Program-made: the position numbers and the translations under genes
In this document: piece after piece, positions 1 through 64,000 of the stretch
Position numbering within the stretch: the stretch's first letter is position 1
How the letters are laid out: each line of letters opens with the position of its first letter
Assembly: GCF_003334405.1 (NCBI RefSeq)
Contig: NZ_QOWM01000011.1
Reading direction: 5' to 3' (one strand)
Length of the DNA stretch: 64,000 bases
From: Escherichia coli
GTDB taxonomy: Bacteria; Pseudomonadota; Gammaproteobacteria; Enterobacterales; Enterobacteriaceae
Notes under the pieces: model-generated
The model's input: the letters and a program-made list of their open reading frames with translations, nothing else
Database searches by the model: none
Told to the model about the DNA's origin: nothing

Positions 1-732
1 CGTTGGTGCGCCGAGGAAACCGCTACTGGTTACCGGCGCGCCGGTCGGATCTTCGCTTTTTAGCGTCGAATTACTGACCGGAAGAATGTCACCCTGCGGG
101 CCAGACACTGAACTTGTTCCCGCGCCACCGCTTAAATCGGGAGGTGCAGGCAGGGCGTAAGTCTGTTTGGCGACTGTGGTACAAGCCATACCAGGACCAG
201 AAAGCGAACCATCCTGGGCAACAATAATCGGATCGATACGAACTTTGGTGTTGTTTGACGTGTTAAGACGGTCAGCTGCCGCGCGAGAAAGTGAAATAAC
301 GCGGTCGTTGCCGTAAGGGCCGCGATCATTAATGCGCACCACGATCATTCGCCCGTTAGCCAGGTTAGTGATTCTGGCGTAGCTGGGGATCGGAAGCGTT
401 GGATGGGCTGCCGTCAGCTGTGTCGGATCGAATGCTTCGCCAGAGGCCGTCAGGTTACTGCCGGGTTCGGCATCATAGATTGCCGCCAGTCCCGCCTGGC
501 TAAATCGAGACGGATCCTGCACGATTTTGTAGCTTTTACCGTCGCGCTGGTAATCCTGATTTGCCGTCGCGTTCAGTGGTTCGAAACGCGGGTCCGCCCC
601 GCTAATTTCAACTATAGGGCCGTTACATACCGCAGGCTGCGGTACACTTACCGTCTGTTGCTGACCATCATCGCTTGTACATGCCGCGAGCATTCCTGCC
701 GCGATGCAGATCCCGAGCCACTGCTTACGCAT
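1..732 (-). CDS. rlpA: Septal ring lytic transglycosylase RlpA, N-terminal part only (gene runs off the window start)
   Basis: Reverse-complement translation from ATG at 732 gives MRKQWLGICIAAGMLAACTSDDGQQQ..., recognised as RlpA; not in ORF track because no stop codon lies inside the window; sits downstream of mrdB as expected. Confidence 0.85.
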   Translation of the reverse strand, partial: MRKQWLGICIAAGMLAACTSDDGQQQTVSVPQPAVCNGPIVEISGADPRFEPLNATANQDYQRDGKSYKIVQDPSRFSQAGLAAIYDAEPGSNLTASGEAFDPTQLTAAHPTLPIPSYARITNLANGRMIVVRINDRGPYGNDRVISLSRAAADRLNTSNNTKVRIDPIIVAQDGSLSGPGMACTTVAKQTYALPAPPDLSGGAGTSSVSGPQGDILPVSNSTLKSEDPTGAPVTSSGFLGAPT

Positions 733-742
733 TGCGCACCTC

Positions 743-1855
743 TTACACGCTTTTCGACAACATTTTCCTGTGGGTGTGGATTGACATTACAATCCCGAAC
801 CCAGCCATCAGCACAATTAGCGCCGATCCTCCATAACTGACCAGTGGGAGCGGAACCCCTACAACCGGCAGAATACCGCTTACCATACCAATATTTACGA
901 AGACATAAACGAATAATATCAGCATTAAGCCGCCAGCCATGACGCGACCAAAGGTGGTTTGCGCTCTGGCGGCTATCCACAGCCCGCGCATGATCAGCAG
1001 AATGTAGAGAGCGAGCAGAATCAGAATGCCCACTAATCCCAGCTCTTCCGCCAGTACCGCGAAGATAAAGTCAGTATGGCGTTCGGGGAGAAATTCAAGC
1101 TGTGACTGAGTGCCGTGCAGCCAGCCTTTGCCGCGTAATCCGCCGGAGCCAATAGCAATTTTAGACTGAATAATGTGATAGCCCGCGCCGAGTGGGTCTG
1201 ATTCCGGGTCCAGGAGCATCATTACGCGCTGGCGCTGGTAATCATGCATCAGGAAGAACCACAGAATCGGAATGAACGCCGCTACCAGCACTACTGCGAC
1301 GCCAATCAGACGCCAGCTAAGGCCAGAGAGGAACAGTACAAACAGACCGGAAAGCGCAACGAGGATTGATGTTCCCAGGTCAGGCTGTGCAGCCACCAGC
1401 AGCGTGGGCATAAATATCAGCACCAGCGCGATGCCAGTGTTCTTCAACGATGGCGGGCAAACGTCGCGGTTGATAAAGCGCGCAACCATCAGTGGTACGG
1501 CTATTTTGGCAATTTCCGACGGCTGAAAACGAACAATACCGAGGTCCAGCCAGCGTTGAGCACCTTTAGAGATGGCACCGAAAGCATCTACCGCCACCAG
1601 CAAAATAATACAGATGATATAGAGATAGGGGGCCCAGCCTTCATAAACGCGTGGAGGAATTTGCGCCATCACCACCATGATGACCAGACCCATCGCGATT
1701 TGGCCGATTTTACGCTCCATCATGCCAATATCCTGACCGCTGGCGCTCCAGATAACCAGGGCGCTGTAAACCAGCAATGCCAGTAAGATCAGCAGCATTG
1801 TGGGATCGAGATGGACTTTATCCCAGAATGTTTTTTTATTCGGATTATCCGTCAT
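743..1855 (-). CDS. mrdB: Peptidoglycan glycosyltransferase RodA (SEDS family)
   Basis: ORF track 370 aa, multi-pass membrane protein, recognised RodA sequence and length; immediately downstream of mrdA. Confidence 0.95.
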
Positions 1856-1857
1856 GA

Positions 1858-3759
1858 TTAATGGTCCTCCGCTGCGGCAACCGCTGGATTTTCCGCAGGC
1901 AGATCGGTGTTGTTATCACCCAGCATAATGTGGTCGAGGATCTGGCGCATCAGTGTACCAACCGCCGGACCCGCACCACCGTTCTCCAGAATCATGGCGA
2001 CAGCCACTTGCGGATTGTTGTATGGCGCAAAGGCGGTCATCAGTTTGTGGTCACGTAAACGCTCGGCAATTTTGTGCGCATTATAGGTTTCGTTCGCTTT
2101 CAGACCGAAGACCTGAGCGGTACCGGATTTCGCCGCAATTTTGTACGGTGCGCTAGCAAAGTATTTATGCGCCGTACCGTTAGGGCGGTTAGCAACACCG
2201 TACATACCGTCTTTCGCCAGCTCCCAGTAACCGGAATGAATATCGCCGACGGGCGGTTCATGCGGCTGTACCCATGGCACCTGTTTGCCGTCTTCGGCGG
2301 TGCTCATCAGCAAATGAGGAACCTTCACGATACCGTCATTAATCAGGATCATCAGTGCCTTACTCATCTGGATTGGGGTCGCTGTCCAGTAACCCTGACC
2401 GATACCAACCGGAATGGTGTCACCCTGATACCACGGTTTTTTAAAGCGTTTCTGTTTCCATTCGCGGGTAGGCATGTTGCCGGAACGTTCTTCCGCCAGG
2501 TCGATACCGGTGTAATGACCATAACCGAATTTACCCATCCATTCGGAGAGGCGATCGATCCCCATATCGTAGGCCACCTGATAGAAGAAGGTATCCGCAG
2601 ATTCTTCCAGCGATCTTGTGACATTCAGACGCCCGTGGCCCCATTTTTTCCAGTCACGATAACGTTTTTCCGAACCTGGCAGTTGCCACCAGCCTGGGTC
2701 AAACAGCGTCGTATTGCGCGTGATCACCCCGGCGCTCAATGCCGAAACCGCCACATAGGGTTTAACTGTAGACGCGGGAGGATAAACCCCCTGTGTGGCG
2801 CGGTTCACCAGCGGTGTATTCGGATCGTTCAACAAGGCGGAATAATCTTTGCTGGAGATACCGTCAACAAACAAGTTTGGGTCATAACTAGGCGTGGAAA
2901 CCAGCGCCAGCACCCCACCTGTACGCGGATCGGTGACTACCACAGCTGCGCGGCTACCCGCCAGCAGCGTTTCAATATATTGCTGGAGTTTGAGATCCAG
3001 CGTCAGGTAAATATCGTGTCCGGCTTGCGGTGGTACTTCTTTTAACTGGCGAATAACACGCCCACGGTTGTTAACTTCAACCTCTTCATAACCGGTCTGA
3101 CCGTGCAGCACATCTTCATAGTAACGCTCAATGCCCAGCTTACCGATATCATGCGTTGCCGCATAGTTGGCCAGTTTGCCGTCATTATTCAGGCGTTCGA
3201 CGTCTTTATCGTTGATTTTCGACACATAGCCGATGACGTGGGTCAACGCCGAACCGTAAGGATAGTAACGACGTTTATAGCCTTTAACTTCGACACCCGG
3301 AAAACGGTACTGATTGACGGCAAAGCGAGCTACTTGTACTTCGGTCAGGTTAGTTTTCACCGGAATAGAGGTGAAACGGTGTGAACGTGCGCGCTCTTTT
3401 CGGAATGCAGCAATATCGTCATCGGTCAGATCTACCACGCTGCGCAAAGCGTCCAGCGTTTGCTGCACGTTATCGACTTTCTCCGGCATCATTTCTATCT
3501 GGTAGATAGTGCGGTTGAGGGCCAGAGGGATACCGTTACGATCGTAGATAATGCCGCGGCTGGGCGCGATAGGCACCAGCTTAATGCGGTTTTCATTAGA
3601 GCGGGTCTGGTAGTCGGTAAAGCGAACAATTTGCAGATTATACAGGTTGGCGATAAGCACGCCGGTCAGCAGCAAAATCCCCAAAAAGGCGACCAGCGCC
3701 CGGCGCACAAACAGCGCGGACTCTGCCGTATAGTCGCGAAAAGAGTTCTGTAGTTTCAT
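1858..3759 (-). CDS. mrdA: Penicillin-binding protein 2 (transpeptidase)
   Basis: ORF track 633 aa; N-terminal TM anchor and transpeptidase motifs; length matches PBP2. Confidence 0.95.
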
Positions 3760-3789
3760 CCGCTGCGTTTTCTACTCAAAGCTCCCTTA

Positions 3790-4257
3790 TCACTCACGGT
3801 GATAAGGATGGTTGGTGGTGATGCTCCACGCCCGGTACAGACTCTCTGCGACCAGCACGCGAACCAGCGGATGGGGGAGGGTAAGCGCCGACAGCGACCA
3901 GCTCTGCTCAGCCGCCGCTTTACAGGCAGGCGACAACCCTTCAGGCCCGCCAATCAGTAGACTGACGTCGCGACCATCCAGCTTCCAGCGTTCCAGCTCA
4001 GCGGCTAACTGCGGCGTATCCCAGGGCTTGCCTGGAATATCGAGGGTGACAATGCGGTTTTTGCCTGCGGCCGCCAACATCTGCTCACCCTCTTTGTCGA
4101 GTATGCGCTTGATGTCCGCATTCTTGCCGCGTTTTCCGGCCGGAATTTCAATCAGCTCGAAGGGCATATCTTTCGGAAAACGACGCAGGTACTCGGTAAA
4201 ACCGGTTTGTACCCAGTCCGGCATTTTCGTTCCCACGGCGACAAGTTGCAGCTTCAC
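3790..4257 (-). CDS. rlmH: 23S rRNA (pseudouridine1915-N3)-methyltransferase RlmH
   Basis: ORF track 155 aa, recognised RlmH (SPOUT) sequence. Confidence 0.93.
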
Positions 4258-4260
4258 GCA

Positions 4261-4596
<336 letters not shown>

Positions 4597-4837
4597 TCAA
4601 ATAGATAAAAATGGTCTGTCAGTATACCTGAACCAGAGGCGATTTCGGGACAATTGTCGCCGAATCGGCTTTCGAAAGTGGGCTATCATCCCACCCCGCG
4701 CCGCAGATTGCATCGCCATTTTTGTAAAACAATTTCTACAAAGTCGTGTCTGGCGGAAAAAGTCTGGCTGCGGAGAATATCAGCCTGCCCGGGTCTGTCA
4801 ATGGTCGTTGCGGCTTACCCGTAAAAAAACAGAAAAG

Positions 4838-5449
4838 TCATGCATTCTCGACCCCGATGGCACGGCTATTGAGGACGCGTAGCGTCGCGAATTTTTGGTT
4901 GATATCAATGGCGCTCCAACACCCCTGGTCAACGCGAAAATGCCACATAGCCTCGGCAGGCATGCCAATTAAACGGGCGATTAACAGACTCAGTACACCC
5001 TGATGGCTGACGACTAAAATATTCTGATAGTGCTGAAATTCACTAAGCCTTGCGATAAAGCGTTCCACACGTTGCGAAAATGCCTGAAATCCTTCACCGT
5101 TCGTGGGGATTGCATGCTGCCAGTCATTGCACCACGCGCTATAGTTTTCGGCATCTTCTTGCATGAGGTCGCGATGATGTCGCATCTCCCAGTCGCCAAA
5201 AAACATTTCGTTGAGTTCAGGTATGATTTGCACGGGGAGCTGGCGGTCACTGAGAACCAGTCGCGCGGTATGCTGTGCCCGTTCCAGTTCACTGCATAAA
5301 ACCAGATCAAAGGAAACACCATGTAGCAGCGTATGCAGATTTTGCGCTTGCTCAATACCGCGCGCGGTCAGGGGGGTGGGCGCATGACCGCTGTAAAGAC
5401 CATCGATATTCGCTTGCGTTTCACCATGACGAATTAACCACAGTCGCAT
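4838..5449 (-). CDS. cobC: Adenosylcobalamin/alpha-ribazole phosphatase (histidine phosphatase family)
   Basis: ORF track 4838..5452 (204 aa); RHGET phosphohistidine motif; start placed at the second Met (MRLWLIRHG) from memory of the 203-aa protein. Confidence 0.88.
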   Translation of the reverse strand: MRLWLIRHGETQANIDGLYSGHAPTPLTARGIEQAQNLHTLLHGVSFDLVLCSELERAQHTARLVLSDRQLPVQIIPELNEMFFGDWEMRHHRDLMQEDAENYSAWCNDWQHAIPTNGEGFQAFSQRVERFIARLSEFQHYQNILVVSHQGVLSLLIARLIGMPAEAMWHFRVDQGCWSAIDINQKFATLRVLNSRAIGVENA

Positions 5450-5472
5450 CATGCCCTCCGTAACGACAGGTA

Positions 5473-6114
5473 TCAGCGATACAAGCCTTGTTGGTTAATG
5501 TAAGTCAGTACCGGTTCCGGCAATAAATCCTCACATGATTCACCGTTTTGCAAACGTTCGCGGATGATGGTCGCCGAGATGTTAAACCACGGCGTTTCAG
5601 CCAGATAAATTTTACCGGCAGGCTGAAGGTGAAGATCTTCCGGGTTATGTGTCAAATGATCTTCCAGCCATTGCTGGTATTGCGGTTGCGCCATTTCAAG
5701 TGGGTAACCTGGACGCCGACAGACGATCAAATGTGCATTGTCGAGTATCGTTTCGTATTCGTACCAGGTCGGAAAGGTCAGCAGTGAATCCTGACCAATA
5801 ATAAACGCCAGCGGCACGTCCGGTCCTTGTTCCTGCCGCCACTCTTTCAGTGTTTGCGCAGTGTAAGAGGGGGCATTGCGCTTTAGCTCGCGTTCATCAA
5901 GAGTAAATAATGGCTTGTCGGCAATCGCCAGTTCAAGCATGTGTTTACGCTGCACGCTGTTCGCTTCCGGCTGGGGACGATGCGGAGGAACATTATTAGG
6001 GATGATTGTGACCCGCGTCAGACCAATCAAATTCGCCAGCGTTTCCACGGGTTTTAGATGACCATAGTGCACCGGATCAAAGGTGCCGCCAAACAGAGCC
6101 TGTAAAGATTTCAT
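5473..6114 (-). CDS. nadD: Nicotinate-nucleotide adenylyltransferase
   Basis: ORF track 213 aa; [11 protein letters not shown] nucleotidyltransferase motif. Confidence 0.93.
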
Positions 6115-6115
6115 A

Positions 6116-7147
6116 TCAACCGTCGATAAATACGTCCGCCAGGGGTTTATGGCACAACAGAAGAGATAACCCTTCCAGCTCTGCCCACACTGACTGACCG
6201 TAATCTTGTTTGAGGGTGAGTTCCGTTCGTGTCAGGAGTTGCACGGCCTGACGTAACTGCGTCTGACTTAAGCGATTTAACGCCTCGCCCATCATGCCCC
6301 GGCGGTTCTGCCATACCCGATGCTTATCAAACAACGCACGCAGTGGCGTATGGGCAGACTGGCGTTTCAGGTTAACCAGTAACAACAGTTCACGTTGTAA
6401 TGTGCGCAACAAAATAACCGGTTCGCTGCCTTCCAGACGCAGTTGCTGAAGAATATGCAATGCGCGCTTACTTTTTCCCATCAACAAAGCATCAACCCAA
6501 TGAAAAGGGGTGAAATGCGCGGCATCATTCACCGCCTGTTCAACGCGCGGTAATGTCAATTTGCCGTCTGGCCAGAGCAGCGATAAACGCTCCAGTGCCT
6601 GAGCCAGCGCCAGCAGGTTACCTTCATAACAGTAGCAGAGCACCTGATTTGCCGCGTCATCCAGTTCTAAGTTGAGCTGTTTTGCGCGCGCAGCAACCCA
6701 GCGGGGAAGCTGAGCCTGCTCCGGTGTCTGACAGGTCACCTGCACGCTGCGATTCGCAAGCGCAGTAAACCAGGCGGCATTTTCTTGCGCTTTGCTTAAT
6801 TTATTACCGCGGACGATCAACAGCAGGTCGTCATGCAGAAGTCCGGTGAGTGTGAGAAGTTGCTCATTGATCGCCGCATTCGGTCCGTTTTCTGGTAACA
6901 ACAGCAATAGCGTTTGTCGACTGGCAAACAGACTCATAGCCTGGCATAACGAAAAGATCGCATTCCAGTCAGTGTTGGGATCAATGGAAAAAGTGTGGTG
7001 TTCTTCGAATCCTTGTGCCGCAGCTACCTGACGAACAGCGTCCTGGCTTTCCTGCAATAACAGAGGATCGTTACCAAGTAAAAGATACGCCGCGCGCAGC
7101 CCTTCATTGAGCTGCGCGCGGAGTTGTTCCGGGTACAACCGAATCAT
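6116..7147 (-). CDS. holA: DNA polymerase III delta subunit
   Basis: ORF track 343 aa, recognised HolA sequence; follows lptE with 1-nt overlap. Confidence 0.92.
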
Positions 7148-7728
7148 CAGTTACCCAGCGTGGTGGAGACGCGTGCAGGCGTTGCCGGAGTATCCGTTGT
7201 GGTCGACGTCTGTTCTTCGTCGGAACGAATATCCGCAGCACGGATGCTTGGCAGCTTACGAATCAGCTGTTCGGCAGCACGGTCGTACATCTCTTTTACG
7301 ATCATGTCTTGTTCGTTATCTTTCGCTAACGCCATTTGCGGGTTATCGAAGAACGAACGGAAGACTTTGGCGCTAATCGGGTAGATATCACGGCCGGGGA
7401 TCAACACGGTCGCATTAACCGTCATGATCATCTGATACTCTGCTGTTTGACCGTTACGGAATACCGATGCGGTATCTTTCGCGATGCTCACTTTACCCAA
7501 ACGCAAGGATGGAACGTCCTTACGCGTGGTTTCTTTATCAAGCAACTCGACACCATTCAGACGTAACTGGTTACGCACCGCACGGCTTAATGGCCCGTTC
7601 GGATCGCCTGAGTCCAGGATCATGACCTTCATAGTGGAAGGAACCTGCGTGGTATCACGCAGATGCCAGCCACACCCGGCGGTGATTAACACCGCCAGAG
7701 ATAACAACAATGTTGCCAGATATCGCAC
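7147..7728 (-). CDS. lptE: LPS-assembly lipoprotein LptE
   Basis: ORF track 193 aa; lipobox LITAGC near N-terminus; directly downstream of leuS. Confidence 0.93.
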
Positions 7729-7742
7729 GCTTCCTCCCGCGC

Positions 7743-10325
7743 TTAGCCAACGACCAGATTGAGGAGTTTACCTGGTACGTAAATCACTTTACGTACAGTA
7801 ACGCCATCAAGATATTTTGCTACCAGATGTTCCTGGCCAGCACGTTCGCGAACCTGTTCTTCCGTTGCGTCCACCGGAACGGTGATTTTGGCACGGACTT
7901 TACCGTTAACCTGCACCACGACCAGCGTGGAGTCTTCCACCATCGCTTTTTCGTCAGCAACCGGCCACGGCGCGTTGTCGATATCGCCTTCGCCTTTCAG
8001 TTCCTGCCACAGCGTGAAGCAGATGTGCGGGGTGAACGGGTTAAGCATACGGACAACGGCCAGCAGTGCTTCCTGCATCAGAGCGCGATCCTGCTCGCCA
8101 TCGGTTGGTGCTTTCGCCAGTTTGTTCATCAGCTCCATAATCGCCGCAATTGCGGTGTTGAAGGTCTGACGACGGCCGATATCATCGGTCACTTTAGCGA
8201 TCGTTTTATGCACATCGCGACGCAGCGCTTTCTGATTTTCAGTCAGCGCATCAACGTTCAGTGCCGCAACATCACCTTTTGCTGTGTGCTCGTAAACCAG
8301 TTTCCAGACACGTTTCAGGAAGCGGTTAGCCCCTTCCACACCGGATTCCTGCCATTCGAGAGTCATATCAGCCGGAGAAGCAAACATCATAAACAGACGA
8401 ACGGTGTCCGCGCCGTAACGTTCAACCATCACCTGCGGGTCGATACCGTTGTTCTTCGACTTGGACATTTTGCTCATGCCGGTATAAACCAGTTCATGGC
8501 CTGCCGCATCTTTCGCTTTCACGATACGGCCTTTCTCGTCACGTTCAACGATAGCATCAACCGGGGAAACCCAGTTACGTTCGCCGTTTTCGCCAACATA
8601 GTAGAAGGCATCTGCCAGCACCATACCCTGACACAGCAACTGTTTCGCTGGTTCGTCAGAGTTCACCATGCCTGCATCACGCATCAGTTTGTGGAAGAAG
8701 CGGAAGTAGAGCAGGTGCATAATGGCGTGTTCAATACCACCAATGTAGATATCCACCGGCAGCCAGTAGTTAGCCGCTTCGGAATCCAGCATACCTTCTT
8801 TGTACTGCGGGCAAGTGTAGCGCGCATAGTACCAGGAGGACTCCATAAAGGTGTCGAAAGTGTCGGTTTCACGCAGTGCTGGCATACCGTTAACGGTAGT
8901 TTTCGCCCACTCCGGATCTGCTTTAATCGGGCTGGTAATGCCGTCCATTACCACATCTTCCGGCAGGATCACCGGCAGCTGGTCGTCCGGGGTCGGCATT
9001 ACGGTACCGTCTTCCAGCGTCACCATCGGAATCGGCGCGCCCCAGTAACGCTGACGGGAAACACCCCAGTCGCGCAGGCGGTAGTTCACTTTACGCTCGC
9101 CAACGCCCATCGCAGTCAGTTTATCGGCGATGGCGTTGAAGGCCGCTTCATGGTCAAGACCGTTGAACTCGCCAGAGTTGAACAGCACGCCTTTTTCAGT
9201 CAGGGCTTGCTGAGAAAGATCTGGCTCAGAGCCGTCAGCTGCCAGGATAACCGGTTTGATGTTCAGGCCGTATTTAGAGGCAAACTCGTAGTCGCGCTGG
9301 TCGTGCCCCGGTACCGCCATAACTGCGCCCGTGCCGTACTCCATCAATACGAAGTTTGCTGCCCAAACGGGAATTTCTTCGCCCGTTAATGGGTGAACCG
9401 CTTTAAAGCCAGTATCGACGCCTTTTTTCTCCATCGTCGCCATTTCAGCTTCGGCAACTTTGGTGTTACGGCATTCGTCAATAAAGGCCGCCAGTTCAGG
9501 ATTATTTTCCGCCGCTTTCTGCGCCAGCGGATGACCCGCAGCTACCGCCAGGTAGGTACAACCCATAAAGGTGTCCGGGCGGGTAGTGTAAACGGTCAGC
9601 GTGTTGTCATAGTCGTTAACGTTGAAGGTGATCTCCACGCCTTCGGAACGACCGATCCAGTTACGCTGCATGGTTTTAACGGTGTCTGGCCAGTGATCCA
9701 GTTTATCCAGATCGTTGAGCAGCTCGTCAGCGTAAGCAGTGATTTTGATAAACCACTGCGGGATCTCTTTACGTTCAACTTTAGTATCGCAGCGCCAGCA
9801 GCAGCCGTCGATAACTTGTTCGTTCGCCAGTACGGTCTGGTCGTTCGGGCACCAGTTGACCGCAGAAGTCTTCTTATATACCAGGCCTTTTTTATACAGC
9901 TCGGTGAAGAATTTCTGTTCCCAACGGTAGTATTCCGGCGTACAGGTTGCCAGCTCGCGGCTCCAGTCATAACCAAAGCCCAGCATTTTGAGCTGGTTTT
10001 TCATATACGCGATGTTGTCGTACGTCCACGGTGCCGGAGCGGTGTTGTTTTTCACCGCCGCGCCTTCCGCAGGCAGACCAAACGCGTCCCAGCCGATCGG
10101 CTGCAGGACGTTTTTGCCCAGCATACGCTGGTAGCGGGCGATCACGTCACCGATGGTGTAGTTACGTACGTGGCCCATGTGTAGTCGACCAGAAGGATAG
10201 GGAAGCATAGACAGGCAGTAATACTTCTCTTTGCTCTCGTCTTCGGTTACTTCAAATGTGCGCTTCTCATCCCAATGAAGCTGTACTTTGGATTCTATCT
10301 CTTCCGGGCGGTATTGCTCTTGCAT
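7743..10325 (-). CDS. leuS: Leucyl-tRNA synthetase
   Basis: ORF track 7743..10466 (907 aa); HMGH and KMSKS class I motifs; start placed at internal Met ([15 protein letters not shown]) giving 860 aa, matching recalled LeuS length. Confidence 0.93.
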
Positions 10326-10559
10326 GGCAGCCAGTGGTCCTGTTTTCAATACGGCTACAAATGTAGCGTTGAGGTGGTTTTTCAGATCCGCATAGCATAG
10401 CCCAAACGTCCGCGTCAAAACAGCCTTTCGCGCACTCGACGTTGAAATGATGCCCGGATTATTCATACATTAATTTACAGAGTTTGTGGGCGTATTAGCA
10501 AAGCAAGGAACAAAGAACGTCTATTATTATAGTCAGTTAACGACCCGGGAGATGAAACG

Positions 10560-11042
10560 ATGAACAAGGTTGCTCAATATTACCGTGAACTGGTTGCGTC
10601 ACTGAGCGAACGCCTGCGCAATGGCGAACGTGATATCGACGCACTGGTGGAACAGGCGCGCGAGCGCGTAATAAAAACAGGGGAGTTAACGCGAACCGAG
10701 GTCGATGAGCTGACGCGAGCTGTCAGACGTGACCTGGAAGAGTTCGCCATGAGCTATGAAGAGAGCCTGAAAGAAGAATCTGACAGCGTCTTTATGCGGG
10801 TGATTAAAGAAAGCTTGTGGCAGGAGCTGGCAGACATCACCGATAAAACGCAGCTTGAATGGCGCGAAGTTTTCCAGGACCTCAATCATCATGGGGTTTA
10901 TCACAGCGGAGAAGTGGTCGGGCTGGGAAATCTGGTCTGCGAGAAATGTCACTTCCATCTCCCGATCTACACACCGGAAGTGCTGACGCTATGCCCGAAA
11001 TGTGGTCATGACCAGTTCCAGAGACGCCCGTTTGAGCCGTAA
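10560..11042 (+). CDS. ybeL: YbeL, DUF1451-family protein with C-terminal CxxC...CxxC zinc-ribbon
   Basis: ORF track 160 aa; paired cysteine motifs CEKC...CPKC. Confidence 0.88.
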   Translation: MNKVAQYYRELVASLSERLRNGERDIDALVEQARERVIKTGELTRTEVDELTRAVRRDLEEFAMSYEESLKEESDSVFMRVIKESLWQELADITDKTQLEWREVFQDLNHHGVYHSGEVVGLGNLVCEKCHFHLPIYTPEVLTLCPKCGHDQFQRRPFEP

Positions 11043-11075
11043 TAGTCTGATTTCGCACAGCAATAAAGAGAATAT

Positions 11076-11108
11076 GGGCCGAATGAAATTCCCCGGCCCT
11101 TGTTTTTA
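11076..11108 (+). terminator. Putative intrinsic terminator downstream of ybeL
   Basis: Hairpin gggccg(11076-81)/cggccc(11094-99) followed by T-rich run ttgttttta. Confidence 0.55.
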
Positions 11109-11111
11109 TCT

Positions 11112-12095
11112 CTACAGTAAATCTTCAGTCTCACGAATTTCCTGACTGACATCTCTGGTTCCGGATGACTGAACTTTACGATACAGGTCGAGAGCCTGTC
11201 GGAGATCGACAGGTCTTCCTTCTCCGTAGTGATACATAATGGCCAGGTTATACCAGGCAGTGGCGTCATTGCATTCAGCGGCTTTCGTAAACCATTCAAA
11301 GGCAGCCTGATAATCTTTCTCAACGCCTTGTCCGTGTTTATACATATAACCGATGTTGACGTAAGCGCCGACGCTCCCCTGAGCGGCAGCCTTCAGATAC
11401 CAGTACATCGCTTGCTTATAGTCCTGGTCCACCCCTTCGCCAGCGTTATAATCCCATGCAATTTGAAACTGGGCGTGCCGATTACCCTGCTGTGCGCTTT
11501 TCAAATACCAGAATGCGGCGAGTGTCTTGTTTTGAGCAACGCCTTTTCCGTCTTCATAAAGATCGGCCAGATTGTTTTGCGCGTCACTATGGCCTTGTAA
11601 TGCAGCTTGTTTGTACCAGAAAAATGCCAGCGCATAGTCTTTTGCGACTCCGTTGCCATTTCTGTACATCCACCCAAGATTATTTTGCGCATAAGACATT
11701 CCGCTCTCCGCGGCTATCTGATACCAGACAACCGCTTCTTTATAATTGGGGGCTTCTCCACGATCCAGTGTCCAGCCAAGGGCGTTGGAAGCGAAAGTAT
11801 GGCCTTGTAGGGCAGCTTTTTTCAGCCAGAAGATGGCTTGCTCATTATCTTTATGACGGCTTTTATCCTCGGTATACTTTTGCCCTAAGGAATACTGTGC
11901 TTCACAATGACCTTGCTCAGCGGCCAGCTTCAGCCAGTAAAAGGCTTTTTCGTCGTCCGGAGAATCAATTGCGCTATCGCGATTATAATAAAACCCAACA
12001 ATATATTGAGCCTCGCAATCGCCTTTTTCAGCACGTTCGATAATCTCATCTATTGATAAATTATCGCAGCAACTTGACGTGAAAATCATTATCAT
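11112..12095 (-). CDS. ybeQ: Sel1-like repeat (SLR/TPR-like) protein YbeQ, no signal peptide
   Basis: ORF track 327 aa; repeated A..W...AA.QG...AQ..LG..Y..G.GV motifs; true start may be 2 codons downstream. Confidence 0.88.
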   Translation of the reverse strand: MIMIFTSSCCDNLSIDEIIERAEKGDCEAQYIVGFYYNRDSAIDSPDDEKAFYWLKLAAEQGHCEAQYSLGQKYTEDKSRHKDNEQAIFWLKKAALQGHTFASNALGWTLDRGEAPNYKEAVVWYQIAAESGMSYAQNNLGWMYRNGNGVAKDYALAFFWYKQAALQGHSDAQNNLADLYEDGKGVAQNKTLAAFWYLKSAQQGNRHAQFQIAWDYNAGEGVDQDYKQAMYWYLKAAAQGSVGAYVNIGYMYKHGQGVEKDYQAAFEWFTKAAECNDATAWYNLAIMYHYGEGRPVDLRQALDLYRKVQSSGTRDVSQEIRETEDLL

Positions 12096-12252
12096 TTCCT
12101 TATGGTTGCAGATAAAACATATTATATTTTTATGTGTTCCATTTTTGCGTAAGCCTTATTTTATGCGTATTATGTCGCGTCAGAAAAGTATAAATAAACG
12201 AGCCTCGCAATGCGGCTAATATTCATTTAATGAATATTTAAGGATAAATTAT

Positions 12253-12960
12253 ATGGACATGGAGTCGCAAAAAATATTGTTTGCACTTTCCACTCCGATG
12301 GAAATACGCAATGAATGCTGTTTACCTTCGCATTCATCACCCAAAATGTATTTAGGTACATGCTTTTTTGACCTTTCTTCCTCATGGGGAATTGATGACC
12401 GTGATGACCTGCTGCGCACAATTCACCGAATGATCGATAACGGTCATGCCGCTCGGTTGGCAGGGTTTTATCACCGCTGGTTTCGTTATTCGCCATGTGA
12501 ATGGCGTGACTATCTTGCTGAACTAAATGAGCAAGGTCAGGCTTATGCGCAATTTGTCGCCAGCACCGCCGAATGCTGTGGCGAAGGGGGAATCAAAGCC
12601 TGGGATTATGTCCGGATGGGTTTTTTAAGCCGAATGGGCGTACTTAATAACTGGTTGAGCGAAGAAGAAAGTCTATGGATCCAGTCGCGCATTCATCTAC
12701 GGGCTCTACGTTATTATAGTAACTGGCGGCAATACTTTGCCGGTTATACCTTTGGTCGGCAATATTGGCAGTCTCCCGAAGATGATCATCTGCCTTTATT
12801 ACGCGAATTCTTAGCGCGTAAAGAATACGACGATTCCGGCAATGATATGTTTTATCAATTATTTGCCAGTGATGATGCGTATTACCCTACCTTGTCCTGG
12901 CAACCATTGGCTTACTATTCTGCATGCCCGGAAACGCTTAAGGATATGAGCGACCTATGA
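12253..12960 (+). CDS. ybeR: DUF1266-family protein YbeR
   Basis: ORF track 235 aa; clear paralog of the ORF at 15050..15757; stop overlaps djlB start (ATGA). Confidence 0.9.
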
Positions 12961-14384
12961 AAAATTGCTGGAAGATCCTCGATATAGAGGAAACGACTGA
13001 CGTCGATATTATCCGCCGCGCTTATCTGGCGCTGTTACCGTCCTTTCATCCAGAAACCGATCCGCAGGGTTTTAAACAACTTCGTCAGGCGTATGAGGAG
13101 GCGCTACGGATTGCGCAGTCGCCTGCTAAATCTGTTTGGCAACCAGAAGAATATGAGGTAGCAGAACATGAAATTCTGCTCGCCTTTCGTGCGTTACTTG
13201 CCTCTGATAGTGAACGTTTTCTGCCCTCCGCCTGGCAGCGATTCATTCAGCAATTAAATTATTGCTCGATGGAGGAGATTGATGAATTACGCTGGTCGCT
13301 GTGCACAATCGCCATGAACACTGCCCATTTATCCTTCGAGTGCGTGGTGTTATTAGCAGAAAGATTGCGGTGGTTACAGGAGGAAAATACCGGGGAAATA
13401 GACGAAGAAGAACTGGAATCCTTTTTATATGCCATTGCGAAGGGGAATGTTTTTAACTTCCAGACCATTCTGCATCTGCCCGTTGCCGTGCAAAATGACA
13501 CCATCGATTTTTACCAAATGTTCGCTCGGATTTGGTCATCGCATCCACAATGGCTGACATTGTATTTAGCGCAACATCGCGCAGTGATTATCCCCGATGA
13601 TGCAAAACTGCACAGAAATTTACTCCGCTGGTATAGCGCAGGTCGCCTGGATATCCCCGAACTTCTGGATTACGCCCAGTCATGGCGGGAAACTGAACCT
13701 GATAATGAAGATGCGCCTTATTATGAATACGCGCAACGCGTCTATTGTGGAGAAGGCGAAAGCCTGTTGGCAGAACTTTGTGACTACTGGCGCGAGTATC
13801 CCTCCACCCAGGCGGATGCTTTAATGTTGCAATGGTGCCGTCAGCATCGGGTCGATTATTACCCATTACTGGTGATGATGATTGAAGCGCGTGATCTGGT
13901 TAACGATCAGGGAAAACCGCTACTTTATGTCCCCGGCGACAGCGCCCGTACGCGTTTTCATTTATACGAAATACTCAGCGATGAAAAACTCTCTGCGCTG
14001 GGGCGTTCACTGGTCGAGATGGTTTTGCACAAAGGACGTAAGCCGCGGATCTCACTCACGCGTGATACAGAACATACCTTATGGCCATTATATCTAGTTG
14101 CCAAACAATTAGTGCAGGCCTGCCAACCTACAGAAGAATCATTAATGCCGATTGTGAGCCGCCTTGATGCAGAAAATCGTTGTCCACTGGAAGCATTAAT
14201 TATTCGTCGATTATTAATTCAGGCGGCGAATTTTACCGAGAAGCAAACTGTTGAACCGGAGCCGCAACCGCAGCCAATGCCCGTTGACGATGGTGGGCCA
14301 GGCTGTCTGGGCATCATTAAAATTATTTTCTATATTTTTATCTTTGCTGGTTTGATAGGGAAAATACTCCATCTGTTCGGGTGA
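12957..14384 (+). CDS. djlB: J-domain-like co-chaperone DjlB (YbeS) with C-terminal hydrophobic anchor
   Basis: ORF track 475 aa; N-terminal J-like region ...[21 protein letters not shown]...; C-terminal hydrophobic tail [23 protein letters not shown]. Confidence 0.88.
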
Positions 14385-14393
14385 CAGTCGACG

Positions 14394-14948
14394 TTAATGT
14401 GCGGGAAGCCCGGCAAGTAATCTTTCCGCATTTTTGTAATGTTGTTTGGCGGCCAGTTTTAACCATTTTTGAGATTCATAATGGTTAACATTAATACCTG
14501 AGCCATTTCTGTAGATCAAACCTAAAGTATATTGAGCATGAGCATACCCTTGTTCAGCTGCTTCCTTATACCAGAGAATTGCTTTACGGGTGTCGGGTTT
14601 GACCCCCAGACCTTTGAGGTAGATCCACCCCAGTTTACTTTGCGCGCGTGGATTTTCCTGTTCCGCTGATTGCTCATACCAGTATCTCGCCTGTGTATAA
14701 TCCAGTGGTTTACCGTCGCTACCATGAAGATAAAATTCTCCAAGGCGATATTGCGACGTTGAGTGACCATGAATCGCGGAAAGCTCCGTGGCTGCCGTGG
14801 TGAATGGAAGACTGCCCGGTGAGCTTAAATAATCAAAGGCATAATTCACCATGGCTTTATCACGCAACGTCGTTTTCTTGGGTTGGCTAATACAGGTAAT
14901 TGCTGCAACTATAAAAATTGCGAATATATACATTAATTTTTTATTCAT
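14394..14948 (-). CDS. ybeT: Sel1-like repeat protein YbeT with N-terminal signal/possible lipoprotein signal
   Basis: ORF track 184 aa; N-terminus [19 protein letters not shown]...; Sel1-like repeats. Confidence 0.88.
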
Positions 14949-15049
14949 GTGTGAATGCTTCGATTTTCTTTTTATTTTGAAAGCGTCAAGTTTATACTCA
15001 TCAATAATAAAAAAGTAGTCAGTTAATGCACTTAAGGGATTATTAACAA

Positions 15050-15757
15050 ATGAATAAGGAAGAACAATATCTTCTTTTTGCGCTTTCTGCGCCCATGGAA
15101 ATACTTAATCAGGGTTGCAAACCCGCGCATGACTCGCCAAAAATGTATACTGGGATAAAAGAATTCGAGCTCTCATCATCCTGGGGAATAAATAATCGTG
15201 ATGATTTAATTCAGACTATTTATCAGATGACTGATGATGGTCATGCCAATGATTTAGCTGGCTTATATCTGACATGGCATCGCTCTTCCCCTGAAGAGTG
15301 GAAAGCATTAATTGCTGGTGGCTCGGAGAGAGGGTTGATTTATACCCAATTCGTTGCCCAAACCGCTATGTGCTGTGGGGAAGGGGGAATCAAAGCCTGG
15401 GATTATGTTCGAATGGGGTTTCTGTCACGGGTCGGTGTGCTCAACAAGTGGCTGACGGAAGAAGAGAGTTTATGGCTGCAATCGCGCGTCTATGTACGAG
15501 CTCACCATTACTATCACAGCTGGATGCACTATTTTTCCGCCTATTCGTTAGGACGTCTCTACTGGCAATCTTCTCAGTGCGAAGACAACACTTCGCTACG
15601 CGAGGCGCTAACCCTGTACAAATACGATAGCGCCGGGAGTCGTATGTTCGAAGAGCTGGCAGCGGGAAGCGATCGTTTCTATGCCACGCTTCCCTGGCAG
15701 CCATTAACTGTCCAGTCTGAATGCCCGGTAACGCTTAAGGATGTGAGCGACCTATGA
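15050..15757 (+). CDS. ybeU: DUF1266-family protein YbeU (paralog of YbeR)
   Basis: ORF track 235 aa; aligns along its length with YbeR; stop overlaps djlC start. Confidence 0.9.
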
Positions 15758-17205
15758 AAACATGTTGGCAAATCCTCGAAATTGAAAGCACGACGCAAAT
15801 AGACATTATCCGCCAGGCTTATCTTGCTCGCTTACCGTTGTGTCATCCCGAAACCGATCCGCAAGGGTTTAAAGCATTACGCCAGGCCTATGAAGAGGCC
15901 CTGCGACTGGCGGTAAATCCTGTCGAGGAAGCAGATGATGAAGAAAAAGATGCTGCCGCTGAACATGAAATACTACGTGCATTCAGGACATTACTGGATT
16001 CAGAAAGTGATCGTTTTCAGCCTTCCGCCTGGCAGAAATTTATTCAGCAATTAAATACCTGGAACATGGAGGATGTCGATCAATTACGCTGGCCGCTGTG
16101 TGCAATCGCCATAGAAGCGCGATATCTTTCATTAAATTGTGCTTCTTTGCTGGCAGAGCGTTTGAACTGGCATTCATTTAATGACAGCGAAGGAATGGAT
16201 GAGGAAGAAAGGGAGGCTTTTCTTGAGGCCATTCAGGCTGGTGATTGTTTCGATTTCCTTAGCCTTCTGGAATATCCCATTGCGTTGCAGAACCAGACTG
16301 TTGAGTATTACTTCGCGCTGGAACGTTGCTGCCGTTACCATCCTGACTATGTCACTGCGTTTTTGGCGATGGAAGGTCCGTGGTTAATTCCTGATGATGC
16401 AAAGTTACATCGCAAACTGTTGCGCTGGTACAGCTCGGTGCAAACAGGTATGGCGGAACTCATTCCTGTCGCTCAACAGTGGCAAACGGAAGAACCAGAA
16501 AGCGAAGATGCCCGGTATTACTTGTGTGCACAACGTTTGTACTGCGGCGAGGGGGAAAGCCTGCTTGCCGATCTCTGCGCGTACTGGGAAAGTTACCCAT
16601 CTACACAAGCTGATAATTTGTTGTTGCAGTGGAGCAAGCGTCATTGCCCGGATTATTTCGCGTTATTAGTGATGGTTATCGAAGCGCGGAGCATGGTAGA
16701 TGCGCAAGGTCAACCGCTGAAATATGTTCCTGGTGAGAGCGCCCGGACGCGGCTGTTATGGGCGGAGATTTTACATAGCGGAAAATTATCGCCGTTAGGT
16801 CAATCGTTTATTGAGTCGTTATTCTTCAAGCGCAAAGCATGGGCGTGGTGGAAATCGAGAGTCGGTAGCGAGACAGAGCAAGATTCACCGTTCCTGGATT
16901 TGTATCGGGTAGCGGAACAGGTAGTACTTGAAGCGTTTCCGAAACAAGAGATGCTGGCCCGTCTTAATACAAGGCTGGAAGGCGGAGATGCTCATCCATT
17001 AGAGGCCATTGTCACCCGGATGCTTTTGACGAAAGTGAAACTCGAGCCGGAGGATGAAGATGTCGATGAGCCAACACCTGAAAATCATGAAGAAAAAAAT
17101 GATGAGGGTGAAAAACCACAGAGCATTACCAGCATTATCAAAATCAGTTTAACGGTGCTGGTGATAGGTTATGCTCTCGGCAAAATCGCGATGTTGTTTA
17201 GCTGA
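15754..17205 (+). CDS. djlC: J-domain-like co-chaperone DjlC (YbeV) with C-terminal hydrophobic anchor
   Basis: ORF track 483 aa; N-terminus nearly identical in pattern to DjlB ([10 protein letters not shown]); C-terminal hydrophobic segment. Confidence 0.88.
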
Positions 17206-17226
17206 CGATGTGTTTTTTGCGCCGAT

Positions 17227-17257
17227 GCCGGATGCAGCGTTTACGCCGCATCCGGCA
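17227..17257. repeat. REP (repetitive extragenic palindrome) element
   Basis: gccggatgcagcgtttacgccgcatccggca imperfect palindrome between convergent djlC and hscC. Confidence 0.7.
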
Positions 17258-17264
17258 GCCGTGT

Positions 17265-18935
17265 TTATGGGATCTCAATGGCTAAATAATCGCTCGCCCG
17301 CCGCCGAACTTCATCCACGCGGGCCATATCGTTTGACTGCAACGCCGCATCAAAATCGGTGATCACCCGGCCGATCTCTTCTCGCTCGTCACCCAGCGCC
17401 CGCGCCCACAACTCTTCCAGTTTGGCTTTAAAGGTGCGATTGATGAGCATATCGCGCGGATAAATTTTCAATGCGGATAACCGCGTCCGACTCTCTTCAA
17501 TCTGCTGCGCGCTCAATGTTACCGGGCTGTGGTTAATCACTCTGGACTTAACGCTGCCGTCTTCCAGAAGCACGTCAACTTCAAGCAACCCGTTGATATC
17601 ATAACTAAAGCGAATATCAATCGACTGATAAGCCCCGGTTTTCTTCAACGGCACATCGAAGGATTCCACCAGAATGTTGTTTTTAACTTTGTGGTTTTCT
17701 CCCTGATAGACGTTAACCGTAATTGAATCCTGTTCCGGGTGCATGGTTGAATAAGTTTCTACACGCGACACGGGCACAGTGGTGTTTCGTTCAATAATCG
17801 GCGAGAAAATGCCGGAAACGCCCTGGCGGTTAACTTCAACGCCCAACGAGTAAGGGCAAATATCAGTGAGGATTACCTCTTCAATATCTTCACTGCGTAA
17901 GCGGCAGGCGGCCTGGATTGCTGCGCCCAGCGCGACAATGGTGCTCGGATCGTAACTTTGATACGGTAATTTGCCAAACAGACGCACGGCGATTCGCTGC
18001 ACCAGCGGCATTTGTGACGCGCCGCCAACCAGCACCAGACTGTCGATTTGACTCGGCTTCAGACGCGCATCGCGCAACGCCTGTTCAATCGGCACTCGCA
18101 AGCGATTGAGCAGCGGCAACCACAAATCTTCCAGTTCGTTCTCGTAAAATTCGCATTCCCGCGTTTCTTCCTGATACTGCCAGCGAATGTGCAATGGCGA
18201 TTGATTGCTACATTTTGCCGCTTCCACACAGGCGTACAAGGCTGCCAGTTCACTCTCGTTAAGCGTGGTCCTGGCGACATCCGCGCGTTTTAAAACCTCA
18301 TCGACCAGCATATGGGTAAAATCTTCGCCACCAAGAAAGTTGTCGCCAGCGGAGGCGTGAACTTCAATCACCGGCGTGGCGTACTCAAGCACCGTAACGT
18401 CAAACGTGCCGCCACCGAGATCAAACACCAGCGAACGGGTATTTTGTTGGGTATGCAGGCCATACGCCATCGCAGCTGCTGTGGGTTCATTAATTAAGCG
18501 TACCGCATTTAACCCGGCTAACTCCGCTGCTAAACGGGTATGCTTGCGTTGTTCATCGCTGAAATAAGCCGGAACGGAGATCACCACATCTTTAATCGGA
18601 CGTTGCAGAAATTCTTCGGCATCTTCTTTTAATGAGCGTAATACCAAAGAGGACAGTTCTGGCGCGTTAAATGTGTCGCTGCCTAACCGCCAGTTGGTAT
18701 TACTGCCCATTGCACGTTTAAATAACGCTGCCGTTTTATCCGGATGCGAAGTACGCCGTGATACAGCCGGTTTTCCGACTAAAATATGATTATTTTCATC
18801 CATGCTAATTATGGATGGTGTTAAATATTCACCGAACTTATTTGGAATTAATTGCGCGGCACCGTCTTTCCAGACGGCAATTAAACTATTGGTAGTACCG
18901 AGATCGATACCAATGGCGAGTTCTGCATTATCCAT
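17265..18935 (-). CDS. hscC: Hsp70-family chaperone HscC
   Basis: ORF track 556 aa; Hsp70 ATPase signatures (IGIDLGTTNS, DLGGGTFD); length matches HscC. Confidence 0.93.
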   Translation of the reverse strand: MDNAELAIGIDLGTTNSLIAVWKDGAAQLIPNKFGEYLTPSIISMDENNHILVGKPAVSRRTSHPDKTAALFKRAMGSNTNWRLGSDTFNAPELSSLVLRSLKEDAEEFLQRPIKDVVISVPAYFSDEQRKHTRLAAELAGLNAVRLINEPTAAAMAYGLHTQQNTRSLVFDLGGGTFDVTVLEYATPVIEVHASAGDNFLGGEDFTHMLVDEVLKRADVARTTLNESELAALYACVEAAKCSNQSPLHIRWQYQEETRECEFYENELEDLWLPLLNRLRVPIEQALRDARLKPSQIDSLVLVGGASQMPLVQRIAVRLFGKLPYQSYDPSTIVALGAAIQAACRLRSEDIEEVILTDICPYSLGVEVNRQGVSGIFSPIIERNTTVPVSRVETYSTMHPEQDSITVNVYQGENHKVKNNILVESFDVPLKKTGAYQSIDIRFSYDINGLLEVDVLLEDGSVKSRVINHSPVTLSAQQIEESRTRLSALKIYPRDMLINRTFKAKLEELWARALGDEREEIGRVITDFDAALQSNDMARVDEVRRRASDYLAIEIP

Positions 18936-19018
18936 TGCATTTATATCTTGAAAGAAAAAGAGATAAACAGATTAAGACCACCCAGGTAACGCGTGGTGAT
19001 CTTAATCAATGACGTGTG

Positions 19019-19954
19019 TTAAGCGTAAAATTTCAGACGATCAGCCAGTAAATCAACAAAGCCCTGACGATCAACATCGACCATTACGGTGGCATTCGGT
19101 TTATTGCCTGTCAGATAATAATAATCAACAACCGTCATACCCTGGGTATATTTCCCCTGTGTTTCCACGCCAACCCAGCGCTCAACAGAGGTAAATAACT
19201 CCGGTTTCAACAGCCAGGCGATGGTGCATGGGTCATGCAGTGGTGCGCCGACAAAGCCCCATTTTTCGTCTTTATGATATTCGAGGAAGAAATCCAGCAG
19301 TTCGGCAACAATGGTTGAAACAGGGTTACCAATCGCGCGGAAACGCTCGGTGTCTTCAACGTGGATTTGTGCTTTATGAGTAACATCCAGACCGGCCATC
19401 ACCACCGGGATCCCTGACTGGAAGACAATTTCTGCCGCTTCCGGGTCAACGTAAATATTAAATTCAGCCGCAGGCGTCCAGTTACCCAGCCCCATAGCGC
19501 CACCCATAATCACGATACGGGCAATTTTGCTATGCAGTTCCGGATGGCTATTGAGCAGCAAGGCAACGTTAGTTTGCGGTCCGGTAGACACAATGGTGAC
19601 AGGTTCCGCACTTTCACGCAGCGTTTTCGCCATCAGCTCTACCGCCGTACAGTTTTGCGGTGCGAATGTCGGTTCCGGTAATGCCGGGCCGTCGAGACCG
19701 CTTTCGCCGTGCACATTGTCCGCGATAATCAACTCACGCATTAACGGTTTTACCGCGCCGCCTGCTACCGGAATATCGGTGCGATTAAGCAAGGTCAGCA
19801 TACGCAGAACATTGCGTAAGGTTTTTTCTGGTGTCTGGTTTCCGGCGGAAGACGTAATTGCTTTGACATCAAGCTCTGGTGAGGCGAGGGCGAGAACTAT
19901 TGCGATAGCGTCGTCATGACCTGGGTCGCAATCTAACAGAATTGGCAGTGCCAT
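19019..19954 (-). CDS. rihA: Pyrimidine-specific ribonucleoside hydrolase RihA
   Basis: ORF track 19019..19987 (322 aa); DCDPGHDD nucleoside hydrolase motif; start placed at internal Met ([15 protein letters not shown]) giving 311 aa. Confidence 0.9.
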
Positions 19955-20071
19955 TGTTGCTCCTTGTTGTGTGCTTCTTTGCGACAAGGGTAACGCCAGG
20001 ATGTAACAGATACGAGGGGCGAAACGATAAAGCGTGAGATGGCGCGCAATTGGGTATGCGCGCCAGAGTGA

Positions 20072-20797
20072 TTAATGCAGGATTTTCGCGAGGAAGTCTT
20101 TTGCGCGGTCCGATTTCGGATCATCGAAGAAAGCGTCTTTCGGCGAGTCTTCGACAATTTTACCCTCGTCCATAAAGATCACCCGATTCGCCACTTTACG
20201 GGCAAAGCCCATTTCGTGGGTCACCACCATCATGGTCATTCCTTCGTTCGCCAGTTCCACCATCACGTCCAGTACTTCGTTGATCATCTCCGGATCCAGC
20301 GCCGATGTCGGTTCGTCAAACAGCATCGCAATAGGATCCATACACAACGCGCGAGCGATTGCCACACGCTGCTGCTGACCGCCGGAAAGCTGCGCCGGAA
20401 ACTTATTGGCGTGAGCAGAAAGCCCGACACGCTCCAGCAGTTTCAGGGCTTTTTCACGAGCCGGCGCTTTATCGCGTTTAAGCACTTTCACCTGCGCCAG
20501 GGTCAGGTTTTCGATAATCGACAGATGAGGGAACAGCTCGAAATGCTGGAATACCATCCCGACGCGGGAACGCAGCTTTGCCAGATCGGTTTTCTTGTCG
20601 TTAACCACGATACCATCGACGGTGATTTCACCTTGCTGCACCGGTTCGAGGCCGTTGACGGTTTTAATCAGCGTTGATTTGCCGGAACCAGACGGGCCGC
20701 AAACCACCACCACTTCGCCTTTTTTCACTTCGGTTGAGCAGTCGGTCAGCACCTGAAAGTGACCATACCATTTTGAAACATTTTTCAGGGTAATCAT
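20072..20797 (-). CDS. gltL: Glutamate/aspartate ABC transporter ATP-binding protein
   Basis: ORF track 241 aa; Walker [13 protein letters not shown] signature LSGGQQQR. Confidence 0.93.
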
Positions 20798-21471
20798 TAT
20801 GCTGTCCTTCTTTTCAAGTAGCTGACCAACAACGACGCGCTAAGACTAATAACGAAATAAACAAATCCGGCAAACAGGATCATCTCAACCTGCGTACCAT
20901 CACGCTCACCAATGGTTGAGGCGGTACGGAAGAAATCGGCCAGGGATAACACATACACCAGTGAGGTATCCTGGAACAGTACGATGCCCTGAGTGAGCAG
21001 CAGCGGCACCATCGCGCGGAACGCCTGCGGCAGAATAATCAGTTTCATCGACTGCCAGTGAGTCATTCCCAACGCCAGCGCGGCGCTCGATTGACCACGA
21101 GAAATACTTTGAATACCAGCACGGATAATCTCTGAATAGTAGGCCGCTTCAAACATCGAAAACGCCACCATCGCCGAAATTAAACGGATATCATTTTTTG
21201 GCGATAATCCCAGCACGTTTTGCAGAAAACCCGGCACGATCAGGTAAAACCACAGCAAAACCATAACTAAAGGAATCGAGCGGAATACGTTAACGTAGGC
21301 TTTGGCAAACCACGCCACGGGCGCAAAGCTGGATAAACGCATCACCGCCAGCATCGTGCCCCACAAAATACCAATCACTACCGCCGTGACGGTGATTTTC
21401 AGGGTGATCACCAGCCCGTCGAGCAGATATGGCAGGGAAGGGACAATGGAACTCCAGTCAAACTCGTACAT
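20797..21471 (-). CDS. gltK: Glutamate/aspartate ABC transporter permease
   Basis: ORF track 224 aa, polar amino-acid permease; 1-nt overlap with gltL. Confidence 0.92.
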
Positions 21472-22211
21472 TATTTGCCCCCCATGTTGCCAGGCAGGCG
21501 AACTTTACGTTCAACCAGCGTCATCACCAGCATGATAAAAGCGTTAATCAACACATACGCCAGCGTAATGGCGGTAAACGACTCCCAGGCATGGGCTGAG
21601 TAATCGAGCAATTTACCCGCCTGCGCCGCCATATCCACCAGACCGATAGTCGAGGCGATGGCGGAGTTTTTCACCAGGTTCATCATCTCTGAGGTCATCG
21701 GCGGGACGATAACGCGATAAGCATTAGGCAGCAGTACGTATCGATAAGCCTGCGGTAGCGTCAGGCCCATCGCCAGCGCGGCATTTTTTTGCCCTCGCGG
21801 CAGCGACTGAATCGCGGCGCGTACCTGTTCGCAAACACGGGCGGCGGTAAACAGCCCCAGGCAGAGCATGGATGAAAGGAAAAACTGAATATTGGGATCC
21901 AGCTCGGCCTTAAACCACATGCCGATTTTCTCCGGCAGCAGCTCCGGGATCACCAGATACCAGGTAAAGAATTGCACAATCAACGGCACGTTGCGGAACA
22001 GTTCGACATACAACGTACCCAGACCAGAGAGAAAACGGTTTGGAACGGTACGTAAAATGCCGAAAAATGAACCGACGAGGAAAGCGATAATCCAGGCGCA
22101 GATCGACAAAGCGATCGTCACCTGAAAACCACTCCAGATCCAACCAAGATAGGTGGTGTTGCCGAACGGGGCTTGTTGTAAAAAAATACCCCAGTTCCAG
22201 TCTATAGACAT
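21471..22211 (-). CDS. gltJ: Glutamate/aspartate ABC transporter permease
   Basis: ORF track 246 aa; 1-nt overlap with gltK. Confidence 0.92.
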
Positions 22212-22221
22212 AAATCTACTC

Positions 22222-22384
22222 CAGAAAAAAGAGGGTAGCAGCGTTAACTGCTACCCTCGAAGATTGTTACCCAGCGTATTGCGGTTTTCAGGCCCGATGG
22301 GGAACGACCATCAGGCGTATAGTCTGTCCGTGCTACGTAACAATCGAGAGGGCTGGAATTTCCGCCCCTGGTTCTTGTAATTAG
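22222..22384 (-). ncRNA. sroC: SroC-like sRNA from the gltI-gltJ spacer (3' end at intrinsic terminator hairpin)
   Basis: Hairpin gagggtagcag/ctgctaccctc (22231-22258) followed on the minus strand by a T6 run, just upstream of the gltJ start; location matches recalled SroC. Boundaries approximate. Confidence 0.5.
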
Positions 22385-23289
22385 TTCAGTGCCTTGTCAT
22401 TCGGTTCTTTGAACAGTGCTTTCATTTCGTCTGACAGTTCGAAATTCATGTTCAGGTTTTTCGGCGGAATTGGATTTTTGAACCACTTATCAAACCATTT
22501 TTCCGCTTCACCGGAGGTCTGCACCTGAGCGATGGTGTCATCCATCAGCTTTTTGAACTGCGGATCATCTTTACGCAACATACAACCGTAGGCCTCCTGA
22601 GACTGCGGCTTGCCGACGATTTCCCAGTTGTCTGGTTTCTTCGCTTTCGCACGTTCACCGGCCAGCAGAGCGTCATCCATCATAAAGGCAACGGCACGAC
22701 CGCTTTCCAGGGTGCGGAAAGAGTCACCGTGATCTTTGGCGCTGATGATGCGCATATTCATTTTTTGCTCTTCATTCAGTTTGTTGAGCAAAACTTCAGA
22801 GGTAGTGCCGGAAGTGACGACTACGGCTTTGTCTTTCAGGTTGGCAAAATCTTTGATATCGCCACCCTTTTTGGTCAACAGGCGCGTACCGACCACGAAA
22901 ATAGTGTCAGAGAAAGCCGCCTGTTTTTGGCGTTCGACGTTGTTGGTGGTAGAACCACATTCAAAATCGAAAGTGCCGTTTTGCAGCAGTGGAATACGGT
23001 TTTGTGAGGTAATCGGAATCAGTTTTACCTGCAAGTCCGGTTTGTTGAGTTTCTTTTTCACTGCTTCAACAATGGCGTTGGAGTAATCCTGCGAGTAACC
23101 CACCACTTTTTGCTGATTGTCGTAATAAGAGAAAGGCACTGAAGATTCACGGTGACCGACGACAATCACACCGTTTTTGGCGATTTTGTCCAGAGTACTG
23201 CCCGCTGCCGGGGCGGCGTCATCTGCCTGTGCCAGTCCTGCGGAAAGCGCCAGGGCGAGGATTGCTGTGGCAGGTTTACGTAATTGCAT
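22381..23289 (-). CDS. gltI: Glutamate/aspartate periplasmic binding protein
   Basis: ORF track 22381..23364; start placed at internal Met (MQLRKPATAILALALSAGLAQA, signal peptide) giving 302 aa. Confidence 0.9.
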   Translation of the reverse strand: MQLRKPATAILALALSAGLAQADDAAPAAGSTLDKIAKNGVIVVGHRESSVPFSYYDNQQKVVGYSQDYSNAIVEAVKKKLNKPDLQVKLIPITSQNRIPLLQNGTFDFECGSTTNNVERQKQAAFSDTIFVVGTRLLTKKGGDIKDFANLKDKAVVVTSGTTSEVLLNKLNEEQKMNMRIISAKDHGDSFRTLESGRAVAFMMDDALLAGERAKAKKPDNWEIVGKPQSQEAYGCMLRKDDPQFKKLMDDTIAQVQTSGEAEKWFDKWFKNPIPPKNLNMNFELSDEMKALFKEPNDKALN

Positions 23290-23685
23290 ATCCAACTCCT
23301 TTATCTTCTGCGTTAAGAACGCATGGATACCCGTTGTGAGTGTTTGTGTTGTTATCGTCTGCAACTTTATTGTGCAGTGTTGTGCCTGTTAGGTAACATT
23401 TAGTTTGGCTAAATGTAAAGATATTGCTGTTTTATTGTTTGTTTTTGCGAGATGCGCCGCACCATTCCGAAGCAAAATTCTTAAAATGCACTCTTTTAGT
23501 GCTACCGCTGGATTACTGTGGTGCAACTAGGTTGTACTGATGCTGATTCAGGGTTTGCCTTGTATAACAAAGCAATAGATGTGCCAAAGTTGGATAGGAG
23601 AATATTGTTATCCGGATAATGCACTGATGCCGCATCCGGTGAGCGTGCCGAAATATGGGATGTATTCCGGCACGATAAGAAGGGA

Positions 23686-25224
23686 TTATTTACGTCGCTG
23701 ACGCAGACTCATCAACACAGCAGCAAAACCAAACAATGCCGTCAGCACCCACAGCGGCCAGTTGCCGGTACGTGCGTATGGTGTGAGTCCGGTGGTCGGC
23801 GTCACGTTAGTGGTTAACACCTCGCGGGTGAACTGCGGGATCATCGCCTGAATCTCACCCTGCGGGCCAATCACCGCCGTAATGCCGTTGTTGGTGCTGC
23901 GCAACAGTGGGCGCGCCAGCTCCAGCGCACGCATTCGCGCCATCTGGAAGTGTTGCCATGGACCAATAGATTTACCAAACCACGCATCGTTGGAGATAGT
24001 CAGCAGATAGTCGGTATCCGGGCGGAAGTTATCGCGCACTTGCTCGCCGAGAATGATCTCGTAGCAAATAGCCGCAGTAAGCTCAATACCATTTGCCGAC
24101 AGCGGCGGCTGGATATATGGCCCACGGCTGAACGACGACATCGGCAGATCAAAGAACGGTGCTAACGGACGCAGAATCGACTCCAGCGGGACAAACTCGC
24201 CAAACGGCACCAGATGGTTTTTGTTATAGCGATCGGCTGATTCGTAGCTGTACGGCGCACCTTTACCCAGCGTGATGATGGTGTTGTAGGTATCGTAGCG
24301 GTTCTGCTTATTGAGACGCGCGTCGACAATCCCGGTTACCAGCGAGCTACCTTTATCACGCAACTCACCGTCCAGTGCTTTGAGGAACGGTTGCTGATTA
24401 ATTTCCAGATCGGTTATCGCCGACTCCGGCCAGATAATCAACGATGATTTGCCCATCAGCGGTGCCGTTGCGTTGTAGTAAATCTTCAGCGTATTAAGAA
24501 GCTGGCCTTCGTCCCATTTCAGCGATTGCGGAATATCGCCCTGAACCATCGAAACCTGAATGGTTTTCTCCGGTTGTGGGGTAAACCACTGGATGTAACG
24601 CAGCGGGAAGGGAAGGGCAAACAGCACGACGGCCACCACCAGCGGACGCCAGTTGCGTTTGACCAACGCCAGTGCCAGCAGGCCACTAACCATCATCAGC
24701 AGGAAGTTAATGGCTTCCACGCCCATTATCGGTGCCAGCCCTTTTAACGGGCCATCAATCTGGCTATAGCCGAACTGTAACCACGGGAAGCCGGTCAGTA
24801 CCCAACCGCGCAGAAACTCGGTCACTTGCCAGAGGGCAGGGGCGGCAATCGCTACGCGCAGCCAGGTGGTTTTCGGCCACAGACGCGACAGCACGCCAGC
24901 AAACAGTCCGGTATACAGCGACAAATACGCCGCCAGCAGCACCACCAGGAAGATGTTAACCGGGCCAGGCATTCCGCCAAAGGTCGCGATGCTGACATAG
25001 ACCCAGTTAATACCGCTGCCAAAGAGGCCAAATCCCCAGCAAAAGCCAATAGCGGCAGACTGGAGTGGACGGCGGTTAAAGGTCAACGCCTGAAGCCCCA
25101 TCAGCGAAATAATCGCCGCAGGCCAGACGTCGTAAGGAGAGAAGGCCAGCGTTCCGCAGGCACCGAATAATAACGCCAGCAGCAGGCGAATGCGCTGGCG
25201 TTCAATTAATGAGGCAAAAGCCAT
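23686..25224 (-). CDS. lnt: Apolipoprotein N-acyltransferase
   Basis: ORF track 512 aa; membrane N-terminal half plus C-N hydrolase domain; length matches Lnt. Confidence 0.93.
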
Positions 25225-25248
25225 GTAGTTATCTATCCAGTTTCGGTT

Positions 25249-26127
25249 TTATTCATCCAGCTTCGGCTGGGGTGAGTCATCCGGGATTTTGACATGAACC
25301 TGAATAATACGCCGACTGTCGGCCATCGCCACTTTGAACTGGTAACCGTCGATGTCGATAGTTTCGCCACGCGCCGGAAGATGCCCAAATGCCTGCATCA
25401 CCAGACCACCGATAGTGTCGACTTCTTCATCGCTAAAGTGGGTGCCGAACGCTTCGTTGAAGTCTTCAATGGAAGCCAGTGCGCGTACGGTCCAGGTATG
25501 ACGACTCAGCTGACGGAAGTCGATATCATCTTCTTCGTCATACTCGTCTTCAATCTCACCAACAATCAGTTCCAGGATGTCTTCAATGGTCACCAGACCG
25601 GAAACCCCACCGAATTCGTCAATAACGATCGCCATGTGGTAACGCTGAGAGCGAAACTCTTTCAGCATCCGGTCTACGCGCTTACTTTCAGGAACGACAA
25701 CCGCCTGACGTAACACTTTGTCCATGCTGAAGGCTTCAGCATCGCTGCGCATAAACGGCAGCAAGTCTTTCGCCATCAGAATCCCTTCAATGTGATCTTT
25801 GTCTTCGCTAATCACCGGGAAACGTGAGTGGGCGGACTCGATGATGACATCAAGACATTCGTCCAGCGTCTGGTTGCGTTTCAGGGTAATCATCTGGGAG
25901 CGGGGGATCATGATGTCGCGAACGCGTTGGTCTGCGATGTCCATCACCCCTTCGAGCATATCGCGCGTATCTTCGTCGATAAGGTCGTTCTGCCCGGAAT
26001 CACGGATCAGCGCCAGCAGTTCGTCACGGTTTTTCGGTTCACCGTGGAAAAGTTGGCTGAGTAACAGGGAGAAAAATCCCTTCTTGTTGCTTATCGTGTC
26101 ACTACTGTGTGAATTGTCGTCGCTCAT
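25249..26127 (-). CDS. corC: Mg2+/Co2+ efflux-associated CBS-domain protein CorC (YbeX)
   Basis: ORF track 292 aa, recognised sequence. Confidence 0.92.
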
Positions 26128-26216
26128 GGCGTCGTATGGGTTCTCATGTTAGTTAATCAAAACGCCGTCGTTAATCACCAACGGCGGGGACGTCTGCCAG
26201 TCAAATGCCTGGCAAA

Positions 26217-26684
26217 TTATTCTTTCTCGGCAATGTACGGATCCTCATAGCCCAGAGCAAGCATAATCTCTGTTTCGAGGGCTTCCATTTCTTCTGCTTC
26301 GTCATCTTCGATGTGATCGTAACCTAACAAATGCAGACTGCCGTGCACCACCATATGCGCCCAGTGCGCCTCCAGTGGTTTGCCTTGCTCCTGAGCTTCC
26401 TTCTCAACCACCTGACGGCAGATAACCAGATCGCCCAGTAGCGACATTTCCATGCCAGGCGGCACTTCAAACGGGAAGGAGAGCACGTTGGTCGGCTTAT
26501 CCTTACCGCGATAGGTCAGATTCAGACTGTGGCTTTCGGCGGTATCGACCACGCGAATCGTCACTTCCGATTCTTCCTGAAACTGCGGGATCACCGCATT
26601 CAGCCATGTCTGAAACTGGCTCTCTTCCGGTAACCCGGAATTATCTTCACATGCCAGTTGTAAATCGAGGATCACCTGACTCAT
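26217..26684 (-). CDS. ybeY: Endoribonuclease YbeY (rRNA maturation)
   Basis: ORF track 155 aa; [11 protein letters not shown] metal-binding motif. Confidence 0.94.
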
Positions 26685-27721
26685 TTTTGTTCCTGTTCTT
26701 CGCGCTTGCGTTCTGCTGCCAGCGCCGCTTTTCGTTTTTGTTCGGCTTCTTCCCAGGCTTCATAGGCGTTAACGATACGCGCCACCACAGGGTGACGAAC
26801 CACGTCTTCGCTGTGGAAGAAGTTAAAGCTGATCTCTTCGACATCGGCCAGCACTTCGATGGCGTGACGTAAGCCTGATTTAGTATTACGCGGCAGGTCG
26901 ATCTGTGTGACGTCGCCGGTGATAACCGCTTTTGAGTTAAAACCGATACGGGTCAGGAACATCTTCATCTGTTCGATGGTGGTGTTCTGGCTCTCATCGA
27001 GAATGATAAACGCGTCGTTCAGCGTACGACCACGCATATAGGCCAGCGGTGCGACTTCAATAACGTTGCGCTCAATCAGTTTCTCGACTTTCTCAAAGCC
27101 CAGCATTTCAAACAGCGCGTCGTACAGCGGGCGCAGATACGGGTCTACTTTCTGGCTTAAATCGCCAGGCAGGAAGCCCAGTTTCTCACCGGCTTCTACT
27201 GCCGGACGAGTCAGCAGAATACGGCGAATTTCCTGACGCTCCAGGGCATCAACTGCCGCAGCCACTGCCAGGTAGGTTTTACCCGTACCCGCCGGGCCAA
27301 CGCCGAAGGTAATGTCATGGTCGAGAATATTGGCGATGTACTGCGCTTGGTTTGGCGTGCGCGGCTTAATTACGCCGCGTTTGGTTTTGATATTGACCGC
27401 TTTGCCGTACTCCGGCACGCTCTCCGCGCTTTGCTCCAGTACCCGCGCTTCTTTAATCGCAAGGTGGATCTGTTCCGGTTCGATATCCTGAATCTGACCG
27501 CGCATCGGGGCAGTATCGACATACAGGCTACGCAGAATGTCTGCCGCAGCGGTGACGCAAATCGGACGGCCGGTCAGTTTAAAGTGGTTATCGCGGCGAT
27601 TGATCTCGATGCCGAGACGGCGTTCGAGCTGCTTGATGTTGTCATCAAACGGGCCGCACAGGCTCAACAGACGCGCATTGTCTGCTGGCTCCAGGGTGAT
27701 TTCGCGAGTGTCTATGTTCAA
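26681..27721 (-). CDS. ybeZ: PhoH-like ATPase YbeZ
   Basis: ORF track 26681..27760 (359 aa); Walker A GPAGTGKT; start placed at TTG (caa at 27719-27721) giving 346 aa from memory of the annotated protein; the upstream ATG at 27760 is the alternative. Confidence 0.85.
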
Positions 27722-27873
27722 ACCGTTCCTCTTATCTGTATGCCGCCGGAAGCTGAACATTCACCGGCCTATAAGGAAATTATTCACGCCACAGGAAAAA
27801 GGCGCAAGCATTGCAATAAAGATGGGGATAAAGAGAGAAAAAACAAGGCCCACCGGAACGGCAGGCCTGAGAA

Positions 27874-29298
27874 TTACGGCTGATAATAACCCACGCCAAG
27901 GTCGTTTTCTTTGCGGGTACGGGCAATCACTGATTCCGGTGTTTCTGCCACGCGCAGACCCATTTCATCTTCAGTACGCACCACTTTACCGCGCAGAGAG
28001 TTCGGGTAGACGTCGGTAATTTCTACATCGACGAATTTACCGATCATATCCGGCGTGCCTTCGAAGTTGACCACGCGGTTATTTTCCGTACGCCCGGAAA
28101 GCTCCATGATGCTCTTACGCGATGTACCTTCTACCAGAATACGCTGGGTGGTGCCGAGCATCCGGCGGCTCCACGCCATCGCTTGCTGATTAATGCGCTC
28201 TTGCAGAATATACAGACGCTGCTTCTTCTCTTCTTCCGGAACATCATCAACCATATCGGCGGCTGGTGTACCCGGACGTGCAGAGAAGATAAAGCTGTAG
28301 CTCATGTCGAAATTGACGTCGGCAATCAGCTTCATCGTTTTCTCGAAGTCTTCGGTGGTTTCGCCAGGGAAGCCAACGATGAAATCAGAACTGATCTGAA
28401 TATCTGGACGCGCCGCACGCAGTTTACGGATGATCGCTTTGTACTCCAGCGCCGTATGGGTACGGCCCATCAGGTTCAGAATGCGATCGGAACCGCTCTG
28501 TACCGGCAGATGCAGGAAGCTCACCAGCTCCGGCGTGTCGCGATACACTTCGATGATATCGTCGGTGAATTCGATCGGATGGCTGGTGGTAAAGCGAATA
28601 CGATCGATCCCGTCGATCGCAGCAACCAGACGCAGCAGATCGGCAAACGATCCGGTGGTGCCGTCGTAGTTTTCACCACGCCAGGCGTTCACGTTCTGAC
28701 CGAGCAGGTTGACTTCACGCACGCCCTGAGCCGCAAGCTGGGCAATCTCAAACAGAATATCGTCGGACGGACGGCTTACCTCTTCACCACGGGTGTAAGG
28801 CACCACGCAGTAGGTGCAATATTTATTGCAGCCTTCCATGATGGAGACAAACGCGGTCGGCCCTTCGGCGCGCGGTTCCGGTAGACGGTCAAACTTCTCG
28901 ATTTCCGGGAAGCTGATATCTACAACCGGGCTGCGGTCGCCACGCACGGAGTTGATCATCTCCGGCAGACGGTGCAGCGTTTGCGGCCCAAAAATAATAT
29001 CGACATAGTGGGCGCGCTGGCGAATGTGCTCGCCTTCTTGCGATGCCACGCAGCCACCGACGCCGATAATCAGGTCTGGATTCTTCTCTTTTAACAGTTT
29101 CCAGCGACCCAACTGATGGAAGACTTTTTCCTGAGCCTTCTCGCGGATTGAGCAGGTGTTCAGCAGCAGCACATCCGCTTCTTCCGCCACGTCGGTCAGT
29201 TGATAGCCGTGGGTGGCATCCAGCAGATCGGCCATCTTCGATGAATCGTACTCGTTCATCTGACAGCCCCAGGTTTTAATATGGAGTTTTTTGGTCAT
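27874..29298 (-). CDS. miaB: tRNA-2-methylthio-N6-dimethylallyladenosine synthase (radical SAM)
   Basis: ORF track 474 aa; radical SAM CxxxCxxC (CNKYCTYC). Confidence 0.94.
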
Positions 29299-29443
29299 CG
29301 ACTTGCTCTTGCGAAATAGTAGCCAGGAATGCAGGGCGCATAGTGTAATGCTTTGCTGCCGTTGTGACCAGTATGAGCGTTATCAGCCCTTAGGGGTAAA
29401 AATCCTGTAAACTTAAAGCATATTGCTAACAGGATGATTGACC

Positions 29444-30619
29444 ATGACAAATCAACCAACGGAAATTGCCATTGTCGGCGGAGGAATGGTCGGCGGCGCA
29501 CTGGCGCTGGGGCTGGCACAGCACGGATTTGCGGTAACGGTGATCGAGCACGCAGAACCAGCGCCGTTTGTCGCTGATAGCCAACCGGACGTGCGGATCT
29601 CGGCGATCAGCGCGGCTTCGGTATCATTGCTTAAAGGGTTAGGGGTCTGGGATGCAGTACAGGCTATGCGTTGCCATCCTTACCGCAGACTGGAAACGTG
29701 GGAGTGGGAAACGGCGCATGTGGTGTTTGACGCCGCTGAACTTAAGCTACCGCTGCTTGGCTATATGGTGGAAAACACTGTCCTGCAACAGGCGTTGTGG
29801 CAGGCGCTGGAAGCGCATCCGAAAGTAACGTTACGTGTGCCAGGCTCGCTGATTGCGCTGCATCGCCATGATGATCTTCAGGAGCTGGAGCTGAAAGGCG
29901 GTGAAGTGATTCGCGCGAAGCTGGTGATTGGTGCCGACGGCGCAAATTCGCAGGTGCGGCAGATGGCGGGAATTGGCGTTCATGCATGGCAGTATGCGCA
30001 GTCGTGCATGTTGATTAGCGTCCAGTGCGAGAACGATCCCGGCGACAGCACCTGGCAGCAATTTACTCCGGACGGACCGCGTGCGTTTCTGCCGTTGTTT
30101 GATAACTGGGCATCGCTGGTGTGGTATGACTCTCCGGCGCGTATTCGCCAGTTGCAGAATATGAATATGGCACAGCTCCAGGCGGAAATCGCGAAGCATT
30201 TCCCGTCGCGTCTGGGTTACGTTACACCGCTTGCCGCTGGTGCGTTTCCGCTGACGCGTCGCCATGCGTTGCAGTACGTGCAGCCAGGGCTTGCGCTGGT
30301 GGGCGATGCCGCGCATACCATCCATCCGCTGGCGGGGCAGGGAGTGAATCTTGGTTATCGTGATGTCGATGCCCTGATTGATGTTCTGGTCAACGCCCGC
30401 AGCTACGGCGAAGCGTGGGCCAGTTATCCTGTCCTCAAGCGTTACCAGATGCGGCGCATGGCGGATAACTTCATTATGCAAAGCGGTATGGATCTGTTTT
30501 ATGCCGGATTCAGCAATAATCTGCCACCACTGCGTTTTATGCGTAATCTCGGGTTAATGGCGGCGGAGCGTGCTGGCGTGTTGAAACGTCAGGCGCTGAA
30601 ATATGCGTTAGGGTTGTAG
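29444..30619 (+). CDS. ubiF: Ubiquinone biosynthesis flavin monooxygenase UbiF
   Basis: ORF track 29438..30619; FAD-binding GGGMVG motif; start placed at MTNQPTEIAIVGGG (391 aa). Confidence 0.92.
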   Translation: MTNQPTEIAIVGGGMVGGALALGLAQHGFAVTVIEHAEPAPFVADSQPDVRISAISAASVSLLKGLGVWDAVQAMRCHPYRRLETWEWETAHVVFDAAELKLPLLGYMVENTVLQQALWQALEAHPKVTLRVPGSLIALHRHDDLQELELKGGEVIRAKLVIGADGANSQVRQMAGIGVHAWQYAQSCMLISVQCENDPGDSTWQQFTPDGPRAFLPLFDNWASLVWYDSPARIRQLQNMNMAQLQAEIAKHFPSRLGYVTPLAAGAFPLTRRHALQYVQPGLALVGDAAHTIHPLAGQGVNLGYRDVDALIDVLVNARSYGEAWASYPVLKRYQMRRMADNFIMQSGMDLFYAGFSNNLPPLRFMRNLGLMAAERAGVLKRQALKYALGL

Positions 30620-30629
30620 CCTTACAACA

Positions 30630-30720
30630 TTGCCGGATGCGTGCCAACCGTAGGTCGGATAAGACGCGGCAGCGTCGCATCCGACATTGAAGGATAAGAC
30701 GTGTCAACATCGCATTCGAC
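30630..30720. repeat. Cluster of REP elements (BIME) downstream of ubiF
   Basis: gccggatgcg..., taggtcggataagacgcg...cgtcgcatccgacat, ...cgcattcgacat palindromic units. Confidence 0.65.
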
Positions 30721-30741
30721 ATTGAATGAACGCAGAAAAGC

Positions 30742-30768
30742 AAAAAGCTCGCCGAAGCGAGCTTTTTT
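30742..30768 (-). terminator. Intrinsic terminator of the tRNA operon
   Basis: Hairpin agctcgc-cgaa-gcgagct (30746-30763) flanked by A and T runs, just downstream of the last tRNA on the minus strand. Confidence 0.6.
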
Positions 30769-30772
30769 AATG

Positions 30773-30847
30773 TGGCTGGGGTACGAGGATTCGAACCTCG
30801 GAATGCCGGAATCAGAATCCGGTGCCTTACCGCTTGGCGATACCCCA
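30773..30847 (-). tRNA. glnV: tRNA-Gln (anticodon CUG); glnV/glnX type
   Basis: 75 nt; revcomp TGGGGTATCGCCAAGCGGTAAGGCACCGGATTCTGATTCCGG...CCCCAGCCA; anticodon loop TTCTGAT. Only one CUG copy present, so glnV versus glnX is ambiguous. Confidence 0.93.
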
Positions 30848-30894
30848 ACAAATTGGTTTTGAATTTGCCGAACATATTCGACACATTCAGAATT

Positions 30895-30971
30895 TGGTGG
30901 CTACGACGGGATTCGAACCTGTGACCCCATCATTATGAGTGATGTGCTCTAACCAACTGAGCTACGTAGCC
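30895..30971 (-). tRNA. metU: tRNA-Met elongator (anticodon CAU)
   Basis: 77 nt; revcomp GGCTACGTAGCTCAGTTGGTTAGAGCACATCACTCATAATGATGGGGTCACAGGTTCGAATCCCGTCGTAGCCACCA. Confidence 0.93.
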
Positions 30972-30986
30972 AGATTGTTTCTTCGA

Positions 30987-31061
30987 TGGCTGGGGTACCT
31001 GGATTCGAACCAGGGAATGCCGGTATCAAAAACCGGTGCCTTACCGCTTGGCGATACCCCA
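30987..31061 (-). tRNA. glnU: tRNA-Gln (anticodon UUG); glnU/glnW type
   Basis: 75 nt; anticodon loop TTTTGAT in revcomp; only one UUG copy present, so glnU versus glnW is ambiguous. Confidence 0.93.
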
Positions 31062-31084
31062 TCCGTACAACGCTTTCTGGTGAA

Positions 31085-31169
31085 TGGTGCGGGAGGCGAG
31101 ACTTGAACTCGCACACCTTGCGGCGCCAGAACCTAAATCTGGTGCGTCTACCAATTTCGCCACTCCCGC
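31085..31169 (-). tRNA. leuW: tRNA-Leu (anticodon UAG)
   Basis: 85 nt with long variable arm; revcomp GCGGGAGTGGCGAAATTGGTAGACGCACCAGATTTAGGTTCTGG... Confidence 0.93.
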
Positions 31170-31178
31170 AAAAAAAGA

Positions 31179-31255
31179 TGGTGGCTACGACGGGATTCGA
31201 ACCTGTGACCCCATCATTATGAGTGATGTGCTCTAACCAACTGAGCTACGTAGCC
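31179..31255 (-). tRNA. metT: tRNA-Met elongator (anticodon CAU)
   Basis: 77 nt; identical in sequence to the tRNA at 30895..30971. Confidence 0.93.
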
Positions 31256-31634
31256 ATCTTTTTTTTCGCGATACCTTATCGGCGTTGCGGGGCGCATTAT
31301 GCGTATAGAGCCTTGCAGCGTCAACCTCTTTTTCAAGGAAAATTGCTCGAAAGTGACTGTTTGGTTAGGTTGCGAACAGCGTGGCGCTATATTCGTCAAT
31401 TATTGTTTACTTTGTGTTTTTTCCCACCCTACAGCCATTCTTTTGTCATACAGGATGAAATTCGGAATTTAACAATAGTGGTGGGAAATTAATCTATGAA
31501 ATACTGGCCTACAGTGATGAGTTGTCAAACAGTGATGTGGCAAACCCGGAACATTTCCTTACTGCATATCAGAATCAACAAGCACCTCAATAACTGAAAC
31601 AGCCCCGGATTTCACCGGGGCTGTTTCGCATTTC

Positions 31635-33299
31635 TTACTTATACGCCGACTGGTGAACACCAACCGCGCGACCAGACGGATCGTCCATTTTCTTGAACGC
31701 TTCATCCCATTCGATCGCTTTAGCGGAAGAACAAGCGACGGAAGGACCGCCCGGCACGCACTCAGCGGCGCTCGGAAGCGGGAATAGTTCTTCAAAGATC
31801 TCCCGATACAAGTACGCTTCTTTAGAGGTTGGCGTGTTGTACGGGAAGCGGAAGCGGGCAGTTTCCAGTTGCTGATCAGAAACCTGCTGCGCAGCCACTT
31901 CTTTCAGGGTGTCGATCCAACTGTAACCGACGCCATCGGAGAACTGCTCTTTCTGCCGCCAGGCCACGCTTGCAGGCAGATACGCTTCAAAACATTCACG
32001 CAGGATGTGTTTTTCCATTTTGCCGTTACCGCACATTTTATCCTGTGGGTTAATACGCATCGCCACATCAAGGAATTTTTTGTCGAGGAACGGAACGCGT
32101 GCTTCCACGCCCCAGGCTGACATCGCTTTGTTGGCACGCGCGCAGTCATACATATGCAGGGCCAGCAGTTTACGCACCGTCTCTTCATGCAGTTCTTTGG
32201 CATTCGGTGCTTTGTGGAAGTAAAGATAACCGCCGAACACTTCATCAGAACCTTCACCGGACAGCACCATTTTAATGCCCATCGCCTTGATCTTACGCGA
32301 CATTAAATACATCGGTGTTGAAGCGCGAATAGTGGTCACATCATAAGTTTCGATGTGGTAAATCACGTCGCGGATGGCATCCAGACCTTCCTGTACAGTG
32401 AAGTGAATTTCGTGATGCACCGTGCCCAGATGGTTTGCCACTTCCTGGGCTGCTTTCAGATCCGGTGAACCCGGCAGACCTACAGCAAAGGAGTGTAACT
32501 GCGGCCACCAGGCTTCAGAGCGTTCCTGATCTTCCACGCGACGGGCTGCGTATTTCTTGGTGATAGCGGAAATAATTGAGGAATCCAGACCACCAGAAAG
32601 CAGCACACCGTAAGGCACATCAGACATCAGATGGCTTTTAACTGAATCTTCCAGTGCCTGACGCAGCTCGTTTTTGTCGGTCACGTTATCTTTCACCGCA
32701 TCGTAGTCGAACCAGTCGCGATGATAGTAAGAACGGATTTCGCCGTCCTGGCTCCACAAATAGCTCCCCGCCGGGAACTCTTTAATCGTGCGGCAAACTG
32801 GCACCAGCGCTTTCATTTCTGAGGCCACATACAGCTGACCGTGTTCGTCATACCCCATATACAGTGGGATGATCCCCAGATGGTCGCGACCAATCAGGTA
32901 GGCATCTTTTTCGCTGTCGTACAGTGCAAAGGCAAACATGCCCTGCAAGTCGTCGAGAAATTCCGGCCCTTTTTCCTGATACAGCGCGAGGATCACTTCA
33001 CAGTCAGACCCGGTCTGGAACTGGTAACGATCGCCATATTCGGCGCGCAATGCCTGGTGGTTGTAGATTTCACCGTTTACCGCCAGTACGTGGGTTTTTT
33101 GTTGGTTGTAGAGAGGTTGCGCCCCCGCGTTAACGTCAACAATTGACAGACGTTCGTGGGCGAGAATGGCGTTATCGCTGGCATAAATACCGGACCAGTC
33201 CGGGCCACGATGACGCATCAGGCGTGACAGCTCGAGGGCTTTCTTACGCAGCTCAACTGCGTCTGTTTTGATATCGAATACGCCAAAAATTGAACACAT
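31635..33299 (-). CDS. asnB: Asparagine synthetase B (glutamine-hydrolysing)
   Basis: ORF track 31635..33380; start placed at internal Met (MCSIFGVFDIK, catalytic Cys2) giving 554 aa. Confidence 0.93.
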   Translation of the reverse strand: MCSIFGVFDIKTDAVELRKKALELSRLMRHRGPDWSGIYASDNAILAHERLSIVDVNAGAQPLYNQQKTHVLAVNGEIYNHQALRAEYGDRYQFQTGSDCEVILALYQEKGPEFLDDLQGMFAFALYDSEKDAYLIGRDHLGIIPLYMGYDEHGQLYVASEMKALVPVCRTIKEFPAGSYLWSQDGEIRSYYHRDWFDYDAVKDNVTDKNELRQALEDSVKSHLMSDVPYGVLLSGGLDSSIISAITKKYAARRVEDQERSEAWWPQLHSFAVGLPGSPDLKAAQEVANHLGTVHHEIHFTVQEGLDAIRDVIYHIETYDVTTIRASTPMYLMSRKIKAMGIKMVLSGEGSDEVFGGYLYFHKAPNAKELHEETVRKLLALHMYDCARANKAMSAWGVEARVPFLDKKFLDVAMRINPQDKMCGNGKMEKHILRECFEAYLPASVAWRQKEQFSDGVGYSWIDTLKEVAAQQVSDQQLETARFRFPYNTPTSKEAYLYREIFEELFPLPSAAECVPGGPSVACSSAKAIEWDEAFKKMDDPSGRAVGVHQSAYK

Positions 33300-33546
33300 A
33301 ACCTTCTCCGTTAACCTGGTATTTGTTGCTTGTTGTGTTTGCTTGTTTAAAAAAATGCCGCAAAGCAGCACTGTGCGCAAGCGATTTGGCGGTGAAAAAA
33401 TAAAAAACGTAATGGTGATTGTCGATTGGTGAAAAAAGGTCTGGTGTGAGGATATATTTATTGATGAATCGATAATTTTTAGCGGGTTTTATTGAATGTT
33501 TATATTTTACGGGGGCCAAATTGCTGACAAAGTGCGATTTGTTCAT

Positions 33547-33646
33547 GCCGGATGCGGCGTGAACGCCTTATCCGGCCTACAAAAGCATGAAAATTCAATA
33601 TATTGCAGGAGCTGCGTAGGCCTGATAAGCGTAGCGCATCAGGCAG
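33547..33646. repeat. Composite REP-spacer-REP element (BIME/RIP-like), copy 1
   Basis: gccggatgcggcgtgaacgccttatccggcctac ... aatatattgcagg ... gtaggcctgataagcgtagcgcatcaggca; inverted orientation relative to copies at 41896 and 49386. Confidence 0.7.
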
Positions 33647-33695
33647 TTTGGCGTTTGTCATCAGAGCCAACCACGTCCGCAGACGTGGTTGCTAT

Positions 33696-34448
33696 TCAGA
33701 TAACGTCGATTTCAGCGACTGACGGGTAAATCCAGCTGGGGCGGAAAGGCATACTGTCGATATCGTCGAGCGACGAAACACCAGAAAGCACCAGAATCGT
33801 CTCCAGACCTGCCTGGAAGCCGGCCAGAATATCGGTACGCAGGTTATCGCCGACAATCACCGTTTCTTCCGAATGCGCCTGCATTTTGTTTAATGCTGCG
33901 CGGATGATCCACGGGCTGGGCTTACCAACATAGAACGGTTTGCGCCCGGAGATTTTCTCAATCCCTGCACACAACGCGCCACAAGCGGGATAAAAACCGC
34001 GCCCGTGGGTGTCCGGATTGGTGGCGATAAAACGTGCACCGTTAGCGACGAAATAGGCTGCTTTATGCATCATGTCCCAGTTGTAGGAACGCGTTTCGCC
34101 AACAATCACGAAATCAGGGTTCACATCGGTAATAGTGAAACCGGCTTTGTACAGTTCATGAATCAGTGCGCCTTCGCCCACCACATACGCTTTCTTGCCT
34201 TCCTGGCGACGCAGGAAATCGGCAGTCGCCATCGCAGAGGTATAAAACACGCTGTCAGGTACATCGACACCTGCGGTGGCAAAGCGGTTCGCCAGATCTT
34301 GCCCAGTCTGCGAAGGATAGTTGGTCAGCAACACCAGCGGCAGGCCTTTATCCATAATCCCGTGCAAAAATTCCGCTGCACCCGGTACGGCGACGTTATC
34401 GTGCATCAGCACGCCGTCGATATCGCAAATTACATTTTTAATGGTCAT
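33696..34448 (-). CDS. umpH: UMP phosphatase (HAD superfamily)
   Basis: ORF track 250 aa; HAD motif DIDGVL; last gene of the nag operon. Confidence 0.92.
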   Translation of the reverse strand: MTIKNVICDIDGVLMHDNVAVPGAAEFLHGIMDKGLPLVLLTNYPSQTGQDLANRFATAGVDVPDSVFYTSAMATADFLRRQEGKKAYVVGEGALIHELYKAGFTITDVNPDFVIVGETRSYNWDMMHKAAYFVANGARFIATNPDTHGRGFYPACGALCAGIEKISGRKPFYVGKPSPWIIRAALNKMQAHSEETVIVGDNLRTDILAGFQAGLETILVLSGVSSLDDIDSMPFRPSWIYPSVAEIDVI

Positions 34449-34495
34449 GGACTACCCAGAATATTGACAACAATAAGCGCCACTATAAAAGCACA

Positions 34496-35716
34496 TTAAT
34501 TTTCCAGCAAATGCTGGAGCAAAATACCGTTGAGCATGGCGCGTTTTACCAGCGCAAAAGCGCCGATTGCCGAGCGGTGATCCAGCTCAGAACGTACCAC
34601 CGGCAGATTAGTGCGAAACGCCTTCAGCGCCTGGGTATTAATGCAGCTTTCAATAGCAGGGAGCAGCACTTTATCGGCTTCGGTGATTTCACCGGCAATA
34701 ACAATTTTTTGCGGATTAAATAAGTTGATAGCAATGGCGATGGTTTTACCCAGATGACGACCGACATACTCAATTACTTCCGACGCCAGACTATCGCCTT
34801 TGTTCGCGGCTTTGCAGATAGTTTTGATGGTGCAGTCGTCCAGCGGCACGCGGCTCTGGTAGCCCTGCTTTAACAGATTCAACACCCGTTGTTCAATGGC
34901 AGCGTTGGCAGCGATAGTTTCCAGGCAGCCAAAGTTGCCGCAGTGGCAGCGTTCACCCAGCGGTTCGACCTGAATATGGCCAATTTCACCGACGTTGCCG
35001 TTGCGGCCAATAAAAATGCGCCCGTTAGAGATAATCCCGGCCCCGGTTCCGCGATGGACACGCACCAGAATGGAGTCTTCGCAATCCTGACTTGCACCGA
35101 AGTAGTGCTCCGCCAGCGCCAGACTACGGATATCGTGACCAACGAAACAGGTCACTTTAAAACGTTCTTCCAGAGCTTCTACCAGCCCCCAGTTTTCTAC
35201 CTGAATATGCGGCATGTAATGAATTTTGCCGCTGTCCGGGTCAACAAGCCCTGGCAGGATCACCGAAATCGCGATCAGCTCGCGCAGTTTGCGCTGGTAG
35301 CTATCAATAAACTGAGCAATGGCATTCAACAGGGCATGTTCCAGCGTTTGCTGGGTACGTTCCGGCAGCGGGTAATGTTCTTCTGCCAGCACTTTGCTGC
35401 TGAGATCAAACAGAGTGATGGTGGCGTCATGACGACCAAGCCGTACGCCGATTGCGTGGAAATTGCGGGTTTCGGTGACGATGGAGATAGCGCGGCGGCC
35501 CCCGGTGGAGGCCTGCTGATCAACTTCTTTGATCAGCCCGCGTTCGATAAGCTGACGCGTAATTTTGGTTACGCTGGCGGGGGCAAGCTGGCTTTGCTCG
35601 GCAATCTGAATCCGCGAGATTGGCCCGTACTGGTCAATCAGGCGATAAACCGCCGCGCTGTTAAGCTGTTTTACGAGATCAACATTACCTATCTGAGCTT
35701 GTCCGCCTGGTGTCAT
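34496..35716 (-). CDS. nagC: N-acetylglucosamine repressor (ROK family)
   Basis: ORF track 406 aa; N-terminal HTH, ROK domain. Confidence 0.93.
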   Translation of the reverse strand: MTPGGQAQIGNVDLVKQLNSAAVYRLIDQYGPISRIQIAEQSQLAPASVTKITRQLIERGLIKEVDQQASTGGRRAISIVTETRNFHAIGVRLGRHDATITLFDLSSKVLAEEHYPLPERTQQTLEHALLNAIAQFIDSYQRKLRELIAISVILPGLVDPDSGKIHYMPHIQVENWGLVEALEERFKVTCFVGHDIRSLALAEHYFGASQDCEDSILVRVHRGTGAGIISNGRIFIGRNGNVGEIGHIQVEPLGERCHCGNFGCLETIAANAAIEQRVLNLLKQGYQSRVPLDDCTIKTICKAANKGDSLASEVIEYVGRHLGKTIAIAINLFNPQKIVIAGEITEADKVLLPAIESCINTQALKAFRTNLPVVRSELDHRSAIGAFALVKRAMLNGILLQHLLEN

Positions 35717-35724
35717 ACTTTCTC

Positions 35725-37733
<2,009 letters not shown>

Positions 37734-38065
37734 TATTCACCTCAATAAGTAAAATGTAAGCCGTTGGCGGATTAGGCATCTTTAAGCGTAACCTGGATTT
37801 GCGCAGACAGGCGTCAATCCGACCTGATTTTTTGAATGATAAAATAAGTTTTCTGGTTTAGCCAGTAAAAGGGAGTGATGATAACGATATTTGGTGACAA
37901 AACTCACAAAAGACACGCGTTTAATTTGCGATACGAATTAAATTTTCACACACTCTGTAGCAGATGATCTAACAATCTGATTACAGAACATCGGCAGTAC
38001 AATTTGCAGCAAAATAAAAATACGGCTTGAAACGAGCCAAATAGGGTTCTCGTAGGGGGAATAAG
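37734..38065. promoter_or_regulatory. Divergent nagB / nagE promoter-operator region
   Basis: 332-bp AT-rich spacer between divergently transcribed nagB and nagE; NagC operators and a CRP site are expected here from established knowledge but were not mapped base-by-base. Confidence 0.4.
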
Positions 38066-40012
38066 ATGAATATTTTAGGTTTTTTCCAGCGACTCGGTAG
38101 GGCGTTACAGCTCCCTATCGCGGTGCTGCCGGTGGCGGCACTGTTGCTGCGATTCGGTCAGCCAGATTTACTTAACGTTGCGTTTATTGCCCAGGCGGGC
38201 GGTGCGATTTTTGATAACCTCGCATTAATCTTCGCCATCGGTGTGGCATCCAGCTGGTCGAAAGACAGCGCTGGTGCGGCGGCGCTGGCGGGTGCGGTAG
38301 GTTACTTTGTGTTAACCAAAGCGATGGTGACCATCAACCCAGAAATTAACATGGGTGTACTGGCGGGTATCATTACCGGTCTGGTTGGTGGCGCAGCCTA
38401 TAACCGTTGGTCCGATATTAAACTGCCGGACTTCCTGAGCTTCTTCGGCGGCAAACGCTTTGTGCCGATTGCCACCGGATTCTTCTGCCTGGTGCTGGCG
38501 GCCATTTTTGGTTACGTCTGGCCGCCGGTACAGCACGCTATCCATGCAGGCGGCGAGTGGATCGTTTCTGCGGGCGCGCTGGGTTCCGGTATCTTTGGTT
38601 TCATCAACCGTCTGCTGATCCCAACCGGTCTGCATCAGGTACTGAACACCATCGCCTGGTTCCAGATTGGTGAATTCACCAACGCGGCGGGTACGGTTTT
38701 CCACGGTGACATTAACCGCTTCTATGCCGGTGACGGCACCGCGGGGATGTTCATGTCCGGCTTCTTCCCGATCATGATGTTCGGTCTGCCGGGTGCGGCG
38801 CTGGCGATGTACTTCGCAGCACCGAAAGAGCGTCGTCCGATGGTTGGCGGTATGCTGCTTTCTGTTGCTGTTACTGCGTTCCTGACCGGTGTGACTGAGC
38901 CGCTGGAATTCCTGTTCATGTTCCTTGCTCCGCTGCTGTACCTCCTGCACGCACTGCTGACCGGTATCAGCCTGTTTGTGGCAACGCTGCTGGGTATCCA
39001 CGCGGGCTTCTCTTTCTCTGCGGGGGCTATCGACTACGCGTTGATGTATAACCTGCCGGCCGCCAGCCAGAACGTCTGGATGCTGCTGGTGATGGGCGTT
39101 ATCTTCTTCGCTATCTACTTCGTGGTGTTCAGTTTGGTTATCCGCATGTTCAACCTGAAAACGCCGGGTCGTGAAGATAAAGAAGACGAGATCGTTACTG
39201 AAGAAGCCAACAGCAACACTGAAGAAGGTCTGACTCAACTGGCAACCAACTATATTGCTGCGGTTGGCGGCACTGACAACCTGAAAGCGATTGACGCCTG
39301 TATCACCCGTCTGCGCCTTACAGTGGCTGACTCTGCCCGCGTTAACGATACGATGTGTAAACGTCTGGGTGCTTCTGGGGTAGTGAAACTGAACAAACAG
39401 ACTATTCAGGTGATTGTTGGCGCGAAAGCAGAATCCATCGGCGATGCGATGAAGAAAGTCGTTGCCCGTGGTCCGGTAGCCGCTGCGTCAGCTGAAGCAA
39501 CTCCGGCAACTGCCGCGCCTGTAGCAAAACCGCAGGCTGTACCAAACGCGGTATCTATCGCGGAGCTGGTATCGCCGATTACCGGTGATGTCGTGGCACT
39601 GGATCAGGTTCCTGACGAAGCATTCGCCAGCAAAGCGGTGGGTGACGGTGTGGCGGTGAAACCGACAGATAAAATCGTCGTATCACCAGCCGCAGGGACA
39701 ATCGTGAAAATCTTCAACACCAACCACGCGTTCTGCCTGGAAACCGAAAAAGGCGCGGAGATCGTCGTCCATATGGGTATCGACACCGTAGCGCTGGAAG
39801 GTAAAGGCTTTAAACGTCTGGTGGAAGAGGGTGCGCAGGTAAGCGCAGGGCAACCGATTCTGGAAATGGATCTGGATTACCTGAACGCTAACGCCCGCTC
39901 GATGATTAGCCCGGTGGTTTGCAGCAATATCGACGATTTCAGTGGCTTGATCATTAAAGCTCAGGGCCATGTTGTGGCGGGTCAAACACCGCTGTATGAA
40001 ATCAAAAAGTAA
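38066..40012 (+). CDS. nagE: PTS N-acetylglucosamine-specific EIICBA component
   Basis: ORF track 648 aa; membrane EIIC followed by EIIB and EIIA domains. Confidence 0.93.
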   Translation: MNILGFFQRLGRALQLPIAVLPVAALLLRFGQPDLLNVAFIAQAGGAIFDNLALIFAIGVASSWSKDSAGAAALAGAVGYFVLTKAMVTINPEINMGVLAGIITGLVGGAAYNRWSDIKLPDFLSFFGGKRFVPIATGFFCLVLAAIFGYVWPPVQHAIHAGGEWIVSAGALGSGIFGFINRLLIPTGLHQVLNTIAWFQIGEFTNAAGTVFHGDINRFYAGDGTAGMFMSGFFPIMMFGLPGAALAMYFAAPKERRPMVGGMLLSVAVTAFLTGVTEPLEFLFMFLAPLLYLLHALLTGISLFVATLLGIHAGFSFSAGAIDYALMYNLPAASQNVWMLLVMGVIFFAIYFVVFSLVIRMFNLKTPGREDKEDEIVTEEANSNTEEGLTQLATNYIAAVGGTDNLKAIDACITRLRLTVADSARVNDTMCKRLGASGVVKLNKQTIQVIVGAKAESIGDAMKKVVARGPVAAASAEATPATAAPVAKPQAVPNAVSIAELVSPITGDVVALDQVPDEAFASKAVGDGVAVKPTDKIVVSPAAGTIVKIFNTNHAFCLETEKGAEIVVHMGIDTVALEGKGFKRLVEEGAQVSAGQPILEMDLDYLNANARSMISPVVCSNIDDFSGLIIKAQGHVVAGQTPLYEIKK

Positions 40013-40060
40013 TCTGCTTTATGCCTGATGCGACGCTTGAGCGTCGCATCCAACAATGAC

Positions 40061-40094
40061 AAGCGGTGGAGATCTTCTCTGCCGCTTTTTTTTT
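40061..40094 (+). terminator. Intrinsic terminator of nagE
   Basis: Hairpin agcgg...ccgct (40062-40086) followed by a T9 run; preceded by a REP-like palindrome at 40025-40050. Confidence 0.7.
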
Positions 40095-40214
40095 CATCAA
40101 TCATCCCCATAATCCTTGTTAGATTATCAATTTTAAAAAACTAACAGTTGTCAGCCTGTCCCGCTTATAAGATCATACGCCGTTATACGTTGTTTACGCT
40201 TTGAGGAATCCACG

Positions 40215-41879
40215 ATGAGTGAGGCAGAAGCCCGCCCGACTAACTTTATCCGTCAGATCATCGATGAAGATCTGGCCAGTGGTAAGCACACCACAGTACA
40301 CACCCGTTTCCCGCCGGAGCCGAATGGCTATCTGCATATTGGCCATGCGAAATCTATCTGCCTGAACTTCGGGATCGCCCAGGACTATAAAGGCCAGTGC
40401 AACCTGCGTTTCGACGACACTAACCCGGTAAAAGAAGATATCGAGTATGTTGAGTCGATCAAAAACGACGTAGAGTGGTTAGGTTTTCACTGGTCTGGTA
40501 ACGTCCGTTACTCCTCCGATTATTTTGATCAGCTCCACGCCTATGCGATCGAACTGATCAATAAAGGCCTGGCGTACGTTGATGAACTGACGCCGGAACA
40601 GATCCGCGAATACCGCGGCACCCTGACGCAACCGGGTAAAAACAGCCCGTACCGCGACCGCAGCGTTGAAGAGAACCTGGCGCTGTTCGAAAAAATGCGT
40701 GCCGGTGGTTTTGAAGAAGGTAAAGCCTGCCTGCGTGCGAAAATCGACATGGCTTCACCGTTTATCGTGATGCGCGATCCGGTGCTGTACCGTATTAAAT
40801 TTGCTGAACACCACCAGACTGGCAACAAGTGGTGCATCTACCCGATGTACGACTTCACCCACTGCATCAGCGATGCCCTGGAAGGTATTACGCACTCTCT
40901 GTGTACGCTTGAGTTCCAGGACAACCGTCGTCTGTACGACTGGGTACTGGACAACATCACGATTCCTGTTCACCCGCGCCAGTATGAGTTCTCGCGCCTG
41001 AATCTGGAATACACCGTGATGTCCAAGCGTAAGTTGAACCTGCTGGTGACCGACAAGCACGTTGAAGGCTGGGATGACCCGCGTATGCCGACCATTTCCG
41101 GTCTGCGTCGTCGTGGTTACACTGCGGCTTCTATTCGTGAGTTCTGCAAACGCATCGGCGTGACCAAGCAGGACAACACCATTGAGATGGCGTCGCTGGA
41201 ATCCTGCATCCGTGAAGATCTCAACGAAAATGCGCCGCGCGCAATGGCGGTTATCGATCCGGTGAAACTGGTTATCGAAAACTATCAGGGCGAAGGCGAA
41301 ATGGTTACCATGCCGAACCATCCGAACAAACCGGAAATGGGCAGCCGTCAGGTGCCGTTTAGCGGTGAGATTTGGATTGATCGCGCCGATTTCCGCGAAG
41401 AAGCTAACAAGCAGTACAAACGTCTGGTGCTGGGTAAAGAAGTGCGTCTGCGTAATGCTTATGTGATTAAGGCAGAACGCGTCGAGAAAGATGCCGAAGG
41501 TAATATCACCACCATCTTCTGTACTTATGACGCCGATACCTTAAGCAAAGATCCGGCAGATGGTCGTAAAGTCAAAGGTGTTATTCACTGGGTGAGCGCG
41601 GCACATGCGCTGCCGGTTGAAATCCGTTTGTATGACCGTCTGTTCAGCGTGCCTAACCCAGGTGCTGCGGATGATTTCCTGTCGGTGATTAACCCGGAAT
41701 CGCTGGTGATCAAACAGGGCTTTGCTGAACCGTCGCTGAAAGATGCGGTTGCGGGTAAAGCATTCCAGTTTGAGCGTGAAGGTTACTTCTGCCTCGATAG
41801 CCGCCATTCTACGGCGGAAAAACCGGTATTTAACCGCACCGTTGGGCTGCGTGATACCTGGGCGAAAGTAGGCGAGTAA
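40215..41879 (+). CDS. glnS: Glutaminyl-tRNA synthetase
   Basis: ORF track 554 aa; HIGH motif ([14 protein letters not shown]) and VMSKR. Confidence 0.95.
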
Positions 41880-41895
41880 TTTTAAGTTTCGCTAT

Positions 41896-42057
41896 GCCGG
41901 ATGGGGCGTTTACGTCGCATCCGGCAAGGAACAGACAAACAGTTTCAAACGCTAAATTGCCTGATGCGCTACGCTTATCAGGCCTACATGATCTCTGCAA
42001 TATATTGAGTTTGCGTGCTTTTGTAGGCCGGATAAGGCGTTCACGCCGCATCCGGCA
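41896..42057. repeat. Composite REP-spacer-REP element (BIME/RIP-like), copy 2, with an extra leading REP
   Basis: REP units at 41896-41926, 41958-41988 and 42023-42057; central part near-identical to the element at 49386-49484. Confidence 0.7.
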
Positions 42058-42437
42058 AGAAACAGCAAACAATCCAAAACGCCGCGTTCAGCGGCGTTTT
42101 TTCTGCTTTTCTTCGCGAATTAATTCCGCTTCGCAATTTATCCATAAAATAAATTTAAAATAACAAAACATAATTAAATAAAATGTAACCGCTTTCATCT
42201 TGCTGGAATTTCACGCTTTTATTCTTCTGCAAGCCTTTCAACCGCAAACTTAAGCCTTGTAACAAAAATCATCAAAATATGTGCGGTTGCTCATGTTCTT
42301 ACATTCTGGTTACAGAAAGAGATTGATAATTCGCGTCGCGAAAAATAGTCTGTTCCTGTAGTCAGCGAGACTTTTCTCAACGCTACTTTTTTAATTTTTA
42401 TTTTTTCGCTGTTCACCTTTGGTGCAGCAATTTATAC

Positions 42438-42449
42438 GTCAAAGAGGAT
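42438..42449 (+). promoter_or_regulatory. chiP ribosome-binding region overlapping the presumed ChiX sRNA pairing site
   Basis: cgtcaaagagga immediately 5' of the chiP ATG (42456); recalled to be complementary to the ChiX seed. Not verified by computation. Confidence 0.4.
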
Positions 42450-42455
42450 TAACCC

Positions 42456-43862
42456 ATGCGTACGTTTAGTGGCAAACGTAGTACGCTGGCGCTGGCTATC
42501 GCCGGTGTTACAGCAATGTCGGGCTTTATGGCAATGCCGGAGGCTCGCGCCGAAGGATTCATCGACGATTCAACCTTAACCGGCGGTATCTATTACTGGC
42601 AGCGTGAACGCGACCGTAAAGATGTTACCGACGGCGACAAATACAAAACCAACCTTTCTCACTCCACCTGGAATGCCAACCTCGATTTTCAGTCCGGTTA
42701 TGCTGCTGATATGTTCGGCCTTGATATTGCTGCGTTTACGGCGATTGAAATGGCGGAAAACGGCGACAGCTCCCACCCGAACGAAATCGCGTTTTCAAAA
42801 AGTAATAAAGCCTATGACGAAGACTGGTCCGGCGACAAAAGCGGTATAAGCCTGTATAAAGCTGCGGCCAAATTTAAAAACGGTCCGGTTTGGGCGAGGG
42901 CAGGTTACATTCAGCCAACTGGTCAAACGCTGTTAGCGCCGCACTGGAGCTTTATGCCAGGTACTTATCAGGGGGCGGAAGCCGGGGCGAATTTTGATTA
43001 CGGCGATGCTGGTGCGTTGAGTTTCTCCTACATGTGGACCAACGAATACAAAGCGCCGTGGCATCTGGAAATGGATGAGTTTTATCAGAACGATAAAACC
43101 ACCAAAGTTGATTATCTGCACTCCTTTGGGGCGAAATACGACTTCAAAAATAACTTCGTACTGGAAGCGGCATTTGGTCAGGCGGAAGGGTATATCGATC
43201 AATATTTTGCCAAAGCCAGCTACAAATTTGATATCGCCGGTAGCCCGTTAACCACCAGCTACCAGTTCTACGGTACCCGAGATAAAGTTGACGATCGCAG
43301 CGTCAACGACCTTTATGACGGCACCGCCTGGCTGCAAGCGTTGACCTTTGGTTACCGGGCGGCTGACGTAGTGGATTTGCGCCTCGAAGGCACCTGGGTT
43401 AAGGCTGACGGTCAGCAGGGATACTTCCTGCAACGTATGACTCCAACCTACGCTTCCTCAAACGGTCGCCTGGATATCTGGTGGGATAACCGTTCTGACT
43501 TCAACGCCAACGGCGAAAAAGCGGTCTTCTTCGGTGCGATGTATGACCTGAAAAACTGGAATCTTCCAGGCTTCGCCATCGGCGCTTCCTACGTTTACGC
43601 ATGGGATGCTAAACCTGCGACCTGGCAGAGCAATCCGGATGCGTACTACGACAAAAACCGGACTATTGAAGAGTCTGCCTACAGCCTGGATGCGGTCTAT
43701 ACCATTCAGGACGGTCGCGCCAAAGGCACGATGTTCAAACTGCATTTCACCGAATACGACAACCACTCCGACATCCCAAGCTGGGGCGGTGGTTACGGCA
43801 ACATCTTCCAGGATGAGCGTGACGTGAAATTTATGGTAATCGCACCATTCACCATCTTCTGA
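42456..43862 (+). CDS. chiP: Chitoporin (outer-membrane chitooligosaccharide porin)
   Basis: ORF track 468 aa; signal peptide and C-terminal aromatic residue (beta-barrel). Confidence 0.92.
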
Positions 43863-43911
43863 TGCCCGACGCGGCAGGTTTTGTGCCTGCCGCACGTTTG
43901 AGGAATTTGCT

Positions 43912-44238
43912 ATGAAAAAACTGATTCTCATCGCCATAATGGCATCGGGGCTGGTAGCTTGTGCGCAATCAACCGCGCCACAGGAAGACAGTCGTCTGAA
44001 AGAGGCATACAGCGCCTGTATCAACACCGCACAAGGTTCGCCAGAAAAAATTGAAGCCTGCCAGAGCGTGTTAAACGTGCTGAAGAAAGAGAAACAACAT
44101 CAGCAGTTTGCCGACCAGGAAAGTTTACGCGTACTGGATTATCAGCAGTGTCTGCGTGCAACGCAAACCGGAAATGATCAGGCGGTGAAAGCCGATTGTG
44201 ATAAAGTCTGGCAGGAAATACGCAGTAATAACAAATAA
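43912..44238 (+). CDS. chiQ: Lipoprotein ChiQ
   Basis: ORF track 108 aa; lipobox LVAC. Confidence 0.9.
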   Translation: MKKLILIAIMASGLVACAQSTAPQEDSRLKEAYSACINTAQGSPEKIEACQSVLNVLKKEKQHQQFADQESLRVLDYQQCLRATQTGNDQAVKADCDKVWQEIRSNNK

Positions 44239-44276
44239 GTGAGAGCTGTAACTCTCGCTTTTCTTATTTCCCTTGC

Positions 44277-44308
44277 ATAAAAAAGCCAACCCGCAGGTTG
44301 GCTTTTCT
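44277..44308. terminator. Bidirectional intrinsic terminator between convergent chiQ and fur
   Basis: Stem gccaacc(44285-91)/ggttggc(44296-302) flanked by an A run and a T run; an additional hairpin gagag/ctctc lies at 44241-44256. Confidence 0.6.
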
Positions 44309-44321
44309 CGTTCAGGCTGGC

Positions 44322-44768
44322 TTATTTGCCTTCGTGCGCATGTTCATCTTCGCGGCAATCGCCTTCGGCACAGTGACCGTAAAGATAGAGACTGTGGTTA
44401 GTCAGGCGAATGCCATGTTTTGCGGCAATTTCACGCTGACGCGCTTCGATGGAATCATCACTAAATTCGATAACCTTGCCGCAGTCGAGGCAGATCAGGT
44501 GATCGTGGTGATGTTGCTGTGTCAGTTCAAATACGGATTTACCGCCTTCAAAATTGTGGCGGGTGACGATACCAGCGTCGTCAAACTGGTTCAGTACGCG
44601 ATATACCGTAGCCAGACCAATTTCTTCACCCATATCGATCAGACGTTTGTATAAATCTTCCGCACTGACGTGATGGTTGTCCGGCTCCTGAAGAACTTCC
44701 AGGATTTTTAAACGAGGAAGCGTTACTTTCAGGCCAGCTTTCTTTAGGGCGGTATTGTTATCAGTCAT
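44322..44768 (-). CDS. fur: Ferric uptake regulator
   Basis: ORF track 148 aa, recognised Fur sequence (HHHDHLICLDCGKVIEF). Confidence 0.96.
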   Translation of the reverse strand: MTDNNTALKKAGLKVTLPRLKILEVLQEPDNHHVSAEDLYKRLIDMGEEIGLATVYRVLNQFDDAGIVTRHNFEGGKSVFELTQQHHHDHLICLDCGKVIEFSDDSIEARQREIAAKHGIRLTNHSLYLYGHCAEGDCREDEHAHEGK

Positions 44769-44847
44769 GCGGAATCTGTCCTGTTACTAAGCGGTTCACT
44801 TCATTAGAAGAAGTGACAGAATTTGCTCTTGAGATAATGCGTATCAT
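44761..44847 (-). CDS. uof: Upstream-of-fur leader peptide (28 aa)
   Basis: Last 28 codons of ORF 44761..44997 read MIRIISRANSVTSSNEVNRLVTGQIPHD; overlaps the fur start by 8 nt. Confidence 0.7.
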   Translation of the reverse strand: MIRIISRANSVTSSNEVNRLVTGQIPHD

Positions 44848-44851
44848 TATA
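44833..44851 (-). promoter_or_regulatory. Fur box-like palindrome in the fur/uof promoter (autoregulation)
   Basis: gataatgcgtatcattata resembles the Fur box consensus GATAATGATAATCATTATC. Confidence 0.5.
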
Positions 44852-45056
44852 GAATTGCCACGCCTAAATGAAAACCACAAGTCCCTGGCAAATATTGTTA
44901 ATAAAAACGTGGCACAGCTTACATTTACAACGGCAAGGCCACTTGAACACCGGGACATTGTACAGGTACAACAGCAAAAGTTACAAATTTGTAGCAATTA
45001 TTTTGATTGGCATTATCTATTAATACGGCGTAGACATGAGTCTACGCCGCATCACA

Positions 45057-45587
45057 TCAGGCATTGAGAATTTCGTCGAGATGCAACTCTTCAGAAATCT
45101 GTTTAACCCATTTTTCTACACGTTCAGCGGTCAGTTCCGGCTGACGGTCTTCGTCGATAGCCAGACCGACAAAGTGGTCGTCATCTGCCAGACCTTTTGA
45201 TGCTTCGAAATGATAGCCCGCAGTTGGCCAGTGACCAACGATGGTTGCACCGCGCGGTTCAATGATGTCGCGGATGGTGCCCAATGCGTCGCAGAAATAT
45301 TCGGCGTAATCTTCCTGGTCACCACAACCAAACAGCGCAACCAGTTTGCCGTTGAAATCAATCTCTTCGAGAGTCGGGAAGAAGTCATCCCAGTCACACT
45401 GCGCTTCGCCGTAATACCAGGTTGGGATGCCCAGCAGCAGAATGTCATAAGCTTCCAGATCTTCTTTGCTGCTTTTTGCAATGTCATGGACATCGGCAAC
45501 GTCTTTACCAAGCTGTTTTTGAATCATTTTTGCGATATTTTCGGTATTACCGGTGTCGCTGCCGAAAAAGATGCCAGTGATAGCCAT
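45057..45587 (-). CDS. fldA: Flavodoxin 1
   Basis: ORF track 45057..45704; start placed at internal Met ([16 protein letters not shown]) giving 176 aa. Confidence 0.93.
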
Positions 45588-45726
45588 GAGTGAAATAACC
45601 TCTTGAAACTTATTGAAATGGGGGTGGAAAATTGCCCACGGATAAAGGCAATCATAGCAGAACAGGCAGTCTTGCGGAATCAGCAAACGAGCAGGACTGC
45701 ACACTGTGCTACATGAAAGTGGAAAT

Positions 45727-46020
45727 TTAAACGATGCCCTGACTACGCAGCGCCGCCAGTTGCTGCATTAACATCTCTTCGATCAGTTCGCTACGGCTCA
45801 TATTGCGCGACTCCGCCAGCTCGTTCAGCGCCTCGACAGCTTCCGCGTTCAGCTTCAGTTCGACACGCTTAAGGCCACGTACTTTGTCGCGTTTTAGCTG
45901 GTTGCGTTTATTAATACGCAGCTGTTCATCGCGCGAAAGCGGATTAGTTTTCGGTCGTCCCGGTCGACGCTCGTGCGCGAACAGATCTAATGTCGTACGG
46001 TCCGTTTGTTCTTTGGCCAT
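45727..46020 (-). CDS. ybfE: YbfE, small ribbon-helix-helix-like protein (recalled as LexA-regulated)
   Basis: ORF track 45727..46089; start placed at [14 protein letters not shown] (97 aa); C-terminal region resembles a CopG/RHH fold. Confidence 0.8.
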
Positions 46021-46159
46021 GATCTTGGTGACTTCGGGGGAAACAATCAGCCAGGCCTCTGCCCGGATGGATAGCGCGCCATAATACATCAGCGCGATGA
46101 GTCACGCCAACGCCCACGCGCGGAAAGCGACGCGGACGCTGGGTTTTTAATCAGTTGCG

Positions 46160-46924
46160 TTAATCATTGAGATAGCGACGGATAGCGCGTAATACCGCAT
46201 CCGGTTTTTCAGCATGGACCCAGTGACCCGCGCCTGCAATCACATGCGCCCGTGCCTGTGGAAATTGAGCCAGTAAATCATCACGGTACTGCTCGCTAAC
46301 ATACGGAGAATTGCCGCCAGGGATAAACAGGGCAGGGTGATCCCATGCCGGGATTTTCTCCCAACCTACAATATGCGGATACTGATCCCACAATACCGGC
46401 ACGTTAAAGCGCCACTCCCCGTCAACAAAAGATTTCAGCAGAAACTGAATCACCCCTTCTTCATTAAGATGCTGGCGCATTATTGCTGCTGCTTGCTGGC
46501 GAGTTTGTGCGTCCGATTCACTGACCGCGTTGATAGCCGCAAAAATCTCATCATGACGGCGTACGTGATAGTCGACCGGCGCGATATCGATCGCCACCAG
46601 TTTATCGATGCGATCGGAGGCTAGTGCAGTAAGTGCCATTACCGCTTTACCGCCCATGGAGTGACCGATAAATGTTGCTTTGTCGATCTGCTGTGCATCC
46701 AGAGTATCAACAAGATCCTGCGCCATCGCCGGGTAATTCATTACCGGATCTCTCGGTGAAAGACCGTGGTTACGCATATCAACCTGGATGATATTGTGAT
46801 CGTTTACCAGATCGCGAGCCAGTACGCCAAGGTTGTCGAGGCTGCCAAACAGACCGTGGACAAGAACGATGGGAGAATTATTGTGCTGGTTTTGTGCAGT
46901 TTGCGCGCGGATATTCAATTTCAT
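46160..46924 (-). CDS. ybfF: Alpha/beta-hydrolase esterase YbfF
   Basis: ORF track 254 aa; GHSMGG nucleophile elbow. Confidence 0.92.
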   Translation of the reverse strand: MKLNIRAQTAQNQHNNSPIVLVHGLFGSLDNLGVLARDLVNDHNIIQVDMRNHGLSPRDPVMNYPAMAQDLVDTLDAQQIDKATFIGHSMGGKAVMALTALASDRIDKLVAIDIAPVDYHVRRHDEIFAAINAVSESDAQTRQQAAAIMRQHLNEEGVIQFLLKSFVDGEWRFNVPVLWDQYPHIVGWEKIPAWDHPALFIPGGNSPYVSEQYRDDLLAQFPQARAHVIAGAGHWVHAEKPDAVLRAIRRYLND

Positions 46925-47108
46925 GGCAAAGTTCTTTTTTTCGCGTTGTCGGGTTAGGGTATTATGTTGACCATTGTGCCACAGGGCTGCAACAAATAAG
47001 GTTTATTCCGAGTTTTTCTGCAAGCCAGGCTTGACGCTATCCGCTGCCGGGATTTATTCATATACTCCTGGCGACTTGTATTCAGCTAAGACACTGCACT
47101 GGATTAAG

Positions 47109-47654
47109 ATGAAAACGATTGAAGTTGATGATGAACTCTACAGCTATATTGCCAGCCACACTAAGCATATCGGCGAGAGCGCATCCGACATTTTACGGCG
47201 TATGTTGAAATTTTCCGCCGCATCACAGCCTGCTGCTCCGGTGACGAAAGAGGTTCGCGTTGCGTCACCTGCTATCGTCGAAGCGAAGCCGGTCAAAACG
47301 ATTAAAGACAAGGTTCGCGCAATGCGTGAACTTCTGCTTTCGGATGAATACGCAGAGCAAAAGCGAGCGGTCAATCGCTTTATGCTGCTGTTGTCTACAC
47401 TATATTCTCTTGACGCCCAGGCGTTTGCCGAAGCAACGGAATCGTTGCACGGTCGTACACGCGTTTACTTTGCGGCAGATGAACAAACGCTGCTGAAAAA
47501 TGGTAATCAGACCAAGCCGAAACATGTGCCAGGCACGCCGTATTGGGTGATCACCAACACCAACACCGGCCGTAAATGCAGCATGATCGAACACATCATG
47601 CAGTCGATGCAATTCCCGGCGGAATTGATTGAGAAGGTTTGCGGAACTATCTAA
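47109..47654 (+). CDS. seqA: Negative modulator of replication initiation SeqA
   Basis: ORF track 46974..47654; start placed at internal Met ([17 protein letters not shown]) giving 181 aa. Confidence 0.93.
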
Positions 47655-47679
47655 AACGTTGCAGACAAAGGACAAAGCA

Positions 47680-49320
47680 ATGGCAATCCACAATCGTGCA
47701 GGCCAACCTGCACAACAGAGTGATTTGATTAACGTCGCCCAACTGACGGCGCAATATTATGTACTGAAACCAGAAGCAGGGAATGCGGAGCACGCGGTGA
47801 AATTCGGTACTTCCGGTCACCGTGGCAGTGCAGCGCGCCACAGCTTTAACGAGCCGCACATTCTGGCGATCGCTCAGGCAATTGCTGAAGAACGTGCGAA
47901 AAACGGCATCACTGGCCCTTGCTATGTGGGTAAAGATACTCACGCCCTGTCCGAACCTGCATTCATTTCCGTTCTGGAAGTGCTGGCAGCGAACGGCGTT
48001 GATGTCATTGTGCAGGAAAACAATGGCTTCACCCCGACGCCTGCCGTTTCCAATGCCATCCTGGTTCACAATAAAAAAGGTGGCCCGCTGGCAGACGGTA
48101 TCGTGATTACACCGTCCCATAACCCGCCGGAAGATGGTGGAATCAAATACAATCCGCCAAATGGTGGCCCGGCTGATACCAACGTCACTAAAGTGGTGGA
48201 AGACAGGGCCAACGCACTGCTGGCCGATGGCCTGAAAGGCGTGAAGCGTATCTCCCTCGACGAAGCGATGGCATCCGGTCATGTGAAAGAGCAGGATCTG
48301 GTGCAGCCGTTCGTGGAAGGTCTGGCCGATATCGTTGATATGGCCGCGATTCAGAAAGCGGGCCTGACGCTGGGCGTTGATCCGCTGGGCGGTTCCGGTA
48401 TCGAATACTGGAAGCGTATTGGCGAGTATTACAACCTCAACCTGACTATCGTTAACGATCAGGTCGATCAAACCTTCCGCTTTATGCACCTTGATAAAGA
48501 CGGCGCGATCCGTATGGACTGCTCCTCCGAGTGTGCGATGGCGGGCCTGCTGGCACTGCGTGATAAGTTCGATCTGGCGTTTGCTAACGACCCGGATTAT
48601 GACCGTCACGGTATCGTCACTCCGGCAGGTTTGATGAATCCGAACCACTACCTGGCGGTGGCAATCAATTACCTGTTCCAGCATCGTCCGCAGTGGGGCA
48701 AAGATGTTGCCGTCGGTAAAACGCTGGTTTCATCTGCGATGATCGACCGTGTGGTCAACGACTTGGGCCGTAAACTGGTAGAAGTCCCGGTAGGTTTCAA
48801 ATGGTTTGTCGATGGTCTGTTCGACGGCAGCTTCGGCTTTGGCGGCGAAGAGAGTGCAGGGGCTTCCTTCCTGCGTTTCGACGGCACGCCGTGGTCCACC
48901 GACAAAGACGGCATCATCATGTGTCTGCTGGCGGCGGAAATCACCGCTGTCACCGGTAAGAACCCGCAGGAACACTACAACGAACTGGCAAAACGCTTTG
49001 GTGCGCCGAGCTACAACCGTTTGCAGGCAGCTGCGACTTCCGCACAAAAAGCGGCGCTGTCTAAGCTGTCTCCGGAAATGGTGAGCGCCAGCACCCTGGC
49101 AGGTGACCCGATCACCGCGCGCCTGACTGCTGCTCCGGGCAACGGTGCTTCTATTGGCGGTCTGAAAGTGATGACTGACAACGGCTGGTTCGCCGCGCGT
49201 CCGTCAGGCACGGAAGACGCATATAAGATCTACTGCGAAAGCTTCCTCGGTGAAGAACATCGCAAGCAGATTGAGAAAGAAGCGGTTGAGATTGTTAGCG
49301 AAGTTCTGAAAAACGCGTAA
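47680..49320 (+). CDS. pgm: Phosphoglucomutase
   Basis: ORF track 47629..49320; start placed at [13 protein letters not shown] (546 aa); phosphoserine motif region TPSHNP. Confidence 0.94.
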
Positions 49321-49332
49321 ACACATTTAATA

Positions 49333-49366
49333 AAAAAAGGGCGGTCGCAAGATCGCCCTTTTTTAC
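49333..49366 (+). terminator. Intrinsic terminator of pgm
   Basis: Hairpin gggcggtc-gcaa-gatcgccc followed by a T6 run. Confidence 0.65.
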
Positions 49367-49385
49367 GTATGACAAACACAGAATT

Positions 49386-49484
49386 GCCTGATGCGCTACG
49401 CTTATCAGGCCTACGAGGATGGTGCAATATATTGAATTTAAGCGATTTTGTAGGCCGGATAAGGCGTTCACGCCGCATCCGGCA
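49386..49484. repeat. Composite REP-spacer-REP element (BIME/RIP-like), copy 3
   Basis: gcctgatgcgctacgcttatcaggcctac ... gcaatatattga ... gtaggccggataaggcgttcacgccgcatccggca; near-identical to 41958-42057. Confidence 0.7.
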
Positions 49485-49533
49485 AAAACAACGAACACTT
49501 TGTCAACAAACTGAGTAGCTCAAGGAAATCCCA

Positions 49534-50028
49534 ATGAAGACCAACAGGAGTCTGGTCGTCATAGTGTCACTAATTACCGCCACATTACTGCTGACTGCAT
49601 GCGCCCAACCTGAACAATCATCATTAGCTGGCGACTGGTTACTGACCCCTAAAGATAAAACCAGAGGATTAACGGGTAGCATTGCGGTAAATATTGCACC
49701 TTTCCGGTGTAAGACAAATTGCCGTGGTGATAACTTACCTGATAATACCCGCCGCTGGCAGTTGTCAGGCGGGAACGAAAAAGAACTTACTTATCTTCAT
49801 AATATGTCAGCACAAGAAAAGGTCGGTTTAAATCCCGGTTGGCAATGCTACACCTCATTTTTTATGCGGGTTTGCCAGGGCAAGCCCGGCACTCGACCGA
49901 TAGTCAATGAGGATTATGTCAGCGAAAGCGGATTTTTTGGCTCGATGATGCATGTCGGGATTATTGAGTTACGACGCTGCCAGTCAGAAAATTGCCAGCA
50001 AGAATTGAAAGCGATAAATACACATTAA
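49534..50028 (+). CDS. ybfP: Lipoprotein YbfP
   Basis: ORF track 164 aa; lipobox LLLTAC. Confidence 0.88.
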   Translation: MKTNRSLVVIVSLITATLLLTACAQPEQSSLAGDWLLTPKDKTRGLTGSIAVNIAPFRCKTNCRGDNLPDNTRRWQLSGGNEKELTYLHNMSAQEKVGLNPGWQCYTSFFMRVCQGKPGTRPIVNEDYVSESGFFGSMMHVGIIELRRCQSENCQQELKAINTH

Positions 50029-50068
50029 AATAGTGAGTCCGGGAATGAAACCCGGACCTGAACATGTC

Positions 50069-50827
50069 TTATTGCGTGAATGTTTCTTTCATTTGATACT
50101 GCATTTCCCAGAGTTCAGTAAGCGAAATAACTTTTCTTGTTCTTGCTTCTTCACTTTGTACCCATAAGAAAGGGTAGAACGTGAAGGCTTCCGTTGCCGA
50201 TAATTTTATTACGTCTTCTCGCCATTGCTGCCATCGTACATTTTCATAGAAGGTATCTAAATCACCGGATAATGCCCACTGAAGAAACTCAGAATATCCA
50301 ACTTCCAGACTTTCCCAATTCAGCGTATCTGGCGCAAAATAATAAACGCAGCCAGTATCTTCCCCAAGATCGCCACCATTAAGAGCAAAAATTCCCCCTG
50401 CGACATCGTCAGCGATGGGTAAAGCCCGCACGCCTGCGAATTCAGGGCGTTGTGTCCAACTTACTGGATCTCGTGGCAACCGGGGGTGACCAGATCCTGC
50501 TATGCGTAACCAACCATTATCAATCAGCAGACCTCCGGAGCCATAGACAAGCGCACCCATCGGTGATTTTGTTGTCACCTGTAATTGATAAAGTGCGGTT
50601 TCGGCTAAATCTTTATTAACCGGTAAGAGTTCGGTATGGTTTGTGGCGTCTTTTAACCAGTTCTGGATTATTGGCCAGGCTGAATCTTCAGTATTTACTA
50701 ACTGATTCATTTCACGCATCGCTACTTGCTCCTTGTGTGCTACGGTGTCATTTATGATGAGGAATTGTATGGAACATTTTTTAAATATTAAGTTCCTTAT
50801 ATTTGAATAAAAAATGACTTTATCCAT
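50069..50827 (-). CDS. ybfG: YbfG-like DUF2625-family protein, reading frame intact over 252 codons
   Basis: ORF track 252 aa; family assignment from memory. I recall this locus as a pseudogene in K-12, so intactness here should be checked. Confidence 0.65.
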   Translation of the reverse strand: MDKVIFYSNIRNLIFKKCSIQFLIINDTVAHKEQVAMREMNQLVNTEDSAWPIIQNWLKDATNHTELLPVNKDLAETALYQLQVTTKSPMGALVYGSGGLLIDNGWLRIAGSGHPRLPRDPVSWTQRPEFAGVRALPIADDVAGGIFALNGGDLGEDTGCVYYFAPDTLNWESLEVGYSEFLQWALSGDLDTFYENVRWQQWREDVIKLSATEAFTFYPFLWVQSEEARTRKVISLTELWEMQYQMKETFTQ

Positions 50828-50842
50828 ACATTGCCACTTTTT

Positions 50843-50986
50843 TCAAAGCATAAACCGATACCCAATACCGGTTTCAGTAATAAAATGGCGAGGCCGGGCC
50901 GGATCCTGTTCCAGTTTTTGTCGCAGATGCCCCATATAATTACGCAAATAGTTGCTGTGTTCGATCGCGTTTAGACCCTACATCTG
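50843..50986 (-). pseudogene. ybfI: Fragment homologous to the 3' end of kdpE (ybfI-like gene remnant)
   Basis: About 90% nucleotide identity to 55178-55320 (the last ~48 codons of kdpE), e.g. tcaaagcataaaccgata[c/g]ccaataccggtttcagtaat[a/g]aaatggcg; no intact ORF. Confidence 0.65.
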
Positions 50987-51024
50987 CCGGATGCGGCATA
51001 AATAACGAACTATTTGCCAACAAA

Positions 51025-51058
51025 CAGAAAGGGCGATCATTCAATCGCCCTTTTTTAC
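51025..51058. terminator. Terminator hairpin downstream of potE
   Basis: Stem gggcga(51031-36)/tcgccc(51045-50) with flanking A run and T6 run; adjacent REP-like gccggatgcggcat at 50986-51000. Confidence 0.5.
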
Positions 51059-51067
51059 TTTGTTTTA

Positions 51068-52387
51068 TTAACCGTGTTTATTTTTCAGTTCAAAGCGTGG
51101 TGATACCAGACCATACAGTGTCCAACCAAGGAAGGTCACGATGGAACCGTACAGCATGGCTTCTTCCCCGGATGAGTACAGCGCATAAAAGCTATACATC
51201 GCGCCAACAAAAGCAACAAAGTTTGCAACTTTCGCTTTTGAGGGGGGCACATTAGCGACCTTCTGAATAATGACTAATGCCGCCATTGACAGAATATACG
51301 GAATGATATTGGTCACCACGGCCAGGTTAACCAGCACGTTGAACTGACTGTTTAGCGACGGGCTAATGGTCATCAGTGCCAATCCACTCTGAATAATCAC
51401 AATGGTCAACATTCCCTGCACCGGTGCATCCACTTTGGTTACACGGGAGAAAATTTTAGGGAAGTAGCCTTCATCAGATGAAGATTTAAACACCTGGGCA
51501 ATGGTGAACTGCCAGCCAAGTAGCGAACCGCAGCAGGACATCACCATCAGCGCCATAATGACTTTACCCACTTCCGGCGTGAACATCTGCGCGAAGGCCA
51601 GACCAAATGGTGCCGTTGAATTTGCCAGCTCCATATTTGGCACAATCCCGGCAATCACGTTGGTGGAGACGATATAAATCACCGCCGCACCTAACGTACC
51701 GCCGAGTACCGCGATTGGCACATTACGTTCCGGGTTTTCCACTACATCAGTATTCGCACACGCAGACTCCAGACCAAGAAAAGCCCACAGCGTCATAGCG
51801 ATGGAAGAACCTACCGCACTGAAGAACGGTGCATGATGCGGATTCCAGGAATCAACGTACAGCGTCGGGCTAAACCAGAACCAGCCAATAATGCACAGAC
51901 CGACGACCGGAATAATGACCCCCCACACGGTAATGCTACTGATTTGCCCGGTAATGCGCGCACCACCAAAGTTAGCCACGGTACAAATCCACAGCACCCC
52001 GATGGTCGCAAGACCAATCTGCACTGGCGACAAACTCGCGCCGAGCAGTTCGGTGCCGTAACCAACCGCCGAAATAGCAATCGCGACGTTAGCAATCAGC
52101 AGTGAGACGCCGTAGGTATAGTTCGCCATAAAGTTACCGGATTTACCGAAAGCATACTCGGCATAACCGCCCATACCGCCTGATTTACGGCTGAACATAC
52201 CGCATTTTGCGAATGCCCATGCCAGTGCCATTGAGCCTACGGCTGTCACCAGCCAGGAGATAATTGAGATTGTCCCGACTTCGGCAAGCTTTGTCGGCAG
52301 CATGATGATACCGGAGCCCATCATGTTGACCATCGTCAGTATGGTTAACTGAACGACGCCCATTTTGTTCGATTTAGCCTGACTCAT
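51068..52387 (-). CDS. potE: Putrescine:ornithine antiporter
   Basis: ORF track 439 aa, APC-family transporter; 4-nt overlap with speF. Confidence 0.94.
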   Translation of the reverse strand: MSQAKSNKMGVVQLTILTMVNMMGSGIIMLPTKLAEVGTISIISWLVTAVGSMALAWAFAKCGMFSRKSGGMGGYAEYAFGKSGNFMANYTYGVSLLIANVAIAISAVGYGTELLGASLSPVQIGLATIGVLWICTVANFGGARITGQISSITVWGVIIPVVGLCIIGWFWFSPTLYVDSWNPHHAPFFSAVGSSIAMTLWAFLGLESACANTDVVENPERNVPIAVLGGTLGAAVIYIVSTNVIAGIVPNMELANSTAPFGLAFAQMFTPEVGKVIMALMVMSCCGSLLGWQFTIAQVFKSSSDEGYFPKIFSRVTKVDAPVQGMLTIVIIQSGLALMTISPSLNSQFNVLVNLAVVTNIIPYILSMAALVIIQKVANVPPSKAKVANFVAFVGAMYSFYALYSSGEEAMLYGSIVTFLGWTLYGLVSPRFELKNKHG

Positions 52388-54582
52388 AATTTTTCCCCTT
52401 TCAACAGGGTGCTTTGCGCATCACGAGGCTTGATGACATAGCACCAAACTTGCTTACGACCATCATGTTCTTCGATATAGACACCCTGCAGCTCCGGTGC
52501 AAAACCTGGCAGCAGGTTGATCCCTTCTTCCAGAGCGCTGAAGTAACGCAGAACAGCACCACCCCAGATTTCACCCGGAACAACACACAGCACACCCGGA
52601 GGATAAGGAAGCGCACCTTCGGCAGCGATACGGCCTTCTGCATCCGGCAGACGAACCAGTTCCACTTCACCGCGTAAATAGGCGTAGTTGGCTTCTTGCG
52701 GATTCATGCTGACGCGTGGGAAGTGCTCCTTACGGAACATCTCTTTTTGCAGTTGTTTCACGTTGTGGCGGGCATACAAATCATGCATTTCCTGACACAA
52801 CTGACGCAGGGTATAACCGGCGTAGCGCTCTTCATGCTGTTTGTAGATGGAAGGTAGCACTTCTGCTAATGGCGCGTCGGACTCAAGCAGTTTTTCGAAG
52901 CGTACCAGCAGGGCAACAAGTTGCTGAAGTTTGGCCATATCTTCTGCCGGAGTCAGCAGGAAGAGGATGGAGTTAAGATCGCATTTTTCCGGCACTACGC
53001 CATTTTCGCGCAGGAAGTTAGCAAGAATCGTCGCGGGTACACCGAACGCTTCATATTCGCCGTTACGTGCATCAATACCTGGGGTTGTCAGCAACAGTTT
53101 GCATGGATCGACAAAGTATTGATTCTCTGCATAGCCTTCAAAAGAATGCCAGTGTTCCCCTGGTACAAACTGGAAGAAGCGCAGATCAACCGCAATTTGC
53201 GCTGTTTCATACGACTGCCAGGGTTTACCATCCACCAGTTCAGGTACGAACGGACGAATATGCTGACAGTTATCGAGGATCAGTTTGCGGGCATTAATGC
53301 CATTTACCACACAATCCATCCACATATTACGACCGCTGACACCTTCATGCATTTTGGCGTTGATATCCAGTGCGGCAAACAGCGGATAGAACGGGCTGGT
53401 GGAGGCGTGCATCATAAAGGCGTTGTTCATGCGTTTGTGCGGTACATAACGCTGTTGCCCTTTGATGTGGCTGTCTTTTTTATGAATTTGTGAAGTCTGA
53501 GAAAAACCAGCCTGTTGTTTATGCACAGATTGCGTAACCAGAATACCCGGATCGTTCTCATTAAGATCCAGCAACAGCGGCGAACAGTCCGCCATCATCG
53601 GAATAAACTGTTCATAGCCGACCCATGCTGAGTCAAACAGGATGTAGTCACACAGATGACCAATTTTATCCACCACTTGGCGGGCGTTATAAATCGTACC
53701 GTCGTAGGTGCCTAACTGAATCACAGCGAGGCGGAAAGGACGAGCCTCTTTTGCCCGCTGCGGTGCGACTTCCGCGATCAGCTCACGCAGGTAACTTTCT
53801 TCAAAACAGTGCGCATCAATGCCACCGATAAAGCCATACGGGTTACGTGCCGTTTCCAGATAAACCGGTGTTGCACCAGCCTGTAGCAACGCTCCGTGGT
53901 GGTTAGATTTGTGGTTATTGCGATCAAACAGCACCAGATCACCCGGTGTTAGCAGGGCGTTTAAAACCACTTTGTTAGAAGATGAAGTGCCATTTAAAAC
54001 GAAGTAGGTTTTATCGGCATTAAACACTTTTGCCGCATGTTGCTGTGCAATGCATGGCGCGCCTTCGTGAATCAGCAGATCGCCCATCGCTACGTCGGCG
54101 TTGCACAAGTCGGCACGGAACAGCGCCTCACCAAAGTATTCCACAAACTGATTCCCCGCCGGATGGCGACGGAAAAATTCGCCGCCCTGATGACCAGGGC
54201 AATCAAACGCGCTGTTACCTTGATTGACATAATCGACCAGTGCGCGGAAGAAAGGTGGGCGCAGTTGAGTTTCATAATGGCTGGCAGCGGTTTCTAACTG
54301 GCGACCATAAAATTCTCGTCGCGATTCGCAATTCTCAAAGACACCCGAAATACGGGGCAAATACTCTGCGGGTACACGTTCTTGATTTTCAGTAGCAATA
54401 AATACCGGGATGCCATAACCCGTGGCATCGATTTCATCGAGTTTTCCGCATGTAACATCGTTGAGCGATAAAACTATTGCCGCCACATCGATATTACGAC
54501 TTTCATTAATGTAGATACATTCTCGCTGCGTGGTAAAACAGTCCGGGCAAGAATCACTAACCGCAATTTTTAATTTTGACAT
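52384..54582 (-). CDS. speF: Inducible ornithine decarboxylase
   Basis: ORF track 732 aa, recognised fold-I PLP decarboxylase sequence and length. Confidence 0.94.
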   Translation of the reverse strand: MSKLKIAVSDSCPDCFTTQRECIYINESRNIDVAAIVLSLNDVTCGKLDEIDATGYGIPVFIATENQERVPAEYLPRISGVFENCESRREFYGRQLETAASHYETQLRPPFFRALVDYVNQGNSAFDCPGHQGGEFFRRHPAGNQFVEYFGEALFRADLCNADVAMGDLLIHEGAPCIAQQHAAKVFNADKTYFVLNGTSSSNKVVLNALLTPGDLVLFDRNNHKSNHHGALLQAGATPVYLETARNPYGFIGGIDAHCFEESYLRELIAEVAPQRAKEARPFRLAVIQLGTYDGTIYNARQVVDKIGHLCDYILFDSAWVGYEQFIPMMADCSPLLLDLNENDPGILVTQSVHKQQAGFSQTSQIHKKDSHIKGQQRYVPHKRMNNAFMMHASTSPFYPLFAALDINAKMHEGVSGRNMWMDCVVNGINARKLILDNCQHIRPFVPELVDGKPWQSYETAQIAVDLRFFQFVPGEHWHSFEGYAENQYFVDPCKLLLTTPGIDARNGEYEAFGVPATILANFLRENGVVPEKCDLNSILFLLTPAEDMAKLQQLVALLVRFEKLLESDAPLAEVLPSIYKQHEERYAGYTLRQLCQEMHDLYARHNVKQLQKEMFRKEHFPRVSMNPQEANYAYLRGEVELVRLPDAEGRIAAEGALPYPPGVLCVVPGEIWGGAVLRYFSALEEGINLLPGFAPELQGVYIEEHDGRKQVWCYVIKPRDAQSTLLKGEKL

Positions 54583-54839
54583 TTTTCATCTCTTTATTTT
54601 AGGTAATAGCAGGTCCTCAATTTCTCGAATGAGAAATCGATCGTGCCGGAAAAAAGCAAAGTTACCCCGCTGATAAATAAATCAGGTAGATTGCTTTTTT
54701 CAGAATGCAGAAACCCTTACCAGTCAGGTGGCTGATAATACAAGGGTTAACAGAGAATGAGCACTGCGGAATACAGGCATATGCCTGTAATACAGAGAGT
54801 CAGGAAGACCTGTACGCTGAAGTGCCCTTAGTCGGTAGA

Positions 54840-54944
54840 CTAACGGGCATTGAAGAAGTGAAAGTCGAAGCTATTGCGATGAGCAAACTTCATAATATGA
54901 GTTGTCCGCCTTATATGGGGCATAGTGCGGCTGTTATTTTCCAT
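54840..54944 (-). CDS. speFL: speF leader peptide SpeFL (34 aa, ornithine-sensing arrest peptide)
   Basis: Revcomp of 54840-54944 reads ATG GAA AAT AAC AGC CGC ACT ATG CCC CAT ATA AGG CGG ACA ACT CAT ATT ATG AAG TTT GCT CAT CGC AAT AGC TTC GAC TTT CAC TTC TTC AAT GCC CGT TAG = MENNSRTMPHIRRTTHIMKFAHRNSFDFHFFNAR; not in ORF track (too short). Confidence 0.75.
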   Translation of the reverse strand: MENNSRTMPHIRRTTHIMKFAHRNSFDFHFFNAR

Positions 54945-55115
54945 TTAATTTACCTTTCCTGATGTGAATGAAGGTGAAGATATTCTATCCAGGAAATACG
55001 GTTGAACTGTGAAGGTGATCAATAAAAAATGATCAATCTTAATTTATTTAATGATGAGCTTTTTACTCAGTAATATAAAATATTGAATTGTTATTTTTGT
55101 GTGTTGTTTAAGATA

Positions 55116-55143
55116 AAAAGCCGTATTTATTATTACGGCTTTA
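55116..55143. terminator. Terminator hairpin downstream of kdpE (end of kdp operon)
   Basis: aaagccgta-tttatta-tacggcttt with flanking A and T runs, 35 bp past the kdpE stop. Confidence 0.6.
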
Positions 55144-55177
55144 ATTAATAAAAGGCAGGCTGTATTAAAATTAATAT

Positions 55178-55855
55178 TCAAAGCATAAACCGATAGCCAA
55201 TACCGGTTTCAGTAATGAAATGGCGTGGGCGGGCGGGATCCTGTTCCAGTTTTTGTCGCAGATGTCCCATATAAATACGCAAATAGTGACTGTGTTCGAC
55301 CGCGTTTGGCCCCCACACCTGGTTAAGGAGCTGGCGCTGGGTGAGTACTTTTCCGGCATTGTTGAGCAGCACCGCCAGCAGGCGGAACTCAATTGGTGTG
55401 AGATGCACCTCTTCCTCACCCCGGTGAATCACGCGGGCGGCTAAATCGACGGTAACATCGGAAAATTTTACCAGCGGATCGGGCGCGGTGGTGGCAGAGT
55501 GGCGGCGTAATGCGACGCGCAGACGGGCCTGCAATTCGCCAATGCCAAACGGCTTACTCAGATAATCATCCGCTCCGGCATCCAGCGCGGCGATTTTGTC
55601 GCTCTCTTCGCTGCGTGCGGAAAGCACAATCACCGGCACCGCGCTCCACTGGCGCAGGTCGCGGATAAACTCAATCCCATCACCATCGGGCAGGCCGAGA
55701 TCGAGAATAATCAAATCTGGCTTACGGGTTGCCGCTTCCAGCAAGCCGCGTTGCAGCGTTTCGGCCTCAAAGACGCGCATCCCGTCGCCCTCCAGCGCCG
55801 TGCGCAGAAAGCGACGAATAGCCTGTTCATCTTCAACAATCAGAACGTTTGTCAC
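55178..55855 (-). CDS. kdpE: Response regulator KdpE (OmpR family)
   Basis: ORF track 225 aa; receiver domain ([17 protein letters not shown]) plus winged-helix domain. Confidence 0.95.
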   Translation of the reverse strand: MTNVLIVEDEQAIRRFLRTALEGDGMRVFEAETLQRGLLEAATRKPDLIILDLGLPDGDGIEFIRDLRQWSAVPVIVLSARSEESDKIAALDAGADDYLSKPFGIGELQARLRVALRRHSATTAPDPLVKFSDVTVDLAARVIHRGEEEVHLTPIEFRLLAVLLNNAGKVLTQRQLLNQVWGPNAVEHSHYLRIYMGHLRQKLEQDPARPRHFITETGIGYRFML

Positions 55856-58536
55856 ATATCCTCATGAAATTCTTCAAGTTCAGGGGCAGTTTGCTGGGGA
55901 AGTGTAACACGAAAACAGGCACCACCTTCCGGTCGGTTGAACGCGGTAATAGTGCCCCCGTGTACATCCACTATCGCCCGACAAATTGCCAGTCCAAGCC
56001 CTACCCCCGGTACTGCCGACTCTTTATTCCCGCGAGCAAACTTATCAAATATCGTCTGCTCCTGGCCTGGCGGAAGACCGGGGCCGTTATCCCAGACATC
56101 CAGTTGTAGATTTTCGCCCTCAACGTGGGCATCGATACCAATTTCGGCCTGCGCACCCGCATATTTCACCGCGTTCTCCAGCAGATTAATCAGCACCCGT
56201 TCAAAGAGTGGCCCGTCAACGTGGATTAAGGTCAGCGGTTCTGGCAGAGAAAGATTGATGGGCGACGATAAACCCGGTTCCAGCATTTGCAGCGCGCTGC
56301 CGACTACTTCTTCCAGCGTTAACCACTCTTTCTTCAAATTAAAGCCGCCGGACTGAATTCGCGCCATATCCAGTAGATTATTCACCAGTCGGGTAGTGTT
56401 CAGCACATGCTGACGGATCTCGCTGGCCTGGCGGGCGTGGGGTGATCCTTCGCTTGCCAGATCGAGCGTTAAGATTTCTGCCTGACCAAACAGCACCGTA
56501 AGCGGCGTGCGTAAATCATGCGAAAGCGCCGCCAGCAGGGCGTTGCGGATCTGTTCACGTTCGCTTGCCATCCGCGCCTGTTCTTCGCTGGCGGTTAACG
56601 TCAGCCGCTCAAGGGCATTGGCGACTAACAGCGTAAACGTCTCCAGCAGGCGCTGCTGTTCCGGGATCATCAACTGGCGCAGATTCCCCGGCTCCACCAC
56701 CACCAGCCCGTAGGTTTTCTCGCCGCTTTTTAGCGGCAAAATCTGGTACGGTACACCGGGTAACGTGTCGGTGCCCGCGCCCGCAGGCAGGCCTTTATCA
56801 AAACTCCACTGCGCGATGGCATCGTCCCACGGCGTCATTCCTTGCGGATGTGTTAACGGCTGCAATTTACCGTTGTCATCGGGCAACAACACCTGACTGC
56901 GGGCATGAAACGTGGAGGCAATAAATTGTTCGCTGGTGGCAGCGATATCCTGCGGACTGCGGCCCACCGCCAGAGCTTTCGACATTTCATATAAGTGCCG
57001 TGTGCGTTGCTCGCGGTAACGGGCTACCCGCGCCTGATAACGCACGCCAGCAGTAAGGTTCCCGATCACCAGCCCGACGGTTAACATCACCGCGAAGGTC
57101 AGCAGATATTGCACATCAGAGACGGCGAGCGTGCCGCGTGGGGCGATAAAAAAGAGATCGAAACTCACTACATTAATGACGGTGGCAACCACTGAAGGCC
57201 AGCGTCCATAAAATAGCGCCACCACCACCACGCCAAGCAGATACAGCATCACCAGGTTGGCGGCATCAAACGCCATCAGCCACTGCATGGCAATTAAGGT
57301 GATAACGGCGCATAACGCGGCGGCAACCACGCATCCCTGAATTTGTACACGCCACTTGTCTTTAAAAGAGCGGTTATCCGGCGCGTTGTTAATCGTGCGG
57401 GCGGGTGGTTCATCAAGCGCGACCAGCACCTGATCGAGATCGGGGGCGATGCGCGCCAGTCGGTCAGCAAACGTTTCCCGACGCCACCAGCGGCGCGAGG
57501 CCGGGCGACCGAGAATAATCTTGCCGAGATTATGTTCACGGGCATAACGCACTACCGCTTTCTCTTCCGCTGGATCAGAAAGTGTTGCCGTCTCCGCGCC
57601 CAGTTCCTGCGCCAGACGTAAGGCGCTGAGAATTGCCCGACGTTTTTTTTCCGGTAAGCGGTGCAGGGCAGGGGTTTCAACATACACCGCGTGCCAGACG
57701 CTACCCAGCCGTGACGCCAGCCGCGCCGCTGCGCGGACCAGTTTTTCGCTGCCGGTGTTATGGCCGATGCATAAAAGGATCGCGTCGCGCGTGTGCCACA
57801 CTTTCTCTTCGCCAGGATGCCCCCGCCAGGCGCGCATTTGCTCATCAACGCGATCGGCAGTACGGCGCAGTGCCAGTTCGCGCAGGGCGATCAGATTACC
57901 TTTGCGGAAAAAATGTTCAATGGCGCGCTCCGCCTGCCCGGCAATATAGACTTTGCCTTCTTTCAGCCGCTGGCGCAGATCGTCCGGGGGCAAGTCCACC
58001 AGCACCACGTCGTCGGCGGCATCGAAAAAAGGATCGGGCACGGTTTCCCGTACCTGAATTCCGGTGACGCCGCTGACCACATCATTCAGACTTTCCAGAT
58101 GCTGAACGTTGACGGTAGTGAAAACATCAATGCCAGCTTCCAGCAGTTCTTCGATATCCTGCCAGCGTTTGGGATGACGGGAACCTGGCGCATTACTGTG
58201 CGCCAGTTCGTCCATTAAGATCAGCGCCGGGCGGCGGGCGAGGGCGGCATCGAGATCAAACTCGCTGATATGCCGCCCACGGTACGCCTGGCGTTTTAAC
58301 GGCAGAACAGCCAGCCCTTCCAGCATGGCGGCGGTATCTTTTCGCCCGTGGGTTTCTACCACGCCAACCACAATATCCAGCCCTTGCGCCCGCAGTCGCT
58401 GGGCTTCTGCCAGCATCGCCCAGGTCTTCCCGACGCCTGCACAGGCACCGAAGAAAACTTTCAGCTTCCCCCGATGCGGCGCGGCAGTTTGTTCCAGCAG
58501 ACGATCGGGGTCGGGACGTAAGGGTTCGTTATTCAT
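55852..58536 (-). CDS. kdpD: Sensor histidine kinase KdpD
   Basis: ORF track 55852..58578; start placed at [16 protein letters not shown] (894 aa); histidine kinase and Usp-like domains. Confidence 0.93.
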
Positions 58537-59101
58537 CAAGTTTATCCAGCGCCAGATTGAGTTCAACAATGTTGACAACCGGCTGGCCGATATATTTCAC
58601 CAGCGGTTGTTGGCTGTATTTTGCGATCAGTTGCGTGAGCTGTTCAACGCTGAGATTACGCGCTTTCGCCACGCGTGGGATTTGCCAGGCCGCCGCTTGC
58701 GGGGTGATATTATTGTCCAGCCCGCTTGCCGATGCCGTCACCAGTTCAACCGGAACGCTCGCGCTGGCATCCGGGTTAGCGGCCCGTAATGCAGCAACGC
58801 GTGCGGCTATTAGTTTATCCAGCTCAGGGTTACTGACCGCCAGATTGCTCCCGCCAGAAGCCTGTGGATTATAGGGCATTTCTGCCGTTGCCGACGGGCG
58901 ACCATGAAAATAGCCGTTGCCGGTAAAATTCTGCCCGATTAATGCCGAACCGCGCACCGTATCACCTTCACGAATCAACGAACCATTGGCCTGCCAGGGA
59001 AACCACCATTGCCCCAGTACGGTGGTCAGCAGCGGGTAAACGCCGCCAGTAATCAATAACAGAAAGATAAATGTTGATAATGCCGGACGTAATCCACTCA
59101 T
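58529..59101 (-). CDS. kdpC: K+-transporting ATPase subunit KdpC
   Basis: ORF track 58529..59125; start placed at [15 protein letters not shown] (190 aa). Confidence 0.92.
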
Positions 59102-59109
59102 GGTAAACC

Positions 59110-61158
59110 TCACACCAGACCGCAAACGGTCAGCAGTAAATCAATGACTTTGATACCGATAAACGGCACCAGCAGCCCACCCAGACCGTAAATCCATAAG
59201 TTACGGCGCAACATGGCAGAAGCGGTAAGCGGTTTATAACTCACGCCTTTTAACGCCAGGGGAATCAAAAAGACGATAATCAAGGCGTTGAAAATCACCG
59301 CACTGAGGATTGCGGAGTCGGGCGAATGCAGGCACATGATGTTCAGCGCATTTAACTGCGGATACGTTGCCGCGAATGCCGCCGGAATAATGGCGAAGTA
59401 TTTCGCCACATCGTTGGCAATGCTGAAGGTGGTCAGCGAGCCACGGGTCATCAGCATCTGTTTGCCAATGTGCACCACCTCGATCAACTTGGTCGGGTTA
59501 GAGTCGAGATCGACCATATTGCCCGCCTCTTTCGCCGCCTGGGTGCCGGAGTTCATCGCCACCGCGACATCTGCCTGCGCCAGCGCCGGAGCATCGTTGG
59601 TGCCGTCGCCGGTCATCGCTACCAAACGACCTTCCGCCTGATACTGACGGATCAATGCCAGCTTGGCCTCCGGTGTCGCTTCGGCGAGAAAATCATCGAC
59701 ACCCGCTTCCGCAGCAATCGCGGCGGCAGTCAGACGGTTATCGCCGGTAATCATCACCGTTTTAATGCCCATTTTGCGCAGCTGGGCGAAGCGCTCTTTA
59801 ATACCGCCTTTGACGATATCTTTCAGCGCAATAACGCCCAGCACACGAGAACCTTCCACCACCACCAGCGGCGTGGCTCCCTGACGCGCAACCTGATCGA
59901 CTTTTTGATCAACATCGGTAGGGAAGTGACCACCGTTAGCCTCAACATGGCGACGAATGGCATCGACAGAACCTTTACGGATCATGCGGTTGTCGATGTT
60001 GATCCCGCTCATCCGGCTTTGCGCAGTAAACGGTACAAAGGTGGCATGGAGCGACTGCACATCGCGCTCGCGCAGGTTAAAACGCTGCTTGGCGAGGATC
60101 ACAATACTGCGGCCTTCCGGCGTTTCATCAGCCAGCGAAGCCAGTTGTGCGGCGTCAGCCAGCGTTTTTTCATCCACGCCCTGCGCGGGGATAAACTCCG
60201 ACGCCTGACGGTTACCGAGTGTGATGGTGCCGGTTTTATCCAGTAGCAGAACGTCAACGTCACCTGCCGCTTCAACTGCACGTCCGCTGGTGGCAATCAC
60301 ATTCGCGCCTAGCATCCGGCTCATCCCGGCGACGCCGATCGCTGACAACAGGCCGCCAATAGTGGTTGGGATCAGACAGACCAGCAGCGCCACCAGTACC
60401 GTTACGCTGACTGCATTACCGCCCCACGCGGAAAACGGCCACAGCGTGGCGGTTGCCAGTAAAAAGACGATAGTCAGGGCAATCAGCAGAATGGTCAGGG
60501 CAATTTCGTTCGGCGTTTTGCGTCGCTGTGCGCCTTCCACCATCGCGATCATCCGATCCAGAAATGTCTCGCCGGGGTTAACGCTACACTCAATCACCAG
60601 CCAGTCAGAAAGAATACGCGTGCCGCCGGTGACGGAGGCAAAATCGCCGCCGGATTCACGGATCACCGGTGCCGATTCCCCGGTGATGGCGCTTTCATCG
60701 ACCGATGCACCCCCTTCAATAACTTCACCATCGCAGGGGATAATATCGCCAGCTTCTACCAGTACGATATCGCCTTTACGAAGTTGGTCGGCAGGAACTT
60801 TGTCCGCCGCAGCGCCATATTTCGGCTCACGCAGCTTGCGGGCAAAGGCAGTTTTTTTCACCCCTTTCAGACTGTTGGCCTGCGCTTTACTGCGGCCTTC
60901 TGCCAGCGCCTCGGCGAAATTAGCGAACAGTACGGTGATCCACAGCCAACCGCTAATGGCCGCGCTAAACAGCGCATTGCCGGGCATCGCACCGCTTGCC
61001 ATCGCGATGCTAATACAGGTGGTCAGCAGACTGCCGATCCAGACGATAAACATCACCGGATTGCGCCATTGCGCCTGCGGGTTTAATTTTTTCACCGCTT
61101 CTTTCAGCGCCTGAACGACAAGTGTTGGTTCGAATAGCGCCAGTTGTTTACGACTCAT
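59110..61158 (-). CDS. kdpB: K+-transporting P-type ATPase catalytic subunit KdpB
   Basis: ORF track 682 aa; P-type ATPase motifs DKTGTIT and TGDN. Confidence 0.95.
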
Positions 61159-61180
61159 ATTCAGTGCTCACTCAATATCA

Positions 61181-62854
61181 TCAGGAGAGATATTCCGCCA
61201 CCGGACCAAGCGCCAGGGCAGGGATAAAGGTCAGTGCGCCAACCAGCAACACGGTGCCGATTAACAGGCCAACAAACAGCGGGCCGTGCGTTGGCAGCGT
61301 GCCGGAGCTGGCGGCTTGGCTCTTTTTACTCACCAGCGAACCGGCAATTGCCATCACCGGGATAATCACCCCGAAGCGACCGACAAACATGCAGAACGCC
61401 AGTAAACAGTTCCAGAACGGAGAGTTGGCGCTTAATCCGGCAAAGGCGCTGCCGTTGTTGTTAGCGGCGGATGACACGGCGTACAGCACTTCGCTAAAAC
61501 CATGCGGGCCAGGGTTGAGCATGGCGCTACGTCCGGCGTCGGTCATCATCGCCAACGCCGCGCCCATCAGCACCAGCGTCGGGGTAACCAGAATTGCCAG
61601 TGCAGTCAGTTTCATCTCGCGTACGTCGATTTTTTTACCCAGATATTCCGGTGTACGACCAATCATCAGCCCGGCAATAAACACCGCCAGCAGGACAAAC
61701 AGCATCATGCCGTAAAGACCAGAACCGACACCGCCGAACACCACTTCACCAATTTGCATCAGCCACATCGGCACCATGCCACCGAGAGCGGTAAACGAAT
61801 CATGCATCGCAATCACCGCGCCACAGGAAGCCGCCGTCGTCACGACCGCAAACAGGCTACTGACCAGCACGCCGAAACGGCTCTCTTTACCTTCCATATT
61901 GATGCTGCTGTCCGTGCCCAGTGCCAGCAGATGAGGATTACCCTGAACTTCTGCCCACATCACCACGCCTACGCAGATGACAAAAATCACTGACATCGCC
62001 CACAGCAACATGCGCCCCTGGCGGCGATCGCCCGTCACTTCACCAAAGGCAAAGCACAGCGCCGTTGGGATCAAGAAGATCGCCAGCATCTGCACGAAGT
62101 TGGTCAGTGCGGTTGGGTTTTCAAACGGATGCGACGAGTTGGCATTAAAGAAGCCACCGCCGTTAGTACCGAGCATCTTGATCGCTTCCTGAGAAGCTAC
62201 AGGCCCCATGGGTAACAGCTGTTGCGCTCCTTCAACGGTATTCACAGCCTGATAAGGCAGAAAGTTTTGCAGCGCACCTTGTTGAATAAAAAACAGTGCA
62301 ATCAACAACGCCACAGGGACTAGCACCCATAACGTGATGCGTAGCAGATCGACCCAGGCATTCCCGAGCGTGCTCATGCTCTGGCGGGTAAACGCACGGA
62401 TGAGGGCAAAAATCACCGCAATCCCGCTGGCGGCAGAAAGAAAGTTTTGCACCGTTAAGCCCGCCATCTGGCTGAAATAGCTCAACGTGGTTTCACCGCT
62501 ATAAGATTGCCAGTTGGTATTGGTGACAAAGCTGACGGCGGTATTCAGCGCCAGATCCCACGACAGCCCTGGCAACTGCTGTGGATTAAGCGGCAGATAG
62601 TGCTGACCGAGCAACATAAAAAACAGCACCGCCAGCCCCAGCATGTTCAGGCCGAGAATGGCACAAAGATATTGCTTCCAGTTCATCTCACGGTCAGAGA
62701 CGCCAAGTGCGCGAAAAAGTACGCGCTCAACGCCCGTTGTACCGGGAAGAGGAATGTCATTAATCAGCCGCGCCAGCCCGCTGCCTAAAGGACGCGCCAG
62801 CACCATTAACACCAGTAAAAACGTGGCGATCAGTAAGAACCCTTGCGCAGCCAT
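61181..62854 (-). CDS. kdpA: K+-transporting ATPase channel subunit KdpA
   Basis: ORF track 61181..62998; start placed at [16 protein letters not shown] (557 aa); start codon overlaps the kdpF stop by 1 nt. Confidence 0.93.
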
Positions 62855-62943
62855 CAGAACGCCTCCGCATTGATCAGGGCATAAACCAGATAACCCAGTA
62901 ATAAAAACACCAGCAATACGCCGGTTATCACGCCTGCACTCAC
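62854..62943 (-). CDS. kdpF: KdpF small membrane peptide (29 aa, GTG start)
   Basis: Last 29 codons of ORF 62854..63057: [29 protein letters not shown] with GTG (cac at 62941-62943) as initiator. Confidence 0.75.
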
Positions 62944-63016
62944 AGTGCACCTCCAGTGGCCTAAAAGTGATACCGGAAGGGTAGAATTCTGGCTGCAAAG
63001 ATTTCGCAAAAATCTG

Positions 63017-63047
63017 CGGGCGGGGTGTAAAAAAAGTATAAAAATGG
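63017..63047 (-). promoter_or_regulatory. KdpE-binding site of the kdpFABC promoter
   Basis: Revcomp reads CCATTTTTATACTTTTTTTACACCCCGCCCG, matching the KdpE operator as I recall it; about 75 bp upstream of the kdpF start. Confidence 0.5.
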
Positions 63048-63255
63048 CAAAAGCCATGATTTAACTAATGTTTAGTATTAATTTAACTTTTGTGTAACTT
63101 AATTACAGGATGAATGTAAATAAACCATCAATAAGCAAAAATAAGTGGTCGGATGAGTAGTAAAATTACACAAAAGGCGGTACTATTTTCATCAGATAAA
63201 CAAATTCATTTTTCCGGTGCCATTCACCGGGTAGATACAAAAGGGGGAGAAAAGT

Positions 63256-63462
63256 ATGGAACTCTACAGAGAATATCCTGCATGGCTTATCTTTTTACGC
63301 CGTACTTATGCGGTTGCAGCGGGCGTTCTGGCGCTGCCTTTCATGCTTTTCTGGAAAGACCGCGCCCGCTTTTACAGCTACCTGCATCGCGTCTGGTCGA
63401 AAACCAGCGATAAACCGGTGTGGATGGATCAGGCCGAAAAGGCAACTGGTGATTTTTATTGA
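63256..63462 (+). CDS. ybfA: Small protein YbfA (DUF2517), hydrophobic central segment
   Basis: ORF track 68 aa [40 protein letters not shown]... Confidence 0.85.
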
Positions 63463-63484
63463 TTGCTGAGTTTTGAATACATTG

Positions 63485-63516
63485 AAAACCGCCAGCGGAA
63501 ACGCTGGCGGTTTTTT
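63485..63516 (+). terminator. Intrinsic terminator of ybfA
   Basis: Hairpin ccgccagcg-gaaa-cgctggcgg (63489-63510) followed by a T6 run. Confidence 0.75.
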
Positions 63517-63704
63517 GTATCAGGAAGATGTTCAGAGGAATATTTAGACATCGTTATACCAATCGAAACATATATTCATGAAATATATATAAATATTTTC
63601 CTAATTGTTCTTATCTGACAGATATCTCACTTAAGGCTTTCTTATAAATCTGTAGGGTTTCGCCTGTCAGCAGACAAATAACCCGATAAAACAAGGATGA
63701 GCAG

Positions 63705-64000
63705 ATGAGCGGAAAACCGGCGGCGCGTCAGGGCGACATGACGCAGTATGGCGGTAGCATTGTCCAGGGTTCAGCCGGGGTACGCATCGGTGCCCCCACC
63801 GGCGTGGCCTGTTCGGTGTGCCCCGGCGGGGTGACGTCCGGCCATCCGGTCAATCCGCTGCTCGGTGCAAAGGTCCTTCCCGGTGAAACCGACATCGCCC
63901 TGCCCGGCCCGCTGCCGTTCATTCTCTCCCGCACCTACAGCAGTTACCGGACAAAAACGCCCGCGCCGGTGGGGAGCCTCGGCCCCGGCTGGAAAATGCC
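63705..64000 (+). CDS. rhsC: Rhs-family protein, N-terminal 98 codons only (rhsC-like; continues past the window end)
   Basis: ATG at 63705 gives MSGKPAARQGDMTQYGGSIVQGSAGVRIGAPTGVACSVCPGGVTSGHPVNPLLGAKVLPGETDIALPGPLPF..., recognised conserved Rhs N-terminus; GC-rich relative to the AT-rich upstream spacer; absent from the ORF track because no stop lies in the window. Confidence 0.8.
   Translation, partial: MSGKPAARQGDMTQYGGSIVQGSAGVRIGAPTGVACSVCPGGVTSGHPVNPLLGAKVLPGETDIALPGPLPFILSRTYSSYRTKTPAPVGSLGPGWKM

Follow-up and report, generated by a model that had tools for sequence, protein, structure and literature searches.

The E. coli chromosome segment analysed here, a window of 64,000 nucleotides extending from rlpA to rhsC, contains a series of adjacent genes whose stop and start codons overlap, which raises the question whether these junctions couple the translation of the genes and whether any of them points to proteins that work together. 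A 4 kb part of the window that was tested was 100% identical to complete E. coli chromosomes, and every annotated gene of strain 300709 was placed on the window. Base-by-base reading recovered all 11 stop/start overlaps of the original prediction at their positions (Table 1): five span 4 nt, four a single nucleotide and two 8 nt. As these 11 are every overlap among the 43 same-strand adjacent pairs of the window, the predicted list was without omission. Some of its wording had to be corrected. The overlaps lie within operons and not "across operons", the kdpF/kdpA overlap falls beyond the end given for the region (58,536), and the pairs had been named in coordinate order, so that those on the minus strand, with positions correct, carried the upstream gene second. 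The kdpB/kdpC junction was considered as a twelfth overlap, since the kdpB stop lies in a GTGA from which a 194-aa ORF, equal to kdpC plus four extra codons, could be read; it was rejected because a canonical GAGG precedes the annotated kdpC ATG by 7 nt.

Table 1. Stop/start overlaps in the window and the regions upstream of the J-protein starts (upstream gene named first).
Feature	Position	Strand	Overlap or remark
lptE stop TGA / holA start ATG	7145..7149, shared nt 7147	-	1 nt, TGATG
ybeR stop / djlB start	12957..12960	+	4 nt, ATGA
ybeU stop / djlC start	15754..15757	+	4 nt, ATGA
gltK stop TAA / gltL start	20795..20799, shared nt 20797	-	1 nt, TAATG
gltJ stop TAA / gltK start	21469..21473, shared nt 21471	-	1 nt, TAATG
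ybeZ stop / ybeY start	26681..26684	-	4 nt, ATGA
uof stop / fur start	44761..44768	-	8 nt, ATGACTGA
speF stop / potE start	52384..52387	-	4 nt, ATGA
kdpD stop / kdpE start GTG	55852..55855	-	4 nt, GTGA
kdpC stop TAA / kdpD start	58529..58536	-	8 nt, ATGAATAA
kdpF stop TGA / kdpA start	62852..62856, shared nt 62854	-	1 nt, TGATG
last 10 sense codons of ybeR	12927..12956	+	conserved AAGGA SD-like motif for djlB
ybeU counterpart of the ybeR last-10-codon region	15724-15753	+	

To judge how unusual these junctions are, their number was compared with chance and with the genome. A start-like triplet in the -1, -4 or -8 register is present at 27 of the 57 stop codons of the window and is trivial by itself; only at the 11 junctions does the triplet open the next real gene (ORFs of 148-894 aa). 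Under a uniform-spacing null, 0.4 overlaps were expected compared with 11 observed in 43 pairs (p=2e-13). Relative to E. coli K-12, where 707 of 2,987 pairs (24%) are spaced at -8 to +6 nt, the 14 of 43 pairs (33%) of the window in this range were not a significant enrichment (one-sided p=0.12), and an enrichment over the wider range of -8 to +10 nt was likewise rejected (p=0.06). The frequency of overlaps in the window is thus the genomic norm. The distances of -4, -1 and -8 nt are the three spacing classes that are known to be over-represented in prokaryotic genomes, and at least eight of the 11 pairs had been tabulated earlier for K-12 with identical distances (Huber et al., 2023, supplement, PMC10666635). 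The overlaps are therefore confirmed but already known, and are normal, tabulated E. coli operon architecture.

It is accepted practice to interpret such overlaps as pointing to translational coupling, and in this respect the original prediction stands; an overlap alone is no proof, as is illustrated by bioB/bioF. In published reporter tests strict coupling was detected in four of five native overlapping E. coli pairs, all five being other than the pairs of the window, while bioB/bioF was uncoupled. Within the window, experiment bears on uof-fur only, for which PMC6191717 and PMC11550727 cite a report of coupling by Vecerek et al. (2007). [quoted passage not shown] By either route, translation of the downstream gene would follow that of the upstream gene. 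Coupling is the standard reading of the overlaps in the window and probably operates at each junction, with a strength that varies from pair to pair.

[quoted passage not shown] The uof-fur system is itself one of the eleven. In the cited sources, ATGACTGA ties translation of fur to that of the 28-codon uof, which is repressed by RyhB, and a promoter of fur is reported to lie inside uof. This is a regulatory leader-peptide arrangement, and since it does not pair two functional proteins it is no model for the other ten junctions. Our preferred reading, to which we assign a probability of roughly 0.8, is that the 11 junctions belong to the ordinary operon-internal -4, -1 and -8 classes, in which downstream translation follows upstream translation, and that the overlap in the ybe modules is an old, retained feature.

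At all 11 junctions, an SD-like motif within the upstream ORF is suitably spaced from the downstream start. The anti-SD duplex energies had a median of -5.6 kcal/mol (range -3.1 to -9.5), with -5.9 and -6.8 kcal/mol for djlB and djlC, and SD strength of the overlapped genes was similar to that of other genes in the window. The SD of holA is weak (-3.7 kcal/mol), and with an opening energy of 13.6 the start region of this gene ranks second in the window for predicted structure. The predicted energy for opening the start region had a median of 9.3 kcal/mol for overlapped genes vs 6.9 kcal/mol for leading or well-spaced genes (p=0.03; 11 vs 36 genes, raw values that include the difference between coding and intergenic composition). 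No terminator-like site was detected at the two ybe junctions, and promoter-like matches there were fewer than the shuffled expectation. Published work supports a ybeZYX-lnt transcript and a read-through transcript for kdpFABC-DE.

The main competing explanation is that overlaps, at some pairs and not necessarily at all, are neutral by-products of mutation and compaction, with the downstream genes initiating independently at their own SDs. They would arise and persist easily because a start codon leaves only one base of NTGA to be supplied, and the review itself explains the abundance of the -4 class in this way. The strong SDs at gltK (-9.3 kcal/mol), kdpA (-9.5) and potE (-7.8) fit independent initiation, as do the uncoupled bioBF pair and the average rate of overlaps in the window. 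Two pairs vary in spacing across species: LptE>HolA, functionally unrelated proteins, have a cross-species median of +2 nt, and for KdpC>KdpD the median is +20.6 nt, so that the kdpC/kdpD overlap is lineage-specific. However, the four strictly coupled pairs among the five tested speak against neutrality, and complex subunits, of which gltJKL and kdpFA are examples, are 4.5-fold enriched among short-spaced E. coli pairs. PhoH>YbeY has a median spacing of -3.4 nt in 845 species, in line with the ybeZ/ybeY overlap stated and accepted in the literature, and KdpD>OmpR-family likewise has a median of -3.4 nt. The behaviour of the DUF1266/J-protein junctions described below counts against the neutral explanation, which is unlikely, although it may hold for individual pairs.

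The original prediction had further argued that the ATGA common to both ybe modules supports co-translation of the DUF1266 proteins and their J-protein partners. This argument is weak because ybeR-djlB and ybeU-djlC are paralogous modules (amino-acid identities of 59% and 50%) whose junction goes back to a single ancestor. Co-translation itself was nevertheless made more likely by a wider set of junctions, by synonymous constraint and by a fusion protein. Loci were collected by a peptide-pattern scan of contigs, with narrow patterns (9 loci), and by exact-protein look-ups, of which the one with P0061 gave no locus. In 16 loci, 22 of 22 DUF1266->J-protein junctions overlap, by -4 nt in 19 cases, -1 nt in two and -14 nt in one. 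They come from Escherichia, Salmonella, Citrobacter, Klebsiella, Budviciaceae and four metagenomic lineages; the 22 share phylogeny and may amount to about eight independent lineages. The overlap was kept down to DUF1266/J pairs with only profile-level similarity, and it persisted through the shifts of configuration to -1 and -14, which argues against a neutral origin. An ATGA junction is intrinsically hard to lose, as most changes would cost one of the genes its start or its stop.

All 22 J-protein N-termini carry the shared motif CW/W-x-IL-x-I...HPE-x-DP-x-GF, in which the signature tripeptide is HPE and not the canonical HPD. A Pfam DnaJ match covers residues 5-49 of the Pragia homologue, and DnaJ matches were also obtained at two further loci (L016 and L018). 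At the nucleotide level, synonymous sites directly upstream of the J-protein start are unusually conserved. In the last 10 DUF1266 codons the fraction of identical codons among same-amino-acid pairs was 0.81, compared with 0.53 gene-wide, which ranks this region within the highest 0.9% of the 230 windows taken from 13 enterobacterial DUF1266 genes; the AAGGA/AGGAG motif of the ybe genes is conserved across species. Such raised constraint is likewise not what neutral overlaps would predict. A conserved RNA structure hiding the djl start was considered, but RNAalifold, applied to 10 junctions, gave only a 6-bp hairpin that was invariant and lacked covariation, and so carried no information. The fusion protein (P0261) joins a J-domain, TPR repeats and DUF1266 in one polypeptide.

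Whether the overlaps depend on the choice of start codons was examined gene by gene. The annotated start is the first start of its ORF in nine of the 11 overlapped downstream genes, and for nine of the 11 pairs ORF structure, family profiles, domain boundaries and N-terminomics place the start no later than the annotated codon. Curated profiles cover GltK, GltL, KdpE, KdpD, KdpA and PotE from residue 1-3 onward: residue 1 of GltL is position 1 of several ABC ATPase profiles, GltK residues 1-224 correspond to profile positions 1-224, PotE residues 1-3 to antiporter profile positions 1-2, KdpE residues 1-225 to positions 1-225, KdpD residues 1-894 to positions 1-895 and KdpA residues 1-557 to positions 1-561. 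For KdpD other in-frame starts lie upstream, and their use would enlarge the overlap. DjlB has no other in-frame start upstream or within the first 50 codons, and its J-domain motif begins at residue 4; the sole alternative for DjlC is a TTG at +84 nt, within a J-domain that in both proteins begins at residue 3-5. The Fur N-terminus MTDNNTALK is present in an N-terminomics/Ribo-RET table, where, among the matches listed, fur was the only one of these genes, with none for holA, ybeY, potE or gltK/L. Profiles, domain boundaries and the Fur N-terminus thus largely exclude a revision of starts that would abolish the overlaps. Only holA and ybeY are loosely constrained: in the holA ORF no start codon precedes the ATG, but the TIGR01128 profile match begins at residue 21, and the YbeY family profile begins at residue 14. 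That some overlaps are annotation artefacts, with true starts a few codons downstream, is very improbable, since the near-cognate TTG of holA and GTG of ybeY, each 9 nt downstream in a stretch of unconstrained first residues, are poorer starts than ATG, the PhoH>YbeY spacing and the accepted ybeZ/ybeY overlap oppose a later ybeY start, the other nine starts are fixed by profiles, domain boundaries or experimental N-termini, and the alternatives would leave gaps of 8 and 5 nt, inside the coupling-competent range of -8 to +10.

With coupling at ordinary operon junctions as the preferred reading, the conserved DUF1266/J overlap suggests that the two proteins work together. The overlap in the ybe modules is most likely an old, retained feature linking DUF1266 synthesis to that of its co-chaperone, which would be a J-protein of the HscC type. 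In the window hscC is convergent to djlC, and three distant loci, one from Citrobacter (L014) and two metagenomic (L015, L018), have an HSP70 gene in convergent orientation to the pair. Mutants of hscC and of djlB djlC are reported to be sensitive to Cd2+. [quoted passage not shown] The djlB, djlC and hscC genes of the window are those of this system, which the same review describes without YbeR/YbeU (DUF1266) or YbeQ/YbeT (Sel1/TPR); the conserved DUF1266/TPR linkage and the fusion protein were found here, outside the system as described. No physical YbeU-DjlC interaction is reported in the literature, and the 2023 supplement (PMC10666635) marks both ybe pairs as "no complex".

The nearest precedent for a role of DUF1266 is the cbpA-cbpM operon, conserved in gamma-proteobacteria, in which a J-domain co-chaperone is encoded together with its specific modulator (PMC8215388). 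In both cases the J-protein is co-encoded with a small and, for DUF1266, putative dedicated partner, but the order is reversed: cbpM follows its J-protein gene, whereas the DUF1266 gene precedes it. By analogy, a CbpM-like function of DUF1266 as J-protein modulator is conjectured. The evidence bearing on a partner role is indirect, namely the conserved adjacency in 22 of 22 junctions and the one J-TPR-DUF1266 fusion protein, from which we infer that the DUF1266 protein probably acts with its J-protein and possibly with the neighbouring TPR/Sel1 protein. More tentatively, and with slightly less than even chances on these sequence comparisons, YbeR and YbeU may be dedicated stoichiometric partners of DjlB and DjlC that form one four-component Hsp70 system with YbeQ/YbeT and HscC, the overlap fixing their ratio or allowing co-translational assembly. 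Two of the four proposed kinds of component would then have been previously unnoticed. A search for anti-phage defence genes with PADLOC gave no match for YbeU, DjlC, HscC and YbeT; a match of YbeQ to PtuA reached only E=1e-4 and was considered spurious.

Taken together, the overlaps restate a textbook property of operons with spacings that were already published, and their practical value lies in checking annotation. The mildly new point is a modest lead to DUF1266 as a possible partner of J-proteins of the HscC type. Of the three Hsp70s of E. coli, HscC is the one least understood, and if DUF1266 proteins and their TPR neighbours are obligatory partners of the J-proteins, they would be an obvious place to look for the substrate specificity of HscC. 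If true, this would provide a function for the DUF1266 family, which has more than 1,400 detectable relatives and is mentioned in a single paper of the literature searched.

When all junctions were read in transcript orientation, 11 of the 43 same-strand adjacent gene pairs in the window were found to overlap, falling into three classes of 1 nt (n=4), 4 nt (n=5) and 8 nt (n=2). These eleven are identical to the pairs listed in the original prediction, whose list is therefore complete and whose junction coordinates are all correct; only the span given for the finding (7147-58536) was too short, since the kdpF/kdpA junction falls past its end. Pairs had been named there by coordinate order, so that in minus-strand operons the upstream gene came second; here the upstream gene is given first.

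Stop/start overlaps in the window, upstream gene first, with junctions in transcript orientation
Pair	Position	Overlap	Junction
lptE>holA	7147	1 nt	TGATG
gltJ>gltK	21471	1 nt	TAATG
gltK>gltL	20797	1 nt	TAATG
kdpF>kdpA	62854	1 nt	TGATG
ybeR>djlB	12957-12960	4 nt	ATGA
ybeU>djlC	15754-15757	4 nt	ATGA
ybeZ>ybeY	26681-26684	4 nt	ATGA
speF>potE	52384-52387	4 nt	ATGA
kdpD>kdpE	55852-55855	4 nt	GTGA
uof>fur	44761-44768	8 nt	ATGACTGA
kdpC>kdpD	58529-58536	8 nt	ATGAATAA

The pairs are functionally mixed. Subunits of complexes are encoded by gltJKL and kdpFA, kdpDE code for a sensor and regulator, and speF-potE for an enzyme with its antiporter; uof specifies a leader peptide, lptE and holA are neighbours of unrelated function, and for YbeZ and YbeY an interaction has been suggested in the literature. 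A twelfth candidate, a GTGA at the kdpB stop (59101-59113), opens the kdpC frame four codons before the annotated ATG. Its use is unlikely because the annotated ATG, which is probably the correct start, has a canonical GAGG Shine-Dalgarno (SD) sequence 7 nt upstream, overlapping the kdpB stop. The sole opposite-strand overlap within the window is a convergent one of 31 nt (39982-40012) between the nagE 3' end and a minus-strand ORF of 40 codons (39982-40104), a hypothetical protein in RefSeq.

For annotation, exact or end-anchored matches were used to place each gene of the RefSeq entry for strain 300709 on the window, which extends from rlpA up to where an RHS element begins. Thousands of complete E. 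coli chromosomes matched a 4-kb part of it, and in several the identity was 100%. The main difference from strain 300709 lies in the tRNA cluster downstream of ubiF (30773-31255), which is 221 nt shorter because it holds five tRNA genes (Gln-Met-Gln-Leu-Met) instead of seven (Gln-Gln-Met-Gln-Gln-Leu-Met). This has the appearance of a polymorphism in the copy number of the tandem tRNA-Gln genes. Between a lipoprotein gene and potE (50069-50977) lie a DUF2625 gene, with an ORF of 252 codons when extended and 216 as annotated, and an annotated pseudogene, a winged-helix regulator fragment of 135 nt.

Revised start codons that removed the overlaps had been named beforehand as the refuting result. 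Judged by ORF structure, profiles and N-terminomics, the overlaps survive such revision, except that holA and ybeY are loosely constrained. In nine of the eleven overlapped genes no start codon precedes the annotated one within the ORF; in the other two, kdpD and kdpA, further in-frame candidates close to the junction are upstream ones that would enlarge the overlap, and those downstream are found only 42-120 nt inside the gene. For GltK, GltL, KdpE, KdpD, KdpA and PotE, the alignment to curated NCBIfam profiles begins at residue 1-3, and the Fur N-terminus MTDNNTALK is present in a K-12 N-terminomics/Ribo-RET table. No alternative start exists in DjlB, and the single one in DjlC is a TTG inside the J-domain, whose motif begins at residue 3-5 of both proteins. 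For HolA and YbeY the profiles begin at residues 21 and 14, respectively, and initiation at near-cognate codons 9 nt downstream would leave gaps of 5-8 nt, a spacing still considered compatible with coupling. Published work describes the ybeZ/ybeY overlap, which is also typical, as the median PhoH>YbeY spacing in 845 species is -3.4 nt.

By itself, a start-like triplet that overlaps a stop codon means little, since 27 of the window's 57 stop codons have one in the -1, -4 or -8 register; apart from the kdpB-stop case, it opens the next real gene (ORFs of 148-894 aa) at the eleven junctions only. Under a uniform null, with starts spread evenly from -20 to +300 nt relative to the upstream stop, 0.4 overlaps were expected and 11 observed (p=2e-13). 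K-12 has 2,987 unidirectional pairs, of which 707 (24%) are spaced at -8 to +6 nt, the commonest overlaps being -4, -1 and -8; with 14 of 43 pairs (33%) at these distances the window is not unusual (one-sided p=0.12). The same three spacings are enriched across prokaryotes (2025 review, PMC12548453), and a published supplement (Huber et al., 2023; PMC10666635) gives the same distances for lptE/holA, ybeR/djlB, ybeU/djlC, gltJ/K, gltK/L, speF/potE, kdpD/E and kdpC/D. The observation is thus correct, complete and already on record, and the overlaps are an ordinary, documented property of E. coli operons. Cross-species median spacings of +20.6 nt for KdpC>KdpD and +2 nt for LptE>HolA show that some are lineage-specific, which fits the view that overlaps form easily and are not always selected (PMC12548453).

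Translational coupling is the accepted reading of such overlaps. A terminating ribosome would re-initiate at the overlapping start codon or, alternatively, the upstream ribosome would open the RNA structure that surrounds a ribosome-binding site lying within the upstream ORF. Reporter assays on five overlapping pairs native to E. coli, all from outside the window, showed strict coupling in four, and bioBF was uncoupled. Within the window, coupling has been reported experimentally only for uof-fur, where RyhB represses translation of uof and thereby of fur (Vecerek et al., 2007, as cited in PMC6191717 and PMC11550727); for the others, coupling as originally proposed is the standard reading and probably right for most pairs. 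Anti-SD pairing energies before the eleven starts (-3.1 to -9.5 kcal/mol) did not differ from those of other window genes, and the start regions of overlapped genes came out as somewhat harder to open, with a median opening energy of 9.3 kcal/mol (n=11) vs 6.9 kcal/mol in leading or well-spaced genes (n=36; p=0.03, uncorrected for composition). These predicted figures are consistent with coupling but add little. Dependence on the upstream ribosome appears likeliest where a weak SD meets a structured start (holA, kdpD, fur, ybeY), and the strong-SD genes gltK, kdpA and potE could also initiate independently.

The ATGA shared by both ybe modules had been taken to support co-translation of the DUF1266 and J-protein genes. 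Alone this is a weak argument, because the modules are paralogous (~60% identical in nucleotides; at the amino-acid level, 59% for YbeR/YbeU and 50% for DjlB/DjlC) and inherited one junction; a wider comparison does support the linkage. A species-representative genome scan, exact-protein look-ups and a profile search against 1.8 billion proteins, with 1,411 matches, yielded 16 loci, comprising the window, Escherichia spp., Klebsiella, Salmonella, Citrobacter, four Budviciaceae and five metagenomic or read-archive contigs. At all 22 junctions downstream of DUF1266 genes in these loci, the next gene opens with the same J-domain motif and overlaps, the distance being -4 in 19 cases, -1 in two and -14 in one. 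GC content ranges from 34% to 56% among the four most distant loci and J-protein length from ~475 to ~930 residues across loci, with a C-terminal DUF805 domain in Pragia, yet the overlap is kept; its retention where the junction changed argues against mere inertia of the tetranucleotide. In 13 enterobacterial genes, synonymous-codon identity peaks in the last ten DUF1266 codons (0.81, against 0.53 gene-wide; top 0.9% of windows), which hold a conserved AAGGA/AGGAG motif, as expected if the ribosome-binding region of the J-protein gene is embedded there. No terminator-like signal was seen at the ybe junctions. A 6-bp hairpin (CGCUUA...UGAGCG; 12935-12952 and 15732-15749) with AGGA in its loop lies 5 nt before the djlB and djlC starts; it is invariant in 10 of 10 aligned enterobacterial junctions and was the only structure returned by RNAalifold, covariation being absent.

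In the window, the region 11112-18935 forms a duplicated module, with a Sel1/TPR gene on one strand and the DUF1266 and J-protein genes on the other, followed by convergent hscC. E. coli genomes do not all carry the ybe region: any match to 12000-16000 was found in only 4,428 of 5,426 complete ones, with at least 80% covered in 3,691. Salmonella has no TPR gene between its two modules, and in Budviciaceae and the metagenomic relatives there is only one module, with a J-protein of ~900-930 aa. Like hscC, a convergent HSP70 gene stands beside the pair in Citrobacter and on two distant metagenomic contigs. Among 40 longer DUF1266 proteins scanned, TPR repeats were the recurrent fusion partner (6-9 proteins), a copper amine oxidase N-terminal domain occurred in six, and some proteins, such as P0164, carry two DUF1266 copies. 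One protein from a read-archive assembly (P0261, 497 aa; L019 233-1726) joins a Djl-type J-domain (1-48), TPR repeats and DUF1266 (322-462), elements that are neighbouring genes in E. coli (djlB/C, ybeQ/T and ybeR/U); no Hsp70 gene was found within 4 kb downstream of it. All 22 J N-termini and P0261 carry HPE (HPE-T/S/D/K-D/N/E-P) in place of the canonical HPD; in the window the motif falls within 12957-13100 and 15754-15900 (djlB, djlC).

The AlphaFold model of YbeU is confident (pLDDT 94) and gave no meaningful match to solved structures; defence-system profiles did not match the ybe proteins. The term DUF1266 was found in a single paper of the literature searched, both ybe pairs are flagged 'no complex' in the supplement of Huber et al. 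(2023; PMC10666635), and an Hsp70 review (PMC8215388) describes DjlB and DjlC as co-chaperones of the HscC system, whereas YbeR and YbeU are unmentioned. The functional linkage of DUF1266 and the J-protein is well supported by 22 of 22 overlapping junctions, codon conservation, the P0261 fusion and the recurrent convergent HSP70 gene, and coupled translation of their genes is likely. As a modest new lead, HscC-type J-domain co-chaperones appear to have conserved, tightly co-encoded partners in the DUF1266 proteins.

Follow-up and report, generated by a model that had tools for sequence, protein, structure and literature searches.

The HscC-DjlC/DjlB system of Escherichia coli is a specialised Hsp70 system (Kluck et al. 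2002; reviewed in PMC8215388). The literature consulted on it is centred on the chaperones, and we found no description there of the conserved DUF1266 partner gene, the Sel1 genes or the structure of the promoters. A second described system is the silencing by H-NS and counter-silencing by SlyA or LeuO of K-12 loci such as hlyE, casABC and cryptic fimbrial operons (elf, yad and yeh). The binding of H-NS to the ybe cluster, the response of the cluster to SlyA and its hns-dependent repression are already known from published genome-wide data.

The window, the whole stretch of 64,000 nucleotides analysed here, comes from a K-12-like E. coli chromosome. Its gene map was built by BLAST mapping, and the locus has the order leuS-ybeL-[ybeQ<>ybeR-djlB, ybeT<>ybeU-djlC, hscC]-rihA (Table 1). 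The genes hscC, djlB and djlC are the same as those of the described chaperone system, and in the RefSeq annotation the HscC-type Hsp70 gene adjoins the genes of its J-domain partners. The Hsp70 profile scores of HscC lie under the equivalog cut-offs for DnaK and HscA. DjlB and DjlC are 50% identical, and both contain an HPE J-domain and a C-terminal tail anchor. The reading frames of ybeR and djlB overlap by four nucleotides. The only repeats at the locus are those of an internal duplication with a spacing of 2797 nucleotides, and the two modules are just ~67-77% identical in DNA, which indicates that the duplication is old. The DUF1266-J-protein...hscC arrangement is kept as far as Pseudomonas. 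Fusion of Sel1 to the long J-proteins of Pseudomonas and Limnobaculum would link YbeQ and YbeT to DjlB and DjlC; no Sel1 repeats are present in those proteins.

Table 1. Features of the ybe cluster and of its two divergent regions, in window positions.
Feature	Position	Strand	Description
ybeQ	11112..12089	-	Sel1-repeat protein; GC 0.470; RefSeq annotation, Sel1/TPR-type NCBIfam matches
AT-rich tract 1	12030..12317		5' end of ybeQ, spacer and 5' end of ybeR; proposed H-NS nucleation region
ybeQ<>ybeR divergent spacer	12090..12252		163 bp; GC 0.288
Predicted ybeQ sigma-70 promoter	12155..12183	-	CTGACG-17-AATAAG; sequence from PMC3946193 Table 1, exact match in window
ybeR	12253..12960	+	DUF1266 protein; GC 0.458; 59% identical to YbeU
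djlB	12957..14384	+	Tail-anchored J-domain protein with HPE motif; GC 0.475; PMC8215388, PMC10410713
ybeT	14394..14948	-	Short Sel1/TPR protein with hydrophobic N-terminus; GC 0.429
AT-rich tract 2	14870..15092		5' end of ybeT, spacer and 5' end of ybeU; minimum GC 0.22
ybeT<>ybeU divergent spacer	14949..15049		101 bp; GC 0.277
ybeU	15050..15757	+	DUF1266 protein; GC 0.476
djlC	15754..17205	+	Tail-anchored J-domain co-chaperone of HscC; GC 0.477; PMC8215388
REP-like hairpin	17226..17257		Between convergent djlC and hscC; inverted repeat, 15-nt arms, 93% complementary
hscC	17265..18935	-	Specialised Hsp70; GC 0.500; convergent with djlC
FNR-box-like site	18996..19009	+	GTGATCTTAATCAA; one mismatch; ~67 nt upstream of hscC start codon

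The original prediction placed AT-rich divergent regions at 12096-12252, between ybeQ and ybeR, and at 14949-15049, between ybeT and ybeU. Both coordinates are correct, and the low GC content was confirmed. The first interval is delimited by the longest ybeQ reading frame, whereas the RefSeq start of ybeQ extends it to 12090. The two AT runs that had been quoted as examples were located within 12120-12149 (ttatatttttatgtgttccatttttgcg) and 14960-14990 (ttttctttttattttgaaagcg). The GC content of the ybeQ/ybeR spacer is 0.293 over 157 bp and 0.288 over 163 bp, and that of the ybeT/ybeU spacer is 0.277 over 101 bp, compared to 0.512 for the whole window. The promoter-proximal DNA is thus clearly more AT-rich than the host (0.28-0.29), as expected of an H-NS-silenced locus. 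Among the 35 window spacers that are 40 bp or longer, the two have the second and third lowest GC, and both are about two standard deviations below the mean of the remaining 33 (0.445, sd 0.078). They are also the two lowest of the seven divergent spacers of the window (chance 1/21), the other five of which have GC of 0.36-0.46. Sliding windows of the same length are equally AT-rich in only 0.5-0.8% of cases. On the basis of this one window, the low GC of the spacers has only modest statistical significance (p~0.05). The case is founded on conservation across other species and on experiments from the literature.

The orthologous spacers of three other Escherichia species have GC of 0.22-0.30. 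Spacer identity across the Escherichia species is 90-92%, on par with that of the flanking genes. In Salmonella, the divergent spacer has a GC of 0.258, whereas the genes of the cluster have host-like values of 0.51-0.54. The combination of host-like genes with a spacer of ~26% GC indicates that the AT-rich spacer has been maintained as a regulatory feature and is not merely a relic. For the same reason, foreign origin cannot be concluded from the AT-richness of spacers alone.

The AT-rich tracts, defined by 100-nt windows with GC of at most 0.30, are wider than the spacers (~220-290 bp) and extend over the promoters and into the initial codons of the genes on either side. With its default threshold, a sigma-70 promoter scan detected no site in either spacer, and fewer sites in the cluster than in shuffled sequences; at a lenient threshold, the spacers contained only 8-of-12 matches. 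The high-affinity H-NS motif TCGATAAATT, with up to two mismatches allowed, has 101 matches in the whole window compared to 65 expected. The motif scan did not single out the spacers and showed no clear concentration of matches there. Near-matches are grouped at 12000-12067, with another at 12241, which is weak evidence. An operator shared by the two spacers was considered, and their alignment contained dispersed AT matches and one short TCAnTTAATGnA block near the start codons of the DUF1266 genes, which is insufficient to define one.

Published tables mark both promoter regions as bound by H-NS, based on ChIP and genomic SELEX, in agreement with the occupancy that had been predicted. In Table 2 of Curran et al. 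2017 (PMC5797941), H-NS binding is denoted by "K" at ybeT and by "K, O" at ybeU-djlC; the labels refer to the Kahramanoglou and Oshima ChIP data, and the K-12 occupancy is thus cited second-hand from tables. The genomic SELEX table of Shimada et al. 2014 (PMC3946193 Table 1) marks an H-NS site in the ybeQ/ybeR spacer. The same spacer is listed as binding the RpoD holoenzyme, and the ybeT/ybeU spacer is absent from the RNA polymerase-binding spacers shown in that table (PMC3946193 Table 1). In the table of top hits of Prieto et al. 2020 (PMC7582179), deletion of hns upregulates the gene EC042_RS03510 by 308.5-fold at 25 °C and by 4.0-fold at 37 °C, and in a delta-hns2 mutant the increases are 8.2- and 5.0-fold. 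We verified that EC042_RS03510 is ybeR at the same locus, and the ybeQ/ybeR spacer of strain 042 is identical to that of the window at 156 of 163 positions. The derepression documented in that table is for ybeR and for strain 042. With binding and hns-dependent repression both on record, the cluster is neither free of H-NS nor constitutively expressed. The proposal that silencing explains the scarcity of laboratory phenotypes fits with the concentrations of HscC, DjlB and DjlC, which in exponential phase are less than 0.1 µM and below proteomic detection (PMC8215388). The conclusion that H-NS keeps the cluster off is therefore supported by published data; it is correct and not new.

It is likely that both AT-rich regions are bidirectional regulatory regions of H-NS-silenced paralogous units, which were acquired in the distant past and have maintained their AT-rich spacers. 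The two old transcription units are ybeQ<>ybeR-djlB and ybeT<>ybeU-djlC, which together with hscC encode the specialised chaperone system of HscC (Hsp70) and DjlB-DjlC with its Sel1-repeat and DUF1266 partners. According to the literature, H-NS occupies the tracts and represses transcription, with a far greater effect at 25 °C than at 37 °C. H-NS may nucleate in the tracts and spread or bridge across both divergent promoters, excluding or trapping RNA polymerase. Expression would then require an H-NS antagonist to lift the silencing, as suggested by the overproduction of SlyA, which increases the expression of ybeT 4.1-fold and that of ybeU-djlC 2.8-fold (PMC5797941 Table 2), the direct binding of SlyA being putative. 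The motif search for the SlyA box TTAN6TAA identified none in either spacer, and GFP fusions of ybeT and ybeU are outside the robust SlyA responders (PMC7417354), so the effect of SlyA on ybeT and ybeU-djlC may be indirect. FNR may act on hscC, Crl/sigma-S on djlC and the sRNA OmrA on ybeT, as gene-specific inputs that are each based on a single report.

The predicted contrast between the cluster and the surrounding core genes is evident in both GC content and codon usage. The seven cluster genes have GC of 0.43-0.50, with ybeT the lowest (0.429), and a mean of 0.469, compared to 0.521 for the 45 other genes of the window. The GC at third codon positions is 0.461 in the cluster and 0.573 in the other genes, and the fractions of rare codons are 0.116 and 0.056, respectively. 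The differences in GC, GC3 and codon usage between the cluster and the 45 genes are significant (Mann-Whitney p = 2-4e-4). In addition, the six 7.8-kb segments of the window with the most deviant dinucleotide signature all overlap the cluster. The composition and codon usage of the cluster are thus unlike those of the flanking core genes, as in genomic islands; however, weak selection on a seldom-expressed cluster could explain its low GC instead of foreign origin.

The presence of the cluster varies among strains, which is another property of genomic islands. The gene hscC was found in 4377 of 5426 complete E. coli genomes (~81%), ybeT-ybeU in 4246, ybeQ-ybeR in 3813 and the whole cluster in 3663 of them. 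A clean empty site is present in 963 of the 5426 genomes, including that of CFT073, and contains only a REP-like hairpin and no scar. The cluster is not absent from this site in sister species and genera, as it would be after a recent gain: it occupies the same ybeL/rihA site in Salmonella enterica and in three Escherichia species besides E. coli. Escherichia whittamii and the two other Escherichia species share both the site and the gene order, and Salmonella has the cluster without ybeT. In Klebsiella spallanzanii, a single module is located between ybeL and gltL. One Escherichia species carries a third, frameshifted Djl-like gene at the same site. Neither an integrase, a transposase, a tRNA target nor flanking direct repeats were detected by inspection of the window annotation and a repeat search, and the cluster has no GIST or IslandViewer flag in Curran's table (PMC5797941). 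The cluster proteins of E. coli and Salmonella are 50-83% identical, compared to 91-95% for the proteins encoded on either side of the cluster. In Pseudomonas and Budviciaceae, homologous modules have GC at the level of their hosts. The sporadic distribution of HscC has already been interpreted as the result of horizontal transfer (PMC8215388). The most fitting description of the cluster is that of an ancient accessory segment located where variation has recurred. The foreign origin put forward in the original prediction thus stands as an ancient event only, and the AT-rich spacers fail as proof of it because of the Salmonella spacer. A compositionally atypical segment would have entered the ybeL/rihA site before the divergence of Escherichia and Salmonella, become duplicated there, and then been inherited vertically, with losses in some lineages of E. 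coli. The spacers would be held AT-rich by selection since they serve as the regulatory switch.

Alternatively, divergent promoter spacers could be AT-rich in general, in which case the two spacers would be ordinary promoter DNA of no foreign character to which H-NS binds passively owing to the AT content, and the GC and GC3 of the genes could result from weak selection on seldom-expressed genes and AT-biased mutation. The Salmonella locus, in which the AT-richness of the spacer is separable from the composition of the genes, is in line with this explanation, as are the host-level GC of the Pseudomonas and Budviciaceae modules, the lack of mobility signatures and of island predictions, and the within-window p-value of just ~0.05. 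However, the other five divergent spacers of the window have GC of 0.36-0.46, the cluster is missing at a clean junction in ~18-19% of E. coli genomes, its proteins have diverged much more rapidly than those of the flanks, and its phyletic distribution is sporadic. Furthermore, a 308-fold derepression of ybeR in delta-hns is not the outcome of passive binding. We consider the explanation by ordinary promoter DNA unlikely.

Somewhat less probable still is that specific regulators (FNR, Crl/sigma-S, SlyA and LeuO) exert the main control, with the spacers AT-rich because of the binding sites of these regulators and the cluster uninduced in standard media. Binding of FNR to hscC in vivo has been reported (PMC2690998), which together with the FNR-like box upstream of hscC and a second near-match at 14991-15004, inside the ybeT/ybeU spacer, speaks for control by specific regulators; however, the FNR motif occurs four times in the window compared to 2.9 expected, which is chance level without enrichment. 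DjlC was reported to be Crl-dependent and ybeT was listed among the targets of the sRNA OmrA, in a single report each. The inputs from FNR, Crl and OmrA can operate alongside H-NS silencing and are no substitute for it, and the removal of hns alone is sufficient for the 308-fold rise of ybeR.

The module of Sel1, DUF1266, tail-anchored J-protein and HscC could also be a conflict-type system, such as an envelope-linked defence or stress response triggered by phage or foreign proteins, and not a housekeeping chaperone, which we regard as very improbable. Hints in this direction are the identities of only 50-64% between the partner proteins of E. coli and Salmonella, compared to 91-95% in the flanks, the patchy presence of the cluster, and the accumulation of related genes at one site. 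In a transposon screen with phage Arnold, insertions in ybeT were strongly enriched and a clean ybeT deletion behaved as wild type, which would fit with insertions activating silent neighbours. Comparison of the cluster with the PADLOC defence profiles identified no defence family, only a weak TPR-type match to PtuA. The only known phenotypes, cadmium and UV sensitivity (PMC8215388), count against a conflict-type function. If the module did have such a function, silencing would mask a costly activity.

Hardly any weight can be given to the cluster being a recent genomic island that was delivered by a mobile element and silenced as new DNA with its donor composition retained, as might be suggested by the low GC, atypical codon usage, presence/absence polymorphism within E. 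coli and a single truncated ybeT'-ybeU fragment in a multiresistance plasmid, since the occurrence of the cluster at the same site in other genera already refutes this for the most part, and it is opposed by the shared site and gene order in E. whittamii and two other Escherichia species, the old duplication of the modules, the absence of an integrase, tRNA and direct repeats, the scarless empty site with only a REP-like hairpin, and the match of just 12 of 72,556 plasmid records, most of which resemble mislabelled chromosomal pieces.

The AT-rich spacer and the foreign gene are separate matters, as Salmonella keeps an AT-rich switch despite host-like cluster genes. The cluster has occupied this site since ancient times, and strains of the CFT073 type have lost it. 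Searches for phenotypes of HscC, DjlB, DjlC and their DUF1266 and Sel1 partners should be performed in hns or low-temperature-derepressed backgrounds, and not in wild-type cultures.

The ybe cluster resembles classical genomic islands, which are tRNA-linked, integrase-bearing and strain-specific, in its atypical composition and variable presence, but differs from them in having no tRNA, integrase or direct repeats, and in occupying the same site in other genera. In comparison with the K-12 loci controlled by H-NS and SlyA, the ybe cluster lacks a SlyA consensus box, is located outside of predicted islands, shares its site with Salmonella, and encodes chaperones and not surface structures or toxins. 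It shares with these loci AT-rich promoter regions, several of which are divergent, appears in the same ChIP listings, and shows increased expression upon SlyA overproduction in the same experiment (PMC5797941 Table 2). The ybe cluster is also like them in that its silencing is stronger at 25 °C than at 37 °C and its products are undetectable in culture.

The region 11000–19000 of the window is a 100% match to E. coli K-12-like chromosomes, and the positions of the genes, which were assigned by BLAST re-mapping, agree with the names and coordinates of the original prediction. The cluster is organized into two modules. In each, a Sel1-repeat gene is divergent from a pair of genes, encoding a DUF1266 protein and a J-protein, that overlap by 4 nt. 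The modules are old paralogues, with 59% identity between YbeR and YbeU, 50% between DjlB and DjlC, and about 36% between YbeQ and YbeT across their repeats. DNA identity between the two modules is 67–77%, in a register of 2797 nt. DjlB and DjlC share a J-domain of the HPE variant and are membrane-anchored at the C terminus. The djlC and hscC genes are convergent and are separated by a REP-like hairpin.

Genes of the ybe cluster and its flanks in the window
Gene	Position	Strand	Arrangement
leuS			before ybeL
ybeL	10560–11042	+	
ybeQ	11112–12089	-	divergent from ybeR
ybeR	12253–12960	+	
djlB	12957–14384	+	
ybeT	14394–14948	-	divergent from ybeU
ybeU	15050–15757	+	
djlC	15754–17205	+	
hscC	17265–18935	-	followed by rihA

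The ybeQ/ybeR and ybeT/ybeU spacers have GC contents of 0.29 and 0.277, respectively, compared to 0.512 for the whole window, and both AT runs quoted in the original prediction are present. Among the 35 window spacers of at least 40 bp, the two rank second and third lowest in GC, behind only the speFL-kdpE spacer, and they are the two lowest of the seven divergent spacers; such a ranking, by itself and in one window, gives only about p = 0.05. Just 0.5–0.8% of same-length sliding windows are equally AT-rich. The tracts with GC of 0.30 or less (12030–12317 and 14870–15092) are broader than the spacers and extend into the initial codons of each of the four flanking genes. Compared with the 45 other window genes, the seven cluster genes differ in GC (0.469 against 0.521), GC3 (0.461 against 0.573), and the share of rare codons (0.116 against 0.056; Mann–Whitney p = 2–4e-4), and the six 7.8-kb segments with the most deviant dinucleotide signature all overlap the cluster. 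The predicted contrast with the surrounding genes is confirmed.

The window contains additional AT-rich and accessory features. The speFL-kdpE spacer (54945–55177) is its most AT-rich (GC 0.258, minimum 0.18 per 100 nt), and the kdpF/ybfA spacer (62944–63255), marked as an H-NS site in Table 1 of PMC3946193, includes a tract with a GC of 0.22. A second low-GC islet at 49534–50977 contains a lipoprotein gene (GC 0.455), a DUF2625 gene (GC 0.444, GC3 0.367), a winged-helix pseudogene, and an AT-rich spacer (50718–50888). In CFT073 the islet is missing and pgm is directly followed by potE; therefore, the islet is likewise accessory. The tRNA cluster after ubiF (30773–31255) has five genes (Gln, Met, Gln, Leu, Met), and seven in CFT073 and the otherwise near-identical WG5, which looks like a deletion through recombination between repeated tRNA-Gln/Met units.

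Silencing of the cluster by H-NS, proposed in the original prediction, is well supported because published data include H-NS marks, a rise of ybeR expression in an hns mutant, and undetectable proteins; it has been published before. For K-12, the ChIP evidence comes second-hand from tables of other papers: those of Curran et al. 2017 mark ybeT and ybeU-djlC as H-NS-associated from the Kahramanoglou 2011 and Oshima 2006 data, and the same genes belong to the 30 operons whose expression SlyA overproduction alters (4.1-fold and 2.8-fold, respectively; PMC5797941). Neither spacer contains a SlyA box, and in subsequent work the ybeT and ybeU fusions were not among the robust responders to SlyA (PMC7417354). 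In genomic SELEX, RNA polymerase holoenzyme binds the ybeQ/ybeR spacer, which holds an H-NS site, and the ybeQ promoter was assigned as CTGACG-17-AATAAG (Shimada et al. 2014, PMC3946193); we located it at 12155–12183. According to Prieto et al. 2020 (PMC7582179), expression of the 'DUF1266 protein' gene EC042_RS03510 rises in delta-hns by 308.5-fold (25 °C) and 4.0-fold (37 °C), and mutation of hns2, the third paralogue, raises it 8.2- and 5.0-fold. We identified this gene from the RefSeq annotation of strain 042 as ybeR in the same gene arrangement, with an upstream spacer identical to that of the window at 156 of 163 positions; the hns-mutant fold change covers one gene in one strain. HscC, DjlB, and DjlC are under the detection limit in exponential-phase proteomics (PMC8215388). 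Others have established the H-NS association, the strong temperature-dependent repression of ybeR by H-NS, the induction by SlyA overproduction, and the very low protein levels. The present analysis establishes how far the AT-rich tracts extend and how conserved they are, the contrast in composition, the distribution within the population and across genera, and which gene of strain 042 is concerned. The original finding is correct and its interpretation sound, and the biology is ordinary and already documented.

Candidates for other regulatory inputs include an FNR-like box (GTGATCTTAATCAA, 18996–19009) about 67 nt upstream of the hscC start codon, and a second, weaker one within the ybeT/ybeU spacer; FNR motifs occur at chance level across the window. 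DjlC is Crl-dependent. A published listing gives ybeT as a target of OmrA that occurs in just 8 of 27 genomes.

Whether the spacers are AT-rich and whether the cluster is foreign are two different questions. The DUF1266, Djl, and hscC genes of the Salmonella cluster match their flanks in GC (0.51–0.54), but the divergent spacer still has 0.258. Escherichia whittamii and two further Escherichia species carry a cluster of the same low GC at this site; there both spacers have GC of 0.22–0.30 and are 90–92% conserved, on par with the neighbouring coding sequence. The low GC of the spacers therefore seems to be a regulatory property under selection rather than only a remnant of donor composition.

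The predicted foreign origin is supported for an ancient event. It is favoured by atypical composition, patchy presence, and diverged proteins: E. coli and Salmonella share 83% identity in HscC, 64% in YbeR, 62% in YbeU, 59% in DjlC, 51% in DjlB, and 50% in YbeQ, compared to 91–95% in the flanking LeuS, YbeL, RihA, and GltL. A review has already taken the sporadic distribution of HscC as horizontal transfer (PMC8215388). The shared site speaks against a recent event: it holds the cluster in the three other Escherichia species, one operon in Salmonella (ybeQ-like divergent from DUF1266-Djl-DUF1266-Djl, without ybeT), and a single module in Klebsiella spallanzanii. Annotation and a repeat search detected no integrase, tRNA, or flanking repeat at the cluster, which was also unflagged by island predictors according to Curran et al. 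2017 (PMC5797941). The homologous DUF1266-J-protein...hscC module has host-like GC in Pseudomonas and Budviciaceae, and the triad is kept across the distant hosts Pseudomonas mendocina and Limnobaculum; we found no published account of this conservation within the accessible literature. At these two loci (L012 10696–13356, L014 10711–13434), no divergent Sel1 gene was detected by tblastn (E<=1e-8), and the J-proteins encoded beside DUF1266, 886–907 aa in length, combine a DjlB/C-like N-terminal half with a lengthy extension that has several membrane segments at its end.

A survey of 5,426 complete E. coli genomes places hscC in 4,377, ybeT-ybeU in 4,246, ybeQ-ybeR in 3,813, and the entire 8 kb cluster in 3,663. 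In 963 genomes, including CFT073, ybeL adjoins rihA across a 44-bp REP-like spacer without a scar, and some genomes have lost module 1 alone. We infer an ancient acquisition, and the best reading is that the cluster was subsequently duplicated in place and vertically inherited, with losses in certain lineages of E. coli. A plasmid search indicated negligible carriage. Plasmid A of E. coli D3 (NZ_CP010141.1, 172824–174041; 174 kb, multiresistance) has a truncated TPR pseudogene divergent from a ybeU fragment. Over 222 residues the fragment's protein is 98.6% identical to YbeU, and the strA-strB-sul2 region cuts the piece short.

Gene content varies on either side of the cluster. In Salmonella (L024), additional genes lie between leuS and ybeL (3798–8276), namely KdgT, a sigma-54 activator, and a dehydratase-like gene, and a gene of 412 aa without a recorded Pfam hit lies between hscC and rihA (16082–17320). 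The ybeL-ybeQ gap of Escherichia sp. MOD1-EC7003 (L005 3648–5986) contains a gene for a 321-aa secreted protein and an extra, frameshifted DjlB/C-like J-protein gene with an HPE motif and C-terminal anchor; therefore, the ybeL/rihA gap seems to collect J-protein modules.

A silenced, fast-evolving, and patchy module could be read as a conflict-type system, which we consider very improbable; the reading draws on one hint from a transposon screen. In a 2025 preprint, ybeT insertions were among the five most enriched in BW25113 challenged with phage Arnold, and the Keio ybeT deletion behaved like the wild type. Readthrough from the insertions into silent neighbours might account for this. PADLOC found no defence-family match among the cluster genes.

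Under H-NS silencing, the protein would nucleate in the two AT-rich tracts and spread or bridge across both divergent promoters, and H-NS antagonists would act directly. Among natural isolates, LR-71-1 carries an IS1 in the ybeQ/ybeR spacer (equivalent to 12090–12252), ET650 carries one in the ybeT/ybeU spacer (equivalent to 14949–15049), and a further isolate has one within hscC. Silent operons, for example bgl, can be activated by IS insertion into AT-rich, H-NS-bound spacers.

What the first reader, a model, noticed from the sequence alone, without database searches (positions are those of the whole stretch)
12957..17205. DjlB and DjlC carry HPE instead of the canonical HPD J-domain tripeptide, plus C-terminal tail anchors
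Both J-like N-termini read ...[24 protein letters not shown] (DjlB) and ...[24 protein letters not shown] (DjlC). Canonical J-domains stimulate Hsp70 ATPase through an invariant His-Pro-Asp; here the Asp position is Glu in both paralogs, so the substitution is conserved rather than a random lesion. Both proteins end in a ~20-residue hydrophobic segment ([23 protein letters not shown]; [23 protein letters not shown]), consistent with tail-anchored membrane proteins that would recruit HscC to the membrane.
Basis: seen in the sequence. Interest (0 to 1): 0.45.

Follow-up and report, generated by a model that had tools for sequence, protein, structure and literature searches.

The report
Known HPE J-domain co-chaperones DjlB and DjlC
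These are the E. coli genes djlB and djlC, membrane-anchored helpers of the minor Hsp70 chaperone HscC; both their unusual His-Pro-Glu motif and their C-terminal membrane anchors are real but already published.

Summary
The window carries the E. coli ybeQ-ybeR-djlB-ybeT-ybeU-djlC-hscC locus, 100% identical to sequenced strains. DjlB (12957-14384) and DjlC (15754-17205) both read HPE at residues 31-33, and each ends in its only strongly hydrophobic segment. Profile alignments, Pfam and a confident structure model place the Glu on the Asp of the canonical HPD loop of J-domains. The Glu is a family trait, not a lesion: 196 of 209 relatives that keep the downstream x[D/N]PxG[F/Y] motif have HPE, and none has HPD. 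Eight of eight informative distant relatives lie beside an HscC-type Hsp70.

The HPE of DjlB/DjlC is stated in a 2023 PNAS survey and a 2026 review. DjlC is an experimentally established tail-anchored protein (Peschke 2018). DjlC specifically stimulates HscC ATPase (Kluck 2002, via reviews). Recruitment of HscC to the membrane is the standing hypothesis.

Two side observations look less described:
- A DUF1266 gene is translationally coupled to the J-gene across phyla.
- All nine HscC-type proteins examined carry Asn where DnaK and HscA carry the clamp residue Asp481. This may be linked to the Asp-to-Glu change, but that is untested.

Verdict: already known, low interest.

The parts
12957..14384 (+). 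djlB (ybeS) coding sequence, 475 aa
   Evidence: ORF. RefSeq annotation of the identical DNA as djlB, 'J domain-containing protein'.
12957..13127 (+). DjlB J-domain (aa 1-57; helices I-III)
   Evidence: Pfam DnaJ aa 4-47, E = 0.0017. PDB J-domain alignments.
13047..13055 (+). DjlB His31-Pro32-Glu33 codons (CATCCAGAA), aligned to the canonical HPD
14304..14381 (+). DjlB C-terminal hydrophobic tail (aa 450-475), predicted tail anchor
   Evidence: KD19 = 2.39; simple Hessa sum -0.67 kcal/mol; the only window >= 1.6 in the protein. Conserved in homologues. No direct experiment on DjlB was found.
15754..17205 (+). djlC (ybeV, Hsc56) coding sequence, 483 aa
   Evidence: ORF. RefSeq 'co-chaperone DjlC'.
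15754..15924 (+). DjlC J-domain (aa 1-57)
   Evidence: Pfam DnaJ aa 4-47. AF2 model pLDDT 88 with helices 4-8, 16-26 and 36-54. Foldseek top hits are almost all J-domains.
15844..15852 (+). DjlC His31-Pro32-Glu33 codons (CATCCCGAA)
17125..17202 (+). DjlC C-terminal transmembrane tail anchor (aa 458-483), preceded by a disordered acidic linker (aa 434-456)
   Evidence: AF2 helix 458-482 after a low-confidence linker. KD19 = 1.99. Experimentally a bona fide tail anchor according to PMC6794478 and PMC8215388.
17265..18935 (-). hscC, the cognate specialised Hsp70 (556 aa), convergent with djlC
   Evidence: It keeps the DnaK R167, Q378, L391 and P419 equivalents but has Asn448 at the D481 position.
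12253..12960 (+). ybeR, DUF1266 gene; its stop overlaps the djlB start (ATGA)
15050..15757 (+). ybeU, DUF1266 gene; its stop overlaps the djlC start (ATGA); 59% identical to YbeR
11112..12089 (-). ybeQ, Sel1-repeat protein, divergent from ybeR-djlB
14394..14948 (-). ybeT, Sel1-repeat protein with a hydrophobic N-terminus, divergent from ybeU-djlC

Best explanation
djlB and djlC are paralogous class-C J-domain co-chaperones of the specialised Hsp70 HscC.

Architecture: each has a short three-helix N-terminal J-domain whose helix II-III loop carries His-Pro-Glu in place of His-Pro-Asp. This is followed by an all-helical domain of about 350 residues (Pfam DjlB_C_2nd), a disordered linker (strongly acidic in DjlC), and one C-terminal transmembrane helix. 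That helix tail-anchors the protein in the inner membrane with its bulk in the cytoplasm.

Mechanism:
- Shown in the literature for DjlC: the HPE J-domain is functional. It stimulates the ATPase of HscC but not of DnaK, and DnaJ, CbpA and HscB do not stimulate HscC.
- Inferred: the anchored J-protein concentrates HscC activity at the cytoplasmic face of the inner membrane, probably on membrane-protein clients.

The Glu is an ancestral, selected hallmark of the whole HscC-cognate J-domain clade (signature HPExDPxGF). It is not a lesion specific to E. coli.
For: Identity:
- 100% DNA identity to annotated E. coli djlB/djlC/hscC.

J-domain and HPE = HPD position:
- Sequence and profile evidence.
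- Fold evidence.

Conservation:
- 111 of 111 close homologues have HPE.
- 196 of 209 wider relatives have HPE and none has HPD.

Pairing with HscC:
- Eight of eight informative distant relatives carrying PF27158 lie directly beside a 559-573 aa Hsp70.
- Those Hsp70s are 44-59% identical to E. coli HscC and share its 24-residue deletion.

Tail:
-.

Literature:
- HPE in DjlB/DjlC: PMC10410713; also PMC13254874, which calls it 'the only replacement tolerated'.
- DjlC-specific stimulation of HscC, tail anchoring, the membrane-function hypothesis and the Cd2+ sensitivity of the mutants: PMC8215388.
- DjlC TMD required and sufficient for insertion: PMC6794478.
- The DjlC J-domain cannot replace that of DnaJ: PMC1906734.
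Against: - Single-sequence Pfam matches are weak (E = 0.0017 and 0.036 on the full-length proteins).
- The J-domain model shows no helix IV.
- The papers I could read report no direct biochemical or localisation data for DjlB; its role is inferred from 50% identity to DjlC.
- HscC, DjlB and DjlC were below the proteomic detection limit in exponential growth (PMC8215388), so physiological importance is unclear.
- Both tails contain two Lys residues, and DjlC's simple Hessa sum is +1.4 kcal/mol, which is marginal. This agrees with its described 'less hydrophobic TMD' (PMC6794478).
- Clients of the system are unknown.
Confidence: 0.9

Rival explanations
1. The HPE domains are degenerate 'J-like' (type IV) domains that no longer activate an Hsp70. 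On this view DjlB and DjlC act as membrane scaffolds independently of HscC ATPase stimulation.
For: - HPD substitutions such as HPN or QPD abolish stimulation in every system tested (PMC8215388, PMC13254874).
- Pfam scores are weak.
- Some distant relatives even lack the His (NPE, RPD, KPE).
Against: - DjlC stimulates HscC ATPase (Kluck 2002, as reported in PMC8215388).
- Glu is almost invariant across the family, which indicates selection.
- Gene adjacency with HscC is conserved in 8 of 8 informative loci.
- HscC keeps the DnaK residues that contact H33, P34 and D35 (R167, Q378, L391, P419).
Confidence: 0.04
2. The Asp-to-Glu change is a neutral conservative drift fixed by descent. It has no role in partner specificity, which instead lies in helix II/III surface residues.
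For: - Asp and Glu are chemically similar.
- All HPE sequences here form one clade, so the change could be a single inherited event.
- Three relatives carry Asp (RPD), showing Asp is structurally tolerated at this position.
Against: - No HPD among 209 relatives spanning 25-100% identity and several phyla-level contexts. Reversion by a single nucleotide change (GAA to GAT/GAC) would be easy under neutrality.
- The partner Hsp70 clade shows fixed changes in the same interaction network: D481N and D477S/T in 9 of 9 sequences.
Confidence: 0.3
3. The C-terminal hydrophobic helix of DjlB is not a membrane anchor. It might instead be an oligomerisation or amphipathic peripheral helix, so only DjlC would be tail-anchored.
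For: - No experiment on DjlB was found in the papers read.
- The segment contains two Lys and one His.
Against: - DjlB's tail is more hydrophobic than DjlC's proven TMD (KD19 2.39 against 1.99; Hessa sum -0.67 against +1.41).
- The tail is conserved in DjlB-like homologues.
- A review states that both proteins are tail-anchored (PMC8215388).
Confidence: 0.07

Closest known systems
E. coli DjlC (YbeV, Hsc56) and DjlB (YbeS), the HscC co-chaperones
   Same: Identical. The window DNA is 100% identical to annotated E. coli chromosomes. The HPE motif, the tail anchor and the HscC partnership are all described for these proteins (PMC10410713, PMC13254874, PMC8215388, PMC6794478).
   Different: Nothing differs; this is the same locus.
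DnaJ/CbpA/DjlA J-domains (canonical HPD, partners of DnaK)
   Same: - Helix II-loop-helix III hairpin (TM 0.71, rmsd 2.0 to DnaJ in 5NRO_B).
- Conserved Tyr/Leu core, His-Pro in the loop, and the F-K-x-[IL]-x-x-A-Y-E motif in helix III.
   Different: - Glu instead of Asp.
- The loop and the start of helix III are 7 residues shorter than in DnaJ.
- No helix IV in the model.
- No G/F, zinc-finger or beta-sandwich domains.
- Not interchangeable with the DnaJ J-domain (PMC1906734).
- Acts on HscC, not DnaK (PMC8215388).
DjlA, the membrane-anchored J-protein of DnaK
   Same: An inner-membrane J-domain protein that localises Hsp70 activity to the membrane (my own background knowledge, plus the PMC8215388 listing).
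   Different: DjlA has an N-terminal TMD and a C-terminal HPD J-domain, and it works with DnaK. DjlB and DjlC have the opposite topology (N-terminal J-domain, C-terminal tail anchor), carry HPE, and work with HscC.
HscB-HscA, the other dedicated J/Hsp70 pair of E. coli
   Same: An exclusive, co-evolved and genomically adjacent J-protein/Hsp70 pair (PMC13254874).
   Different: HscB keeps HPD and HscA keeps Asp at DnaK position 481. The pair is soluble and dedicated to Fe-S cluster transfer.

Membership tests
J-domain proteins (Pfam PF00226 DnaJ) | Sequence match to the J-domain profile | tested here: met
   - Pfam DnaJ aa 4-47, E = 0.0017 (DjlB) and 0.036 (DjlC) on the full-length proteins.
- E = 5e-4 on DjlC aa 1-58, and 60 of 60 family N-termini match at E <= 0.001.
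- The family profile hits 47 distinct solved sequences, all of them J-domain-containing proteins; best E = 7e-9.
J-domain proteins (Pfam PF00226 DnaJ) | Helix II / loop / helix III antiparallel hairpin fold | tested here: met
   AF2 model pLDDT 88 with helices 4-8, 16-26 and 36-54. Foldseek top hits are almost all J-domains, with probability 0.97-1.0 and TM 0.65-0.78. E-values are weak because the query is only 58 aa.
J-domain proteins (Pfam PF00226 DnaJ) | Invariant His-Pro-Asp tripeptide in the helix II-III loop | tested here: not met
   The aligned tripeptide is His-Pro-Glu in both proteins. The literature treats HPE as the one tolerated functional variant (PMC13254874). About 1% of J-domains carry it (PMC10410713).
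J-domain proteins (Pfam PF00226 DnaJ) | Stimulates the ATPase of a partner Hsp70 | not testable with these tools
   Reported for DjlC with HscC (Kluck 2002, as summarised in PMC8215388). Not reported for DjlB in the papers read.
J-domain proteins (Pfam PF00226 DnaJ) | Helix IV completing the four-helix J-domain | tested here: inconclusive
   The models show a disordered stretch at aa 58-68 after helix III, and the next helix (72-82) belongs to the following domain. Pfam model positions 52-63 are not matched.
DjlB/DjlC family (Pfam PF27158 DjlB_C_2nd), cognate J-proteins of HscC | Full-length homology including the helical middle domain | tested here: met
   Identical to RefSeq djlB and djlC. 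Nearly all homologues carry precomputed PF27158; the family name comes.
DjlB/DjlC family (Pfam PF27158 DjlB_C_2nd), cognate J-proteins of HscC | Genomic adjacency to an HscC-type (short, ~560 aa) Hsp70 | tested here: met
   hscC lies 60 nt downstream of djlC, convergent. Eight of eight informative distant relatives are adjacent to an HscC orthologue.
Tail-anchored inner-membrane proteins | A single hydrophobic TMD at the extreme C-terminus, with no signal peptide or other TMD | tested here: met
   Only the last ~25 residues exceed KD19 1.6. The best window elsewhere scores 1.53 (DjlB) and 1.36 (DjlC). AF2 gives a helix at 458-482 after a disordered linker.
Tail-anchored inner-membrane proteins | TMD necessary and sufficient for post-translational membrane insertion | not testable with these tools
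   Reported for DjlC (Peschke 2018, via PMC6794478 and PMC8215388). Not reported for DjlB in the papers read.

The most novel reading that the evidence does not exclude
The Asp-to-Glu change may be one half of a re-wired J-domain/Hsp70 interface.

Every HscC-type Hsp70 examined (9 of 9) has Asn at the position of DnaK Asp481. In DnaK that residue is the SBD-beta 'clamp' that contacts R167/I168, and R167 also binds DnaJ Asp35. The same nine sequences have Ser/Thr at Asp477, the partner of DnaJ Lys48. DnaK and HscA, whose partners carry HPD, both keep Asp481.

The longer Glu side chain could be what is needed to engage Arg146 (the R167 equivalent) in an HscC that lacks the competing Asp. This would contribute to the orthogonality of the HscC/DjlBC and DnaK/DnaJ systems.

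In addition, the DUF1266 protein, translationally coupled to the J-gene from Enterobacteria to distant lineages, may be an obligate third component (adaptor or client) of the HscC machine.
Probability: 0.2. Interest if true: 0.45.

Novelty: already known. Interest (0 to 1): 0.12.

Why it matters
The finding itself has little consequence, because it restates published facts about E. coli DjlB and DjlC. The system remains poorly understood: the clients and physiological role of HscC are unknown, and DUF1266 is uncharacterised. The conserved DUF1266 / HPE-J-protein / HscC gene module and the HscC-specific Asn at the DnaK-D481 position give concrete handles for asking two questions. How is an Hsp70/J pair made orthogonal to DnaK/DnaJ? 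What does the third E. coli Hsp70 system actually do at the membrane?

Tried and rejected
- NCBIfam gave no family for DjlB, DjlC or YbeR, and only a sub-threshold hit for YbeU.
- PADLOC gave no defence-system match for any of the seven genes, apart from one sub-threshold, partial PtuA hit to YbeQ. I therefore dropped the idea of an anti-phage module.
- Foldseek of the full-length DjlC model against PDB gave only insignificant TPR/alpha-solenoid-like hits (best E = 0.03, TM about 0.2). The middle domain remains unassigned beyond 'all-helical'.
- The promoter/terminator scan found fewer promoter-like sites than shuffles, and no more terminator-like sites than shuffles.
- Kluck 2002, Peschke 2018 and Barriot 2020 are not held in the library. 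Their content is cited only through papers that quote them.
- One literature search was wasted because 'HscC' matched 'HSCCC' chromatography papers.
- Two context look-ups were uninformative. P0160's contig ends right after the gene. P0266 is related only through the J-domain, has no Hsp70 in the visible 9.7 kb, and has no DNA available.
- I considered that the real HPD equivalent might lie elsewhere. I rejected this because each protein has only one HP[DE] in its J-domain and all alignments agree.
Full report
**What is there**

Window 10-21 kb is the E. coli leuS-ybeL-ybeQ-ybeR-djlB-ybeT-ybeU-djlC-hscC-rihA-gltL region. A 7-kb query (12000-19000) is 100% identical to several complete E. coli chromosomes and matches 4437 of 5426 genomes. 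RefSeq annotates the two ORFs of the finding as djlB ('J domain-containing protein') and djlC ('co-chaperone DjlC'), followed by convergent hscC.

The ORFs are 12957-14384 (475 aa) and 15754-17205 (483 aa). They are 50% identical over their whole length.

**Checking the observation**

All four quoted peptides are present once each at the stated places. HPE is at aa 31-33 of both proteins (nt 13047-13055 and 15844-15852). The hydrophobic tails are the last 23 residues.

A 19-residue Kyte-Doolittle scan finds windows of at least 1.6 only in the last ~30 residues. The maxima are 2.39 for DjlB and 1.99 for DjlC, and the best value elsewhere is 1.53 and 1.36. A simple sum on the Hessa biological scale gives -0.67 and +1.41 kcal/mol, so DjlC is marginal.

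**Is the Glu really at the HPD position?**

Yes, by every test available.

- Pfam DnaJ matches aa 4-47 to model positions 2-51. On the full-length proteins the match is weak (E = 0.0017 and 0.036). On the isolated N-termini of 60 diverse relatives it holds at E <= 0.001 in 60 of 60 cases.
- phmmer of the DjlB N-terminus against PDB aligns '[10 protein letters not shown]..FKqlrqAYE' onto 'kfHPDkNPdG..FKqisqAYE' of dnj-12, DNAJA1 and E. coli DnaJ.
- A profile of the family hits 47 distinct solved sequences, all of them J-domain-containing proteins. The best E-value is 7e-9, and hPE lies on hPD.
- A MAFFT alignment with E. coli DnaJ and HscB agrees. It also shows that the loop and the start of helix III are shorter than in DnaJ.
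- AlphaFold2 models give helix I at 4-8, helix II at about 16-29 and helix III at 36-54, with HPE in the loop between II and III. The full-length model has pLDDT 81 and the J-domain model pLDDT 88.
- Foldseek's top hits for the J-domain model are almost all J-domains (probability 0.97-1.0, TM 0.65-0.78). They include DnaJ bound to DnaK (5NRO_B; TM 0.71, rmsd 2.0).
- No helix IV is modelled.

**Is it a conserved trait?**

Among the 120 closest database clusters (Escherichia, Salmonella, Citrobacter, Enterobacter; identity down to 41%), all 111 with an intact N-terminus read HPE. The full-length ones end in a hydrophobic tail.

An exhaustive HMMER search of 1.84 billion cluster representatives found 1598 relatives. 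The distant ones are 25-37% identical and 800-1200 aa long, with multi-TM or TPR-rich C-terminal halves. They keep the signature HPExDPxGF.

Across all 209 retrieved proteins with the x[D/N]PxG[F/Y] motif, the tripeptide counts are 196 HPE, 8 NPE, 3 RPD, 1 KPE, 1 PPE and no HPD. The Glu is therefore an ancestral hallmark of a J-domain clade.

**Partner**

I looked up the genomic context of ten distant relatives.

- Eight carried PF27158 (DjlB_C_2nd) and had enough flanking DNA. All eight lie directly next to a 559-573 aa Hsp70.
- The seven whose sequences I compared are 44-59% identical to E. coli HscC, against 34-38% to DnaK, and share HscC's 24-residue deletion in the NBD. The eighth (L013, 573 aa) was added afterwards and shows the same HscC-type pattern at the interface positions.
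- One contig was too short to be informative.
- One relative, related only through the J-domain, showed no Hsp70 in the visible stretch.
- Even the NPE variant (P0246) and the RPD variant (P0216) sit next to an HscC.

So HPE-type J-domains and HscC-type Hsp70s form a conserved cognate pair. Current literature already treats them as such: DnaK/DnaJ, HscA/HscB and HscC/DjlC are used as classes in bioRxiv 10.64898/2026.05.06.723283.

**What the literature already says**

- A survey of about 280,000 J-domain proteins reports HPE in about 1% of J-domains and names DjlB and DjlC as examples (PMC10410713).
- Mayer's 2021 review (PMC8215388) summarises the rest:
[quoted passage not shown] - This suggests an HscC function at the membrane.
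  - hscC and djlB djlC mutants are Cd2+-sensitive.
  - All three proteins are below proteomic detection in exponential growth.
- The DjlC J-domain cannot replace that of DnaJ (PMC1906734).

**Mechanism**

Shown in the literature for DjlC: a functional, HscC-specific J-domain and a genuine tail anchor.

Inferred: DjlB behaves likewise, given 50% identity, the same motifs and a more hydrophobic tail. The pair would then recruit and activate HscC at the cytoplasmic face of the inner membrane. Clients are unknown.

According to PMC8215388, DnaJ H33 bonds the backbone of DnaK L391, P34 packs on P419, and D35 hydrogen-bonds R167 and Q378. HscC conserves all four positions (R146, Q341, L356, P388). 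The HPE loop can therefore be expected to dock in the same way.

**Side observations**

1. All nine HscC-type sequences, including the E. coli one, have substitutions at four DnaK interface or clamp positions:
   - Asn at DnaK Asp481, the clamp residue that contacts R167/I168.
   - Ser or Thr at Asp477, the partner of DnaJ K48.
   - Thr at L392.
   - Arg at K414.

   DnaK and HscA, whose partners carry HPD, keep Asp481. This may be coupled to the Asp-to-Glu change. However, it amounts to roughly one phylogenetic event and is untested.
2. The gene set Sel1-repeat (-) / DUF1266 (+) / J-protein (+) is duplicated in tandem in the window.
   - YbeR and YbeU are 59% identical.
   - YbeQ and YbeT are about 36% identical.
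   - In both copies the DUF1266 stop codon overlaps the J-gene start (ATGA), behind a conserved AAGGA.
   - The same DUF1266-J coupling recurs in six of the nine distant loci with readable context.
   - DUF1266 is practically absent from the searchable literature.
3. The region 12000-15500 has 38-49% GC against 51-55% in the upstream flank. A DUF1266 gene is strongly derepressed in an hns mutant of E. coli strain 042 (PMC7582179). I did not verify that it is the same gene.

**Verdict**

Interest is low for the finding as written. The only parts that might be new are the side observations above, which need experiments.

Noticed in passing
window 11112-17205: A three-gene module is duplicated in tandem: Sel1-repeat gene on the minus strand, then a DUF1266 gene and a J-protein gene on the plus strand (ybeQ/ybeR/djlB and ybeT/ybeU/djlC). 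YbeR and YbeU are 59% identical, DjlB and DjlC 50%, and YbeQ and YbeT about 36% over the repeats.
   Followed up: partly
window 12957-12960 and 15754-15757; also L003 8001-8004, L004 6677-6680, L006 2906-2909, L011 6362-6365: The DUF1266 gene stop overlaps the J-gene start by ATGA, behind a conserved AAGGA, which suggests translational coupling. The DUF1266-J pairing recurs in 6 of the 9 distant loci with readable context; in L011 the order is hscC-J-DUF1266, and in L014 (743) the overlap is a single base. DUF1266 has essentially no literature (one paper, and only a gene-table mention). It may be an unrecognised third component of the HscC system.
   Followed up: partly
window 17265-18935 (-), HscC residues N448, S444, T357, R383: All 9 HscC-type Hsp70s examined have Asn at DnaK D481 (the clamp residue contacting R167/I168), Ser/Thr at D477, Thr at L392 and Arg at K414. 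DnaK and HscA keep Asp481. The residues that contact the HPD motif (R167, Q378, L391, P419) are conserved, except that one sequence (L013) has Glu at the Q378 position. This may co-vary with HPE.
   Followed up: partly
L009 2303-5788 (P0246) and L011 5001-6365 (P0216): Some distant DjlB/C-family proteins next to an HscC lack the His of the motif: NPE in 8 cluster representatives, RPD in 3, KPE in 1. This is unexpected, because His33 substitutions abolish J-domain function in the systems tested.
   Followed up: no
L005 8001-11216, L008 5001-7868, L009 2303-5788, L013 665-3682: In other lineages the HPE J-domain plus DjlB_C_2nd domain is fused to long TPR arrays (about 950-1160 aa, no TM). In others it is fused to a multi-TM C-terminal half (about 890 aa, one with DUF805). 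The E. coli locus instead has separate Sel1/TPR-like genes (ybeQ, ybeT) next to the J-genes.
   Followed up: no
window 12000-15500: GC content is low (38-49%) compared with 51-55% in the upstream flank. Together with the literature report that a DUF1266 gene is strongly derepressed in an hns mutant of E. coli strain 042 (PMC7582179), this hints at horizontally acquired, H-NS-silenced DNA. Whether that gene is ybeR or ybeU was not checked.
   Followed up: no
window 14394-14948 (-), YbeT N-terminus: YbeT starts with a hydrophobic stretch ([23 protein letters not shown]) that resembles a signal peptide or membrane anchor. The larger paralogue YbeQ lacks it, so the two Sel1 proteins may sit in different compartments.
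   Followed up: no

Follow-up and report, generated by a model that had tools for sequence, protein, structure and literature searches.

Two genes for proteins with Sel1 repeats, ybeT and ybeQ, are found close to hscC on the Escherichia coli chromosome, and this arrangement raises the question of whether their products work in the same compartment of the cell and, if not, whether one of them changed its compartment after a duplication. The DNA analyzed (the window, 64,000 nucleotides) covers the E. coli chromosome around leuS-ybeL-ybeQ-ybeR-djlB-ybeT-ybeU-djlC-hscC-rihA-gltLKJ. Over 6.8 kb around ybeT the sequence agrees with that of E. coli C and further strains at 100% identity, and the ybeT product is identical to RefSeq WP_001035673.1. 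All relevant features are listed in Table 1.

Table 1. Features of the ybeQ-hscC region with their positions in the window.
Feature	Position	Strand	Basis
ybeQ, predicted soluble Sel1 protein of 325 aa with 7-8 repeats, without N-terminal hydrophobic segment	11112..12089	-	
ybeR (DUF1266) and djlB, paralogs of ybeU and djlC	12253..14384	+	Protein and DNA similarity
ybeT CDS, Sel1-repeat protein of 184 aa	14394..14948	-	ORF list; RefSeq, identical sequence in E. coli C; Pfam Sel1 x3
YbeT residues 64-169, three Sel1 repeats	14442..14759	-	Pfam PF08238; AF2 helix pairs; PDB relatives
YbeT residues 23-63, basic linker (PKKTTLRDK) and helical hairpin ahead of the Sel1 array	14760..14882	-	AF2
ybeT codons 1-22, n-region MNKK and 17-residue uncharged segment (5-21), proposed signal-anchor or signal peptide	14883..14948	-	
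ybeT Cys19 codon (TGT), earlier read as possible lipobox Cys	14892..14894	-	
AT-rich divergent intergenic region between ybeT and ybeU-djlC	14949..15049	.	GC 0.277
ybeU (DUF1266) and djlC (tail-anchored J-protein of HscC), operon divergent from ybeT	15050..17205	+	ORF list, RefSeq
hscC, specialized Hsp70	17265..18935	-	ORF list, RefSeq

The ORF of ybeQ as listed extends from 11112 to 12095 and encodes 327 aa from the first ATG; the RefSeq start lies two codons later (325 aa) and is supported by an AGGA motif 7 nt ahead of the second ATG. DjlC ends in a C-terminal hydrophobic tail at residues 464-482. With a GC content of 0.429, ybeT is the gene with the lowest GC at the locus. An Rfam scan of positions 10000-19500 revealed no RNA family, and a terminator and promoter scan of positions 14300-15100 gave nothing above shuffled expectation. 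PADLOC returned no defence-system match for YbeT, YbeR, YbeU, DjlB, DjlC or HscC; for YbeQ there was one weak PtuA match (E = 1.2e-4), no stretch of which passes alone.

The answer depends initially on whether the N-terminus of YbeT is real. A signal-like hydrophobic N-terminus on a protein of 184 aa had been claimed from the sequence alone, and this is borne out by the ORF, the identity with the RefSeq protein and the hydrophobicity and charge of the segment. The uncharged run comprises residues 5-21 (17 aa, 13 of them strictly apolar), is preceded by the +2 charge of the MNKK stretch and contains the sole Cys of the protein at position 19. The longest N-terminal hydrophobic run of YbeQ amounts to 8-10 residues. 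An in-frame upstream start, which would have removed the signal-like N-terminus, was searched for and no canonical one was found: the listed ORF opens at the first ATG, GTG or TTG after a stop codon, and stop codons stand directly ahead of the ybeT ATG in Escherichia sp. MOD1-EC7003, E. sp. E1V33, E. whittamii and the L015 lineage. Forms of YbeT with 244 aa are C-terminal read-throughs and not N-terminal extensions.

For the determination of selection on the segment, the most distant Escherichia-type orthologs (L013 and L014; 70% identical to YbeT) were used as the reference for dN and dS. Codons 1-22 showed a dN of 0.16-0.18 at a dS of 0.84-0.89, compared with a dN of 0.13-0.15 for the Sel1 domain and of 0.35-0.38 for the linker of residues 23-63, which is the least conserved part of YbeT (dS of about 0.85 or more). 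Purifying selection thus acts on the N-terminal segment with the same strength as on the Sel1 domain. The low dN over codons 1-22 indicates that the hydrophobic N-terminus is translated and selected, and makes a downstream start unlikely. Two observations that had pointed to a shorter protein were rejected. A start at Met33 is called in a single contig (P0015), in which the full ORF is intact, and it is also contradicted by the purifying selection on codons 1-22. N-terminally truncated forms that seemed to occur in many strains (cluster P0004, beginning with MTCISQ) are an artefact, as the genes of their representatives open at the end of a contig, with ATT taken as the start codon.

In the single-sequence AF2 model of YbeT, residues 3-20 are helical and residues 21-31 form a break of low confidence; two helices (28-41 and 50-60) then make up a hairpin, and Sel1-type helix pairs follow up to residue 179. 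A search with residues 1-76 against 1.84 billion representative proteins recovered distant family members (P0307, P0309 and P0315/L026), which are 36-52% identical over the full length. All members of the family alignment, which comprises eight sequences only, have retained a hydrophobic run of 16-18 aa (8/8), down to 36% identity.

The second part of the claim, that YbeQ has no signal-like N-terminus and carries more Sel1 repeats, agreed with the Pfam annotation of both proteins: YbeT has three PF08238 matches (residues 64-98, 100-135 and 136-169; E = 1e-11, 1e-9 and 3e-5), and YbeQ has seven matches at E<=0.001 and a weak eighth at E = 0.027, which together span residues 28-307. In the AF2 model of YbeT paired helices extend over residues 62-179, with a pLDDT of 80-95 across residues 81-180, which fits an alpha/alpha hairpin solenoid, and all PDB sequence matches to YbeT are Sel1-repeat proteins. 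In the distant member L026, a YbeT-type N-terminus precedes an array of about seven repeats within 331 codons (with one in-frame stop), and the number of Sel1 repeats is therefore labile. The MIFTSSCC stretch of YbeQ was considered as a remnant of a YbeT-like segment and rejected, since no hydrophobic N-terminus of greater length occurs in the orthologs of E. whittamii, L015, Salmonella and Citrobacter, where the upstream frames are hydrophilic or closed by stop codons.

Where the segment directs the protein was judged by pattern rules, by counts of charge and hydrophobicity, by comparison with proteins encoded in the same window and by comparative genomics. A length of 16-18 aa in the YbeT family corresponds to that of the runs of KdpC (16) and PBP2 (17) from the same window; the 17-residue stretch of YbeT itself is short for a membrane span and lies within the range of cleavable signals. 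Every family member has one to three K/R in the three to four residues ahead of the run, which gives a charge of +1 to +3 (8/8). Over the 15 residues behind the run, the distant members have net charges of -1, +1 and 0 and L013/L014 of +1/+2, and the N-flank is the more positive one in four of the eight members, equal in one and lower in the three members of the E. coli clade. At the level of the family the charge pattern tends to favour an N-in/C-out orientation; E. coli YbeT itself is ambiguous. An independent hint comes from cysteine content, as there is no Cys after the segment in any of the eight family members, compared with 2-8 Cys in YbeQ orthologs (five in YbeQ of E. coli) and 2-3% Cys in YbeR, YbeU, DjlB and DjlC. 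A Cys-free region would fit an oxidizing compartment and hints at a periplasmic domain.

Based on these features, export of the Sel1 domain is likely, the anchored and the cleaved form taken together. The reading we prefer, with a probability of roughly 0.6, is that YbeT is a small envelope-targeted Sel1-repeat protein with an uncleaved N-in/C-out signal-anchor in the inner membrane and a periplasmic Sel1 domain. The MNKK n-region and the hydrophobic segment would engage the Sec/YidC insertion machinery, and the segment would most likely stay in the inner membrane, uncleaved or poorly cleaved, leaving the basic linker, the capping helical hairpin and the three Sel1 repeats on the periplasmic side. 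YbeQ is predicted to be a soluble cytoplasmic protein. The proposed split into an exported YbeT and a cytoplasmic YbeQ is accordingly kept as regards the N-termini, with a conserved envelope-targeting segment in YbeT and none in the orthologs of YbeQ; the export of the Sel1 domain has the rank of a prediction. Neither YbeT nor YbeQ, DjlB or DjlC turned up in the supplementary data searched, which came from a systematic study of membrane-protein localization and from the STEPdb paper. Membrane insertion, orientation and lack of cleavage are features that we infer, as is a functional link to HscC/DjlC.

The most serious alternative concerns orientation. YbeT might be anchored N-out/C-in or attached peripherally, so that its Sel1 domain would be cytoplasmic and could bind YbeU, DjlC or HscC directly; in that case neither of the Sel1 proteins would have changed its compartment and one would just be tethered. 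Four K/R within 15 residues behind the run give the members of the E. coli clade a net charge of +3 there, which exceeds the +2 of the N-terminus; K31 is invariant, and K/R24 and R29 are largely conserved. Among the comparators of the window that have a non-cytoplasmic region behind their segment (LptE, RlpA, ChiQ, a further lipoprotein, GltI, ChiP, KdpC and PBP2), the charge of this flank ranges from -3 to +1 and is thus at most +1 in 8/8; the +3 of YbeT falls outside this range and, by the positive-inside rule, weakens the N-in/C-out assignment. The functional domains of the partners at the locus, namely HscC, the J-domains of DjlB/DjlC and DUF1266, are cytoplasmic as well. However, the N-terminal K/R in every family member disfavour translocation of the N-terminus, the C-flanks of the distant members are neutral or acidic, and the lack of Cys behind the segment sets the family apart from every cytoplasmic protein of the locus. 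We consider a cytoplasmic Sel1 domain rather unlikely.

A signal-anchor is favoured over an ordinary Sec/SPase I signal peptide cut after Ser21 (CIS/QP), which would turn mature YbeT into a soluble periplasmic protein; export is common to both readings and cleavage is the sole difference. With its 21 residues the segment has the typical n/h/c layout, and E. coli, E. whittamii and L015 offer an acceptable -3/-1 pair of Cys and Ser (Cys-Ile-Ser), followed by Gln-Pro. Moreover, many bacterial Sel1 proteins are secreted, and 4BWR and 1OUV are among the PDB relatives, of which the latter was deposited as "secreted protein". The site is not conserved, however: L013/L014 read CIF-Q with Phe at -1, and in P0307 and L026 no signal-peptidase I site was found at the end of the run, with sites only inside the hydrophobic run. 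The segment is furthermore as conserved as the mature domain, which is unusual for a cleaved signal, and the mature N-terminus would be basic with a net charge of +3 in 15 residues. The missing conservation of the site together with the conservation of the segment speaks for an uncleaved signal-anchor, and cleavage at Ser21 appears improbable.

The possible lipobox Cys of the sequence-only reading did not hold. Cys19 is preceded by Thr at -1, Ile at -2 and Ala at -3, and the resulting Ala-Ile-Thr-Cys deviates from the lipobox [LVI][ASTVI][GAS]C and matches none of the three patterns applied, PROSITE PS51257, DOLOP and G+LPPv2. PS51257 and G+LPPv2 recognize every annotated lipoprotein of the window (LptE, RlpA, ChiQ and WP_000856353; 4/4), and the DOLOP pattern recognizes three of the four, missing LptE. 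Cys19 occurs in the Escherichia-type clade only, where it is invariant together with the preceding Ile-Thr in the 7/7 ortholog sequences examined; alignment column 19 is occupied by Tyr in P0307, P0309 and L026, which retain the hydrophobic segment, and a lipid-modified Cys is hence not a property of the family. The hydrophobic segment is predicted not to be a lipoprotein signal, and the old label "outer membrane protein" is then unlikely to be right. That Lgt modifies Cys19, LspA cuts ahead of it and the product is sorted to the outer membrane (with Ile and not Asp at +2) would match this label, the position of Cys19 at the end of the run, its invariance and the disordered linker behind it, as found in many lipoproteins, but is highly improbable in view of the failed patterns, the Tyr replacement and a RefSeq/PGAP name for YbeT that lacks the word lipoprotein.

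The supposition that the two modules go back to a simple duplication, with one Sel1 copy having changed its compartment, found support for a part of the genes only. YbeR and YbeU are 59% identical and DjlB and DjlC 50%, and at the DNA level positions 12280-13315 and 15077-16112 are 67% similar. This similarity starts 27 nt inside ybeR/ybeU and extends into djlB/djlC, and no shared DNA was found in the intergenic regions of the two modules. The paralogy of ybeR-djlB and ybeU-djlC is therewith established, and a common origin by duplication is not demonstrable for the Sel1 genes. Between ybeQ and ybeT there is a single repeat-level DNA match of 84 nt, and the proteins align with 36% identity in several equally good registers. 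Since each repeat of YbeT scores best against the same repeat of YbeQ (repeat 4), the similarity is generic and at the level of the repeat.

The loci of related bacteria were compared as well. Contigs were scanned for DjlB/DjlC with very narrow peptide patterns, which yielded eight loci, and further contexts were collected by way of YbeU homologs and exact-protein look-ups; a homolog search with YbeQ was dominated by long unrelated Sel1 proteins and yielded no ortholog information. Salmonella (L018) and Citrobacter enshiensis (L019) possess both DUF1266-Djl pairs and a single colinear YbeQ ortholog (49 and 59% identity, respectively) without hydrophobic N-terminus. With only 12 nt (Salmonella) and 72 nt (Citrobacter) between the djlB-like and the ybeU-like gene, ybeT is absent from these loci. 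The presence of both pairs indicates that the DUF1266-Djl duplication predates the split of the genera, with a single Sel1 gene in Salmonella and Citrobacter. In Pseudomonas there is a single DUF1266-Djl-HscC core without Sel1 gene. A close relative (L013/L014; YbeL 96%, HscC 87%) contains ybeT-ybeU-djlC-hscC and lacks ybeQ-ybeR-djlB. In two other enterobacterial contigs (L025 and L023) a YbeT-type gene occupies the position of ybeQ next to ybeL, and a DUF1266 gene is encoded divergently from it in L025. A YbeT-type gene at the ybeQ site implies that the anchored and the soluble Sel1 forms are positional alternates. The gene neighbourhoods are summarized best by regarding the anchored and the soluble Sel1 forms as interchangeable accessories of DUF1266-Djl modules. 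Subfunctionalization after a simple duplication of a module, as suggested before, is one possible reading; paralogy was found for the DUF1266-Djl pairs only.

The gene ybeT is found beside the DUF1266-J-protein operon and hscC in E. coli, in three other Escherichia lineages and in L013, L014 and L015, and it is divergent from the DUF1266-Djl operon in every ybeT locus examined. The HscC modules of Salmonella, Citrobacter and Pseudomonas are without a YbeT-type gene. Of 5426 complete E. coli genomes, 4292 (79%) carry ybeT and 4448 carry ybeQ, and in some strains ybeT was lost through IS1-associated deletions. Upon over-expression of SlyA, ybeT is up 4.1-fold and ybeU-hscD (djlC) 2.8-fold; both are marked as members of the H-NS regulon, and ybeT is annotated there as "Conserved outer membrane protein" (PMC5797941). 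It is also listed as a "variable" gene and among the targets of OmrA, in a table composed mostly of envelope proteins (PMC3318445). A TraDIS phage screen flagged ybeT, and the Keio knockout behaved like the wild type (bioRxiv 10.1101/2025.12.01.691526). DjlC is a tail-anchored inner-membrane protein that stimulates the ATPase of HscC, and DjlB is inferred to act alike; Cd2+ sensitivity of HscC and DjlB/DjlC mutants is the sole reported phenotype, no client is known, and HscC, DjlB and DjlC were all below detection in proteomics (PMC8215388).

Transcription of ybeT and of ybeU-djlC diverges from an AT-rich region that is silenced by H-NS and derepressed by SlyA, and YbeT would probably bind proteins as an adaptor at the outer face of the membrane to which tail-anchored DjlB/DjlC recruit HscC. 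The adaptor role is proposed because ybeT is divergent from, and co-regulated with, ybeU-djlC; a link to HscC/DjlC is thus suggested by adjacency and co-regulation. A third variant of the module, in L013, L014 and L015, consists of a protein of 315-319 aa with a textbook cleavable signal peptide beside a tail-anchored J-protein of 447 aa. With the YbeT family as the other example, tail-anchored J-proteins of the DjlB/DjlC type seem to be encoded recurrently next to proteins that are predicted to face the periplasm. As a speculation that we regard as a long shot, the HscC Hsp70 system could operate from both sides of the inner membrane: in the periplasm an adaptor, a Sel1 protein or another one, would detect or retain a client of the envelope and signal to the cytoplasmic J-domain and Hsp70 via contacts between transmembrane helices, and the soluble YbeQ would serve the cytoplasmic side of a paralogous module.

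The asymmetry between YbeT and YbeQ is in itself a routine prediction at the sequence level, and ybeT is a weakly expressed, H-NS-silenced and variably present gene. Since an envelope prediction for YbeT is already contained in the annotation, the feature as such was known. Among the Hsp70 systems of E. coli, that of HscC, DjlB and DjlC is the one least understood, and a periplasmic YbeT with a cytoplasmic YbeQ, if true, would narrow the search for clients or signals of HscC and would correct the legacy labels of YbeT as "outer membrane protein" and possible lipoprotein. The main value lies in a cleaner hypothesis, in which YbeT is a signal-anchored periplasmic Sel1 adaptor of the inner membrane beside HscC/DjlC.

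Among known proteins YbeQ is the nearest object of comparison, which like YbeT has a Sel1 fold, is encoded divergently from a DUF1266-J-protein operon near hscC and shares 36% identity over the repeats. Unlike YbeT it has no hydrophobic N-terminus, seven to eight repeats instead of three and five Cys. An N-terminal export signal ahead of a Sel1 array is known from secreted or periplasmic proteins such as c5321/EsiB of E. coli CFT073 (4BWR), Hcp of Helicobacter pylori (1OUV), MotX, ExoR and MerG. These proteins are the best PDB and NCBIfam matches of YbeT, with NCBIfam scores far below the family cut-offs. Their signals are cleavable, and the Hcp proteins contain paired cysteines. In contrast to the secreted Sel1 proteins, YbeT is without a conserved cleavage site and without Cys behind the segment. 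TPR/Sel1 lipoproteins of the AlgK type are envelope repeat proteins like YbeT, which scores 32.9 bits in NCBIfam against a cut-off of 700 bits; unlike AlgK, YbeT lacks a lipobox, and its Cys is not conserved in the family. SEL1L/Hrd3 finally is represented among the PDB matches of YbeT by chains named "Protein sel-1 homolog 1", and no homology beyond the repeats was detected. In SEL1L the Sel1 domain is anchored to the membrane, faces away from the cytosol and works with machinery across the membrane, which offers an analogy to the arrangement proposed for YbeT. As an adaptor of ER-associated degradation, SEL1L/Hrd3 differs from YbeT in being much larger, in having its anchor at the C-terminus and in having a ubiquitin ligase as its partner.

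A third variant of the module occurs in some Escherichia-related genomes, where it lies between ybeL and the Sel1 genes. Its J-protein comprises 447 aa, is tail-anchored and shares about 30% identity with DjlB/DjlC; adjoining its gene is that of a 315-319-aa protein, which has a textbook cleavable signal peptide (e.g., MKHFNLYFFFVLFFSFGAFA, with KQDQ following the cleavage site) and four Cys residues conserved at equivalent positions. With the third module variant there are two cases in which a Djl-type J-protein has a predicted exported protein as its partner. Coordinates of features are listed in the table.

Location of features in the window and at loci of other genomes (L handles)
Feature	Location	Remark
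Third module variant	L014:5761-8081	
Third module variant	L013:7796-8743	
Third module variant	L015:4308-5267	
Third module variant	L002:2944-4272	
YbeT-type gene	L025:488-1045	185 aa, 52% identity to YbeT
YbeT-type gene	L023:346-900	184 aa, 50% identity to YbeT
YbeT-type N-terminus joined to long Sel1 array	L026:187-1182	about seven repeats, 331 codons
DjlB/DjlC counterpart	L007:9815-12688 (Pseudomonas entomophila)	roughly 900 aa
Paired in-frame ATGs of ybeQ	window 12084-12095	two codons apart (MIMIF...)
djlB stop codon end	window 14384	
ybeT stop codon end	window 14394	minus strand
Sel1/DUF1266 divergent intergenic region	window 12090-12252	GC 0.288
Sel1/DUF1266 divergent intergenic region	window 14949-15049	GC 0.277

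On the enterobacterial contigs L025 and L023, ybeL directly adjoins a YbeT-type gene, at the site which ybeQ takes in E. coli, and the hydrophobic N-terminus is present in both encoded proteins. The gene of L025 is divergent from a DUF1266 gene, whose product is 66% similar to both YbeR and YbeU. In the distant YbeT-family locus L026 the Sel1 gene contains one in-frame stop at codon 168, which may point to a pseudogene, to a sequencing error or to recoding. The Pseudomonas counterpart is about twice as long as DjlB/DjlC, with hydrophobic segments close to the C-terminus. Its gene comes after a DUF1266 gene and is convergent with a gene for an HscC homologue (55% identity), and there is no Sel1 gene in the vicinity.

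For YbeQ, the sequence-only reading had assumed 327 aa. Of the two in-frame ATGs, the first has an AGGA Shine-Dalgarno sequence at a distance of 1 nt and the second at 7 nt, a spacing which favours the second and makes the 325-aa RefSeq form the likely product.

The genes djlB and ybeT are convergent, with 9 nt between them (14385-14393), and a search of 14300-15100 for a terminator-like hairpin found none. In the 244-aa YbeT variants P0001 and P0003 the ybeT stop is lost, resulting in read-through antisense to the djlB 3' end. The stretch 14385-15100 is hit by IS1A insertions and deletions in other E. coli strains: in TB354 (L016), which also has a frameshift in hscC, IS1 replaces the djlB 3' end, the entire ybeT and the ybeU 5' end, and in VL40 (L017) it lies within the ybeU 5' end. 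Among complete E. coli genomes, ybeT is missing from about 21%; ybeQ has no match at all in about 18% and none covering at least 80% of the gene in 29%.

Between the divergent Sel1/DUF1266 intergenic regions no sequence similarity was detectable. Both are extremely AT-rich compared with the mean GC of 0.512 across the window, which fits the H-NS silencing described in the literature.

What the first reader, a model, noticed from the sequence alone, without database searches (positions are those of the whole stretch)
22222..22384. Structured gltI-gltJ spacer with a terminator hairpin placed 10 nt upstream of the gltJ start (SroC-like sRNA)
The 169-nt spacer inside the gltIJKL operon contains a strong hairpin (gagggtagcag / ctgctaccctc, 22231-22258) followed on the minus strand by a T6 run ending about 10 nt before the gltJ ATG. 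This is an internal attenuator that would uncouple gltI from gltJKL expression and release a stable 3' fragment, matching what I recall of the Hfq-dependent sponge sRNA SroC.
Basis: partly seen in the sequence, partly recalled or inferred. Interest (0 to 1): 0.3.

Follow-up and report, generated by a model that had tools for sequence, protein, structure and literature searches.

The report
Known SroC sRNA between gltI and gltJ

Summary
The element is already known.

**What is there**
- Window 22223-22385 (- strand) matches Rfam sroC (RF00369) over the full 163-nt model, at 174.8 bits against a gathering score of 45.
- It is base-for-base identical to the annotated MG1655 gene sroC (b4763).
- It is present at >=99% identity in 5420 of 5426 complete E. 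coli genomes.

- The 169-nt spacer, the hairpin at 22258-22231 and the T6 run at 22230-22225 are all as described.
- The T-run ends 13 nt, not 10, before the gltJ ATG.

**Function**
- Both GcvB pairing sites validated by compensatory mutation in Salmonella are intact and 14 nt apart.
- They are invariant in 48 aligned full-length homologues, while the surrounding stems covary strongly.

**Published E. coli data on this same sequence**
- Term-seq places 3' ends at window 22225 and 22231.
- TIER-seq places the main RNase E cut at the SroC 5' end.

**Mechanism**
- A leaky intrinsic terminator makes gltI-sroC transcripts.
- RNase E trims these to stable SroC.
- SroC, with Hfq, triggers GcvB decay.

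**Open point**
The only unresolved question is why the terminator stem and the SL2 base are invariant in sequence. A transient competing helix is a weak, untested idea.

The parts
22223..22385 (-). SroC small RNA, 163 nt (mature form)
   Evidence: Rfam RF00369 at 174.8 bits against a gathering score of 45, model positions 1-163. 100% identical to K-12 ncRNA sroC b4763, 686681-686843.
22385..22386 (-). RNase E processing site that makes the SroC 5' end. It lies inside the last gltI codon (AAC), 2 nt upstream of the TAA stop.
   Evidence: The first base of the Rfam model and of the K-12 annotation is 22385. RNase E dependence in Salmonella comes from PMC4474525. E. coli TIER-seq places its most prominent cleavage site exactly at the SroC 5' end (PMC11347164). 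Not tested here.
22349..22368 (-). Stem-loop 1 (SroC nt 18-37)
   Evidence: Present in the MFE and centroid fold. 86% of cells are paired across 48 homologues, and 2 pairs show changes on both sides (helix 1).
22262..22345 (-). Long stem-loop 2 (SroC nt 41-124), which carries both GcvB pairing sites
   Evidence: MFE fold. Heavy compensatory change in the apical and middle stems (helix 6 has 7 of 9 pairs with changes on both sides and 93% of cells paired).
22322..22329 (-). GcvB binding site BS1 (SroC nt 57-64, GGACAGAC), which pairs with GcvB 156-163 (R3 region / SL4)
   Evidence: Perfect 8-nt complementarity to K-12 GcvB. SroC C60 pairs with GcvB G160, which corresponds to the C63G/G160C compensatory pair of PMC4474525 in Salmonella numbering (+3). 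Invariant in 48 homologues.
22301..22307 (-). GcvB binding site BS2 (SroC nt 79-85, UCGUUCC, in the SL2 apical loop), which pairs with GcvB 13-19 (SL1)
   Evidence: Perfect 7-nt complementarity. SroC C84 pairs with GcvB G14, which corresponds to the published C87G/G14C pair. It lies 14 nt from BS1, as published. The loop CGTTCCCC is invariant.
22231..22258 (-). Rho-independent terminator hairpin (SroC nt 128-155)
   Evidence: Terminator scan: 12 pairs, 7 G-C, loop of 4. Folds at -21.3 kcal/mol. Term-seq maps a 3' end at K-12 686689, which is window 22231.
22225..22230 (-). U6 tract of the terminator. It is a 3' oligo-U tail of the kind that suggests Hfq interaction in sponge RNAs.
   Evidence: Read from the sequence. 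Term-seq maps a 3' end at K-12 686683, which is window 22225, with an intrinsic terminator score of 3.71 and no Rho dependence. Hfq binding was not tested here.
22219..22222 (-). gltJ Shine-Dalgarno GGAG, 7 nt before the ATG and 2 nt after the U-run
   Evidence: Read from the sequence. Its function is inferred from position.
22381..23289 (-). gltI CDS (periplasmic Glu/Asp-binding protein), the parental mRNA of SroC
   Evidence: ORF list. K-12 annotation 686839-687747.
23324..23367 (-). C/A-rich GcvB (R1) target site in the gltI 5' leader, the other half of the feedback loop
   Evidence: Duplex with GcvB 56-95 at -43.0 kcal/mol; none of 500 shuffles did as well. The gltI 5' UTR is a known GcvB target site (PMC4474525).
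20072..22211 (-). gltJ (21471-22211), gltK (20797-21471) and gltL (20072-20797), expressed only from transcripts that read through the SroC terminator
   Evidence: ORFs. K-12 annotation. A read-through band of ~2500 nt is reported in PMC11347164.

Best explanation
This is sroC, the gene for the Hfq-associated sponge RNA SroC.

1. Transcription from the single gltIJKL promoter either stops at a leaky Rho-independent terminator (hairpin 22258-22231 plus U6), giving a ~1.2-kb gltI-sroC transcript, or reads through into gltJKL.
2. RNase E, acting through 5'-end-dependent decay of the gltI part and with Hfq needed for correct maturation, cuts 2 nt upstream of the gltI stop codon. This leaves the very stable, tightly folded 163-nt SroC.
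3. SroC pairs with GcvB through two short sites, GGACAGAC in an internal bulge of stem-loop 2 and UCGUUCC in its apical loop.
4. That pairing makes RNase E degrade GcvB.
5. Loss of GcvB relieves repression of many amino-acid transport and metabolism mRNAs. One of them is gltI itself, whose leader carries a GcvB R1 site at 23367-23324.
6. The terminator also sets the excess of the binding protein GltI over the membrane subunits GltJKL.

**Shown here:** sequence identity to the annotated gene, family membership, the fold and its covariation, the terminator, the intact pairing sites, and their conservation.

**Taken from the literature on the same sequence or on Salmonella:** the RNase E and Hfq steps, GcvB decay and the mapped RNA ends.
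For: **Identity and distribution**
- Rfam sroC, full length, 174.8 bits.
- 201/201 identity to MG1655 across the annotated sroC b4763.
- >=99% identity in 5420 of 5426 E. coli genomes.

**Structure**
- Fold z = -6.5.
- Strongest terminator-like site in the 4-kb region.

[quoted passage not shown] **Conservation**
- The spacers came from a search anchored on gltJ, so it was not biased toward SroC sequence.
- 80 of 112 Enterobacterales spacers have a terminator ending within 14 nt of the gltJ ATG. Of those 80, 62 keep both 7-mers and 76 keep both sites at 6-mer level or better.
- In 48 aligned homologues the covariation score is 0.257, against 0.113 in shuffles (0 of 500 as high) and <=0.072 in slid controls. 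BS1 and BS2 are invariant.

**Literature**
- Biogenesis, Hfq and RNase E dependence and GcvB decay: PMC4474525.
- E. coli Term-seq 3' ends at window 22225 and 22231, intrinsic terminator score 3.71, not Rho-dependent, coverage 102 upstream against 82 downstream: PMC7815308.
- E. coli TIER-seq cut at the SroC 5' end and the 1200-nt and 2500-nt bands: PMC11347164.
- SroC half-life above 16 min in E. coli: PMC10250213.
- About 70% of GcvB chimeras in stationary phase are with SroC: PMC9299463.
Against: Nothing contradicts it.

**Caveats**
- Complementarity alone is not statistically informative. Shuffled SroC gives on average 1.4 perfect matches of 7 nt or more to GcvB, so the pairing claim rests on the published compensatory mutations and on the invariance of the sites.
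- No expression data exist for this particular strain. It differs from MG1655 in lacking the IS5 upstream of gltI.
- gcvB is not in the window, so its sequence in this strain is assumed to match K-12.
Confidence: 0.97

Rival explanations
1. It is only a cis-acting intercistronic terminator. It lowers gltJKL relative to gltI to set subunit stoichiometry, and the RNA fragment it leaves has no function in trans.
For: - Its position right after the first cistron of an ABC-transporter operon and its strong hairpin plus U-run fit this role.
- The stoichiometry role is accepted in PMC4474525.
- Term-seq coverage of 102 upstream against 82 downstream shows partial termination.
Against: - A terminator needs only about 35 nt, yet 130 more nt are conserved.
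- Two 7-8-nt single-stranded motifs are invariant across 48 species while the flanking stems covary.
- These motifs match GcvB at bases proven by compensatory mutation.
- Deleting sroC stabilises GcvB from 1.7 min to more than 15 min.
- This rival is true as a partial description but insufficient on its own.
Confidence: 0.02
2. It is a stabiliser hairpin of the REP type, as in malE-malF. It would protect the upstream gltI message from 3' exonucleases after endonucleolytic cleavage, rather than act as a transcription terminator.
For: Selective stabilisation of the first cistron is the common way ABC-transporter operons raise binding-protein levels (PMC4474525).
Against: - The hairpin is followed directly by U6.
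- Term-seq 3' ends lie at the end of the U-run, with an intrinsic terminator score of 3.71.
- The sequence is single-copy: the median is 1 place per genome across 5422 genomes, which is unlike a REP element.
- The authors explicitly contrast gltI with the stabiliser mechanism.
Confidence: 0.01
3. On top of being SroC, the spacer is a regulated attenuator. A transient helix between UCUCG (SroC 37-41, window 22349-22345) and CGAGG (127-131, window 22259-22255) competes with the 5' arm of the terminator. This helix, or a factor that binds it, would set how often transcription reads into gltJKL, and so how much SroC is made.
For: - The Rfam consensus structure contains this helix.
- It is in the MFE of nascent RNA ending at nt 131-143, before the 3' arm of the terminator exists.
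- 90% of cells can pair across 48 species.
- The terminator stem base GGGUAG/CUACCC, the SL2 base and the linker are invariant in sequence, which is more than a terminator needs.
- PMC4474525 notes conserved nucleotides outside the GcvB sites and raises regulated termination as a possibility.
Against: - There is no covariation signal: the covariation score and the counts of changes on both sides are reached by 265-272 of 500 shuffles, because the columns barely vary.
- The completed terminator wins by about 10 kcal/mol, and the competing pairs have probability below 0.001 at equilibrium.
- No riboswitch or leader family hits the region.
- The invariance may instead reflect Hfq binding, RNase E resistance or gltJ translation signals.
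Confidence: 0.12

Closest known systems
SroC (Rfam RF00369; E. coli K-12 b4763; Salmonella SroC of Miyakoshi, Chao & Vogel 2015)
   Same: Everything that could be tested matches: sequence (100% to K-12), length, position in the gltI-gltJ spacer, three-hairpin fold, terminator, and the BS1 and BS2 sites with their 14-nt spacing.
   Different: Nothing in the RNA itself. The strain differs from MG1655 upstream, with no IS5D about 100 nt before the gltI ATG. The numbering of the Salmonella RNA is +3 relative to E. coli.
Other processed 3'-UTR-derived Hfq sRNAs (CpxQ, SdhX, NarS, MalH, OppZ)
   Same: They are made by RNase E from the 3' end of an mRNA, share the parental terminator, carry a 5' monophosphate and are stable (PMC9438474; PMC10250213).
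   Different: SroC sits inside an operon, behind a leaky internal terminator, rather than at the operon's end. Its main target is another sRNA (it acts as a sponge) rather than mRNAs.
Truncated SroC homologue of Yersinia pestis (PMC4474525, Supplementary Fig S1D)
   Same: Same locus and the same SL2 with BS2 in its loop. I see this form in Yersinia, Photorhabdus, Xenorhabdus, Providencia and Rahnella spacers.
   Different: In those species the BS1 7-mer is absent from the spacer, and a U-run follows SL2 directly, 42-80 nt before gltJ. The paper attributes the Y. pestis defect to loss of 'BS2'. By its own mutant pairing (C63/G160 = BS1, C87/G14 = BS2), the site my scan finds missing is BS1, so the site naming does not line up. 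The published Y. pestis form cannot regulate GcvB. The window has the full-length, functional form.
Other sRNA sponges (3'ETS-leuZ, AgvB, ChiZ, chbBC spacer, RbsZ)
   Same: They base-pair with an Hfq-dependent sRNA and lower its activity.
   Different: SroC triggers RNase E decay of its target without being consumed. AgvB only sequesters GcvB, and the chbBC spacer acts on ChiX through a different route (the paper describes ChiX's 3' terminator region becoming susceptible to PNPase).

Membership tests
SroC (Rfam RF00369) | Covariance-model score at or above the curated gathering threshold, over the whole model | tested here: met
   174.8 bits against a gathering score of 45, E = 7.4e-37, model 1-163 of 163, not truncated.
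SroC (Rfam RF00369) | Located in the gltI (ybeJ)-gltJ spacer on the operon strand, starting at the gltI stop codon | tested here: met
   gltI stop at 22383-22381, gltJ ATG at 22211, RNA at 22385-22223 on the - strand. Same layout as the K-12 annotation.
SroC (Rfam RF00369) | Two short GcvB-complementary sites, BS1 and BS2, 14 nt apart | tested here: met
   SroC 57-64 pairs with GcvB 156-163, and SroC 79-85 pairs with GcvB 13-19. The registers match the published compensatory mutants. The sites are invariant in 48 homologues.
SroC (Rfam RF00369) | Conserved secondary structure: SL1, long SL2 and terminator SL3 | tested here: met
   MFE z = -6.5. Covariation 0.257 against 0.113 in shuffles, with 0 of 500 as high. 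RNAalifold finds 16 of 28 pairs with compensatory changes.
SroC (Rfam RF00369) | 3' end formed by a Rho-independent terminator that lets some transcription through | tested here: met
   Hairpin plus U6 by sequence. Published Term-seq ends on the identical K-12 sequence fall at window 22225 and 22231, with an intrinsic terminator score of 3.71, Rho 'No', and coverage of 102 upstream against 82 downstream.
SroC (Rfam RF00369) | 5' end made by RNase E processing (5' monophosphate), not by a promoter | not testable with these tools
   The promoter scan finds no sigma-70-like site on the - strand in 19800-23800, which is weak evidence. Published support: PMC4474525 and E. coli TIER-seq in PMC11347164.
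SroC (Rfam RF00369) | Binds Hfq and causes Hfq- and RNase E-dependent decay of GcvB | not testable with these tools
   Published for Salmonella and for the E. coli homologue. The sequence here is identical to the E. coli RNA that was tested.
Intrinsic (Rho-independent) terminator | G+C-rich hairpin followed immediately by a U-run | tested here: met
   12 pairs, 7 of them G-C, a 4-nt loop and then TTTTTT. Folds at -21.3 kcal/mol.
Regulated transcription attenuator / riboswitch | Mutually exclusive anti-terminator helix supported by covariation, or a ligand or leader-peptide sensor | tested here: inconclusive
   A competing helix exists and forms in nascent-RNA folds, but it has no covariation signal because the columns are nearly invariant. 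No riboswitch or leader family hits the region. The only ATG-started ORF on the - strand of the spacer is 7 codons long (SroC 75-98), and its ATG is not conserved.

The most novel reading that the evidence does not exclude
The nucleotides that are invariant outside the two GcvB sites may encode a kinetic switch or a factor-binding site. These are the SL2 base GAUUG/CAAUC, the linker CUUCGAG and the terminator stem GGGUAG/CUACCC. A transient UCUCG:CGAGG helix would delay terminator folding. That would tune read-through into gltJKL against release of gltI-SroC, and so set GcvB levels. This would answer the question Miyakoshi et al. left open in 2015 about regulated termination in the gltI-gltJ spacer.
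Probability: 0.12. Interest if true: 0.4.

Novelty: already known. Interest (0 to 1): 0.1.

Why it matters
SroC is a textbook example of an mRNA fragment acting as a regulator. It links expression of the glutamate/aspartate transporter to the whole GcvB amino-acid regulon, and it also affects MgrR/eptB (polymyxin susceptibility) and flagellar genes. It adds no new biology. The one small open point is why the terminator stem is invariant in sequence across three bacterial families, and whether termination there is regulated.

Tried and rejected
1. **Whole-molecule RNAduplex of SroC against GcvB or MgrR.** The output is meaningless because intramolecular structure is ignored, and the shuffle control shows perfect matches of 7 nt or more are common by chance (mean 1.4). 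I therefore used only the positions that coincide with published mutants.
2. **MgrR pairing.** The only match of 8 nt is to MgrR's own terminator stem (SroC 98-105 with MgrR 87-94), so it says nothing. The published SroC-MgrR link could not be checked because the paper is not in the library.
3. **Competing helix as a conserved anti-terminator.** There is no covariation signal. I kept it only as a low-probability reading.
4. **Shared stem sequence between the SroC terminator and the GcvB internal hairpin.** That hairpin is only moderately conserved in the Rfam GcvB consensus, so this is probably coincidence.
5. **Small ORFs.** The 75-aa + strand ORF at 22153-22380 is antisense to the spacer and to the gltJ start, and appears only in a purely mechanical ORF list. 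The 7-codon ORF inside SL2 has an ATG that is not conserved. I rejected both.
6. **REP-type stabiliser.** Rejected; see the rival explanations.
7. **Sandbox files.** The first two Python attempts failed because L002 and L003 were not yet visible in the sandbox, so I pasted the sequences in instead.

Full report
**1. The observation**

The hairpin GAGGGTAGCAG/CTGCTACCCTC lies at 22258-22231 and is followed by T6 at 22230-22225. Thirteen nucleotides (22224-22212) separate the T-run from the ATG, not about 10, and they hold the gltJ Shine-Dalgarno GGAG at 22222-22219.

The consensus scan ranks this first among the terminator-like sites in 19800-23800, with 12 pairs, 7 of them G-C, a 4-nt loop and then TTTTTT; no other site there has more than 7 pairs. 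Alone it folds at -21.3 kcal/mol. The 163-nt stretch folds at -66.3 kcal/mol, against -40.5 +/- 4.0 for dinucleotide shuffles (z = -6.5, 0 of 200 as good). It forms three elements: SL1 (nt 18-37), a long SL2 (nt 41-124) and the terminator (nt 128-155).

**2. Identity**

An Rfam scan of the whole window gives sroC (RF00369) at 22385-22223 on the - strand. The score is 174.8 bits against a gathering score of 45, E = 7e-37, and the match covers model positions 1-163 of 163.

The K-12 MG1655 record annotates ncRNA sroC (b4763) at 686681-686843, between gltJ and gltI. A 201-nt alignment across it is 100% identical to the window. The stretch is present at >=99% identity in 5420 of 5426 complete E. 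coli genomes, nearly always once per genome. The window is therefore E. coli, and the element is the annotated sroC gene.

**3. Functional anatomy in this copy**

Miyakoshi, Chao and Vogel (PMC4474525) showed the following in Salmonella:
- SroC is a stable decay fragment of the gltI message, and both its biogenesis and its action need RNase E.
- Hfq is needed for correct 5' maturation and for GcvB depletion.
- SroC pairs with GcvB at two short sites, BS1 and BS2, which are 14 nt apart in SroC.
- The pairing was proven by compensatory mutations: SroC C63G with GcvB G160C, and SroC C87G with GcvB G14C.
- The E. coli pair is equally functional.

I took gcvB from K-12 and found perfect complementarity at two places:
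- SroC 57-64 (GGACAGAC) with GcvB 156-163.
- SroC 79-85 (UCGUUCC) with GcvB 13-19.

In that register SroC C60 pairs with G160 and SroC C84 pairs with G14. These are the published pairs with the +3 numbering offset of the Salmonella RNA. The two sites are 14 nt apart.

Shuffled SroC gives on average 1.4 perfect matches of 7 nt or more to GcvB. Complementarity alone therefore proves nothing, and the weight rests on the coincidence with the mutational data and on conservation.

The gltI leader also carries the C/A-rich GcvB R1 target at 23367-23324 (-43.0 kcal/mol, 0 of 500 shuffles as good). Both arms of the published feed-forward loop are therefore in the window.

**4. Related sequences**

To avoid bias toward SroC sequence, I scanned one genome per species with a degenerate pattern for the GltJ N-terminus, DWNWGIFL. 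This gave 120 Enterobacterales loci, and 112 of them yielded a usable gltI-gltJ spacer of 32-374 nt.

- 80 of the 112 have a terminator-like hairpin whose T-rich tail ends within 14 nt of the gltJ ATG, as in the window.
- Of these 80, 62 keep both exact 7-mers, and 76 keep both sites at 6-mer level or better.
- The BS1-BS2 gap is 12-14 nt in 57 of the 62.
- These species belong to genera of Enterobacteriaceae, Erwiniaceae and Pectobacteriaceae (family placement is from my own knowledge).
- Yersinia, Photorhabdus, Xenorhabdus, Providencia and Rahnella lack BS1. They keep BS2 in the 7-nt loop of a 9-14-bp stem that is followed directly by a T-run, 42-80 nt before gltJ. This fits the truncated, non-functional form that the paper describes for Y. 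pestis. The paper, however, names 'BS2' as the unconserved site. By its own mutant pairing (C63/G160 = BS1, C87/G14 = BS2), the 7-mer my scan finds missing is BS1.

An alignment of 48 distinct full-length homologues gives these results:
- BS1, the BS2 loop, the SL2 base, the linker ATCTT and the terminator stem GGGTAG/CTACCC are invariant.
- RNAalifold finds 16 of 28 pairs with compensatory changes.
- The E. coli MFE structure projected onto the alignment has 87.9% of cells paired and 183 cells with changes on both sides, against 56 in shuffles.
- The covariation score is 0.257, against 0.113 in shuffles (0 of 500 as high) and <=0.072 for slid controls.
- The short helix that would cover part of BS1 is paired in only 50% of cells. 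This fits BS1 lying in an open internal bulge, as the probing data indicate.

**5. Transcript ends**

Term-seq of E. coli MG1655 (Adams et al. 2021, PMC7815308, supplementary files 1 and 3) lists 3' ends at 686683 and 686689 on the - strand. These are classed as internal to sroC, 14 and 20 nt upstream of gltJ.

With the offset, these are window 22225, the last T of the T-run, and 22231, the last base of the stem. For 686683 the table gives an intrinsic terminator score of 3.71 (3.0 or more suggests intrinsic termination) and 'No' for a Rho termination region. Read coverage is 102 upstream against 82 downstream, so there is substantial read-through.

At the 5' end, E. coli TIER-seq finds the most prominent RNase E site in the gltI 3' region exactly where SroC begins. 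Northern blots show a ~1200-nt gltI-sroC species and a ~2500-nt read-through species, and GcvB itself promotes SroC production (PMC11347164).

Two further results come from E. coli:
- SroC is very stable, with a half-life above 16 min whatever its 5' phosphorylation state (PMC10250213).
- In stationary phase about 70% of GcvB chimeras are with SroC (PMC9299463).

Reviews add MgrR sponging, which affects eptB and LPS modification, and repression of fliE and flhBAE (PMC9438474).

**6. Mechanism**

1. Transcription from the gltI promoter meets a leaky intrinsic terminator 13 nt before gltJ.
2. Terminated transcripts (gltI-sroC) supply extra GltI.
3. Through 5'-end-dependent RNase E decay, with Hfq needed for correct maturation, they are trimmed to SroC.
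4. SroC pairs through BS1 and BS2 with GcvB, and RNase E then destroys GcvB while SroC survives.
5. GcvB targets, including gltI, are de-repressed.

The steps shown here are identity, fold, terminator, pairing sites and conservation. The steps taken from published experiments on the identical or orthologous RNA are RNase E processing, Hfq dependence, GcvB decay and the mapped ends.

**7. What remains unexplained**

The six basal pairs of the terminator stem never vary in 48 species, whereas SL2 stems vary freely. This is more constraint than a terminator needs.

The Rfam consensus pairs UCUCG (nt 37-41) with CGAGG (nt 127-131), which overlaps the 5' arm of the terminator. In folds of nascent RNA ending at nt 131-143 this helix is in the MFE. 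Once the 3' arm is made, the terminator wins by about 10 kcal/mol, -66.8 against -56.2. This could contribute kinetically to leakiness, and the authors themselves raised regulated termination as a possibility.

The helix shows no covariation signal, because its columns hardly vary. I therefore rate it a low-probability reading.

The same stem sequence occurs in GcvB's internal hairpin. That hairpin is only moderately conserved in the Rfam GcvB consensus, so I treat the match as coincidence.

**8. Verdict**

The element is the already known and annotated SroC, so interest is low.
- The 5' end comes from RNase E cleavage.
- The spacing to the ATG is 13 nt.
- 'Attenuator' should read 'leaky intrinsic terminator', because regulation of termination has not been shown.

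Noticed in passing
window 23389-23393 (gltI-lnt intergenic, 23290-23685): The window has an empty site where MG1655 carries IS5D (insH3), about 100 nt upstream of the gltI ATG. Window 23200-23393 aligns to K-12 up to the IS edge, and window 23389-23800 resumes after it. This strain therefore has an uninterrupted gltI promoter region, unlike MG1655.
   Followed up: partly
window 30773-31255 (- strand): The tRNA cluster has 5 genes: Gln-CTG, Met, Gln-TTG, Leu-TAG and Met. MG1655 has 7: glnX, glnV, metU, glnW, glnU, leuW and metT. Both tandem tRNA-Gln pairs are collapsed to single copies here.
   Followed up: partly
window 33581-33623 (+ strand): An Rfam hit to ES036 (CssrF) sRNA scores just above threshold, at 41.1 bits against a gathering score of 37.6. 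It lies in the asnB-umpH intergenic region.
   Followed up: no
window 22231-22258 and K-12 GcvB nt 114-128 (L002 410-424): The SroC terminator stem (GGGUAGC/GCUACCC plus a U-run) has the same stem sequence as GcvB's internal terminator-like hairpin, GGUAGC-AAA-GCUACC-U6. The GcvB hairpin is only moderately conserved in the Rfam consensus, so this is probably coincidence.
   Followed up: partly
L064, L080, L082, L087, L089, L093 (insert upstream of SroC); L024, L020 (insert inside SL2): Some species have gltI-gltJ spacers of 280-350 nt because of an insertion of at least ~125 nt, either between the gltI stop and SroC or inside the 3' half of SL2 after BS2. The inserted sequence (...GTGAATCCCCGGGAGC.TAC...GTAAGTGAC.GGGGTGA...) looks like an ERIC/IRU repeat from memory, which I did not test. 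An insertion inside SL2 may alter or disable SroC there.
   Followed up: no
L057 (Enterobacter sp. R1) and L119 (Cedecea colo), 339-nt spacers: In L057 (the one I read; L119 has the same spacer length and motif positions), a degenerate first copy of the terminator hairpin lacks a T-run (GAGGGTAGCATTGCTGCCCTCAAC). About 130 nt of extra sequence follow, and then a second, intact terminator sits next to gltJ.
   Followed up: no
L007, L062, L063, L074, L084 (Yersinia); L006, L052, L055 (Photorhabdus); L043, L116, L118, L122 (Xenorhabdus); L004, L071 (Providencia): These spacers lack BS1. In all but L071 (where my scan found no terminator-like site), a T-run follows directly after the SL2 hairpin that carries BS2 in its loop, 42-80 nt before gltJ. 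The truncated form published for Y. pestis therefore appears to be widespread outside the Enterobacteriaceae, Erwiniaceae and Pectobacteriaceae.
   Followed up: partly
L058, L060 (Edwardsiella), L120, L123 (Erwinia), L104 (Ca. Symbiopectobacterium): These have short gltI-gltJ spacers of 32-102 nt with neither GcvB pairing motif, so SroC appears to be absent. In L104 the upstream ORF does not end like GltI and may be a pseudogene or a rearrangement.
   Followed up: no
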